A DNA stretch of 44,152 nt from Psammoneis japonica (taxonomy: Eukaryota): assembly GCA_008632985.1 (NCBI GenBank), contig QPGO01000224.1, forward strand, positions 62,001 through 106,152. The letters are read 5' to 3'. Both the position numbers and the translations under genes were made by a program. The notes beneath the pieces were generated by a model that saw only the letters and a list, made by a program, of their open reading frames with translations, was not told the origin of the DNA and did no database searches. Shown here piece after piece: positions 1 to 44,152 of the stretch. Position 1 is the stretch's first letter, and the number at the start of each line of letters is the position of its first letter.

Positions 1-1650
1 CTCTGGGTGCCCCTGGGAATGCAAAGCTTGCTCACCAGCTCCATGTGGGGGGGATCTGAAAGCTTCTCTCAATCCCAAGGGAAGAGATGCCACTTGCATG
101 ATGCCAGACACTCCACTCAACTCATGCCTTCAATGCATTGTGACTTGCATGTGAGTTTGCTGGATTGGGCTGATTTGTGTCAGGCAGGCATGTCTGAGGG
201 GCAACATCAAGTCAATGGCTGCACGCACCCCTGTGCTTCTGAGGTTTGTGCTGTTTCTTGCTGGAGATCACCATCATCTTCCACATTTGGGCAGGACCAA
301 TCATTGGGGCATGTGCCAAGGATGCAACCAGCCTTTGTCACCTGGAAATCTGTGTCCTTTGGAACTTCAATGCTGCTGTGGCTGAAATCACCTGCTGAGG
401 TGGCTGCCAAATGCACCCCATGCACGGCCCAAAATGATGAGTTGGCGGTGGCCAGATTTTCACCCCAGTGTCCACTTTGTCTGGTTTGTGACTTTGAGGC
501 TTTGCCTTGGACATGCTTGCTCATTCCAAGGTGACCAGCTGGGCCTCATCTGCTGCTGCTGTCCAAAAGCTCACACCACCTGCTGTTGGTGCTCCCAGGT
601 GCCACACCACCATGGCTTCACCAGGCACTGGAGCTGCCTCCACCAACTTTTTCTGTTGGCATGGGCAGGTGCTCACCCTCTTCATGAACAGGGCAGAGGA
701 ACGGGTGGGGTGGCCCCACCAGCATGAAAAATCAGGAAGCAAATTTGATGAACCATCTGGCATGGTCAGTGCTTGCAGCAACTTCACAGCTCTGAATGTC
801 ACGTGTGAGTGCAGTGTCAGCCTGCCACTGTCCACCTGCCATGCACTGCTGTTCTTGGGCAAGCAGTGCTGGGCCACACTGTGAACTGTCCATTGGCATG
901 TGGCCTCTTTGCTTGCTTCCCCAAGAAGATGCTTGCAGCTGAGTCCCAGGATGGCATGTCCCTCCACAAGAAGGCAGAGGGAGGGACAGGCCTTTCCAAT
1001 GGCAATGGGGGCGAAAGTGGTTCTTCTCACGCCATGTGACATTGACCCACTTCTTGTTGCCAAGATGATTGCTGCCTTTTGCCACTCCTGGCATGTTGTT
1101 CTGGGCAATCATGGCCACCTTTTGTTGCCAATCTCTGCTCCATTCTCTTGCATGTGGAAGACAACAGAGCCAGCTGCAACATTGTGCCAGCCACAGCAGG
1201 ACAAGGCACTCCCCATCAAGTTCATGCAATTCATTGACAAGAGCATCCAGTGTGCCGCCTCAAGGCCTGCACACAGAAAGTGATTGACAATGAGCTGAAT
1301 GACCATTTCTGTGCATGTCACAGTGCATTTGCCTCAGTTGCAGCAATGATCACATTCTCCAGATTGTCCAATCTTCCCCACAGCTTGGTTGACAAGCTCA
1401 ATTGCACTGGCACTGCCCATGCTGCACCGACAGACTCCAAGGCAAACCCACCTGCCAAGAAGCCCAAGACTTCCCCCCCCCACACACTGGCAGTCAAGAA
1501 TGACCAAGTGACTGAGGCATGGCAACTGCTGAGGGGTCATGAGTGGGCTCTGAAAAATCATGCGCCACATCTGTCACCAACTGCCCAATGCACTTTGGGG
1601 CAGTGGTTTGCATGAATTTGCACTTCACTGGTGCTTGCCATGCCAACTGC
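1..1650. repeat. Decayed CpG/TpA-depleted block, probably an old TE remnant (family not identifiable)
   Basis: CG and TA dinucleotides are nearly absent and TG/CA are in excess. Overlapping C/H/Q/W-rich ORFs in all frames mostly end in TGA. Composition switches to normal near 1650. Confidence 0.6.
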
Positions 1651-1885
1651 GAAAGAATCAGAAGGAACCGAAATGCAGAAGAATCAATCCAATGATAAGA
1701 ACAAATTCTTGCAAAATAGTGTAGCGAAATCATAACAAATATTTTCCGAGCTGTTGCGCCCATGCAGTCGGAAACTGAGCAAGCGGAGAAACAGATATAT
1801 TTCACAACAAGACCAAACAGCCAGAGGCACAAATAGCAAAATCTCTTTATAATAAAATGCAGATTATCAGTTTATCGGTCGCGGA

Positions 1886-2575
1886 CTATTTATATGTTGA
1901 AAACCCTTCACTTCTTTGATGCGCATAAACAATACATACCAAGCAAATCAAAACGGCCGCAACCACCGACGAGGGAGACAGGACTTGTTTCCTAAATCTA
2001 ACGCTGCCGCCTTCAAACACTTCACCCAAGGGAGTCTTGATCCCATCAATGGACCGCACATTCTTTTCCTTTTGATAGTCTAAAATTTCATCGCGACTCT
2101 TCCCCTCAGCCCAGCCCTTAAGCATGTTGCGATCTCCCTTGTAGTCCATGTAGGGCACAGCATATCCACACGATGTTTGTACTCGATCGACATGAAGAAT
2201 TATAATTTGCCGCGTTCCCGGCAACAGATTATCTTGAAAATGCATGCAAGCATCGTTCCATGCTTTGCTAACGTCGTTCCGCAACAGCACCTCTCCACGT
2301 CCATACAAGCGAAGAATTCTCGGACCACCCTCCATGCCACAAAACATGATGGTCAAGCGCCCATTTTCTGAGATGTGAGCAGACGTTTCGTTTCCAGATC
2401 CCGTCATATCTTGATATGCGACGGTATGGTCGTCAATAATACAAAAACTGGAATAGCCCTTGGGCGAGAGATTGACGTGGCCGTTTCTGCTGGATGGGGC
2501 GGAAGCGACAAAGAAAATGTGCTGTTGCGCAATCCATTCTTGGAGAGTAGGTGTAATGTTGGGATGGAGTTTCAT
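1886..2575 (-). CDS. Pyridoxamine 5'-phosphate oxidase-related FMN-binding protein (YLR456W/YPR172W-like) with a C-terminal hydrophobic tail
   Basis: Intact 229 aa ORF. Family motifs FFVASAP..GHVNLSPKG, DMTGSGNETSAH, GRLTIMFC..PRILRLYGRG, VQTSCGYAVP and N.RSIDG; C-terminal segment VVAAVLICLVCIVY. Confidence 0.9.
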   Translation of the reverse strand: MKLHPNITPTLQEWIAQQHIFFVASAPSSRNGHVNLSPKGYSSFCIIDDHTVAYQDMTGSGNETSAHISENGRLTIMFCGMEGGPRILRLYGRGEVLLRNDVSKAWNDACMHFQDNLLPGTRQIIILHVDRVQTSCGYAVPYMDYKGDRNMLKGWAEGKSRDEILDYQKEKNVRSIDGIKTPLGEVFEGGSVRFRKQVLSPSSVVAAVLICLVCIVYAHQRSEGFSTYK

Positions 2576-3758
2576 GGTGTTTCTTAGGGAGACCTTCAGC
2601 TAAAATACTATTCGACGACAATCTGGAGAGTGGAGAGATGAGAAACGTGAACCAACGCAAATGCGGATCTGAACAACATCTTGGACGCAAGAGGATCTTC
2701 CTTGTTCGTCAATGAAGTTCGAAGTTCGAAGTTCACGCGTTTGGTCAAAGGGTTGTTTGATGCAGTTCGTGACTGAGGTACCAGTGTGATACGGTAGTTG
2801 CTGACTCGTGACTGGGAAAAAGATACGCCCACGATACTGTAGCTCTGCAATTTTGGAATTTCAGCATCGATACCGGGCCAGTGCCGGTAGTCTCTACTCT
2901 AGGGCCCTATCCATAGGGCCCTAGGGCCCTACAGCACAGAACATGACGGCGCGACGCATAACGCATTGACTTTATTTGCCACTTTGCTGGGGGCATCTCT
3001 TTGAGAGACACTCTCTGTTTTGCTTCGACTCTCTAATGTAGAGGGTCGTGACAGAGGAGTTATCGTCGTGACGGACTTTGGTTGGTCGCGTGACGTGTGA
3101 ACTTCATGATGTTGGGGGTTGGGGGATGCGAACGCCGATGTCAACTAATCATCTCAATCGTGGATGGCAATGCCAATGTGTTTGAAACAATTATGGTACC
3201 TCCCAAGCCGGATGTACCGTACAATTATGGAGGACAGGCCGACGAGAACTTCTTGCTAAACATTTGGCGTGGTGTCAGAGACCGGCCACGAAATTGATAG
3301 GATCGCTCCAGCCCGTGAGCGTTAAGTAATCAATTGCGAAGCCCTCACTTATCGCATGTTATCTCCCACAAACCTTCCCAAAATTATTTTCAATTATGCA
3401 AAGGATGGGAAGCCGACATAACAACAATGTGAATACACGTCCCTCTTGTACGTGCGGAACGGTAATGCCTGTTCCAACAATTAGGAAGAGTACGAGAGAT
3501 TCCCGTTCTCATAAAAAAAAAAAGAAACAAGGTGAGTAGGTCGTGATGTTTTGCAAGAGCATGATGTGTTTCATCGACTCAATCCTCCTGCATGATCGTT
3601 GTTGCCACTAATGATATAGTAGAAAAGAGTAAACGAAAGACAATCAAGGTGAGACTTACCATAGGTTTATTGCGTTGTTGACTGGATTCCCTTGGAAGAG
3701 ATGAGAGAACTACATTTTCATTTTCCTTATATCTCACCTGATCATCTTTCTTTGTATC

Positions 3759-6512
3759 ATGATTGTCAAACAAAGAAACAGTACAATCTCAGCTGCCGAC
3801 AGGATGGGAAACGCTAGCGCTAGGTGCAAGCCCAACTTCACCCGCAGCGTCGACTCTTCTTGCAGAGCATGCGGCATCGACGTTTTGGATGGCGGACGTT
3901 TCGACCGTGTCGTTTGGAGGGATCCTTCACTAAGCTATTGCGCCAGACCGGGGAGCTACACTTACAAAGTGACGGTTGAGGACTGCGAGGTAGGCAGTTG
4001 TGACAGGGATACGTGTTCCACACGCGTGACCATTGTGGATACGAGGTCACCGGATATACGTTGTCCCTCCAATTACATCTTGGATGCGAATAGCTACTGC
4101 CAGGTTGATCCGAGAAACCTTCAAGTCACTTCCGTTGACAATTGTGATGGAACCAGAGATATTTCGAGTAGTGCGAGTACGCATAGACTAACTGGTGTCG
4201 GAGATCACAGAGTCACATTCCGTGCTTCCGATAGGTATGGCAATGGAAGTTCCAGGGAGTGCAGAGTAAGAGTTCGGGATAGGATGCGACCATCCATCAC
4301 CTGTTTCCCTCATAACTCCGTGTGGGTCGATGGTAAGTGCGAGTTCAATGCTCGTAGCTTTCCAGTCACGTCCAGTGACAACTGCGATGGAACCAGAGAT
4401 GTGTCCGGGTCCGCATCTCCGAGTGTGCTCCGTGGTCCAGGAAATTATGGGGTTCGTTACTATGCCTCGGACAGTTCCGGTAACTCCTATGGTAAGACCT
4501 GTTCTTTACATGTCAGCGACAGGTCGCCGCCAAACATTAAGTGTCCAACCGACTTCAACGTGGACGCAGACGAGAACTGCCAGGCGGACCCTCGAAGCCT
4601 TCAAGTCACTTCCACGGACAACTGTGATGGAACCAGAAACATTTCAAGAAATACAAATACGCATACCCTACATGGTGTGAAACTGCATCATGTCACATAT
4701 TCTGCAAGGGACGGAGCTGGCAACTCAAGATCAAGGTCTTGTCAGGTGCGCGTCGTCGATAACACAAAACCTATTATGAGCTGCCCCGTCATCTCCGTGT
4801 TGCAAGCGAACGAAAGCTGTGAGGCTGATCCAAGCGGTCTTAGGGGCGAGGCCACGGACAATTGCGATCCATATGTATATGCAAGAACTTCCGAGACCAT
4901 GTTACAAGGCATAGGATCGCACAATGTCACATTTTCTGCCACAGATAGATACTCTAATCGTGAGGAAACGGAATGTCCCATTGTGGTCGTAGATAGCGCA
5001 GAGCCGGTTATAGAATGCCCTGAAGCGGAGTTGCTTGCGAACGAAAGCTGCGAAGCCGACCCTCGAAGTCTAACAGGCGTGGCCACTGACAATTGTGATG
5101 CTGAGTTCGATGCAACGACTTCCGAGACTACGCTGAAGGGTGCAGGACCGCACAATGTCATCTTTTCGGCCACCGATGCCTCCTCTAATCGCGGGGAGAA
5201 GGAATGTTCCATTGCGGTCGTGGATAAAGCAAAGCCGAGTATAAGCTGCCCTTCCAGTGCCGAGTTGGAAGCGAACGAAATCTGTGAAGCCGACCCTCAG
5301 AGTCTCAAGGGCGTGGCAACAGACAATTGCGATGATGATTTCGATGCAACGACTTCGCAGACCAAGCTGATGGGTACAGGATCGCACAACGTTATGTTTT
5401 CGGCCACTGATGCCTCCTCCAATGTCGGGGAGAAGGAATGCTCTGTTCTGGTAGTGGATAGAACAACTCCGATGATAACCTGCCCTTCCAGTGCCGAGTT
5501 GATAGCAGACGAACACTGCAAGGTCGATCCCAGTAGCCTGAAGGGAGTGGCTCTGGACAACTGCGATCCTGATTTTGATGCAACGACTTCCGAAACTGAA
5601 TTGCAAGGCGCAGGATCTCACAACGTCCTGTTTTCTGCCACAGATGCGTCCTTCAATCGCGGTGAAAAGGTGTGTTCGATTGCGGTTGTGGATAAAGCAA
5701 AGCCGAGCATAAGCTGCCCTTCCAGTGCGGAGTTGACAGCAGACGAAAACTGTGAGGTCGATCCCAGCAGCCTCAAGGGCGTAGCGATGGACAACTGCGA
5801 TCCTAATTTCGATGCAACGACTTCCACGACCCAATTGCGCGGCGTAGGATCTCACAATGTCATGTTCTCTGCTACGGACAGCTCGTCCAATTCTGAACAG
5901 AAGGAATGCGCGGTAACTGTTGTGGATACGACCCCGCCGACCTTCGACGTCTGCCCAGGAAATCTTGAACTCGAAGCCGAAGCAGGCTGCGTGGCAGAGC
6001 TTCCCTTGGAATTCATGGCAAGTGCAAGTGACAACTGTGGAGGCACAGTGGTAGATTGGGTCGACGATAATGGAAATAAAGTCAGTGGTCGTTTACCTCT
6101 AGGTCAGCACTTCATCTCCTTCCGTGCTACCGACGTGAACGGGAATTGGGCCGACGGTTGCAGGTCCGTCGTGACGATTGAAGATCACGACGACGACGGT
6201 CTCTGTGGTGATGATGATCTCTGTCCTCATACGAAGGACGAGCCCGAGGTAGAACTCAAGCCAAATCACTGGAAGCTAACTAATCAGAAAGATGCAGATA
6301 GCTATCTCTTATATGAGGGATCCAAGCCCAAGAATCGTAGGTACACGACGAAAGATACGGGTGGGTGCTCCTGCTCCCAGATTATCGAGATCTGTGATTA
6401 CGGCAAGGGCATTAGCGAGTTTGGATGTCCCAACGGAGTGATGGATCTCTGGACCGGGCTCTATGACCACGCTGGTGAAGCGCCCTTTCGGTGTGAGGAG
6501 GATCTGAATTAG
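3759..6512 (+). CDS. Large HYR-repeat (Ig-like) extracellular protein with a TSP3-like Ca motif and a Cys-rich C-terminal domain; true 5' exon uncertain
   Basis: 917 aa ORF with about 9 tandem ~79 aa units (D..P.I.CP...DNCD...G.H.V.F.A.D..GN....C.V.V), then DHDDDGLCGDDDLCP and DTGGCSCSQII...FGC...MDLW. No signal peptide in the ORF. A possible acceptor (tctcag, ~3792) suggests an upstream exon. Confidence 0.85.
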   Translation: MIVKQRNSTISAADRMGNASARCKPNFTRSVDSSCRACGIDVLDGGRFDRVVWRDPSLSYCARPGSYTYKVTVEDCEVGSCDRDTCSTRVTIVDTRSPDIRCPSNYILDANSYCQVDPRNLQVTSVDNCDGTRDISSSASTHRLTGVGDHRVTFRASDRYGNGSSRECRVRVRDRMRPSITCFPHNSVWVDGKCEFNARSFPVTSSDNCDGTRDVSGSASPSVLRGPGNYGVRYYASDSSGNSYGKTCSLHVSDRSPPNIKCPTDFNVDADENCQADPRSLQVTSTDNCDGTRNISRNTNTHTLHGVKLHHVTYSARDGAGNSRSRSCQVRVVDNTKPIMSCPVISVLQANESCEADPSGLRGEATDNCDPYVYARTSETMLQGIGSHNVTFSATDRYSNREETECPIVVVDSAEPVIECPEAELLANESCEADPRSLTGVATDNCDAEFDATTSETTLKGAGPHNVIFSATDASSNRGEKECSIAVVDKAKPSISCPSSAELEANEICEADPQSLKGVATDNCDDDFDATTSQTKLMGTGSHNVMFSATDASSNVGEKECSVLVVDRTTPMITCPSSAELIADEHCKVDPSSLKGVALDNCDPDFDATTSETELQGAGSHNVLFSATDASFNRGEKVCSIAVVDKAKPSISCPSSAELTADENCEVDPSSLKGVAMDNCDPNFDATTSTTQLRGVGSHNVMFSATDSSSNSEQKECAVTVVDTTPPTFDVCPGNLELEAEAGCVAELPLEFMASASDNCGGTVVDWVDDNGNKVSGRLPLGQHFISFRATDVNGNWADGCRSVVTIEDHDDDGLCGDDDLCPHTKDEPEVELKPNHWKLTNQKDADSYLLYEGSKPKNRRYTTKDTGGCSCSQIIEICDYGKGISEFGCPNGVMDLWTGLYDHAGEAPFRCEEDLN

Positions 6513-7049
6513 AGGAGATGGCACGTACATTTAGCTTTGCATATTTATTTGGGCATGTTCATGCTTCACGTTGGATACTTGCAATTGGAAGTTTGGAGCG
6601 TGCTCCGCACCAGACATCATGTATATCTATGCCAAAGATTGATTCGCGGAAACGGAACTAGAGGCTGATCTCCTAGCGACAAGCACGTCGCTAAACTGAT
6701 CATATTACAGTTGCGGCAGAGCGATTCATTCTACTATATCATTCTATATGTTCTATAGCACTTTGTTTCACATTCTCTGGTAGGCTGTCGGAGCCCATCA
6801 GAGTCTTGTCGCTTGCAACTTCGTTCTAGACTGAGCCGTTCGTGACAATGTTCATGCCTGAATTGACTTTTGGATGCCTCCATTGCCGGTGAAGCTGCCA
6901 AAAATATGTCGATGGATAAAAAAGTGCGGCAATTTTCATATTCGTGGCCGAGCAAAAGGAAAAGGTAAAAAGGACAGGGGATTCGAACCATTGAGAACGC
7001 ACGCAAAATTAACCATGGAAGCAGGGAAAGAGATTCGTTATCTTCTTCA

Positions 7050-8528
7050 TTGAGGCAGTTGCTGCAGGCGCAAAGGGTGGGTGTGCATGGTGCAGCTGCA
7101 GGGTGACAATGTGACACTGAGTGTGGTGTTCCACCAAGCTGAGCACCCCACCAGCTTGGCTTTGAGCCAAGAGCCCTGGCCAGCAGCTGGCTCCACGTTT
7201 GCTCCTCTCCCAGTGTGGTTTGCCTGTCCAAGCTGTGCCATTGCATTTCCAGAGGGCCAGGGAGAAGAAAAAATTGCCAGCTTAACTGCTTGCTTCAGAC
7301 CCTGCATTGTGAGCACGCTCTTGAGAAAAAATGAGAGGTGCTGCAGTGATCTGTGCAGGGAGCAGCCATCATTGGCATGCTCAACAGATCTTGGACCCAG
7401 CTTCACTCTGAGCTTTTTACTTTTCAACCACACAATCAGGGCAAGATTTTTGGAAGTTTTCAGTGGCCCAGGGTGGCTGCACTTTTGAGAGGCCCTTGCC
7501 AATGGCTCTCAGCTGCTTGCAGATGTGCATGTGTTGGGCATGTCACTTGACACAACACTTGCAAGTGGTGTTGTGCCCTCACTCAAAACTGCAGTGCTTT
7601 TTCTAATGTGCCAGTGCCTTGGCTGGGCACATGGTGGGGAGCTCATGCTCTCTTGCAGCTGATGATCTGTCCTTCTTGACCCCCGCTCTTTTGACAGTCA
7701 ACCACAGGCCAGCATCATCCAACTGTGAGAAAGTGCCTTCAATGGGCTGTTGTTTGGGAGCATGCATTGTTGTCTGTGTGGAGCGCACATCTGTCATCCC
7801 AGCGAGAGCTGCAGCAAAGTGTGCACTCTCCCACACTTGTGCCAGGGGGCAGAGTGATGTGTCAACAAGTTGGCCCATGGTGTCAACAAGCAAGCTTGAG
7901 GAAGCTTGCTCCATTTTGCAGCGATGCAGCATTTTGGGTGCCAACAGGGGCTCACATGCCATCTCCAGCTTTGTCAGCCAGTTGCAAAGGGGGCTGCTGC
8001 CACGTGTGGGTTGGGGTGGTCCAGCAAGCTTGCACTCCATGCTGGTGGCACAAAGTGCTGCTGCCATGGCTGCATTGGCATTGATCTGCTGATGTGTCCA
8101 ACAAGGCTTTGGCAGCTTTGGCACAGCACCCTGCTGACAAGGCACTGGCAAGGATGGCATGACTCTTGTGGCTGGGCTGGCACTCTGGAGGGACTGGCAT
8201 GACCTGGGAAGCTGTGCAGGAAGGGCTCAACATTGCCACCACCAGCACCAGAAACAACTTGTTTTGTGGTGTGAAGAGCCCACCAGCACAACCCCAAGTT
8301 GGGTGTCTCAGGTGGCAGCTTGAAAGACAGTCTTTTGCTGCAGCCCAGTGTGTGGGTGGTGCTGTTGCCAAGAGCTGCTTTGCATGAGGGAAACAGACAG
8401 AAAATTTCTGCAGGAGCTGCTTTGTTGATGGTTGGAGCAGTCTGGACTTTGAACTTTGATGGAGAGGCAAGCACAGCAAGATTGGTGTGCCCCAGGCAGC
8501 GTTGATGCTTCTCCTGTCTTGATCTCTT
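7050..8528. repeat. Decayed CpG/TpA-depleted block (unidentified TE or gene remnant)
   Basis: Same dinucleotide depletion and spurious multi-frame ORFs as 1-1650. Confidence 0.55.
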
Positions 8529-8812
8529 GATGCAACAACTTCCAAGACTGCACAAAGGGTGCAGGACCACACAATGTCACCTTTTGGCCACCAATGCCTC
8601 CTCTGATTGTGGAGAGAAGAAGGAGGAGTGCTCCATTGTGGTGGCTGAAAAGGCAAAGGTCGAGCACAAGAAGCTGCTCTCCTGGTGGCAGTGCCAAGTT
8701 GGAGGAAGAGAACAAAACCTGCAAAAAGCCAACCCTCAGAGTCTAAAAGGTGTGGCAATGGACAAATTGCAATGGTGATTTTGATGCATCGACCTTGCAG
8801 GTCAAGTTGCTG
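8529..8812 (+). pseudogene. Mutated duplicate fragment of the HYR-repeat gene (matches ~5109-5370)
   Basis: Aligned by eye, e.g. gatgcaacgacttccgagactacg vs gatgcaacaacttccaagactgca, and gccgaccctcagagtct vs gccaaccctcagagtct. Contains indels. Confidence 0.9.
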
Positions 8813-8873
8813 AATTGGGAATTTGAAACTTGTGCGAGGATTTTTTTAATGACAGCTGACCTCGTCGTCTTTG

Positions 8874-11296
8874 ATGTCGCTTGTCAGTCCCTTCAAGGTT
8901 TGTGGTTCCCACATTGCCGTCATCCGATGCGCTTGCACCATCAACCGTCAAAAGATTGGCGTTTTAGCGGTGGCAATGACAGCGGTCGGTTGCCTTTTAC
9001 TGCGTCGTCAAATCCTTCACAACACTCCCTACCCACCAGCTCTATCTACCATCCAGAGAGATTTGCCGGTTGGACTTATTGGAACCATGAGCAACACCTG
9101 TGTGCCTCCCGAGAAGAATAAGCACAGTAATGTTGACTTTTCCACCTTTGCGTCGTCCACGTTTCTAGATGGGCTCTTTGCGAGCTTTGATTCGGCGTTG
9201 GCGGTGCTTCGAGTGGCTTCACCTTGGGCCATCTCCACGAGGAGGGCGAAAAAGAAGAAGAAGGACAAGCAATTGAGGATTTTTTGAGTTACTCACCAAT
9301 GTTGAACGATTTCTTCGTTTGCCAGAAACATCAGTATCTGCGCGGCGGGGCCTCCAAAAGGCCTTTGTTGTGCTTGTGGAAGGCTTGGATGGTACGGGAA
9401 AGAGCACAATCGTCAAGGGGCTCGTGGACGGCCTAAAGCACATGTCTTATGCTAGCTTACCCATGGCGACCCCGACAGATTCCATAAAGGCTGTGCGCCA
9501 AGTGTTTGACCGCCAGGGTGGTTTGGTGGCACGTGCCTTTTACATGTGCAGCAACTACGTCTTATTTTATGAAATGACAAGGCCTGTCGACAAACCATCA
9601 CTGACAATAACGATCCATTGGTTGTGGTAGTGGATCGCTGGTACGCTTCAACGGCGGCCTATTCGATTGCCTACAAGAATACGACTGGTGGGCCCGATTC
9701 GATCAATGCCGTGGACGAATCACTCTTTTGCTGGCCGTCCGACTTGCTCCGACCCGACCTTTTATTGCTGCTCGAAGCGGATGACAAGGTCCGACGTGAT
9801 CGAGTCCGTGCCAGGAACAAACCCGATGATGGCAATCCGTGGGATCAACGTTTGAATGATGACGTGCAGTTGGGCCAACGAATCATGAGAGCGCTTGAAC
9901 GTGTTGCGGCGGTGGGACCGCAAAGGGTACATGCGCTGAATGCCAATCAAAGCGCCATGCCGTCCGGGAGGATGCTCTTGCCAAGGTTCGTGGTGCTCTC
10001 ATCCGACGCTTTCGACCCGAGGAGTACTTTGTCCGGCGGCCTCTCGATTTCTTTTCCATGGGTTTGGATGAACACAACCATTGTCGTTCCAACCGAAAAA
10101 TGTCAGTCGCTCGGAATGGACTCGAAAAGGGCGCAGCACCTTTTCAGCAGAGTGTGGACATTGCGGCAGTAGATTCCTCGGGCATGCTCTTTTTCTCTCC
10201 AGGCCTTCCTTTCGATGATGCAAGACGTGAAGTGGATGGGCTTGTGTCCATTGTATCTTGTCATGAGACATGTCTACAGGAGTTGCAATGGCGGGCCGAA
10301 GGCCTTGTCTATGAAATTACTCGGGAAGAGTGCTCCTTGCTAGGAACGCCTTTTCCAACCTCACTTGAAAGCAAAGTAGCTGATGTTTCCGGAGAAGTTT
10401 CAGGAAAGGTACATGCAAGACGCTTCATCCCTTTCCGTATGGAGGTATTGATTGGTGGCCCGGGGTCGCACGATGGACCAACACGCCTGGTATGGGCCCG
10501 ATCCCTTGCGAAAGATAATGAGCACGGTGGTTGGAGCCAAGCTCAAAAAAGTCTTGCATTCCGCTCTCCCTCCTCCATCATCATTAGGAGCCCTGTTGTG
10601 CCCAAACGACCTCTGCTTCCCGTGACGGTAGCAATAACGGGTACCCACTGTGCTGGCAAGAGAATCATCGGAGAGCGATTGGCTGCCATCAAGGGTTGGT
10701 TGTTTCACGAGGAACTGGGGGATGTTTTGCGAGACAAGGAAAGCATGGTGAGCGGTAGCCACCGGCATGGGGATGGCTCCGGTGCTCACAACCAATCGGA
10801 ATGGGACCAAAGGGTTCAAGCGGCCGAACTGGAACGAGACGAAAACTCTCTGACAAAAAACCGAGTGGTCGAGACATGGCATGTTGGAAATTGGGCTTGG
10901 CAGCTCTTTCGAAACAAGGGCTCTGATTCGGAACGTGAACGGGTAGCATCTGTAATTCGCAAGTATTGCAGTCGGTCTGTTGTGGTACTCGTGCATTTGA
11001 GCATTCCAGTCAAAGTGTCACTTTCGAGGCATCAAGACGCGAGGAATAAAGTTCGACTTCCCATGCAGAATGAACTTGAGGAATGCAGTGAACTCCATGC
11101 ATCTCTTGAAGATAATTGTCGTGATTTTCTCAGAGAAATGAATGATTTAAAAGAAATGAATGATTTGGGCGTTCTAACCTTGGAACTTGACAACTCACGC
11201 GATGGGCATGAGGCCATTGAAGCAACAACACGCAAGATTGTTCGATTCGTCAACGAAAATCTGTGGAGGAGTGGCATGGTCGTCTCAGGTCCCTAA
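8874..11296 (+). CDS. CMPK2: CMPK2-like (thymidylate-kinase fold) NMP kinase fused to a PNPOx-like domain and a second P-loop kinase-like domain; reconstructed across ~4 frameshifts
   Basis: FVVLVEGLDGTGKST (P-loop 9379-9408), RQVFD..RAFYMCSNY, VVVDRWYASTAAYSIA and WPSDLLRPDLLLLL parallel vertebrate CMPK2. These are followed by VDSSGMLFF..ELQWRAEG..FIPFRMEVLIG..HDGPTRLVW..GGW (PNPOx-like) and VAITGTHCAGKR..RVVETWHVGN (second kinase). Frame joins near 9220, 9365, 9580-9595 and 9957. Start codon uncertain. Confidence 0.8.
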
Positions 11297-11587
11297 CTGC
11301 TTGACAAGAATCCCCATCTTTTTGTCTTGCAGCACCTACAGGCATCCGAACCGTTCGTAGTAGGCGAGTGTGCCTTCCTTTTTGGAGAAAGCACGCTTGG
11401 TAAGACGTTTACAACTGACTTGATTAGATGGTATCAGAAACATGCCCATTCGTATGATACATTGGCGGCGCATGAGATTATTGGTAATAGTCAAGGTGAT
11501 TATTTTGCGTGAAGATTTGTGAGGTCGATCACGATAATAATGAGTGAATCCCACCTCATCAATTCTATAATCTATCTCTATTATTTG

Positions 11588-12742
11588 CTACTTTACGAGT
11601 GTCTGGTTCAAGGACCAGAGCGGCTCTGCATCGATGAGAGAATTGTCCTTTCGATCTCGTTTCCAATCGTAAATACCCCCACGTTGTTCGAAAATTCAAG
11701 ATCAAAACCAGCTTGCTCCAAGGCACGGTGGACTCCCACCTTGAGAATGCTCTCCGAGGGGACTTTGCCGCCGTCGGAGCAGTCAAGAAAACACATGTTT
11801 TCGTCCAGCAAAAGATACGAGTTTGCATGACATTGTTGGGTTCGGGAATCATTATTTGAGAAAACTCATTATTGTGCCGGTCGACAAAGCTTTGAAATTG
11901 TCTTGCCGAAATGGTGAGCGAACGAGCATCGCGCAACTCCCCCGGTCCTCCGGCGTTTTCGCCCTTGAGAATGAGGCACTGAAAGACCTTCCACCGTTCT
12001 GGATTGAGCAGTTGGATGTTGGATCGCATGTCTTCTTCCCAATTCAGTCGACAAACGACAGTGTTTATTTTGAATTTGATGCCGTGTTGGTTGCACAAAT
12101 CGCGGACTCTGTTATTGACGGCAAATGGTGTGCGGGGTTTCAGTTAGCAATAAGGCCGTTTATTGTGTCATAATGAAGTACATGAAGTACAGTAGCAGGC
12201 GTCAACTTGTGTACAAGAAGAAAACAAACTCACCCAAGGACACGATCCACGTGCCGATTGTTCGCGTCACCTCCTCGTCCAATCGCCGCATTGGTGGCCG
12301 GAACAAAGGAGTCACAACTGACGGCCAAAACATCAACGTAGTTTCCGTATTCCTCCATCCATTTCTGTGTCACCAGAGATCCATTGGATACAATGCTCAC
12401 AGCCAATCCGAGATGGTGCGCCGAGCGGCACAATTCTCCCAATAAATGAGGTTTGAGAAAGGGTTCTCCACCGGCGAAATTGATCTTTTCCGTCCCCGCC
12501 TTTTGGAGCATGGCCAGGCCGGCACGACCCATTTGCAGGTCGAGGTGGTTTGTGTTCTTTTGTGTGTGAAAGCAAAACTTGCAAGAATAGTTGCAAACGC
12601 GGGAAATAAAGTAGTTCACCGACCGAACGGGGGATGATGCTTCTTTGCCATTGTTGTCGTTCATCGCCGCAGCGTTGTCCCAATCACTTGGCAGTGACGA
12701 GGAGACTCGCAACAACAACTCGTGCCGAGATAAAGGCGGCAT
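11588..12742 (-). CDS. RSAD2: Viperin (radical SAM ddhNTP synthase); 2 exons, with two 1-nt frameshifts in exon 2
   Basis: [19 protein letters not shown] (CxxxCxxC at 12572-12595), [44 protein letters not shown] and [20 protein letters not shown]. Restoring one A (~11822) and one T (~11692) gives the C-terminus RGGIYDW..VK-stop at 11588. The start may lie further upstream (~12908). Confidence 0.93.
12109..12233 (-). other. Spliceosomal intron of viperin (125 nt)
   Basis: GTGAGT donor, GCTAAC branch-like site and AACAG acceptor. Splicing joins [21 protein letters not shown] in frame. Confidence 0.85.
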
Positions 12743-13049
12743 TGCTGCGCGAGTAGTGAAAGAGGGAAAAGATACTGACGAGGACGCACCCACCAGCCCA
12801 GCTCGACGCGGCTCACCACCTCTCTGCGACAACCAGGCCGCACTGGTCGCTGGACGAGCAGCGTTGCAAGGACAATGGCGACGAGGAACAAGGAGGACAA
12901 CAACACATGGTTCTTTTCCTCCTTTGTGGTCGTGGACAGCAATAGAAAACAACAACAGAACCAAACTTATTTCCACTTTCCACGCCCTTTTGACGCGCGC
13001 AATTGAAAGCATCGGCATTGCGCGCGCTGGCAGCGAAAATTATTTCCTC

Positions 13050-16000
13050 AGCGTGCTGTTGTTGGAACCTCAGGGTTACCGTACGCAGAGGCAGTTTTCA
13101 CAGCACAGACAGGCACAAAGTTGCAGTGGAAGATGCGGCACATGCACTGAATGTTGTGAACGACGTGGCAAACATGAGCAGTTCGGGTTGCAGGTCTTGT
13201 GCTCACTTTTTAGCTTCTGCAACCAGGCAACACGGTGACCACCTGCTGCTGCAGGAACACTCTTGAGTTGGAGGCCATTTTTGCAGGACAGACAGACAAA
13301 TTTGCAGCGGAAGATGCGCGCGCTGATGATTGCGGACAATGCAGCAAACATGAGTGGTTTGGGCAGGTTGCAGGTCTTGTGCTCACTTTTCAGCTTCTGC
13401 ACCCAGGCAACATGGTGAACAGCCCAGCGCACAGTCAATGGCAATGTGTTTGCAAGCCATGCGGCAAGTTCGGAGTCAGTGAGACCAAGTGCAAACTAAG
13501 CCGGCAAGCCACGGACTCCAGCACAGAAGCTGAAAAGTCATGGCATGACACTCAAAAGAGTGGCATCATTCAAGGGTTGGGAAGTCATGAGGGGTCCAAA
13601 GGCAAAGGCTGGGAAGTTGTTGACAGGAATTCAAAGGAAAAGGCTGGAAAGTTGACAGGAGTCCAAAGGCACATCTCATGTGTTGGCAGATTGCAGTGAA
13701 CAAGCCAGCTGGATGAGGGCAAAGAAATAAATCTCCAGAGGGCCTTGTTGTCAAAAAAGCTGTCAAGTGTCTCCTGAAAAAAGGTGCAGCAAGAAGGTCA
13801 CATCAGGGTCGGTGAGACAGTGCGTGGCTGTTGGCAATTCATGAAACTCCAACATGAGCCCCGGAAAACATGGGCAAGGACACAGCTGAGTGTGGAAGCA
13901 CTGAAGATCCAAAGGAGTGGGTGTGTGACACCATTGCTGTGTCAGAGCAACAGGCAGATGATGATTGCATGGAAAGCCAGTGAAAAGATTGGTGCGAGCA
14001 TTTTGGAAGAATGTCCAGGCCAGAGATGCAGAGGCTGGTGTCCATGAGGCTGGAAAGCATGCACAAAGAGCCATCTGGGGCAAGAAAGAATGTGACCACT
14101 GTGTGAAGCAGAATGTGATCTCTGCAAGATTCAGAAGGTGAGGGCATTTTTTGCATGATTGTGGGGCAGCATGCAAAAGCCATTCATCAAAAACTTGAAG
14201 GAGCAATGGAGTTTGCAAGAGTCGCAAAGGAGTGGGGTGTGGCAGCACTGCTGGATGTTCTCAAGTTGATCTTGTTTGATGCAAATGGGAAGACAAACCC
14301 GCATGTTCAGGTGGTCAAGGCTTGGAAGCAACTGGCACTCATTTGCCAAAATGAAGAAGAGGGTGCTTTAAGATTGTCACAATGAGTTTGTGAGAGTGGT
14401 GGAAGTGGTGGAAGTGTCCCACAGCAGGATCATCTCAGAAGAAATCACCAAGAATGAAGATGGGTTTAGCAAGATGTGACATGTGGGCAGTCAGCAGTTT
14501 CTGTGAATCTGTGCAGAATTTGCACTGAAGCCTGTGCGGAAAACTTTCTGAGCCAACAGAAAATTGCAAGAAATGACGACCAGCACATGAACCATTGGGC
14601 TTCAACATTCATCATTTTTCACTGATGAACATTGCTCATCATGCTGCAATGAGGTTGTGCCATCAGTGAATGTGGGCAAAACAGGCTTGTTGGAGCCAAC
14701 AAGATGCCATCTCTGAGAAAGGTGACATCAGCAGCACAAGAAGTTGCACAGAACCCCTTGCAGAAGCTGAGGGCTGATGTCAAAAAGTCACCCAGAACAA
14801 AGAAAGGAGCAAGTTGTCAGCTGTGACGTGCTGATGGAAGGTGCCAAGGAATGTTGGCATGTCTTGAAAAACTTGCATGGGCAGCTCACACTGGGGATGG
14901 ACATTTGTCCAAATTCAGCGGGCCAAGGAGGCACTGCAGGTGTTGGACACCTGTGGGACCAACAGGAAACCTGAGCACACGAGCTTTGCACAGAACAAGA
15001 AGAAGCAGACCAAATGCTGGAAATGCAACTAAGTTCAGACATCCAAGGAGGGATTGTCCTGACAATGATCATTCATTGGCGGAGTCAGATGATGTGGGCC
15101 ACAGGAATTGGCAGAACAGTTGATGTGGTGTTGGGCAGCATGGTTTCCAAGTGTCATCCTCCCATTCTTGATGTGCACAAGGCCAGTCAATTGATGACTC
15201 ATCAAAGAAGTGTGGTGTTAGAGAGCATTGGGGTGAGAGGCAGTTTTCACAGGACAGACAAAGTTGCAGTGGAAGATGCACTGATGACTGTGGATGAAGT
15301 GGCAAATGCATGTTCGTGGCTTGGTTTGGGTTGCAGGTCTTGTGCTTGCTTTTTAGCTTTTGCACCCAGTCAACATGGCAATGGTGGTCAATGGTGACAG
15401 CAATGTGTTTGCAAGCCACGCAGTGAGTTCAGAGTCAGCAAGACTAAAAACACACTGGTTGGCAAACTGGTCAACCAATGTTGCACACCAACCAAGATTT
15501 GGCACAACATCCCTTTCTCTTTCAAAAATCAACCATGGCACACCACTTTTGAAGTGCCCCCCCCCCCCCCCCCCCAAAAAAGAAAGCAGAGTTTACAAAA
15601 AGGGCACTCGGCCAGCAGCAGGGCTGCCAGAGTTGATGAGGCACTTTCTACACACCCGAGACAACAAAAATTGGGTCTGGCAAGAAGAAGACTGCTGCAG
15701 CCAAGAATGATCAAGATGAGAAGTGCAAGGCATCAGTGGATGGTGGTTGGGTCCACTGCAGCAAAAAAAACAAGGACAAACATCTCTGTTGGCCCAAGCA
15801 AGGGGCCTCATCTGTCAACCACAACAGGCACTGTGAACAAATGCCTGCCTGAGAAGGGCTGGCATTGTGGTGGCAATGGAGAAGCTCAATTGACCAAAGA
15901 AGCACCCACCACCAATGTTGTTGGAGCACCAGTCAATGTCATCAGAAAGCACATCAATGGCAGACCTGTGGGGCAGCATCAGATTGGAAGCCACACATTG

Positions 16001-16650
16001 ACAAGTGCTTGTGCTCATGGCAGCACAGCACAACTCCTCAGTGCAAGAAAGGAGTTGCATCTTTGGCTGTGACTCCTGTGGAGGGTGAACTCTTGAGTGT
16101 GCCCAGCAGAGCCTGCTGAGGGGATGCTCAAGATTTCCTCAAAGAGCCATCTGAGAATCAGATGCAACATGCTGTGGCCAACCCACAAGTTGTTGCAGCA
16201 CACAAGGCAGTGCAAAGACTGCAAACCATGGCATCTCACAGCTCCAGCTTGTTCCAGACACAAATCAAGAGGGGGCAAAAAAGCAAAGATCTCTCTGTGC
16301 AGCACAAGCAGAGTGTTGCACCAAGCTCCAAAAAAGTTTGCTGTGATGGTTTCAAGAAAGCAAGCAAGAACCGTGGGCCTTGAGATGGCCAGCACAAGCC
16401 AGAAAATTCAGTGAGAAAAGACACAAGCAAGCGTGGGCAATGCAGGGCAACACAGGGCAAAAGCAGTGGCACTTGTCACAATGACCTGAAGGTGCCACAA
16501 AACAGGACATCAGTGGCACAAGTTTGGTGCAAATTGCCGGTGCATTCTTGCCCTGGCAAGCAAGTGCCTTGGCGACACTTGCCTTGGACTCTGCCCAAAA
16601 CTGGGGTCGCTTCTTATGCAGTTTGGGAGCATCATGTTGGGGATTTGGGG
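13050..16650. repeat. Decayed CpG/TpA-depleted block containing three diverged copies of a ~150-200 bp unit
   Basis: The motif string ttgcagtggaagatgc...ggttgcaggtcttgtgct...agcttctgca recurs at ~13090-13240, ~13287-13490 and ~15237-15445. Confidence 0.7.
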
Positions 16651-16823
16651 TCGGGATGGAGGTGACAAAGACAGATGGCACCGGTTGACCTGCGAGTTCT
16701 ACAGTGCAGCTTGTCACGCAGCCAACCTAGATGTCACATTAATCCTGCGCAACTGGCGGGAAAATTTATTTACCACACAAAAGGCCGAAGTAAAAGACTC
16801 AAACACGTCAGCAATAAAACACA

Positions 16824-18792
16824 TTAAGCAATTGATGTTTGACACGCACATCTGTTGCGACGACGACTCCGTCCTGACAAGCGACCCCACAATGAAACCC
16901 TTGTTGAAGTCAATCGCACTGCGGTGCGCTTTGAACTCCTTGACAAGTTTTTCAATTGCCTCCAGAGACATGGCATCCTGCTTGATCTCTTGAGAGATGT
17001 CAGGCTGTGAAAGAACCATGCAAGCACAAATGCATCGTCAAGCGCGTCGAGAAAACTTGCGAATTCTCTCGGTGGTGAGTGCATCGGCCGACAATGATTC
17101 TCGCACCAGCGCTCTAAAGTTCTTTTTTTCCCTTTTTCCTTGACAAAGGTTGCAGATGATGGCATTGCTTTGCCAGTCCCCAGGAACATTCCATGCCTTC
17201 CCCAGCCATTTCTGGATGACACTTGGGCATTTGATCGATTGTCACACCCATTTTTCGACCCATCGTTTGCAACAACGTCTCCTTGTTGACGAAATCATCG
17301 CAGGTAGACATCAAGTGTAGCAGAGACGTGGACTTGTCAATCTCGCCGTCTGCAACCTTTGTGCCATCCATTGTGTGCTTCCTGGGGTTGTTTGGATCAA
17401 TGAATCCACGCTCGCACAAGATTTGCTTCAAAAACCTTTTGCTTTGTCGCACCATCCACACTTCACTTTTTGAACCGTTTCTTCCACAGGTGCGTTGTTG
17501 ATCTTGGCTGTGTCAATCAAATCGTCCTTCTTCTTGCCCCTGATGTTCTTGACATTCTTTTGTAGGAGTTTGTCACAGAGTTCAGGGTGTGAAAACTTTC
17601 GAGTTTCAGTTTCTCCTGCGACAGGTACGTCACACTTCTCGGCTTGTCGTTGCTCCGGTGTCATCCAATGCAGCCCCTCATCATTCTCACCAAAAACCAT
17701 TGTCTGCATTGATCCTGCAGATGGCACTCCAATGGCCTCAGCATGTGGGCCTAGAAAGCCCTCTGCCTGTAGAATCTCAGCAGGGTGCATTTTGCTCTGG
17801 CTGCCGCCAACGCCTGTGTTCATCATGCGTTTGTTGCAAATCAGTCTGTCGGCTCTCTGCTTGTCATGCCGGCAAGAATGGTCAAAGAGGAAATGACATT
17901 CAAACTGTGGATGCATGACCTTCAAACAGTCGACACAATCCTCCAGCTGGACCAACATGTGGTTGTAATTCCAGTGGCCTCCGTTGTTGGCGCCACATTC
18001 AAACTCACGAAGAAATGGGCTCTCAGTCAGTTTCGGCTTGTGTTGCTTTTTGCCAAACACCACTTCTGCGGCTTCTTCATCGGTGTAGCATTTGCCTGCA
18101 CGAGTTGCATTTATCTCTGCAAGCTGCTCTTGTGATGTGTCGGCGTCACGCATGAGGCCAACCTCACGGCACTGGAACAAGGACTCCATTGCGCCTTCAC
18201 CGTCATCTTTTGGTGGCAGAGGTCTTTCACCGTCAGGACCTGACCAAGATTTTGTGCTGAGTAAGTGCTGCTTGAAAATGGCTTCGTCTTGTCCAAAGAT
18301 CATAACTGGCTTTTCATTTGGGTCCTTACGCACGCTTTCGCTCCCCCCAAATTGCACGGACAGCTTCTCGGCGAGGATTGGATGGGTGGGGTCTATGACG
18401 GTGTCGACGTGGTGTTCCACAAAATCGTCCCCATCAACTTGGTGTTCATGTCCCACTTTGGCTGGGAGTGCTTCAGCCGCGATCAGGTCTGTTGCAATGG
18501 CTTTTGGCAGCTGCATCCAGCGCAAGGTACGTCGTTCTTTCGTGAGGTGTCTACGGACCACTGCATTCCTGCACCTCACATTGTCCGGTCGTTCATGATT
18601 GTCAACGTAGCACATCTTTTTGTTTGGTCCATGTATGAAACCAAACTGGTTCATCCAATTAGAAACAGCATTGGAGGAGATGCTTTGTTGGTTTTCCCCG
18701 GTGAGCAATCCATGCTGATTCAGGAACTCCCGTTCCGATTGAAAAATTTCCTCCCCATTCTTGTGGCGGCTTTCATTCTCTCTCTTCAACAT
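16824..18792 (-). mobile_element. Decayed DDE transposase of an IS630/Tc1/mariner-type DNA transposon (clade with a long insertion between the second D and E)
   Basis: YVDNHERPD, IFGQDEAIF (D), PKDDGEG, FLFDHS (D), KG.KQIL.ERG, PKCHPEMAGEGMECSWG.AK (E) and FKAHRSA.D, spread over three frames. TIRs were not identified. Confidence 0.8.
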
Positions 18793-18798
18793 TGAATC

Positions 18799-19416
18799 AT
18801 GCCCACTGCTACTTCAAGCCTCCATCCTGCCACTACCCCTCGACGACCGCGTCACTTCGCGACAGAAGATGAAGATTGTGATATAGACGTCTTCCTTCGT
18901 TCCCTGGGATTACATGAAACACAGCGTCAAGCGGCGATTGAGAGTTGCAACGAACACTTGGTTCTTACTGTCGATGATCTGTGCATGATTGCCAGTCAAG
19001 GACAAGACAAACTCAAGGAACTCTTTCCTCAATTGGGAATTCGAGCGCGAGTCCAGGCCTGGCTCGACCGTCGTCCAAGCCAAGTACTACAACCGGTGGA
19101 ACCGGTGCTGGTGACTCGGCGACGCGTCCTTCGAAACAATCCAACCGATACGGGCCGTGAAGGAATATTTGAAGTCTATATCAAGCCCATGGTAGGAGGG
19201 ACACTATATATCAAAAACGTTACCTGTGATACTTCCGTGATGGATCTGAAAGCATTGGTCAGCGAGAAAAGCAGAAATGATATGCCAGTTTCGTCCTTCG
19301 ACCTCGTTACGGACATTGCTTACAGAAGGATGAAGGAATTGAATCGACCGTTGTCCTATTATGGTGTACTCAACAAATGTACGATTCATGCTTTGTTCGC
19401 TCGTCGAAACGAATAA
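18799..19416 (+). CDS. Protein with a SAM-like domain and a C-terminal ubiquitin-like domain (no terminal GG)
   Basis: 205 aa ORF of normal composition. SAM-like segment IDVFLRSLGL..LTVDDL..LKELFPQLGIRARV; Ubl-like segment FEVYIKPMVGGTLYI..V..DTSVMDLKALV..RPLSYYGV....TIH. Confidence 0.7.
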   Translation: MPTATSSLHPATTPRRPRHFATEDEDCDIDVFLRSLGLHETQRQAAIESCNEHLVLTVDDLCMIASQGQDKLKELFPQLGIRARVQAWLDRRPSQVLQPVEPVLVTRRRVLRNNPTDTGREGIFEVYIKPMVGGTLYIKNVTCDTSVMDLKALVSEKSRNDMPVSSFDLVTDIAYRRMKELNRPLSYYGVLNKCTIHALFARRNE

Positions 19417-20028
19417 TGCAACTGATCTGTTAGGCTCGAGAGCAAAATTATCTTTTCTCTATACCAGCACAAGAACAAGAAACCAAAGTACATGTCAATC
19501 AGAAATATTTCAAACAACGACAACGCTTTCAAACAGAACGAGACCAATGACTTGAAGTCTTGGTTACAATAAAAACATTGGTGGGCACACTAGAGATCGT
19601 GTTCATACATGTAACTTGCAGAAATCTACTGGAATCATACTACAACAAGTTGTCAAAGATTGTTTTGAGCTTAGGCTCTGTAGAAACGTAAAAATTCAAA
19701 AGGAGATTGAGATTTCAGAAATGCGAGTTTAGTTCATAGTATGCGTTTGTGTTGCTTTTTTATTGCCAATTCAATTAATTCTTTCACTTCTTCTGACTAA
19801 TTGTTTGCCTCGATTTGGTGCCACTCTCGCCAACACAGAACTACTCTCTGATTGTGTCCGCGGGCTTACTCTAGAATCTCCTCAGCAATACCAAATCGAA
19901 AATTGGGATAATCATAAAAGAAGTTTTGGAAAACGATGCGCAATTAGATATATTTGGAAAAGATGTACAGGATGGCGCATAGTGCCGATATAGGATAAAG
20001 AAAGGTCGTCTTTCTTCCAAAGAGTGGT

Positions 20029-21649
20029 TTAGCGCGTCGTCGTCGAACCATACGCCGTGGTGATGGCATCTTCAATGTCAGAAGAAGAAAAGGAACCTTC
20101 CAAGTCATCTTCCTCATCGAAGGTACTCATGGTTTCCATAGTTTCCAAAGACCGAGGGGAACCAACGGCATCGTCCTTTTTTGGTAGATAGATATCGTCC
20201 GGTCGAAAGCGCATCACAAGCTTGACTAGGTCGGCCAACAGCCAAGCGACAGAAAAGACACCCGATGCTTCCAGTAAGAGACAAAATTGAATGGTGAAAC
20301 GAGCGACGGGGTTACCGATAAACGCAATGGGAAAGATGAAGCGATAATCCGCCAAATCAACGATGCCACCACAGTAGTGATGAGAGCACCGGGCAATCCC
20401 GTGTTGAAGAAATCTTGCAGACCGTCACTGACACCCAGAACAGTCTTTCCTTTTTCTACTGTTGGGTCCACATCGGTCGTGGTGATGCGAGCCAGCAGGA
20501 ACATACAAGTCGTCACACAAATTTGACGACCAATCAGAAAGGCTTTGAAGTTGTAGCCTTGGAATACCAGCTTACAATTGGCATGGGCAGAGGGGTGTTT
20601 GGCGAGCTCTCGCTCGGGGAGTTTCACCACTGCAAAGACGGCAATCTGCATGGCTTCCAGTACGCCCAAGAAGCATGTCAATCCGAAGAATATGGCAATC
20701 GATACAGTCTTGTTCAGGCCCTTGCACATGGTGGTCTGGCCATTCAACAGAGCCGACCACGTGACAGCAATGGCACCAGCGAGAAGAGCAAAGGAGAATG
20801 CCACACGAATCCAGTATGTAAAACGTTCCGACGGGGATCGTGATGGCCGGTAGTCGACGACGACTCTTCGTTGGCAAACATGGAAAAGAAGCACTGTATC
20901 AAATAGGTTGCATGTAGCAAACCGGAGGCTTCAACGGCCAGGCATACCCACGTCGTAGCTACCATATAGGGTGTGTTGATAAAGTCCAGCATGCAATTGG
21001 TGGCATTCACTTCGGCCGAGAGTTGCCCCAAAATGACGGTGATCAACATGACGGCCAAACCCGACCCCAAAATAATCTCAATCATTTCTTTGTTAAACCC
21101 TGGAACTTGAGCGTCTTCAACCACAGTGCAGCACAAGTTGAGGCAAAACACCACGAGTACGACCAAAAACTGTCGACCGACAATAAAGCGGTTCAAGTTA
21201 TCTCCTTTGTATACCATGGCTGTGCATTGATATGCGCTGGTATGACTTTGTTGATAGGCAACGGGGTCTATCGGCTGCAGTCCCACCAACGACCCTTGTC
21301 CTCCTTCCAGTACTCCCAGCCAGAAAATGAGTAACCACATGGCTATAAAGGCTACCATGGGGTTGGACTCTTTGGCCACGGGAGTTTCATTGGCTATAAT
21401 ACCGGCCAGGATCATATTCAGACATAAACCCAACAGCGCCAAGGAACAACTATATTTTATCATGCGGATGACTTGCTCTCGACTGATTCCCTGCTTCCTA
21501 GCGCTGATCACCCAAGAACATAGTGTTCTGCTAGATGGTGACGATGGTTCCTCTTCCGACTCACAATTGCTTGTCATGAAAAAGCGTTCCGTACCACCTT
21601 GTGAAGAAGATCCATCACAATTTAGTTGACCTTTCTCGGTGTCAATCAA
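20029..21649 (-). CDS. SIT: Silicic acid transporter (SIT); reconstructed across two 1-nt frameshifts (~20820 and ~20330); start uncertain
   Basis: LEGGQGSLVGL, NRFIVGRQFLV, GQL.AEVNATNCMLDFIN, EASGLLHA.Y, LEAMQIA.FAV, FLIGRQICVT..MF..ARIT, FFNTGL.GALITT.VAS..WR..ASSFP and LEASGV.S.AW; about 10 hydrophobic segments. Confidence 0.93.
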
Positions 21650-22204
21650 GGGCTGCTTTTCGGGAACAGATACGTCTTGTTGGCCATCGCTTGTTAAAAT
21701 GGACTCATGGTGGCAATGACAAGAGATCGTTTACTCGAAGCCTCCTTGGCGGTTCGCCTCTTTGCTATGTATGCAATTTTTTTGCATAAAATAATGATGA
21801 TGAGGCAGGAAACTCGATCTGTGTGTGCAAACGAAAAACAGACATCGATTTTTAAGTTGAATGTTGCCTATCCAGCTTTTGTAATGAACATATAATTCCA
21901 ACTGCCCTTCCAACTGTTTTTCAACAAAAACCGACGTTGAATCATTATGTATTTATCTGTCAATAACGTTCTAACCGTTATAAGACAGAGAAAGGACTCC
22001 AAACAGACATCCGTTTAAATTTTAAAAATAATATGAATTTATTCAGTCTTAAATAAATAATTTATGCCAGCCCCTGTGGAATTCCTGTACAGTATGGCAT
22101 TGGAACCGTTATTTTTTTAATACATCATAAGACAGAGAAAGCATCGTCACAGGCTCAGAATCATCTCGCATCCTCCCACTTTTTGCGTTTTCTCGGACTG
22201 GATC

Positions 22205-23924
22205 ATGCCAATCAGAACAACAAGTAGCAGCGACAATGGTGACTCCTGGTGGAGATTCGTCTCAACCCGCATGGCCTTTCTCATGGTCTCGTTGAGTTTG
22301 GGACAACTCGGTGATGGCCTCAACATTTTTCAGGGCATTTATTTGGTGGGCATTGGCTGGAATGAAGGGTCCGTCGGCACCGCTTTATCGCTCATGACAT
22401 TCACAGGCCTATTGGTCCAGCCTCTCGCTGGTGATTGGATAGACAAGGCGACTCGCATTGATCGTCGAGTCTTTTTGACGATGGCCAGCATTGTCACGGC
22501 CTTGTCGGCGTCGACCATTTTGCTAGTGCGAAAAGGAAACACCGATCACTTGCTCATTTATTGTTCCAAAGTGTTTGAAGGAATTGCATCTTCCTTTATT
22601 GGGCCCTGTCTGGCGGCCTTGACCTTGGCTTCCTTTGGCCCGGACCGGTTCGACGAAGTCATGGCGTCCAACATTTTTTGGGGCCACGTGGGTTCGGTTG
22701 TTGCGGCAGTCTTGCGGGCTTGTCGCATTTGTTTGCTTTCCGGAAATCAAATATTGCTTTTTAGTAATCGGTGCTTCGGCCCTGGTCGCCATTGTCTTTA
22801 TTCAGTCCTTGCCACAAGGTGATCCATTGTTGGGACGAGGACTTCAAAGCAACAGTAGGCAAAAAGGAGACGATGCTACCATGTATACCGAGAGAATAGA
22901 TAGTTGTTTGACGGAAGATAGTAGTGACGACGGCAGCACTGAGATGCAGCCGACGGAAAACTCACGCTTGGTTACTTCCAATGTATATCAAGACGATAAG
23001 GAAGAAGAAGCTCCTACAGCTGCTTCGTATTTGGAAGTCTTTTTGGATTTCAAAACATGTGTCTTGTGTTTCACAGGATTCTTTTTCCAGTATGTACCAC
23101 AATACTGTCTTACTTGAAAGCTTTTCAGTACCGAAGGCCATGAAATGTTACCTTGTCCTCTTCTCACAACGGTCTCTCTTGCTCGTTCGCGCTCTTATCT
23201 TATCACAGCTTTGCCAACGCCAACGTGTTGCTCGTATTGGGAGAGTTGATGGGTGGTCACGAGGATGATAGCCATTCTCCCAATCGCACCGCTATTCCAC
23301 TGACCGCTGGAGCCATCATCACGGCACAGTTAACCATGGCCCTGGCAACCCAGGTTGGCGACAAATGCACCACCATGGGCATTGGACGGAAAGTACTCTT
23401 CATGGCGGGAATTATCAGTCTACCGATCCGGTGTGCTCTCATCATTTTGTTAAAAGATGCCGGTGAAGTATACCTTTTGTCCACTCAAATTTTGGATGGC
23501 GTTGGAGGAGGACTCATTGGTTTGATCCACCCGTATCTTGTTGCGGACATTACCTTTGGTACCGGACGATTCAATGCCGTTAGTAAGTAGCATTGATTGT
23601 TTGCGCCCGGTCCTTTTTCAATTTGCCTTGTTTTTGCCATCCACCAATACCTTATTGCTTTCTAATATTTGGACTTGCCCTGTGTTTACAGTGGGCTTGA
23701 CCGCATCCTTCTTTGGTCTCGGAGCGACTCTCTCCAACTATCTGGGGCAGATGGTGGTTGAACATTTTGGACATATCGTCAGCTTGACCGGTTCTTTGTT
23801 TTTGTCAATTGTTCCCATTGTCTTGTTTTCGACCATGCCCGAGACGTATGGATGTCGCGGCGCTAGCAGTCCACCACCGGTGAAGAAAGTAGATGAGTTA
23901 TCCTACCAGACCATCTCCGTCTAA
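22205..23924 (+). CDS. Major facilitator superfamily transporter; introns 23090-23208 and 23583-23691; frameshift at ~22715
   Basis: AGDWIDK..DRR motif A-like segment and multiple TM segments. GT..AG introns splice in frame to give GFFFHFANANVLL and GTGRFNAVMGLTASFFGLGATLSN. Confidence 0.88.
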
Positions 23925-24559
23925 TGCCCTCCAGTTTTCTCTCATCAATTCCTGTCACTACCACGTTATCATCTATCTATGTAAACATGCTTTATTTTTT
24001 TTTTTGTGCTGTACGTGATACTATATCTTCTTATAGAGCGCGTTGCGCCGTCGAGAATGGATAGACATGTGACCGGTAAAACAACAGTTTTCGGTCCTTC
24101 TTGTCAGTGAGATTTGGCTTCTTAAATCAATCATGGCCTCTTATGTTTCCTCCTTCCTGACAAACACATATCTGTTAAAACCTTGGAATTAATGTCAGGC
24201 AACAATAAACAGGAAATGGAATGAGGTGGGCGACCGTCAACATTGGAGAGCGCGATTGATAATTCTAACGAGCGATGCCACGAACTTCTTTGGATTCCTT
24301 TACACACACGACTGGCGACTTACGGGCATGTGATGGAGGTTTTGTCCAAAACATAAATTGCCATTCTGCCACACACGAAATTCGATACTACTGGGATCAA
24401 CCCCTGCCGTAGTGGCACATGTACGAATCGGGAACTACCGGTATTCATAACGGAAATGAGTCTGAAACTTGAAGGAAAACCATGAGGCGCTTACATTCCG
24501 CCAAGCTTCTGTTGCTGCATCTCCCAAAAATGCCGTCGATGACGACGAACAGTCCATAA

Positions 24560-25700
24560 CTAATCAGGGAATGAGCAGTGGGCGCGGTGCATCCTTCCAT
24601 CACGCCTTGCGACAGATGTGTCGCCTCGATGACTGACGCAAATCGCCGTTCGCGTAACAATGATTTTTGAGCGGAGACCACTTGTTTTCCCACCACCTCC
24701 CAATGATTCCCAGCTTGTTGACAATCCAGGGGTTACCATCTTGATCCACGGCGACACGTGTCGCCTGGCCAGGATGCTGATTCAACCCAGATTCAGTTAA
24801 TTCATGGATGTTGCTGCCAAACTCTTGATCCTCTTTGCCGATGATGAAAACCTTTCCATCTTTGTTGGCACCAATGTCAGAGGCAAACGCTGATTTTTTG
24901 CTTTCCCAAACACGTTGTCCATTAGTGTGTTTTCGTTGACACACATCACCTTGTTTGTTGACAACCCAGAGTTCGTCATCTTTGCCAGCATCAATCCGCA
25001 CAGCCTGGCTTGTGCCACCCATTCGTTTGGTAAAGATGATTGCAGTAAATGCAACCCCCACATTGCCGATTCTCTCTTTCGGTGATGCAGTTGACACCAA
25101 GACCGCTTTTGGAACAGGCGATGTCTAGAGCAGTCTGGCCAAACGACCGGTCCTTCCAGTTGAGAATGAGCTCATCGGTCCAAGCCCTTCTGTGATGCCG
25201 ATTGAAAGCATCCTTTGAGAGATGACACTGGACAAGATCAGCGAAACTGACAATGTTCAATGTCATCATGTGTGTGCGTGCAGTCGATGTGAGCAATTTT
25301 TGAGCACTTGCCTTGTTGCTTGATGCCGACGCCCCAACCTCAACCACTTCAGAGACACAAAGGATGATTGAAGCCGCAAGGACCCAGCCACTGGTCCACT
25401 TTTTGTTGCCGAGTTTCATTGTTCCTTCCCGTCATTTTTGTTCTTTTCTTGTTTGCATGACAAGAGCACATTTCATGATTGGGCATCTCTGCCTCCAACA
25501 ACAAATGTTGGTCAACAATCATTGATGCCATTTTGTGGTCAGTGCAATTCATGCCCTGGAAGACTGTGACAGGTGCAGAGCCATTTGCCCCACCCAACAA
25601 ATGTTTGTTCCCATTGATGACTGCCCTTTCACCATGCAAAGAAAACTGGAAAGTGCTTTGGGTCGGCAATTCATCCGCTCAAGAGACTTTGCAGACAATT
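24560..25700 (-). pseudogene. Tectonin-repeat (beta-propeller lectin-like) gene, frameshifted and increasingly mutated toward its 5' end
   Basis: Repeats AVRIDAGKDDELWVVNKQGDV, ASDIGANKDGKVFIIG, PGQATRVAVDQDGNPWIVNKLGII.RW and ALDIACSKSG. Several frameshifts. The 5' limit is approximate. Confidence 0.6.
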
Positions 25701-26509
25701 TCATCCACATGATTGATCGTTGACAGCAGAGTTCCCATCCAACAACCTCCTCTGACTTGTGCTTGCTTTCTTGATGTCATGAACAACGAACAACCAACCA
25801 GAGTGATTGAGGTGTGAGTGAAGACAATGGAATGAGTGACTGTGGTGCAGCACAAAAAGACTCAAGATTGTCAGCAAAGGCTCATTTTTTAGAAAACAGG
25901 GTGGGCCATGGCCAATGGCCAGCAACACCTCTGGTCATGAGCTCTCTTTTTTCACAGTTTGCATCAATTTGCAGAACACAAAGCCTTCACTGATTGCTGC
26001 AGCCAGGCATCTTGCAAGCAGACATCTTGGCAGAACAATGCAAATGGGTGCAATCATGTTTATGATTGTTTTTCATTGTCAAAGTGCAGCTGAAACTTAA
26101 ATCAGAAAAAAGCGGGTGATCATGAAACACACAAGACAGAAATGTGGCCAATCACAGCACAGTCAAATGTGGGCCAGGAGCTGGAAGACCATTGAAGCTG
26201 AGAGAAGTCTGTGGTGTGGTGTCATGCTGCTCACAAATGAGAAGCCCAACACACAGCAGCAGCCAGTCTTGGTTGTCTTGTGAGCTGTGGAACTGCGCTG
26301 GAAAAGCCAAGCACCAAAAACAATCTTGTGATTTTTGGAGAGTTGAGCCACCTGATGACACCAGGCAGGGGTGAGCAGAGCTGGCTTGGGGTCGTGTGTG
26401 AGATGAAATTTTGAAGACACTTTGTCTTTTTGTTCATTTTCATCCATTGGTTTGCTCAAGCAAACTCAGCTCAAATTGCAAAAACCTCATCTCTCTGCTC
26501 ACTCCTGTG

Positions 26510-27162
26510 AATGGAGCCTCAAACTCAGTGCACACACCCCAAATCGATTTTCAGAAAAAAGATTTTGCTGTGTTGTTGGCATGTGCACACAATGGCTGAC
26601 CACTCATCCCTTGTTTGTGGCACATGTGGGCTCTTTCTGTCCATGAATGTCCACAAGACATTGCGTGCACTCTGCACTCTCTCTGCTGTCAGCTTGCAAG
26701 GTGGTGGAATAGAGAAAATTGGCCAAGGGTTGGTTTTTCAATGGTCTGTTTTTTTTTTTTCAACCAAAAATCACTCCCAAAACACCTTTGCTGTGCTTTG
26801 CAAAGCTCCATGGCCACAAAACATTGACAACTTAAGCACAGCCATCCTTGGTGTTGTCTGTTGCAATCATCATGTGCCATGAATGAAACAGACCCCAACC
26901 CCTCTGGCCACATTTTTTGTCATGTGTTGTTTTCTTCTCACACTGTTCTTGTTTGTTTTTTCACAAGCCCAAGCCATTTGCAAGGTGACTTGCTCAGATG
27001 TCCTTTTGCATCATCAAGGGTCAAAGAGCAGCAGAGAGCTGCTCTGACTGAAGCACACCAGACAAGGTGCCTTTCCAGCATGTCAAAAGTGGCAATTGTG
27101 CATTTTCCTCATGTTGTTGTCATGTGGCAAGAAAAAAGTGGCACTGAGTTCGAGGCTCCATT
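26510..27162. mobile_element. Possible decayed MITE bounded by 22-bp inverted repeats
   Basis: aatggagcctcaaactcagtgc (26510-26531) and gcactgagttcgaggctccatt (27141-27162) are reverse complements with 1 mismatch. Confidence 0.4.
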
Positions 27163-27912
27163 TTGCAGGGGTCTGTGGAGAAACACAAGAAAAACAAAGC
27201 ATTGGCTGAAAAGACATGAGTGTGCAAATGGATGTGGCAACAACACATGTGAAATAACCTCAATTGTCAAAAAAGGGCTGTGCCATGTCATTCACAGTTC
27301 CACAGCCCCCTGGGTCAGGGATGAGTTAAACCCAGAGCTCTCGTGCCTTTTCCTCTTTGTGCCAAATCTCTTCTTGAGCCACAGTGCAGGCAAAAGCAAC
27401 AAAATGTGGCAAGCTGGCAACAACAAAAACAGAGCTGCTTGCTGCTTCAGTCTGTGGCTTGTTTTTGAAGACATGCTGTGGTCATCAAGACACAGAACCA
27501 GCCACTGTGCAGACTGTGAGCAAGTGTCAACAACTTCCCCAGCAGCTTGCTCCACAAAAAAAGAGCCACAACAACAGCAGCTCACTTTGCAAAAGTGCAT
27601 GCCTTGCACATGATGGCAGTTCTTGAATGCCATGCTTTTTCTCCCACAAAATGCAGGAATGAGTTTCTTTTGAATGAGACCCACTGAGAACAAGGAGCAC
27701 ACCAAGCACATGACAAAGGCACACAAAACAACACATGAAAGCACCTCCTCTGTTGCAGCACTGACGAGTGTTGGTGCAAGTGTTCCTTTGGCACCAGGCA
27801 ATGACCATCCTTTTGTTGTGCATGTTGGTGTTTCTGCACAAGATCTGGTGTGGTTTCTGCTGGAGACAAATGTTTTTTCCAATGACCGACAAGGTCCATC
27901 TTCTTCACATCT

Positions 27913-28307
27913 TGACGGGTTCCAGTCCTAGGTGGGACTCCGTGTGACATTGGGCCCGTAGAATTCTACGTGCGAGCTCCGTAGTACGAGAATTTAATTG
28001 ATGGATATATTTATCTTCAACATCAAATAATAAACTGCCAAGTTTGTGGTACAATTATGCCTCTTGCCACTCGACGTTTTTGCAAATGCACCTGCCCTGC
28101 GCGATTCTTAAGACATCATAGAATCGCGCTGCAACAAAAAATGTCAAAAGTTGTTGGACGGATCGCTCAACAAGTGCACCGTAAAATGACACAAAATGTC
28201 GAAAAATTCACGTAGAAATCTACGTGCGCAACATACGACGTGATTTAAAAAACTGTCGATGTCACAGTTCAGCAGTGCGAGGTCCCACCTAGACCTGGAA
28301 CGCGTCA
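27913..28307 (+). mobile_element. ~395-bp MITE-like element, little eroded
   Basis: 26-bp TIRs tgacgggttccagtcctaggtgggac / gtcccacctagacctggaacgcgtca (3 mismatches). Retains CG and TA, unlike its flanks. A second copy lies at 36848-37245. Confidence 0.8.
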
Positions 28308-28330
28308 TGTGTGTGCATGTTCCATGGGTG

Positions 28331-30503
28331 AAAACTCCTGTTCCACAGCTCCCCTAAAACTCTGACCACCAAAAACCGAGGGTGCGGAAACGCACTTTTT
28401 GGAAGACAGCACACACACCAAAACATCACGCGTTTCAACAACTCGACCATGACAACCTCCCATTCTTCGTCCCCCACACCACCTGACATGTGCCCGCCTG
28501 CTGTTCCTGACATGGCAGTCTCTCCCATGTTGGCCGGTGCCGTTAAACCCACTGTTGTAACCCAAACACAGCAGATTTGCGATCCTGAAGTTTGGGCCCA
28601 TTTTTGCCGGATCCAAAATTGACCGTGGACGACATTGCCGCCATTTGTCATTGAGTGCTGCAATCAAGCACAATGCAACAACAAGGCGAAAACAACCCCA
28701 CTCGTGCTCCGACTGCTGTGGATGCAAGCGGGCCTGGTGGCAGCAGAGCAAGGCCATTTTGCTTGGAACAACAAAGGCACGGGATCAACCAACACCGATG
28801 CACTGGTCGATGCTCCTTGTGTGGGCGTGGGCATGGCAGAGGAGCATCCATGACAGGAGGCACGGTGATGACTTTTCTCAGGATGATCATTCCCAAGCAG
28901 AACCTCCTCTGTCTGGAGGTGATTGAGACTCACCCAGAGCCCAGTGGAGCTAATTGGAGCCAACAACAGGTGTCAAGATGAACTGCAGCAACATGTGAAG
29001 GAGGATGCAGCCAATGGGACACGGGCAGAGAAGGTGCCAGCATGCAAAGCAGCTGCATGGCTTTCGACATGGCACTGGTTTTGAAGGTCTGACAGTGACA
29101 AACACAGTGAGCATTTGCCAAAAGCATGTTGCTGCCTGCCTCCATTTTGGCAACTTACAAAAACAGCATGTTGTGCATCACATGCAGAGTTCAAATGGTG
29201 AGAGTGGCCTCTCATGGAATTGTGCACAATGACCCAGTCCTGGAAAACAGAGCAGTGTCCAAGTCACATGCACCACTTGAAACCTTGCCAAGTCACCTGC
29301 AAACAAATGCCAACTCGCCAGCCTCTCCAACTTGAAACTAAAAAAACTGTGAAAGCATGCCTGCCATCCAGTTGTTGTCAGGTTTCTAATTTACAGAGAG
29401 CTGCATGATGTGTCTGTACATTCTAAAGACAAGACTGCACTTGAGAGCCAACCAAGAGGCACTGTTCATGTCCATTGATGTGTCGTCCATCAACAGACTG
29501 TGGTTGCATGGGTTTCCTGGTCTGCCATCATCCACCGTGCTCCTTCCAAAGCAAAAACAATGACAGTGTCAACAGGAACTGCAGCAGCAAGGGTGGGATT
29601 GACAGTGTCGGGCATGCCAGGGGGCCGAAACGCAGGTGCGGTGATGGAATTCGTGACAGCATCTGTGGGAGGCGGCAGGGCGAGAATGAAAGAAGTGTGA
29701 GTCATTGGCACTTCATTGTGGGCATCATTGGCAAAAGACAATGACAGTGTCAACAGCACCTGCGGCAGTGAGGGAGGGAGCAACAGCATCGGGCATGCCA
29801 GGGGGGCGAAACGCAGGTGTGGTGTTGGAATTCGTGACAGCATCTGTGGGAGGCGGTGGGGCAAGAATGAAAGAAGTGTGAGTCATTGGCACTTCATTGT
29901 GGATGTCATTGGCAAAAGACAATGACAGTGTCAACAGCACCTGCGGCAGCAAGGGCAGGAGCAACAGCATCGGGCATGCCAGGGGGCCGAAACGCAGGTG
30001 CGGCATTGGAATTTGTGATGGCATCTGTGGGAGGTGGTGGGGTGAGAATGAAAGAAGTGTGAGTTGTTGGCATTTCATTGTGGACATCATTGGCAAAAGA
30101 CAATGACAGCATCAACAGCACCCGCGGCATTGAGGGCAGGAGCAACAGTGTCAGGCATGCCAGGGGCCCGAAATGCAGGCGCGGCTTTGGAATTCATGAC
30201 AGCATCTGTGGGAGGCGGTGGAGCATGCAAACAACAGTGTGAGTTTGCAGCATCTTATTTTGCATGTGTCACACCCACGAGAACCAGAACAATGACATCA
30301 CCTGTTGTGTCAGTGTTGTTGGCAATGGCGTCAGTGGGATCGGCGTCCTGGGAAGGAAATGGGGAAGAACCACGAGGCATCATCATGGTCGAGTTGTCAA
30401 AACGCGTGTTTTTTGTGCAGAGAAAAGAGCTGCCAAAAGTGCGCTTCTGTGCCCTCGGTTTTTGGTGGTCAGAGTTTTAGGGGAGAATGTGGTTCAGGAT
30501 TTT
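28331..30503. mobile_element. ~2.2-kb non-autonomous TIR element with ~150-bp imperfect terminal inverted repeats
   Basis: A perfect 34-bp inverted core ctcccctaaaactctgaccaccaaaaaccgaggg at 28349-28382 pairs with 30452-30485; weaker similarity extends inward. Confidence 0.7.
29551..30222 (+). repeat. Tandem repeat, ~181-bp unit, ~3.7 copies
   Basis: The unit start gcaaaa(g)acaatgacag occurs at 29551, 29731, 29912 and 30093. Confidence 0.92.
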
Positions 30504-31053
30504 TCCTGCTGCCACTGGCACTTGTGTGCAAATGCATGAATGTGTGTAAGAACATTTGCACAAAAACACAATGAACAAGACACAAACTGCCACATGACCA
30601 TGACATCACCATGTTCTCCCCTGCCACAGGGGTGAGGGTGGTGCGAACACCACTGAACTTTGCACTGGATTTTACGGAGGCCTGCATCGGGCTTCTGACG
30701 GGACGAACTCAACACCAAAAATTGTTCAATTGTCAATGAATTTCATTTCCAGAAATGTTCAAAAGTTCTGGTGGAAGAAAGACAGATGCCATTTTTCCAG
30801 AACTTTTGCTTTTTGTGCACATTGACAATTGACAACATGTTTGCACACAATGACGTCGGAGTTCGTGCCGTCAAGATTGCTTGTGGACTCGTCGCCGAGC
30901 ATGTGCATCCTGACAGACTTGCAGATCCTTGACTGCACCAGTGTCAGCAACAGCAATCTTTTGCGCTGTAGAGTCACACACGCAGATATGTGCAGAACAG
31001 CACCAAGACAATTGTTGAAAAGTCTGTCTGTCTGTCCTTAGTGAATTTTAACT

Positions 31054-31157
31054 TTGCGAAAAATGGACTTGACTGTTTTCTGATCAGGCGCATTTTTCTT
31101 CAATGCATTTGCAAAAATGTGCCTGACCCAACGACAGTCAAGTCCATTTTTGCACAA
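31054..31157. repeat. ~100-bp hairpin/palindrome
   Basis: aaaaatggacttgactgt (31059-31076) pairs with acagtcaagtccattttt (31134-31151). Inner arms tcaggcgcattttt / aaaaatgtgcctga. Confidence 0.85.
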
Positions 31158-33383
31158 ATTGTGTGAACATCACAGTTTCAACACAAAAACGTGTAGATTC
31201 CACAAGCGTCCACAATCCATTTCATGCTTTTTACATCACGGGTCATTTTCGAAAGATTCCTGTTGATGTCCCTTCCTGGTGCAAACCTGCACACATTCAC
31301 CACGCACCTAGATTTAGCAACACATTCTACGTGCAGATTGAAATCTTGCGCTTCTCCCTTCGCGACACTCATGATGCTTTTGGGCCAGGTTCTTTCGCAC
31401 GGCCAGTGTGATTTTTGAAAAAAAAACTCACGACCTGCAATTTTTCCGGCACTTGCTCAATTTCTCGCAACATGCACACTGCCATCCGTCACAGCTTGTG
31501 ACCACAAACTTGGTGCTCCCTTCATCAATTCCTTGGTCCTGCCACAAAGAAGCCCAGGACCACGGATTTCTCGACATGCTGGTCTGTCGGTCTGTCTGTC
31601 TGTCTGTCAGTCAATGGTGAAGTCTGACCTTCATCCGAGGGGGTCAGGCCGGATTTTCAGCATGATGTGTCACAGAGGGCACATGTTAAAAAGTGCATGT
31701 CAACATGAGCAGACTGCAGAAGATTGGGGTCTGTGGCAGTGGAAGGGATGCAGGTCAAGAGGAGTGTGTGGCGGTGGGAGAGCGCGCGCGCCAGCCATGA
31801 GATGGGGAAAAGTCAAAAGATGGGCCCAGGGTGTGGACAGATGCTGGATGGGAGGGGGGGGGGGGGGGGCATTGCAGACAGTTGGGTGTTGTGGGAGGAG
31901 GGTCTGGTGTGTGGGCTGGTGTGCAGAAAAGTGGTTGGAGAGGGCAAAGCCAAAATTGAGGCTGAGGATCTGAGAGATCCAAAGTTGGGGAGCAGCGGTG
32001 TTCCAAGACTGAGTTGTCATTTGTTTTTTCTGCTAAATCTGGGCACAATGCAAGACAATGCACATCATTTGGCAGCAGCTGTGTGGCTCATGACACAACT
32101 GGTGCTGACGCAGGTTGCACGGGGAAGGATGTGGTGCCAGACAATGTGCGTTGCTTGGCACCATCAGAGGTGGGAACAACTTGGGGGGTGATTCATTTTC
32201 CACGCAGGTGTCACCTTTTTGGTGGCAGGGCCACATTCCTCCTGTGCCACCCCACCCCTGGGAACACATGTTCTCACTGCCTGTTTTCTGTTGCTGTCCT
32301 TTGCTGCTGTCAGTTTGTTTGTGCTCTCCTGTTCCATGTGGCTGGCTCCAATTTTTCAGTTTTTGCTCAAGCAATTTTGCCATTGCCTGAACTTCCTTGC
32401 ACCACAATGTCATGTTGTCGATGTTTTTGCTGTGGTCTGTTTGTGGGTGCATGCTGGAGGCATTGGCACCCTCTTTCTTGTCGATGAATTCCCAGAACTT
32501 CCTGGACCAAATTTCATCGCGCTGGCTTTGGTGTCCTTGCTGCTGGATCTCATCTCATGTGCTTTTTTTCCCAATTCTTGGCATCTTTCTAGTCTGCACT
32601 TGTTCCAACCATGGTTTCTTCTCACCTGTTTTCCTTTCCCTGTGCTGCACTCAGCTTTGGGAATGTGCCCTGCTTGCTTGTTGGTCCTGTTTCAGCTCTT
32701 CTTTGGTTTTCCCATGTGCACATGCTTCCACTTGCCCCCCACTTGTTTTTTCCAGGACCAACAGACTGAATGCCTCATTGCTCACTGATGCCAGTTTGTT
32801 CAAGCAACATCGCAATTTGAACCAAAATGCTTCCACATGGTCTTCCCGACCACGATTTTGGCAGAAAGTGACAAGTGCAGCATGAGTGTGATTGCATGTT
32901 GTCCCTTCCTTTAAGCACGTCCAGTGGCAACATTGACCTGGAAGGTGAAAAAAAGAAAGCTTTAAAAAGCTGTCACACAAAGCAAGCTGCTGCAGCAGCA
33001 ATGGAAGAAGGACCTCTTCCTCTCATGCTGCCCATCTTCAAATGTGATTTGGTTGACAGACGATAAGCCCCAAGTGACCATGAACTCTCTGCCTCTTGTT
33101 TGCACTCTCTTTCTGATGATTTCTGTGTGTCTTTGCTTGAACAAAGTACAGCAGCAAATGGGGAAAGTCTGCAGTAGACTAGACTTCAAATAATTATGTT
33201 CACGCCCGGCGGAAATCCGGCAAGGCTTTGGTCCTACTCCGTGGGTGGGATTCAGGCTTGATTGGGGATTGCAGCAAACGGGATTCTACCATGCTTGCTT
33301 GCGTTACAAGCGCCCTTTAAATTAAGCTTGTGCAAACTAGAGATGCCATAAATCGTGTTTTAAAAATATAAAGTTTGTGCGAA

Positions 33384-34868
33384 CTAGATGCCATTGGCTG
33401 TGTCGTTGCTGCTTGCCCAGTCGTCGCGTGCTCGAAGACATTCAAAGGCCACCGCCACCGCACTCTCAGAATAGTGGCCGCTTTCGGGGTCCTCGTACAC
33501 TTCGAATGTTCTCTGCAACAGGACCGGCATGTCGTGCAAGGAGTCTTTCGTACGATTCGAGTTTTTCTTGAAGGTATTTCGAGCCGTGTAAAAGTCAATT
33601 GCTCGATCAAAATTGGTCCCTTGTCTGCACCAATCAATTTCAACATGGGTTAAAGAAGTGTTTCGCTCAAAGCCCAACAAGAGTGCGGGATGGATGGGAC
33701 CGGGTAGAGGGACATGGGACATGAGATCTGACTCCAGAAGTAAGACTTGAATGCCTTGAATGTTAGACAGAATTGTTCCCAGTTGCTTCTGCTTTTCGTC
33801 GAAACGATGACGCATTTTCATACCATGCAGATGGAGACACTCAAGGGTGTGGTGCGTCTCTCGGGCGAGGGCTTTCAAGATTGAACAGACATTACACCAA
33901 TGCAGTCGGTAGACACAGAGCGAGAGGCGCTTGATGCGTTTGTTGCGCATAATCCAACTGACAATATACGGCACACAACTGATTGTGCCGAAGAGATCCA
34001 GCTCACAGATGGCCAGGTGACTTTCCAGGTCCCGGGAGAAAACATGAAAGAAGTTGTGAGAGGGCTGGAAAATGATTTCCGGGTGGAGAGCAAAGCGGCG
34101 TAGTGTTGGCATATTTGTAATGGCCCGTTGCATTGCTGTCGCGAACAGCATTTCAGAGCGATTTTCTACCCACGATTCCAACAACCCAAAGTACTTGAGA
34201 TTCAAAAAAGGAGTCCCAGAGCCGAGTGTTGTGAGAAAAGGAACAAGAAATTCTTCAGCATCTCCGTACCAGACTTGCAACTCTTCCAGTTTTCGGACTG
34301 ATTTGACTGCGTATGCAATCGTCTCCGCATCATTGTGCAGTTCCTGTTGTGTCACCAAAACTCGCTGAGAAGCATGCAGCCCATATACTCGTAGTTCCAA
34401 TGACGCGAGCGAATCTCTTAAGGCATTCAAACAAAGTGCCAGAGTCTGGGTGATGAGTGATACTGTAGCCGTCAACCGAAGCGTCTTCACGTTTCCGTTG
34501 CGAGCCACAGCCGACAACAGATCAAGCATGCAAGCCTCGTTTTCGTCATCAATTAGTTCTACTTCTGATAGCCGTGGACTTGATGCAATGAAGCGCGAAA
34601 CTCCTCGAAGGCCGAATGTGGTTAGGATTTTGGAAGTCCCAACTGCTATTTTCGTAACCATCGAGTTCCCTTGTAAAGACCGACCCACGCGAATCGCATG
34701 CTCATCGGAAGGAGGGAGCGGATAGATGTAATCTTGATAAGTGTCAATGAAAAACAGAAGATCGACGTCGGTCGTTTCTGGGTCGTTGCTGCTCAACGCT
34801 TCACAGAGTTCAGAAAACTTCTGCTCGCCTTCTTGCTCTTGTTCTACAGCGTCTCCCTCGGCGTTCAT
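33384..34868 (-). CDS. RNI-like/leucine-rich repeat protein of a type expanded in diatoms
   Basis: Intact 494 aa ORF of normal composition. Degenerate LxxLxL repeats (N.NVKTLRL, SLASLEL, KLEELQV, TLECLHL, NTSLTHVEI), N-terminal L.SNDP.TT.V and C-terminal I.FY..RN.F. Confidence 0.7.
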   Translation of the reverse strand: MNAEGDAVEQEQEGEQKFSELCEALSSNDPETTDVDLLFFIDTYQDYIYPLPPSDEHAIRVGRSLQGNSMVTKIAVGTSKILTTFGLRGVSRFIASSPRLSEVELIDDENEACMLDLLSAVARNGNVKTLRLTATVSLITQTLALCLNALRDSLASLELRVYGLHASQRVLVTQQELHNDAETIAYAVKSVRKLEELQVWYGDAEEFLVPFLTTLGSGTPFLNLKYFGLLESWVENRSEMLFATAMQRAITNMPTLRRFALHPEIIFQPSHNFFHVFSRDLESHLAICELDLFGTISCVPYIVSWIMRNKRIKRLSLCVYRLHWCNVCSILKALARETHHTLECLHLHGMKMRHRFDEKQKQLGTILSNIQGIQVLLLESDLMSHVPLPGPIHPALLLGFERNTSLTHVEIDWCRQGTNFDRAIDFYTARNTFKKNSNRTKDSLHDMPVLLQRTFEVYEDPESGHYSESAVAVAFECLRARDDWASSNDTANGI

Positions 34869-35458
34869 GGTGTCGGGTTCGATTTGTGAGTTGTAGAATA
34901 AACCCTTTCAGTCGGCAAAACCACAGCATGCTGTAGCGCTTGGTACAAAATTACGTACGTACTTCACCGTGTTAAAAAATGGCAACCACGGCGAAAGCAC
35001 GAAGGAAAGAGACAATCTATTATCTGCCCTGTTTAACACTGGGACGTATCTTGACTATACAAACTGATTGAATAGACATACTTGACAATACGCAATGATC
35101 TTCTACCGAAGGAATCTACTTTATTAGTCATTTAGAGTCTCATAAAGTATCACTAGTTAATTGCTAGCGATTTGCGCGGCAATTTGGCGAGCGACTCACC
35201 GTGCTTTACCGTGGTGAAACAAGGATTGTCCAAAATTTTCGATTTAACATCTCTACTAGCGAAAGTTTCGAGTTACATAACCTTTTCATGTGTCGAGCAA
35301 CAGTTGTATAACGTTAAACCGCTTGCATTGCTCATGTTGTGGACGTTCTCCACCCCTCAAACTTTTCACCGTGCTTTCATCACGTAATTTTGATTTACAA
35401 CACGGTAAAGTGTTGACGTAGAATTCTACGTAGTTTATGTACGGCATGCTGTGGTTTG

Positions 35459-35916
35459 GTTTCTTTTGTAAATTTTCGACAAACGATAAACGATAAACAT
35501 TTTGAGTCTTGTTAGTCATTTGGGTTATGAAGTGTTTATTTGTTTATCTTTTTATCGATGCCACTGTGGCACCAAAATCGAATCGCTGCCACAACTCGAG
35601 AGATAAACAAAAAATGGATAAACAAACCGCCCGCCAGCCGAAATGACATTTATGATGCATATAATCATATATACCAATATAAATGTACGTTATGTCTTGA
35701 GCCTATGACACGAATAAATATAAAAAGATTCAAAAATTTATCTTATCATTCATACACAATAATGTATTCAGCAATTCAAACTGCTGCCGGCCGATGTTTA
35801 TCTTTCATTTACATTAGAAGGGGTCGGAAAGCGACACATTGATAAACACATTTTGACTAATTAGACTCAAAATGTTTATCGTTTATTTGTTTTTCGAATA
35901 TTTTTACAAAAGAAAC
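35459..35916. mobile_element. AT-rich MITE-like element with ~60-80-bp inverted ends
   Basis: A perfect 24-bp inverted core ataaacgataaacattttgagtct at 35486-35509 pairs with 35863-35886. Outer ends gtttcttttgtaaa / tttacaaaagaaac. Confidence 0.65.
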
Positions 35917-36847
35917 AACCGCCTTATACGATTTCGAGAACGACAAACGAGATAGTAGGGCTAGACTTACTCTACTGTAGCGACCGTGTGTCACCACATT
36001 GCCGGCGCGCTACCGTTGAGATAACGGTCGATATGAAATTGTTAGTGATGAATATGTTTTCATAGATGAATTTATGTACAGTCCTGAGAATCGTGATGGC
36101 GAGCTGCCGTTCTCGGCTCGGGTTTATCCTTTATCTGTGAGTCCAGTTGAACGGGATTTCGCTGGACACAAGGTTATCTGAAAAATCGGACATTTTCCTG
36201 ACAGAATTCAGTCTGACTTCACCACTGAAGTGCCACAATGAAAAAAATTGCAGAATTGCGGTTTTAACTTTTTCCGCACCCGCGGGACATGATTTTTTGT
36301 CCCGGTATTTTCTTAATTCAATTCAAGTGTGATTGTTGTTTCATTGTTGTTTATGTGTTTAATCACATGTTTCCTGATGTCATGTCATTTGAATGGAAAA
36401 TGTTGCCTTTGCTCTTTGTCAGTGACTTCAGAAGAATGACTCGGCTCAACACATTTCGACCCACAGACATTTGGTTTTTAGACACTCATGAAGCAGGGTG
36501 CACAGCCGTGCTGACAAAACCCATGCATGATGCAAAACTTTGAATGGGACCGAAGATTTCGGAAATTGTCGCCAAAAGTCACTCTTCCATGGTGTCCACA
36601 TGCGTCCCCAGCATGTGTGCATCTGCCCATCACTTTTTTGCACCCCATTGCCCCAGTCCATTCAGGTGTGTCATCCGGTTTTGTGTGTGGCACGGATCTC
36701 TTCGCAGTTGTCCAAACCGCAGGTCCAAAGTCTGTCCTGGGGCTTGCAGTGCCGTTGGACAGAACTGTCACGGTCAAAACAGCACACATTCACTTGCATT
36801 TGTTTGAACAGAAAAGTTTTGTCATTTGTGTTGGCACTCCTCACAAT

Positions 36848-37245
36848 TGACTTGTTCCAGCTCTGGGTGGGACCTCGCACTAGTGAACTGTGACATGATT
36901 GTTTTTTGTCATCCGTCGCATGTTTCGCACGTGCATTTCTACGTGTTCTGTTGTAAAAAATTGTTCCACACTGCCTGTTTTGCGAAGCCAAAGGCTTTCT
37001 GTCATCTGCGCTCATGTCAACAAAAATGCGCTGGGTGTGTTCTTTGATGTCTAAAGAACACACCCGGGCATGCTGCAATGAATGTGCTTCAAGTGTGAAG
37101 GAGGAGATGCGTTCGCAAAATTGCCTCTTTTTCTGTTGGCGATCATTCATGTGTCCATTGCTCAACAATTTTACTGCGGAGCTCGCACATGGAATTCTGC
37201 AGGCCCAATGTCACAAAAAGTCCCACCTGGGACTGGAACCCGTCA
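36848..37245 (-). mobile_element. Eroded, inverted second copy of the 27913-28307 MITE
   Basis: Both ends align over about 80-100 bp to the 27913-28307 element. TIRs tgacttgttccagctctgggtgggac / gtcccacctgggactggaacccgtca. Confidence 0.8.
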
Positions 37246-38207
37246 ATTGAAAAATTTTGTTTAAATGCAGCAATCACGCGAAACCACGTGGGTGCGGAAA
37301 AAGCCAAAACACTGTCAAACAGCTCAGCAACACTGATGGAATTAGCCGATGCATTTCCAGGAATCCGATCACAACAAATTGACGGACTTGTGACAAGGAG
37401 AACTCGTGTGAAAAATGCTGAAAAATTGGGGCTGAATTCAGTCCTTGCCATTTGACTTTGTTTGGCTGTCATTGCAGCAGCCCACATGGAAATCTTGACA
37501 TCTGCGCACACCTTGAGAGCAAGCACAACAGATGTGCACTTTCCTTGTGCCATTGAATTGAGACATGTCACGGTGCGGTGGGCACGAATCGACAGCATCG
37601 TCGTGCCCGTTCAAGTGCTGAGGCTCGCACAGCTCAGCAGCCGGAAAGTGGGCACAGCGTCATGTCCGTTCATGAGATTTGTGCACATTTAAAAAGTCTG
37701 GACATCTTTTTGGACTCCCTCCTCCCACCAAGGATGTCCCACACACAACCACTTTTTCCCCGTCACCGAGGGGGGCGCCGCGCCTGCCTCTCCTGTTTCT
37801 TTCTCCACAAGCGCTGGTTGCTCCCTCCCACTTTGGCACTCAAAACTCACTTTTGCCATCTTTGCTGCTTGACCCTTCAACCACCGGACTTGAGCAAATC
37901 TCCACGGGTGGAGACTTGCTCCCTTGCATCGCAAATGCAGCAAACGAAGTGACTTCAGACATGTGCGACATTTCATTCGCACGATTTTGTTTTGGAGCGC
38001 GCATTCGCCAAAAATCTGGGGGAGCCCTTTTGCAATTTAGAAAGTTCAATGCTGACTTTTAACACTGGGTTTTTTGCAAGCTTCATCTGTGGACAGAGAG
38101 GGGCCAAATCTCAACCTTCAACAATGGAGGTTGTCATGAATTGCTGTCGCAAATGGAGCAATGGCACCACACCCTTGGAGCAAATGCACGTGGCACACTT
38201 TACACAG

Positions 38208-38844
38208 ATTCTGCATGACATGACATTTTTGTGCTGTGTCAGTTGCTCCATTGTGAAAGTGCATGACACGTTACAAATCCTCAAGTGGAGCAAATCTCCA
38301 CGCATGGAGATTTGCTCCCCTGGTGGTTGAAGGGTTGAAAAAAAAGAGGGAAACAGTCTGTGGGATTTTTTGTTCACAGCAATGAGAGACAAGAGAGATC
38401 TTTGCTTTGTGAGAGCCAGAGAACGCGGCAACAAGCTGGCTCTCAACCGACGCAAAAAATGGGAGTTTTCAACCAACAACCCAGTGACTCAACTGCCATT
38501 TTTTAGCTCAGCCAATGCTGAACTGCCAATGTTGAGCACATTCTGCATGACATGACATTTTTGTGCTGTGTCAATTGCTCCATTGTGAAAGTGCACGACA
38601 CGTCACAAATCCTCAAGTGGAGCAAATCTCCGCCCATGGAGATTTGCTCCCCTGGCGGTTGAAGGGTTAAAAAAAGAGGGAAACAGTCTGTGGGATTTTT
38701 TGTTCACAGCAATGAGAGACAAGAGAGATCATTGCTTTGTGAGAGCCAGAGAACGCGGCAACAAGCTGGCTCTCAACCGACGCAAAAAATGGGAGTTTTC
38801 AACCAACAACTCAATGGCTCTCAACTGCCATTTTTTAGCTCAGC
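38208..38844 (+). repeat. Tandem duplication of ~305 bp (period ~332), each copy carrying a strong hairpin
   Basis: 38208-38512 and 38540-38844 are near identical. Hairpin ggagcaaatctcca-cgca-tggagatttgctcc at 38287-38318, with a variant at 38619-38650. Confidence 0.92.
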
Positions 38845-41063
38845 TCATCCTCTGGGCAGCAGCTTGCTTCTTTGGTTTCACAGAAGTGCACAGAGGTTTC
38901 AATGCTTGTGAGAGCAGGCCAACGCCACCATCTCCTGTTGGTCTCCACAGGTCAGGAGATCTGTCAGCAGTCTGGGTCACAGCAACATGGAAATCTCACC
39001 TGCAATGCCAGCTTTGTTGCACTCTCGTTGCATGTGCATTGCAACAAACCAGAGCAGAGTTGGACCTGTGTCTCTTCCTGAAATTCTGTTGATGGTGCAA
39101 AGTGTTTCTTTCAAAATCACTGTTGGCACTTGCCAAATGTGCAATGTTTCTGGTGGAAGGCCATGCAGGGTCTTCTTTTGTTGTCTGGAAAGCAAGCAAA
39201 GAAAGTGAAGAGCATGCATGAAGTTCTCATGGAACTGTGCTCAACTCCGCTGGTGCCACCACTGGCTGGAGCAGAGATGCCAAGCCATGCTGCTGGAAAC
39301 TGTCCCCATTCTAAAAGCAGCGGAAAGTTGTGCTCATTCTAAAAGCATCGCAAATTGTTTGCAAGTGGCCCCAACACATCATCGCACAATGTTGTGCATC
39401 ATGCATCATCCAACTCTGCTCCTGCAAGAAACAGATGAACCCACTTTTCATGTTGTGCCAATGGGAGCATCTGCCCACTTGAGTTTGCTGCTGCTGCCAC
39501 CCAAGTCCAAATCACATGGGCAGAACCCATCCAAACAACCACCGGTTTGCTCATTGGTGGTTGGCAAGTTCTGAATTTCTGCAACACCACTGTCTCAGCT
39601 GGGAAGAACTTGTTGCAATGGCAATCATCTGGGAGACCGTGCTCAACACAAATGTCAAAGTGTGCTTCGGTGCCCATGAATTCAGTCATGCATGAACAAG
39701 GGATTTTGTGGATTCCAGATCCCTGTTTGGACAGGGACAGAGTGGCACCATTGTTGGTGTGTCCAAAGTGGCCACTCTGAATGCAGGCACATTCTGTTCC
39801 AAAACCTTCCCACAATGTGCAATCCCACAAGGCTCCATCTGGGCATTGCATGTGTGCACAGAAGCCTGGTCTGCACAGATGAAGATCACATCTCCTTCAC
39901 CATCACAATGCATGCACATGGCCACATCATTTGCAATGTCACCATTGGCAACAAGGAGGAGCCCACAGTCTTGGGAACATCCCTTGTTGGCACACTTGTT
40001 GGTCACAAGGCCAAGACCATCCATGGTTGGTGCCCATCTGCTGACACCAATGATGATCATGCCTGCCAAATCATCCACGCCACTCACATTGGGCTGTCCA
40101 TCCTCATCCAACAAGGTCAAGAGACCCGCTGCTTTGTCATTGTCAAGAATGGCATTGGAGAAGTCTGCCCCAGTTCTTTGCAGACACCTTTGGTGTGCAT
40201 GTGCATCATGCAGCCATCTGGCTCACTGCTCACCATGGCTGCTCCCAGGGATCCTCCCCCTTTGGAGCTCCAACAATTTGCCCACCGCTGATCCACCACC
40301 ACTGTCTCTAGATCAGCACAGCCCCCTGTGTCAAGAGCACAGTCATGCCATCTGTGAAATCTTTGCCAAAGCCAGCCAACTCACCATTGGTGGTCTGAAA
40401 CGTGCAGGGAGGACAATTGACATCTTGTTCAAGCTTGACAGTCATCAGTCATCCCTTTGACTCCCACGGCAGCCTGTGACAAAGCTGTGGAGAATTTGAG
40501 TTGCACCATTGTTTCTTGGATGAGAGTTGACAGTCTTTGTTTCAATGCACTGCTTTGGGAATTGTGACACAAAAGATCATGAGCAAAGGATCATCCAGTG
40601 GGAAAGGGGGTGATTTGTGAACCCTGTGCACATGTTGCCTGACACAACAAAGAACAAGAGGCTGCTCTGTCCAATGCACTCTCCATCATTGTAATGTGAC
40701 AGAGGAATCTCAGTGGAGGAAGGAAATTGTGGTGAGCTTTGGCTTTGCAAACCATGGTTGTCTTCCGATGTCGCAAAGAACAACAGACCAGTTTTTCTGT
40801 GAACATTGTGTCATCATGCTGTGTTGTGTGCCACTTGTAAAATTTGGAGAGCTGGCAATTTTAACCACAAAAATGGCACAAAAGCAAATGTGCATCAACA
40901 TCGCATGCACATTCCATGCATGTGCACTTGCACAAGCCAGACAAATGGCTGCACAGATTTCTTTCCATTCAGAAGGTGCAGATTTCATGCAGCCCTGAAA
41001 ACATGGGCAGGGCCTGCAGATTTTAAAATGGGTGCAGATTTTCTGTGATGACACGGAAGCACA

Positions 41064-41447
41064 GGGAAAATCAAGCAGACCCACATGGACAATCAAACAC
41101 CCCAGTGGTGTCACCCCCATTGAACAAGGTGAAACCCCCATTTCCATGCGGACACACCTGCATAGAAACAGCAGGCATGACCCATGTGGAAAATGCAAAA
41201 CCCCGCCAAATTGTTCACGCTGACACACACTCCAGCCCCAGGTGGGGATTGTTGCAACATCGCACCGCAGAATCCCACGTGGCACATCAGAGGGGGGGGC
41301 AATTTGGTGTGTGGTCCTGCATTTTCCATGCAGGTCTCACCTGCTGTTTCCATGCATCTGTCCACATGGAAATGTGGGTTTTGCCTCATTTGACATGCCG
41401 CTGGTGGGGTGTTTGATCATCCATTTGGGTCTGCTCAAAATTTTCTC
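41064..41447. repeat. ~380-bp imperfect foldback (arms ~150 bp)
   Basis: agcagacccacatggacaatcaaacacccca pairs with tggggtgtttgatcatccatttgggtctgct; gaaacagcagg..tggaaaatgca..ccaaattg pairs with caatttgg..tgcattttcca..cctgctgtttc. Confidence 0.8.
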
Positions 41448-44045
41448 ATTGCTCCCGCCACTGTTTTTGGTGGCAGGGCCACATTCCTCCGGCCCCTCGG
41501 TGGCTTTGGTGGCAACCAGCATTTCCCAAATCTGGTTCATCATTGTGCAAGATGTCTTCTGTCATTGATGCCCAAAAGATGAAATCATTTTGCCTGCCCA
41601 CCAACCCTCAGGAAGGTGCCGATGGGAAAACCAAACAAGAAGATGAAAGGACAAGGCCAAATGAGACAACAAGAACACCAACAGGAAGGCTGCTCCTTCC
41701 ACATTCCACACTCCTTTCTGGGTTGCTCTGGCCGTGTTGTGCACATTGGCTGGCTTGATCTCCCGAGACCAGAAAGAGAACATTTTTGAGCTTTGTGTCT
41801 GGGGTGGGGCATTTTGCCGGATGGAGCAGGGCAGAAGCATCACACCCAACACCTCGGCCTCTGCATGACACATCAAACACAAGTGCAAAGGCACATCTCA
41901 GAAACAAGCCAACAGAGAAGAGTGAGGTTGACAAAGAACAAAAAAACCAAACCTGACTGCAAATGCTGTTGCACCTTTGCCCAGGAAAACCGGCTCCAGC
42001 TGACACCCACACTTCCAGTGCACCCCACAAGGGATGTGAAAGAAGCTCATGCAATTGGCCAGACATGGCAAGGTCAACAAAGAACAGAACAAAACAACCA
42101 ACTCTCACACCACGCTTGCCCTCATCACAAAAGATGCCTTGTGCTCCCTTGCCATTGGTGCAACTGCCACAGATTTTCCAAATCTGACAGTGAGATTGAA
42201 GCTTCCCAACAATGATGAATTCCACAACAAGAAGCTCTGTGCCATCCAAGTCCTCTCCAAATTCTGCTCAAATCTGCTCCTGATGTTGGGTGGCTAAAAT
42301 GGTGTCTGTGACTGCATTGCATTCACAATGGGTTCTTTCTCCTTCTGTGCCTTCATCACAATTGGCATTTGGCTCCATCTTGCACCTTGATTCTTCCTCT
42401 TGTTCATGAAAAAGACAAAGCAAGACATTGTTCCATGCCTTTTTGGCAATCTCTTGTGCTGTCCTCTCCTCTGTCACTCCCTCAGGCAATGCAACAAAGT
42501 CAGCAAACAACCATGATCCTCGTGTGCAACTGCAATGCTCTTGAGGAAAGAGAGTCCCAGAACAAGTGCAATGTGTGGAACCTGCATGATGTCTCCTGCT
42601 TTGTTTCCTCTTGCATTGTTCTTGGCTCTGGCTTTGTTGTGAGCTGTTGGTTTGTTTGTTGTTCATTTTTGGTGGCACCCACTCTGCAGGCAGATGCTGC
42701 GGGGCCCTCTGGCAGCAGAGAATGGAGAGTCAGCCTGCAGAGTGATGCACACACATCCCACTGATCCAGAGGAACTGACGCTGCTGTGCAGCTGAGATTT
42801 TCACACTGCGCAAATGTGCAAACTGTGTGTTTGTTCTGTCACAGATGCTTTGCTAAAACCTTGGTTCTGTTTCCAAAAATTCAATGAATCCATTGCTGCA
42901 AATGTTGGTCAATCAAAATTGGGCGCATTCACAATGGGGCATGTGCAAGTCAGCGGAGCTTTCCTGCAGAATTGCCATGGATGGTCGGCCCAGGTCAGTT
43001 TTGTGTTTTGTGAACTGGGTTTGCAAAAAAAAAACAGGAGTTGCTTTTGCTTTGTCATGGTCAACAAAGCTCTTTTGTGTTGGACAGAGAAATTAAAACC
43101 AGAGATGGTTTTGCTTGCTTTTGCTTTTCCGCAATGAAAAAATCTGTCTCGCTGCACAAATTGCAGAGAGGTGCACAAAAAAAGTCAAGTGCCAGCATTT
43201 TTCCCTGCACACTCTTGACGGCAATGTCCGCATGACTGGAAAGATGTCATTCTGTTGCAGTGTGAGCAACCTCACAAGCTGTCAAATGACATGTTGCGCC
43301 ATCTGGCAATGCCGGTCATGCACGTGCCTTCCAAGTGTCGCACATCACACTGAATCATGCCCCGGCACTTTGAAAATCTCAACCAGCAGCAACCAGGCAG
43401 CCAGCAATGATGAGAAATTGCACTCTAGCATCAGGAATCACACCTGGCAGCTGCGCATGATTCCATGACAATTTTGCACTTAGACACCCGGTGCCTGGTG
43501 CCATGTGAGATTCCCCACATCTGGAAACTCACATCACAACCCAGTGCATGATTTCGTGATTTTTCTGTGGCTCTGAACTGGGTGCTGGATCATGATTTCC
43601 AAGTCATGATTCCTGCCCAGCAGTGGAAAACGCACTCTGATTCCTGTGCAGGCTCTACACAGTGGAGGACAGTTGTGACTTTTTTGTCGCACACTTTTGG
43701 GGGGTTCCCCTGCAAAACAAATGACTGACCTGTGCCAGGGAGATTTCAAGCAGGGCCAAAATGCTGACTGGGGCTGTGCATGCCATGAGTGCTGCTGCCT
43801 TGCATGCAGCAAAGAAGTTTGGTGACCACATGCTCATGATCATGCAGAAACAAAGAGAGTGCATTGTCACAACATGTGCCATGGAAACACCCTCTTCCCA
43901 GGCAGAGTGCAACAAGCAGCATCTTCTTGCAGACTTGCAAAAGTTGGAGTTGATGGTGTTGTGGACGGCCAACACTAGTGCATAGAGCCAACTCTATGGA
44001 AAAAGGCTTTTGTACTACCATACAGTTTTATCCATGTTCTTGTCT

Positions 44046-44150
44046 CTAGAATCCAAGTCCGGCCAACCATTGTTTGACTTGTCGCACGCGGTTGCCATTC
44101 ACCTCGATGGTCCCTCCGGTTCGTACCCGTATCGGATCATCTCTGGGGTT
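44046..44150 (-). CDS. 3' end of a gene running off the window; resembles the C-terminus of mitoribosomal mL49/Img2 (SUI1-like fold)
   Basis: Manual translation NPRDDPIRVRTGGTIEVNGNRVRQVKQWLAGLGF-stop (TAG at 44046-44048). The G.I.V.G....VK.WL..LGF ending is typical of mL49 and SUI1-type domains. Composition returns to normal here. Confidence 0.5.
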   Translation of the reverse strand, partial: NPRDDPIRVRTGGTIEVNGNRVRQVKQWLAGLGF

Positions 44151-44152
44151 AC

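Follow-up and report, generated by a model that had tools for sequence, protein, structure and literature searches.

What has removed both CG and TA from much of this diatom locus? The window analysed here, a 44,152-nt stretch of the Psammoneis japonica genome, has whole-window observed/expected (o/e) ratios of 0.59 for CG, 0.31 for TA, 1.50 for TG and 1.51 for CA. The favoured explanation, to which a probability of roughly 0.6 is given, is that two in-situ transition processes act on silent non-genic nuclear DNA: a TpA-targeted one, enzymatic adenine deamination, comes first and CpG decay follows. The scope of the pattern is this one 44-kb window.

Composition and block structure

The YR steps of the window were segmented with a three-state HMM. 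In state E both CG and TA are lost, in state T TA is lost and CG is partly kept, and state N is normal. State E covers 16,305 nt (36.9% of the window), state T 8,342 nt (18.9%) and state N, which contains the genes, 19,470 nt (44.1%). The first-pass annotation held that more than half of the window lacks both dinucleotides; the figure for both is 37%, and it is TA alone that is missing from more than half (56%). Blocks are HMM calls.

4..1649: E block, 10 CG and 0 TA in 1646 nt
1650..7040: normal block (contrast), PNPOx-like and HYR-domain genes
7048..8834: E block, 11 CG and 4 TA, contains the eroded HYR-gene repeat copy
8529..8812, plus strand: eroded copy of the HYR-gene repeat at 5109-5372, 75% identical (per-site changes, tblastn)
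13086..13513: T block, TA gone and some CG retained, within a repeat of about 10x unit depth
13519..16603: E block, contains a 715-nt CG/TA-free stretch
16829..18808, minus strand: T block, frameshifted DDE_3-like transposase family copy (family matches 16876-18795)
18810..24656: normal block, silicon transporter (20226-21649, minus strand) and MFS gene
24658..25431: T block adjoining the next E block
25433..27914: E block, 13 CG and 7 TA
27912..28313, plus strand: MITE-like element with terminal inverted repeats, TA and CG still normal
28306..28864: T block
28866..29607: E block
29609..31790: T block, 181-nt tandem repeat 29551-30225, 3.7 copies
31792..33173: E block
36364..38782: T block, carries a 332-nt tandem and the other MITE-like copy, which is eroded
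36842-37246, minus strand: this second, eroded MITE-like element
38783..43963: longest E block, 56 CG and 15 TA in 5181 nt

The silicon transporter marks the window as diatom DNA. Pooled eroded blocks (16.1 kb) have o/e ratios of 0.14 for CG, 0.05 for TA and 1.84 for both TG and CA; the values in normal blocks (20.1 kb) are 0.96, 0.55, 1.21 and 1.20, respectively. The longest run without any CG or TA is 715 nt (15657-16372), which has a probability of about 3e-29 at normal CG+TA density. The double erosion of CG and TA is confirmed as real. Borders are sharp, as had been claimed: the state switches within a few YR steps, near gene ends. For example, the first E block stops at 1649, with the end of the PNPOx ORF at 1886; a T block opens at 13086, close to the radical-SAM start codon at 13018. 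The T block at 24658..25431 holds an ORF (24603-25124, minus strand) with weak Tectonin similarity. The normal island at 27916-28304 is the MITE-like element, surrounded by eroded DNA and read as a young insertion.

TAA and TAG together number 4.8 per kb in E and 35.9 per kb in N. They vanish and no new stops arise, which leads to long false ORFs; ORFs of at least 100 aa number 3.99 per kb in E, 4.08 in T and 2.26 in N, and the loss of stops was thus correctly described at the outset. In none of the 95 ORFs scanned in the window was a transposon domain found. Viral genes were not found in the window. Because the origin of most E blocks is unrecognisable, how much TA and CG they once contained is inferred rather than seen.

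Contigs from the public run X1 (word depth ~57) match the eroded sequence. A 6571-nt contig spans 1-6368 with 4 differing letters, the E block at 4..1649 is covered by a single contig continuing into genes, and further contigs span 7085-9260 and 15687-16875. The platform of X1 is not on record, and X1 may be the sample behind the window assembly. That circumstance and the unknown platform of the window itself are what favours an artefact of sequencing or assembly on modified DNA. This reading is largely refuted: X1 contigs pass from eroded blocks into normal genes, a normal MITE-like island lies within eroded DNA, copies differ also by indels and transversions, and the same replacement of Tyr by His or Cys is found in metagenome assemblies. 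X1 depth is about single-copy in the eroded blocks at 1-1650, 7050-8800 and 15687-16675. Between 12.7 and 15.3 kb, and again between 16.7 and 18.7 kb, it is 5-10x unit; 13.1-15.4 kb is multi-copy.

Direction and sequence context of the change

Three polarised comparisons in the window (a gene fragment, the MITE-like pair and the DDE_3-like transposase) bear out the direction first noted, TA>TG/CA plus CG>TG/CA. Between the HYR gene, which is spared, and its eroded fragment copy, 16/40 sites of the CG class and 4/12 of the TA class have changed; reverse changes are absent (TG>TA 0/34, CA>CG 0/35). Other A>G changes are GA>GG at 4/43 and AA>AG at 6/32; the latter is fairly high beside TA>TG at 4/12 and, in one pair with small numbers, counts against the favoured explanation. 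Where the 28k MITE-like copy has ten TA, the eroded copy has TA at two, CA at seven and TG at one, and nine of 15 CG are kept. TA was thus lost at 8/10 sites and CG was lost by transition at 3/15 (p=0.005). Of ten conserved Tyr the transposase copy retains two (five are now His, one is Cys and two are something else), whereas 29 other rows of the comparison retain 278/329 (p=2e-5). At conserved Arg it keeps 9/13, similar to the other rows. Polarised TA changes in the window are lopsided on the minus strand, with 12 CA against 2 TG (p=0.013), which sits uneasily with full strand symmetry.

Repeats within the window indicate when the changes arose. CA/TG exchanges make up 10/21 double-adjacent differences in the paralog pair at 13.3k/15.3k, and 17/23 in the 181-nt tandem repeat (67 mismatches). 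In the tandem repeat, eight columns mix CA with TG while CG and TA are absent from every copy; the expectation for fully lost CG columns is about 0.3. The dominance of CA/TG double differences between paralogs, together with the mixed columns, indicates change in situ, after duplication.

Among transposase family proteins from metagenome assemblies, 4/178 have under 2% Tyr, nearly all Tyr codons having become His or Cys. These Tyr-poor proteins may derive from the window's own species. The first-pass annotation would have taken a lack of TA>TG/CA enrichment over other A>G contexts as refuting its reading; enrichment was found when nonsynonymous transitions were counted against the DNA of intact relatives. 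In Tyr-poor members the TA class changed at 66/276 sites (24%) and other A>G contexts at 60/1547 (3.9%; p=1e-24); in control members the values are 30/545 and 147/2804. On the coding strand of Tyr-poor members, A>G (36/144) and T>C (30/132) are balanced. The order of TG and CA is random by a runs test (z -1.2 to +1.9), which found no strand-coherent runs. The change is specific to TA, equal on both strands and unclustered. TA before a pyrimidine (TAY) appears to be preferred; this may partly stem from Tyr codons being better conserved in the reference.

Pol eta-type synthesis at WA motifs, one of the mechanisms first suggested, is disfavoured, since AA shows no depletion (o/e 1.24) and AA>AG is at background level in Tyr-poor members (25/550). 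These AA sites are included in the 3.9% given above for the pooled non-TA contexts.

Fungal RIP changes C to T mostly at CpA and creates TpA. A RIP-type process, in which repeats are sensed by homology and mutated in bursts, would suit the multi-copy depth of several eroded parts, and diatoms have DNMT4, of unknown function, which is related to fungal RID according to the accessible part of PMC9998398. In the window, however, TpA is destroyed, eroded blocks also occur at about single-copy depth, and the HYR gene copy is spared; the target in Bigelowiella natans is also single copy, as far as the available text of a 2026 preprint goes (bioRxiv 10.64898/2026.01.13.699255). Equal strands and the absence of clustering are likewise unlike fungal RIP. 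A RIP-type process is highly improbable, and the description of the erosion as repeat-restricted and RIP-like is not supported.

TA loss precedes CpG loss

Bins with TA o/e below 0.2 and CG o/e above 0.5 number 11/88; none of the 88 has CG below 0.3 with TA above 0.3. The DDE_3-like copy at 16829..18808 has TA o/e 0.16 and CG o/e 0.69. In related transposon loci of other diatoms TA o/e is 0.44-0.80 in 48/48 and CG o/e is 0.03-1.10. TA depletion is thus seen in 0/48, though several lack CG; three (L022, L023 and L044) have CG o/e 0.03 and TA o/e 0.45-0.56, which is CpG-only erosion. TA loss is therefore not a trait of the transposon family. The metagenome protein P0011 keeps 1/22 Tyr shared by its nearest relatives (His 9, Cys 11), with Arg kept at 23/27, Trp at 12/12 and Phe at 22/24; Tyr was lost at 21/22 positions and 77/477 other columns changed. 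Its CG-class changes are 0/60. P0025 keeps 7/21 Tyr, and the controls P0193 and P0192 keep 20/24 and 32/35. CG-class changes in Tyr-poor members (6/217) are not raised.

TA loss is a process separate from CpG loss, faster and earlier; the claim that something beyond 5-methylcytosine deamination removes TA stands. Its derivation from repair of T:G mismatches is disfavoured, as TA loss comes before CpG loss and also occurs without it. A single deaminase acting on A in TpA and C in CpG, with 5-methylcytosine uninvolved, is very doubtful. Both changes would be amino-to-keto deaminations, and ADAT2 enzymes editing A and C in DNA are cited in the available text of the B. natans preprint, but TA is lost without raised CpG changes in P0011 and in T blocks alike, and CpG-only erosion occurs in other diatoms.

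TpA changes could also accumulate slowly beside CpG decay as a passive by-product of heterochromatin, through error-prone copying or repair of silent, late-replicating or methylated DNA with errors at TpA and no dedicated editor. Strand-symmetric, unclustered, site-by-site changes and borders that coincide with gene-free territory agree with this. It is nevertheless rather unlikely: TA loss is near saturation in P0011 where other divergence is modest, it precedes CpG loss, it is absent from the 48 other-diatom loci, which do show CpG decay, and the Pol eta WA pattern does not fit. The B. natans process is, moreover, episodic among lines in the available preprint text.

Proposed mechanism and known systems

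Under the favoured explanation, the targets would be the DDE_3-like transposon copy, the MITE-like copy, a displaced piece of a gene close by and older relics beyond recognition, all apparently silent; silencing is probably the targeting cue. A fast process would turn TpA into TG or CA site by site (A>G, or T>C on the opposite strand), and a slower one, ordinary CpG decay, would turn CG into TG or CA. A new insertion would pass from normal through the T state to the E state, ending with neither CG nor TA, TG and CA at about twice expectation, and Tyr codons replaced by His or Cys. CpG loss would come from deamination of 5-methylcytosine, on literature grounds; diatom CpG methylation is DNMT5-dependent in the accessible part of PMC9998398.

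The most likely agent of the TpA step would be a TadA/ADAT2-type deaminase acting on the adenine of 5'-TA-3' in marked chromatin, and a TA-preferring adenine deaminase, already proposed, is still the leading candidate. The first interpretation is partly supported overall. TA is palindromic, so that deamination of its adenine (A>G) leaves the same trace as T>C at a thymine lesion. A TET/JBP-type or other oxidase could modify T in 5'-TA-3' of silenced DNA, for example to 5hmU or 5fU, and mispairing of the modified base with G would give T>C, seen as A>G on the opposite strand; this fits the sequence data equally and is compatible with the apparent RTA (=TAY) preference. Dinoflagellate 5hmU favours TpA. 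Among the matches listed, however, literature on 5-hydroxymethyluracil and diatoms consists of dinoflagellate papers only, and the thymine route is unlikely.

The closest known system is that of B. natans, where, according to the available text of the preprint, silent viruses integrated in the genome undergo hypermutation at TpA only, and a DNA adenine deaminase resembling ADAT2 is the proposed agent (bioRxiv 10.64898/2026.01.13.699255). In mutation-accumulation lines, A>G/T>C changes made up 230/231 mutations; all of these fell on TpA, within integrated viral regions that are silent and single-copy, at ~1000x the background rate; TpA-poor CDS were enriched in DDE endonuclease and RT domains. 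The lack of a described mechanism in diatoms, as first stated, needs qualification: this precedent exists, and the available text mentions neither diatoms nor CpG. In both systems the TpA process consists of TpA>TpG/CpA transitions only, on both strands, TpA is depleted over the long term with CpA+TpG excess in clusters, and silent foreign DNA is hit while host genes are spared; the clearest target in the window is likewise a DDE_3-like transposase. The host here belongs to the diatoms (stramenopiles), whereas B. natans is a chlorarachniophyte (Rhizaria), and the targets seen comprise a transposon, one copy of a MITE-like element, part of a gene and relics of unrecognised kind, with viral genes not found. 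TA o/e is 0.05, near saturation, against 0.45 in the NCLDV region there, with CpG erosion superimposed and a possible TAY preference.

Other systems match in part. CpG decay of methylated transposons gives CG>TG/CA in non-genic DNA, and CpG-only erosion is seen in the same family elsewhere; it cannot remove TA, explains half of the pattern, and CpG loss lags here. Fungal RIP is also in-situ transition mutagenesis that cripples mobile DNA and leaves genes intact, but it is duplication-triggered and strand-coherent; here single-copy DNA is affected. ADAR, ADAT and TadA produce inosine from A, read as G, and U/T 5' of the edited A is preferred (tRNA U33-A34; ADAR neighbour), which matches TpA, as cited in the available preprint text. 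Known natural substrates of these enzymes are RNA, or C in DNA for AID/APOBEC, and APOBEC/ADAR hypermutation is strand-coordinated, unlike the equal effect on both strands here. The window is a new, near-saturated diatom case of TpA hypermutation, overlaid by CpG decay.

Block structure and gene content of the window

The deficit of CG and TA is confined mostly to blocks. Observed/expected ratios (o/e) for the whole window are 0.59 for CG, 0.31 for TA and 1.5 for TG and CA. Normal blocks (20.1 kb) have ratios of 0.96 for CG, 0.55 for TA and 1.2 for TG/CA; in the pooled eroded blocks (16.1 kb) CG falls to 0.14 and TA to 0.05, and TG and CA both stand at 1.84. If every CG and TA had been converted, TG/CA would gain about as much as is observed. 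Segmentation with a three-state HMM on YR steps places 36.9% of the window in state E (CG and TA both lost), 18.9% in state T (TA lost, CG partly kept) and 44.1% in state N (normal); switches between states take a few YR steps and lie near gene ends. TpA depletion and CpA/TpG excess are clustered (TA o/e 0.05 in E and 0.13 in T; TG/CA 1.84 in E and 1.5-1.7 in T). The longest run without CG or TA is 715 nt, which has a probability of about 3e-29 at normal density. The block ratios, the segmentation and this run show that the double erosion of CG and TA described in a first-pass annotation of the sequence is real. Its claim that the loss of TAA/TAG produces long false ORFs is also borne out: TAA plus TAG drop from 35.9 per kb in normal DNA to 4.8 per kb in eroded DNA, and ORFs of at least 100 aa increase from 2.26 to about 4 per kb. 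GC-biased gene conversion is rejected as a source of the pattern, given the loss of CG and the lack of any depletion of AA/TT.

A silicon transporter gene with two exons (20226-21649, minus strand) lies near PNPOx-like, HYR-domain, radical-SAM and MFS genes identified with Pfam. Its best relatives are diatom or metagenome proteins with at most 62% identity; the window can thus be regarded as nuclear DNA of a diatom to which no annotated species of the protein collection is closely related. The PNPOx, HYR, radical SAM, SIT and MFS genes have normal composition; erosion affects a DDE_3-like copy, a MITE-like copy and a stray fragment of HYR. Pfam searches with 95 stop-to-stop ORFs of the eroded blocks gave no transposon or viral domain. 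Matches below the cut-off include CxC6/KDZ (E 0.0067), HMUD2 (E 0.052) and other weak ones; all are best read as chance matches of Cys-rich false ORFs. Nine window gene products compared with the E and T blocks by tblastn returned nothing beyond the known HYR fragment, and tRNA and Rfam searches of the window found no tRNA gene and no Rfam match.

Several smaller features were observed. The ORF at 24603-25124 (minus strand) has a sub-threshold match to the Tectonin domain (E 5.6e-6; 26.4 bits, cut-off 30). It sits on an N/T border with a TA o/e of about 0.19, and may be a gene in decay on its way into the eroded territory. A normal island of 219 nt (16608-16826; 9 CG, 9 TA) has an E block on one side and a transposase copy on the other. 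Within an E block, 15559-15576 is a stretch of 18 C, after which comes a run of A; in read placement 15547-15588 was passed over as a repeat where reads seem to be cut. In the public sequencing run X2, one contig skips 12109-12233 in the region of the radical-SAM gene, and contigs have poly-A-like loose ends; X2 thus resembles RNA, and the skipped stretch an intron. No X2 contig lies over the eroded blocks of 1-20000, and a further run, X3, placed no contigs at all; no run is on record as RNA, and the lack of X2 cover is not evidence of silence.

Direction, order and context of the changes

Part of the HYR gene (5109-5372) is duplicated at 8529-8812, within an E block, with 75% identity. From gene to copy there are 16/40 CG-class and 4/12 TA-class transitions; the former count and the CG o/e of 0.14 in E blocks document CG>TG/CA in affected DNA. 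Other transitions are AA>AG 6/32, GA>GG 4/43, AG>AA 2/34 and GG>GA 4/31, and none is seen at TG>TA (0/34) or CA>CG (0/35). A further 17 changes are transversions, and six have a changed neighbour. The HYR gene copy is spared, though its fragment copy is eroded.

The second pair consists of copies of a MITE-like element that is about 400 nt long and has inverted repeats of about 70 nt at its termini; the ends are conserved in both copies and the interior has diverged.

27912-28313: MITE-like copy 1, of normal composition, an island inside eroded DNA
36842-37246, minus strand: MITE-like copy 2, in a T block

Ten TA of copy 1 are aligned; in copy 2 these are TA at 2, CA at 7 and TG at 1, so that 8/10 are lost. 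Of 15 CG in copy 1, nine are kept in copy 2, with TG/CA at three. TA loss exceeds CG loss (p=0.005). In the reverse direction, 1/3 TA of copy 2 is CA in copy 1. Natively TA-poor foreign DNA is rejected as an explanation, as the host-derived HYR and MITE-like copies were converted in place.

Further copies differ in the way that separate resolution of an ancestral CG or TA in each copy would produce. CA<->TG accounts for 17/23 double-adjacent differences in a 181-nt tandem and for 10/21 in the 13.3k/15.3k paralog pair. Ten columns of the tandem still have CG, in 24/40 cells, from which about 0.3 fully lost CG columns would be expected; in eight columns, CA and TG are both present and neither CG nor TA survives. 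Given this excess, most of the eight were probably TA originally.

Loss of TA is separate from loss of CpG, and faster. Among 88 bins of 500 nt, TA o/e is below 0.2 with CG o/e above 0.5 in 11, both are low in 27, and CG is below 0.3 with TA above 0.3 in none. States are also nested: a normal MITE-like island lies in E/T DNA, T-state elements are present at 5-10 times unit depth, and there are E-state relics. The nested elements read as a time series. In the first-pass annotation, one candidate for the loss of TA was a by-product of T:G mismatch repair. This is disfavoured because TA is lost before CpG and also without CpG loss.

Both products arise, with TG and CA at about the same level in each block. 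They are also randomly intermixed in every block (runs z from -1.2 to +1.9), and the process therefore does not act in strand-coherent bursts. However, TA changes that can be polarised within the window, on the minus strand (16829-18808 and 36842-37246), comprise 12 TA>CA and 2 TA>TG (p=0.013), in contrast to the symmetric metagenome proteins and bulk TG/CA counts.

The TA which remain in E blocks are mostly TAR (R, purine) on both strands: 32/48, against 118/764 in normal DNA. Surviving sites are mostly in CTAA/TTAG, TTAA and CTAG. They point either to a preference of the mutator for TAY (Y, pyrimidine) or to TA re-created from the abundant TG/CA.

Tyrosine loss in members of a probable transposase family

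16876-18795, minus strand: transposase copy in three frame pieces, in a T block, with an ORF at 17428-18792

The ORF belongs to a multi-copy diatom family (69 matches, many in Fragilaria crotonensis). A search with P0011, a member of this family, gave 269 matches, again with many copies in F. crotonensis; the family proteins are about 1000-1070 aa long and have no Pfam match. Look-alikes found with a language model carry PF13358 DDE_3 and HTH_33, which is a lead, and one family member has a weak HTH_Tnp_Tc3 match. The family members are probably DDE transposases of an unclassified kind. A PDB profile search gave nothing significant (best E 0.65), and the family profile found no second copy in the six-frame translated window.

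The window copy keeps 2/10 conserved Tyr (His 5, Cys 1, other 2), whereas 278/329 are kept in 29 other family rows, P0011 left out (p=2e-5). Conserved Arg is kept at 9/13 in the window copy, as in the other rows. The family itself is not TA-poor: TA o/e is 0.44-0.80 in 48/48 related metagenome loci and 0.16 in the window copy. The CG o/e of the 48 loci ranges from 0.03 to 1.10 with TA kept, so CpG-only erosion is common in other diatoms. Three family copies from other diatoms (L022, L023 and L044) have a CG o/e of 0.03 with a normal TA o/e of 0.45-0.56; they represent a natural control for CpG-only erosion.

Outside the window, four of 178 family proteins (P0011, P0025, P0066 and P0063) have less than 2% Tyr with raised His+Cys. 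In columns where its closest intact relatives P0190 and P0191 agree, P0011 keeps 1/22 Tyr (His 9, Cys 11, Asp 1), with Tyr>His/Cys at 20/22, while Arg is kept at 23/27, Trp at 12/12, Phe at 22/24 and Lys at 35/41. P0025 keeps 7/21 Tyr (His 8, Cys 5); the controls P0193 and P0192 keep 20/24 and 32/35. Selection against UpA in RNA is rejected, as it could not account for the replacement of conserved Tyr in copies that are dead. The Tyr-poor proteins are encoded by none of the 48 loci for which DNA was fetched; their organisms could be the same species as that of the window.

Context rates were taken from nonsynonymous transitions, with the DNA of intact relatives as the codon reference. In Tyr-poor members, transitions in TA context are 66/276 against 60/1547 in other A>G contexts (p=1e-24); in Tyr-normal controls the counts are 30/545 against 147/2804. 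Changes in CG context are 6/217 in Tyr-poor members. A>G (36/144) and T>C (30/132) on the coding strand are equal. A>G/T>C transitions are thus concentrated on TpA, which is an enrichment and not exclusivity. This comparison had been named as a test that could refute a second mutator; it does not refute it, and a second, TA-specific mutator is real. Polymerase eta-type mutagenesis, which had been put forward as its source, would produce A>G at both TA and AA. It is disfavoured, as AA o/e is 1.24 in E blocks and AA-class changes in Tyr-poor members (25/550) are at background. Codons changed are TAC 31/93 and TAT 28/91 against TAA 4/41 and TAG 3/51, which suggests a preference for TAY (=RTA), confounded by creation of new TA and by conservation of Tyr codons. 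TA loss in the Tyr-poor proteins is near saturation at modest other divergence, a relative bound on rate only.

Contigs of the sequencing run X1 (word depth about 57) match the eroded sequence. One of 6571 nt spans 1-6368 with 4 letters different, and therefore passes from an E block into normal genes; others span 7085-9260 and 15687-16875. They exclude an assembly artefact but not every artefact of chemistry, and X1 may be the source sample, its platform not being on record. Among the 40 of 201 differences between X1 and the window that were listed, there is no usable context signal. A base-calling artefact tied to a domain would not leave the MITE-like element as an island, 389 nt long and normal in composition, with eroded DNA around it, and the Tyr loss in metagenome assemblies gives independent support against artefact.

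Proposed processes and known systems

The pattern most likely reflects two processes acting in situ on non-genic DNA: a fast one targeted at TpA, and a slower CpG decay. CpG methylation of transposons is known in other diatoms, and on this published basis the decay is attributed to deamination of 5mC (PMC9998398). For the TpA process we infer an enzyme and a targeting cue.

The window is filed as a further case of the very recently described TpA hypermutation, now in a diatom. A wider reading is tentative, with a probability of roughly 0.3: diatoms, or at least one lineage of them, may have a dedicated DNA-editing defence in which the adenine of TpA is deaminated where DNA is silenced. This defence and the process in Bigelowiella natans would then be homologous, which would make it an ancient counterpart, across SAR, of RIP in fungi and of APOBEC/ADAR defences in animals. 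If true, this defence erases every Tyr codon of a transposase without making one stop codon. A 2026 preprint on a chlorarachniophyte is so far the single report of TpA-only hypermutation; titles and abstracts of the open-access literature searched gave no description of TpA erosion in diatoms. A diatom signature, near saturation over more than half of a 44-kb window and also in metagenome-derived transposase genes, would show that it is no oddity of one species, and would add a force of genome defence or mutation to a major group of primary producers in the ocean. The order of loss, TA first and CG later, can be used to date insertions. Annotators should note that TpA-eroded DNA gives long false ORFs and Tyr-free 'proteins'. 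In public data the mark is present in only 4/178 family members. A comparison of lineages that have it with those that lack it could therefore lead to the enzyme, which is possibly a natural editor of adenine in DNA.

Fungal RIP is a C>T change at CpA that creates TpA; it depends on duplication, affects both copies and occurs in strand-coherent runs. The window had been described as RIP-like and repeat-restricted; the process is not RIP-like, and restriction to repeats is not supported. TpA is removed and not created, erosion extends to blocks at about single-copy depth, the HYR gene copy is spared, and strand-coherent runs are absent (z from -1.2 to +1.9).

The first-pass annotation knew of no described mechanism in diatoms; the precedent is the B. 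natans preprint (bioRxiv 10.64898/2026.01.13.699255). In mutation-accumulation lines, the mutation rate of two integrated viral regions is about 1000 times that of the remaining genome; A>G/T>C makes up 230/231 mutations, all on TpA, and these occur in only 11/15 lines. The silent NCLDV region is present as a single copy. There are 124 clusters of TpA-poor, CpA+TpG-rich windows, and domains of DDE endonucleases and RT are over-represented among TpA-poor CDS. The preprint makes no mention of diatoms, stramenopiles or CpG. Its authors propose an ADAT2-like DNA adenine deaminase; for a TadA/ADAT2-type deaminase acting on DNA, the sole agreement with the window is the preference for a 5'-T. B. natans and the window share A>G/T>C on TpA, both products, the targeting of mobile or foreign non-genic DNA with genes spared, and TpA-poor clusters. 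They differ in that the host here is a diatom and the loss is nearer saturation; the affected DNA is a transposon, a MITE-like copy and a gene fragment, and CpG decay is superimposed.

Follow-up and report, generated by a model that had tools for sequence, protein, structure and literature searches.

The window analysed here, a stretch of 44,152 nucleotides from contig QPGO01000224.1 of the diatom Psammoneis japonica (assembly GCA_008632985.1), encodes on its plus strand a fusion gene (~9087-11296) in which a CMPK2-like thymidylate-kinase domain is followed by a split barrel of the PNPOx/PhzG type and then by a second P-loop kinase, referred to as K2. Convergent with it, a viperin gene is encoded on the minus strand (11549..13039), which carries the radical SAM motif CNYSCKFC (ORF 12230-13039) and matches PF04055 (53 bits) and the PADLOC model pVip (E 2.4e-36). 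Two sets of contigs were available for comparison, X1 (short-read contigs, depth 40-57) and X2 (labelled 'DNA?'); both are from the same organism and one sample, and may be the source data of the window assembly. The viperin gene contains a GT-AG intron (12109-12233, minus strand), the ends of which were read in the sequence and which is skipped in an X2 contig.

The first-pass annotation had the fusion begin at 9360. With tblastn, residues 1-765 of a relative of 767 aa (P0001) were matched in the window, and the alignment therefore places the gene start at ~9087 rather than at 9360, about 270 nt further upstream; an in-frame ATG upstream of 9087 is possible. From there the gene can be read by tblastn as five frame pieces (9087-9218, ~9221-9277, 9280-9591, 9597-9953 and 9959-11296), the first of which (9087..9218, plus strand; MSNTCVPP...GLFASFDSALAVLRVA) is the N-terminal region and corresponds to P0001 residues 1-42, and the last of which ends in the stop codon at 11294..11296. 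The stop-to-stop frame 9899-11296 comprises 465 codons and includes the 412-aa ORF that starts at the ATG at 10058. The open frame reading AVREDALAKVRGALIRRF, which the first-pass annotation had joined to that ORF, is present as it was noted.

The tri-domain architecture proposed by the first-pass annotation is real, as the same three domains are found in single ORFs of relatives. Indeed, one stretch covering at least 690 of the 757 profile positions is matched, with all three domains in one ORF, in at least 19 cluster representatives (50% identity), and relatives of 700-790 aa carry PF02223 plus PF13521/PF13238. The window retains 94 of the 102 columns that are conserved at ≥90% among 27 full-length relatives, the members themselves deviating at 0-10 of them. 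Its departures from the family include the loss of nine residues, G335, R337 and W343 among them, and the substitutions G400E and P403L. Of 17 related metagenome loci, 13 have viperin downstream and tail-to-tail, and the remaining four, which end within 188 nt, are too short to show it. Two-domain relatives that lack the barrel (L013-L018) also adjoin viperin. The linkage of kinase and viperin genes has been described across eukaryotes (10.1101/2023.09.13.557418). As had been supposed when this architecture was said to be unlike described CMPK2 proteins, no description of it was found in the searched literature, although supplementary tables 5 and 6 of the same source, in which viperin-associated kinases and fusions are listed, may include the family. 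In a protein cluster atlas, P0001 matched only thymidylate-kinase-like clusters, with scores <0.9, and the barrel gave no usable match.

The CMPK2-like domain is encoded at 9280..9953 on the plus strand (pieces 9280-9591 and 9597-9953) and shares 53-68% identity with P0001 by tblastn. With the P-loop defined as GxxGxGK[ST], the second motif as DR[YHW] and the lid as an arginine-rich stretch, the domain contains a P-loop GLDGTGKST (9382-9408), a DRW motif (9633-9641, within VDRWY at 9630-9644) and, at the place expected for the lid, the arginine-rich VRRDRVRARNK. PF02223 is matched at 9573-10172 (28.3 bits, cut-off 27); the first piece alone (9277-9630) scores 19.7 bits and P0001 41.5 bits. TIGR00041 is also matched, with scores under its equivalog cut-off, and the domain is therefore not a bona fide dTMP kinase equivalog. 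Among the best 150 matches to the family profile, the best outside the family are animal proteins named 'UMP-CMP kinase 2, mitochondrial' (E 1e-30 to 1e-36); among the best 60 of 68 matches to solved structures, the first is the Mycobacterium tuberculosis thymidylate kinase (E 2.5e-7). In PADLOC, the N-terminal kinase of P0001 matches PDC-M51B (E 8.7e-16) and VakA (E 4e-10), a name that we take to stand for viperin-associated kinase. Judged from its sequence, this domain is a CMPK2-like NMP kinase of the thymidylate-kinase fold, with an intact P-loop, DRW motif and arginine-rich lid region. Animal CMPK2 likewise has a thymidylate-kinase-fold domain and a gene beside viperin/RSAD2; it is, however, a protein of ~420-480 aa with its own N-terminal domain and a C-terminal kinase, whereas the diatom fusion has its CMPK2-like kinase close to the N-terminus, ahead of the PNPOx-type barrel and a second kinase. 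When the N-terminal domain of animal CMPK2 was compared with the whole family alignment, in which the K2 columns were not isolated, it showed no similarity beyond one weak match (E 0.33), to the pre-kinase helix.

The barrel is encoded at 9986..10609 on the plus strand (model residues 5-191, ~9998-10558) and includes the motifs ELQWRAEG and RFIPFRMEVLIGGP. The first-pass annotation had read this middle region as a PNPOx-like FMN split barrel, a fold that AlphaFold2, Foldseek and VIA confirm: the region, whose failure to model in this way had been named as grounds for rejection, did model as a split barrel (pLDDT 86.7, pTM 0.82). The top 20 Foldseek matches are all PNPOx, PhzG or PNPOx-related proteins (E 1.6e-8 to 1e-6, TM 0.53-0.62), with human PNPOx as the best (E 1.6e-8). 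The match to Escherichia coli PNPOx spans the whole length of that protein (VIA Z 14.6, rmsd 2.8, 148 aligned residues), and residues 8-191 of the model superpose on residues 20-218 of chain 1wv4_A, C-terminal segment included. Matches to heme-binding barrels of the HugZ/ChuZ type were weaker (Z 9-10 against 14.6 for PNPOx), and this assignment was set aside. At the sequence level, hhalign aligned the barrel family with enterobacterial PdxH over 187 columns (probability 77%, E 2e-5), the PdxH profile being shallow (relatives at ≥80% identity), and vestiges of PdxH/PNPO motifs can be read in QWRAEG (human QVRVEG), in RFVP..E..GG (FRV...EFWQGG) and in a terminal W....LP. Neither in the window barrel nor in those of three relatives did a Pfam PNPOx model match with E up to 10; at that threshold the window barrel matched zero Pfam families, and the sole match among the three relatives was to the unrelated DUF5845, in one of them. 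A PNPOx chain is likewise absent from the best 60 of the 68 solved-structure matches (E up to 1) to the family profile. Sequence, fold and context together establish the barrel as a full-length homologue of the FMN oxidases of the PdxH/PhzG type. A second ORF with PNPOx_N is present in the window (1886-2599, minus strand); in hhalign it showed nothing relevant against the family, and phmmer found no solved relative of it.

The residues of the barrel were compared with those of PdxH through the hhalign alignment, not through superposed coordinates, using a list of FMN contacts from PMC10969823. In E. coli numbering, the positions kept among the 27 relatives are V69 (24), T/S83 (22), Q111 (22), E189 (24) and R201 (22); furthermore, a basic residue stands at R67 in 24 of the 27, the window having Q there, and an arginine stands at the position of human R141 in 24 of the 27. 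No conserved residue corresponds to the contacts R88, Q146 and S147, and 23 of the 27 have L in place of W191. The pyridoxal-phosphate site differs from that of PdxH/PNPO throughout: K72 is H in 14 relatives and D in 6, R197 is S in 18, H199 is P in 22, and Y129 and R133, which lack a counterpart, align to L and to variable residues. Because most FMN-contact residues are kept and the pyridoxal-phosphate residues are replaced, the barrel is probably a flavoprotein and not a PNP oxidase, and it should not be classed as a PNP/PMP oxidase. A prediction of two barrel copies together with FMN returned a score of 0.00 with the fold uncertain and no alignment used, which counts neither for nor against flavin binding. 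A further difference from PdxH/PNPO is the location of the fusion-gene barrel between two kinases.

The barrel might instead be a flavin-free pseudo-enzyme, serving as a dimerisation or spacer module between the kinases or as a site for a phosphorylated ligand other than FMN. The missing Pfam PNPOx match, the contacts R88, Q146 and S147 that lack counterparts, the change of W191 to L and the replacement of all pyridoxal-phosphate residues fit such a role, as do the two-domain proteins beside viperin (L013-L018), which manage without a barrel, and the bacteria in which a radical SAM domain takes its place between two kinase parts. However, seven flavin- or phosphate-contact positions are retained in 22-24 of the 27 relatives, and the residues that stand in at the substrate site show conservation of their own (K72 to H in 14, R197 to S in 18, H199 to P in 22), so that the site looks like a working pocket and not a relaxed one. 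This alternative is therefore regarded as somewhat unlikely, and a flavoprotein barrel is preferred.

The K2 domain follows directly (10610..11293, plus strand) and is delimited on the basis of the AlphaFold2 model (pLDDT 94.5), VIA, column counts and prokaryotic relatives. Its fold matches are nearly tied (VIA Z 15.1-16.7): dTMP kinase (2plr, Z 16.7), deoxyadenosine kinase (8puu and 2jas, Z 16.5) and NadR kinase (8x7f, Z 15.2), with a Foldseek E of 6.5e-7. AAA_18 scores 19.3 bits on K2 of the window (E 0.0016, cut-off 29.4), whereas the relatives P0001 (38.2 bits) and P0106 (57.8 bits) exceed the Pfam threshold; both AAA_18 and AAA_28 are matched on relatives, and TIGR01526, the kinase part of NadR, is matched in P0106 (E 1.2e-6) and P0034 (E 7.8e-5). 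Sequence, fold and context agree in making K2 a kinase of the nucleoside/nucleotide-kinase fold. This fold is common to the NadR, deoxynucleoside and dTMP kinases (AAA_28/AAA_18); K2 differs from them by an invariant set of its own, which comprises G-x-H-x-x-G-K, ELG..LR, WD, E..RD and RVVETWH.GN..W, the ETWH of the window being encoded at 10871-10882. The atypical Walker A pointed out in the first-pass annotation (GTHCAGKR, 10640-10663; GTHCAGKRI, 10640-10666) is present. Indeed, K2 of the window is devoid of the canonical GxxxxGK[ST] and reads GKRI instead of the GK[ST][ST] of these kinases, which is atypical even within its own family: among 65 relatives, the residue after the Walker A lysine is variable (A in 16, S in 15, K in 10, others) and the next one is T in 57, S in 3 and I in 2.

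Homologues of K2 are also encoded in prokaryotes, in clusters of a kinase, a radical SAM enzyme and K2 (L019-L026). In the sets L019-L024, a K2 homologue lies beside, or is fused to, a PDC-M51B-like kinase and a radical SAM enzyme, and in some bacteria the radical SAM domain is located between two kinase parts. In contrast to the diatom fusion, these sets are devoid of a PNPOx-type domain, and the match of their radical SAM protein to pVip is only weak (E 1.6e-8); in the diatom, viperin has a gene of its own, convergent with the fusion. Prokaryotic K2 has a GKTT Walker A and shares 20 invariant residues with K2 of the fusion family. A radical SAM neighbour was found at only 2 of 15 K2-like loci in prokaryotic genomes, and K2 is therefore not specific to viperin-like systems. 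The recurrence of K2 in prokaryotic clusters of a kinase and a radical SAM enzyme suggests that the ancestral module had two kinases.

Taken as a whole, the locus is best explained, with a probability of roughly 60%, by one plus-strand gene of ~735 codons (~9087-11296), the diatom version of the viperin-associated kinase, probably intact, with kinases in series and a flavoprotein barrel. The two kinases could supply or maintain the pyrimidine nucleotide pool for viperin, for instance from cytidine or CMP to CDP/CTP; successive phosphorylation by the CMPK2-like domain and K2, as put forward in the first-pass annotation, is plausible. The barrel, as a flavoprotein that would probably be dimeric by analogy with solved PNPOx enzymes, could oxidise or reduce a ligand that is not pyridoxine phosphate and may be a nucleotide or the viperin product, or could provide electrons for viperin. 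Few immune gene linkages have been followed all the way from prokaryotes to animals, and the pairing of viperin and CMPK2 is among them. The searched literature presents the partner of viperin as one kinase whose N-terminal extensions have no known function; in the diatom it is a three-enzyme protein, conserved over many sequences of marine eukaryotes. Its flavin-type domain, with the pocket altered, hints that the chemistry goes further than supplying CTP and involves either the nucleotide product or the delivery of electrons. In a more far-reaching version, which must be considered unlikely, the viperin pathway of diatoms and their relatives would have further steps: as an active flavoenzyme with a novel substrate pocket, the conserved barrel would act on a nucleotide handled by the kinases on either side of it, for instance by oxidising or reducing the didehydro-nucleotide product of viperin or the corresponding nucleoside. 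What the locus makes, recycles or detoxifies would then be an antiviral nucleotide other than plain ddhCTP, and K2, shared with prokaryotes, would represent an ancient second kinase in systems that modify nucleotides by radical SAM chemistry.

In the window, the reading frame of the fusion gene breaks four times within the first 870 nt (~9220, ~9280, ~9590 and ~9957), each time by one base and always in the same direction. The frameshift near 9957 reported in the first-pass annotation is thus real in the window, but its count of one was wrong. The breaks are as follows: (i) at 9218..9222, one base is missing, and an X1 contig has a C inserted behind 9218, with which the frame is open from 9087 to about 9290; (ii) at 9280..9285, a run of six T is covered by no listed contig and was recognised from sequence context and the family alignment, one extra T in the run giving ...EDFFELL... 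as in relatives; (iii) within 9577..9600, where the frame switches between tblastn pieces, one base is missing, and the second X1 record has 488 letters over 9343-9826 against 484 in the window (+1 modulo 3); and (iv) at 9953..9959, the frame switches in both the ORFs and tblastn, and the third X1 record has 233 letters over 9797-10028 against 232, with zero substitutions; for (iii) and (iv), restoration of the frame was judged from the lengths of the X1 contigs and not from base positions. Introns are ruled out as the source of the frame changes, the relatives aligning gapless across each break with tblastn. Three of the four breaks (1, 3 and 4) do not occur in the short-read contigs from this organism, where extra bases repair them; the breaks are therefore most likely errors in the assembly consensus, and the gene is probably intact in the organism and neither a pseudogene nor two genes.

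If the breaks were real mutations, the fusion gene and the neighbouring viperin gene would form a decaying pseudogene, the last 412 codons of which would be open by chance or as a remnant. The density of damage in the window itself (four breaks in 870 nt plus two or three in viperin) would agree with decay, as would the changes at several conserved positions, among them I in place of T in the Walker A and Q where R67 would stand, and the nature of the eight substitutions listed between the window and X1 inside the fusion gene, six of which alter the amino acid by codon reading, all at variable columns. Against this, all breaks are single missing bases, for which X1 has the base at the first and frame-restoring lengths at the third and fourth, and one of the X1 contigs spanning a break is otherwise identical to the window. 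Viperin is repaired by insertions of the same kind: it misses single bases at 11583, 11695 and 11821 in the window, and with three inserted bases it aligns to relatives over 153-157 residues, compared with 121 before. Besides, a silicon transporter gene in the window (20226-21730) is likewise split between frames, which points to a general fault of the assembly, the 94 of 102 conserved columns are retained, and X2 contains a spliced viperin contig together with fusion-gene pieces, six in number. Decay of the locus is accordingly held to be decidedly unlikely, and an intact gene with assembly errors remains the preferred reading.

The first-pass annotation had also proposed that the flavin domain passes electrons to the [4Fe-4S] cluster of viperin, which would make the fusion a substrate supplier and a reductase in one. 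The fold with most FMN contacts present, the strict linkage to viperin and a weaker structural match (Z 8.8) to a small Desulfovibrio protein that binds FMN and transfers electrons would be compatible with this role, and to our knowledge the physiological reductant of eukaryotic viperin is not settled. The nearest structures are, however, by far those of PNPOx/PhzG (Z 13-14.6), which are oxidases of a bound small molecule and not NAD(P)H-dependent flavin reductases or flavodoxins; the domain searches of the window and of relatives detected no NAD(P)H-binding or flavodoxin-like domain in the fusion protein; and viperin, being linked to barrel-less relatives as well, does not need it. A donor role for the barrel is consequently very improbable.

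Finally, a division into two genes, namely a CMPK2-like kinase ending at ~9960 and a PNPOx-K2 protein starting from the ATG at 10058, is hardly credible: the 412-aa ORF is the longest ATG ORF in the window as given and no listed X2 contig bridges 9827-9998, but the frame is open from 9899, the stretch 9959-10057 (VRGALIRRFRPEEYF...) aligns to relatives, the first helices of the barrel (model residues 2-28) are encoded upstream of that ATG, and the junction lies within a single ORF in the cluster representatives (at least 19) and in loci such as L002.

In the Psammoneis japonica window, the fusion gene encoding a CMPK2-like kinase, a middle domain and a second P-loop kinase (K2) starts at about 9087, approximately 270 nt upstream of the start at 9360 proposed by the first-pass annotation. 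Indeed, in a tblastn search, residues 1-765 of its closest relative (P0001, 767 aa) were matched across 9087-11272. This match is in pieces, with frame shifts at about 9220, 9280, 9590 and 9955 (breaks 1 to 4 hereafter); the frame break previously reported near 9957 is thus genuine, with three others besides. One missing base accounts for each frame change, and introns were ruled out as the cause because relatives align ungapped over each break. ORF translation gives a stop-to-stop frame of 465 codons (9899-11296, + strand), which contains the 412-aa ATG ORF, and Pfam detects thymidylate-kinase-like sequences outside this frame at 9277-9630 (+ strand; with GLDGTGKST) and 9573-10172 (+ strand; with VDRWY). 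A search with the 465-aa frame returned 17 relatives, most of them 700-790 aa long with PF02223 plus PF13521/PF13238, for which the JGI label is 'thymidylate kinase'. The viperin gene is convergent with the fusion gene (11565-13039, minus strand; PF04055; PADLOC pVip, E 2.4e-36).

The frame breaks could be consensus errors of the assembly or marks of decay. Three coded runs of one sample contain this stretch, and their contigs were placed on window positions 8000-14000. Relative to the window, contigs of the first run, X1 (depth 40-57), carry scattered substitutions and single extra bases. In brief, X1 has an additional C exactly at break 1, behind 9218; over break 3, a second X1 record (9343-9826) has 488 letters versus 484 in the window, i.e. 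+1 modulo 3; and over break 4, a third record (9797-10028) has 233 letters versus 232, with zero substitutions. The listed contigs cover breaks 1, 3 and 4; break 2 falls inside a run of six T (9280-9285), where a seventh T would give EDFFELL, as in the relatives. The viperin gene presents the same picture: X1 contigs insert bases behind 11583, 11695 and 11821, and once these three bases are inserted in silico, 153-157 residues of exon 2 align to relatives, compared with 121 before. A silicon transporter gene (PF03842; 20226-21730, minus strand), whose presence identifies the window as diatom DNA, is also split: profile positions 4-231 and 199-392 fall in different, overlapping frames, probably because of another one-base assembly error. 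Since all frame-affecting differences within coding sequence are bases absent from the window, and in view of the X1 insertions, the viperin repair and the split silicon transporter, the breaks are read as consensus errors and the fusion gene is probably intact. A true pseudogene, to which the four breaks themselves would point, is a minor alternative; the window keeps 94 of the 102 columns conserved at ≥90% among 27 full-length relatives, which themselves miss 0-10.

Elsewhere in the window, a 935-codon frame (3705-6512, + strand) encoding HYR and bacterial Ig-like domains is unbroken over 2.8 kb, and assembly errors are therefore unevenly distributed. Just past the viperin 5' end, 13025-14000 is a repeated element: X1 word depth there rises to 1600, compared with about 51 nearby, and joints and loose ends are numerous. 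A contig of a second run, X2, joins 12108 to 12234 and omits 12109-12233, which has GT..AG ends on the minus (viperin) strand; X2, though labelled 'DNA?', therefore probably holds RNA. The fusion gene is represented in X2 by six contig pieces, none of which bridges 9827-9998. The K2 tail carries an 18-nt direct duplication (11139-11174; MNDLKE MNDL..); as an X2 contig covering 10670-11530 falls 18 letters short of the window, a form of the tail lacking one copy may exist.

The middle domain, for which Pfam gave no match with a threshold as loose as E 10, either in the window or in three relatives, is a split barrel of the pyridoxine 5'-phosphate oxidase (PNPOx) type, as the first reading had suggested; model, fold matches and profile alignment agree on this. 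An AlphaFold2 model of 9986-10609 built with 47 relatives reached pLDDT 86.7 and pTM 0.82. Its top Foldseek matches in the PDB were human and E. coli PNPOx and PhzG (E 1.6e-8 to 1e-6, probability 1.00, TM 0.53-0.62), and VIA-align placed model residues 8-191 on chain residues 20-218 of E. coli PNPOx (Z 14.6, rmsd 2.8, 148 aligned, 20% identity), with general-stress and heme-binding barrels ranking lower (Z 9-12). Furthermore, hhalign aligned the middle-domain profile with a shallow enterobacterial PdxH profile, referenced to E. coli K-12 pdxH (probability 77%, E 2e-5, 187 columns), with the following vestiges in the barrel and PdxH, respectively: PL.FF and PLTLF; P.LR.V and PYQRIV; G..FFT and GMVFYT; QWRAEG and RQVMVIG; RFVP.R.E.L.GG and FRVSLEQIEFWQGG; and W....LP at the end. 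A separate ORF 7 kb upstream (1886-2599, minus strand) is a genuine PNPOx_N hit in Pfam (E 6.3e-11); its sequence is unrelated to the fusion-gene barrel and phmmer found zero solved relatives for it.

Described FMN contacts include T111, Q139, R141, Q174, S175, E217, W219 and R229 in human PNPOx and V69, R88 and W191 in the E. coli enzyme, and the pyridoxal-phosphate residues include Y129, R133, S137, R197 and H199 (PMC10969823). Equivalences to PNPOx were taken from the profile alignment, not from superposed coordinates, and counted in 27 full-length relatives. R67, a phosphate contact, is R or K in 24 of these (Q in the window). The residues V69 (V, 24/27), T83 (T or S, 22/27), Q111 (Q, 22/27), human R141 (R, 24/27), E189 (E, 24/27) and R201 (R, 22/27) are matched in the window by V, S, Q, R, E and R. 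W191 is L in 23/27 relatives (window L), K72 is H in 14/27 and D in 6/27 (window A), R197 is S in 18/27 (window S) and H199 is P in 22/27 (window P); a conserved counterpart of R88, Q146 and S147 is absent from this alignment. On these counts, the flavin side of the site appears largely retained and the substrate side appears to consist of other conserved residues, so that the barrel is a predicted flavoprotein with a different substrate. PNP oxidase was rejected as its identity, as the substrate-side residues are replaced.

For K2, AlphaFold2 (10586-11293, 67 relatives) gave pLDDT 94.5 and pTM 0.91. Against 48,161 chains, the top VIA-align matches were tied between dTMP kinase 2plr (Z 16.7, rmsd 2.7, 182 aligned), deoxyadenosine kinases 8puu and 2jas (Z 16.5) and the NadR kinase domains 8x7f (Z 15.2) and 6gye (Z 15.1); Foldseek was in agreement, and the NCBIfam NadR model weakly matches the K2 part of relatives. 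The invariant set comprises G-x-H-x-x-G-K, ELG..LR, H..G, WD, E..RD and RVVETWH.GN..W...R. Among 65 relatives, the residue after the Walker A lysine varies (A 16, S 15, K 10, others) and the second one is mostly T (T 57, S 3, I 2). The window has GKRI, lacking a hydroxyl at both positions, and thus departs further from a typical Walker A than the arginine noted at first implied. The prokaryotic homologues have GKTT. Adenylate kinases use GKGT, and a GK-x-T loop is therefore not necessarily inactive.

Searching 1.84 billion cluster representatives with a profile built from 11 full-length relatives gave 1793 matching proteins at an E threshold of 0.001, of which 139 also passed 1e-30. In at least 19 representatives, a single stretch covers ≥690 of the 757 profile positions. 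Proteins of 416-480 aa match the first kinase domain only, at their C-terminus; those named 'UMP-CMP kinase 2, mitochondrial' come from a frog, a bird, lizards, a ribbon worm and a scallop, and 'CMPK2-like' is therefore a fair label on sequence grounds. The first kinase of P0001 also matches the PADLOC models PDC-M51B (E 8.7e-16) and VakA (E 4e-10). Other relatives combine this kinase and K2 without the middle domain (e.g. P0034, P0039, P0041-43).

A scan of metagenome contigs yielded 23 loci, 17 close and six more distant, the latter prokaryotic. Viperin lies downstream on the opposite strand in 13 of the 17 close loci (seven three-domain, six two-domain); in the other four the contig ends 5-188 nt past the kinase gene. 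In two loci of the two-domain type (L015, contig of 30.7 kb; L017, 36.7 kb), the barrel-less kinase gene either converges with viperin or lies close to it, and its neighbours include a zinc alcohol dehydrogenase gene and a fragmented nitric oxide synthase gene; this arrangement looks like a conserved eukaryotic block. In prokaryotic clusters (L019-L026), a thymidylate-kinase-like gene (PDC-M51B), a radical SAM gene (weak pVip) and a K2 homologue occur together. L019 and L020 encode, one after the other, a PDC-M51B-like kinase (E 7.8e-51), a radical SAM protein (pVip, E 1.6e-8) and a K2 homologue (custom K2 HMM, E 1.7e-32), and in L022-L024 these parts are closely packed, with radical SAM and K2 in one ORF in L024. 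GTDB genomes contain 15 K2-like loci, two with a radical SAM gene of the L019/L020 kind just upstream; the remainder, mostly in Patescibacteria and DPANN archaea, have no radical SAM neighbour. Since most of these loci are without, and some prokaryotic loci with, such a gene, K2 represents a broader kinase family, part of it tied to radical SAM nucleotide enzymes. The occurrence of K2-like kinases with ETWH.GN but no radical SAM neighbour in Patescibacteria, Nanohalarchaeota, Aenigmatarchaeota and other groups (L027-L039) would be consistent with a general role in nucleotide salvage.

Viperin-kinase linkage, viperin fusions and CMPK2 N-terminal extensions 'of unknown function' have been described (10.1101/2023.09.13.557418). 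The CMPK2 and kinase passages of that article mention neither a C-terminal barrel nor a second kinase, its main text contains neither the word diatom nor stramenopile, and its supplements may list members; the word kinase is absent from PMC10732462. The three-domain architecture was not found described in the literature searched on viperin with CMPK2, diatoms, stramenopiles, thymidylate kinase, PNPOx, pyridoxamine, split barrels and flavin. The viperin-kinase partnership is known, and the three-domain partner, confirmed here and extended by fold, sequence, conservation and linkage, is apparently a new version of it.

The proposed mechanism builds on the domain identities, their conservation and the linkage, in a gene that is probably intact. 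Human CMPK2 is established to convert the monophosphate into CDP/UDP (in 10.1101/2023.09.13.557418), and the CMPK2-like domain would do likewise. K2 could catalyse a neighbouring step, either phosphorylating a nucleoside to its monophosphate, as do the NadR and deoxynucleoside kinases that it resembles, or acting on another phosphorylation state. The barrel would bind FMN as a dimer, as in solved PNPOx enzymes, and perform a redox step on some ligand. The first-pass interpretation is partly supported: the three-domain architecture and the PNPOx-like middle domain hold, and successive phosphorylations by the two kinases are plausible. Electron donation from the flavin domain to viperin is an unlikely role with no specific support, given that the nearest structures of the barrel are substrate oxidases, that the fusion protein has no NAD(P)H domain and that relatives without the barrel are equally linked to viperin.

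The wider family also includes proteins of reversed architecture, with K2 before the CMPK2-like kinase (e.g. P0106, P0116). In P0094 and P0118, this reversed order is followed by a terminal 2OG-Fe(II) oxygenase domain, a second case of an oxidoreductase fused to the two kinases.
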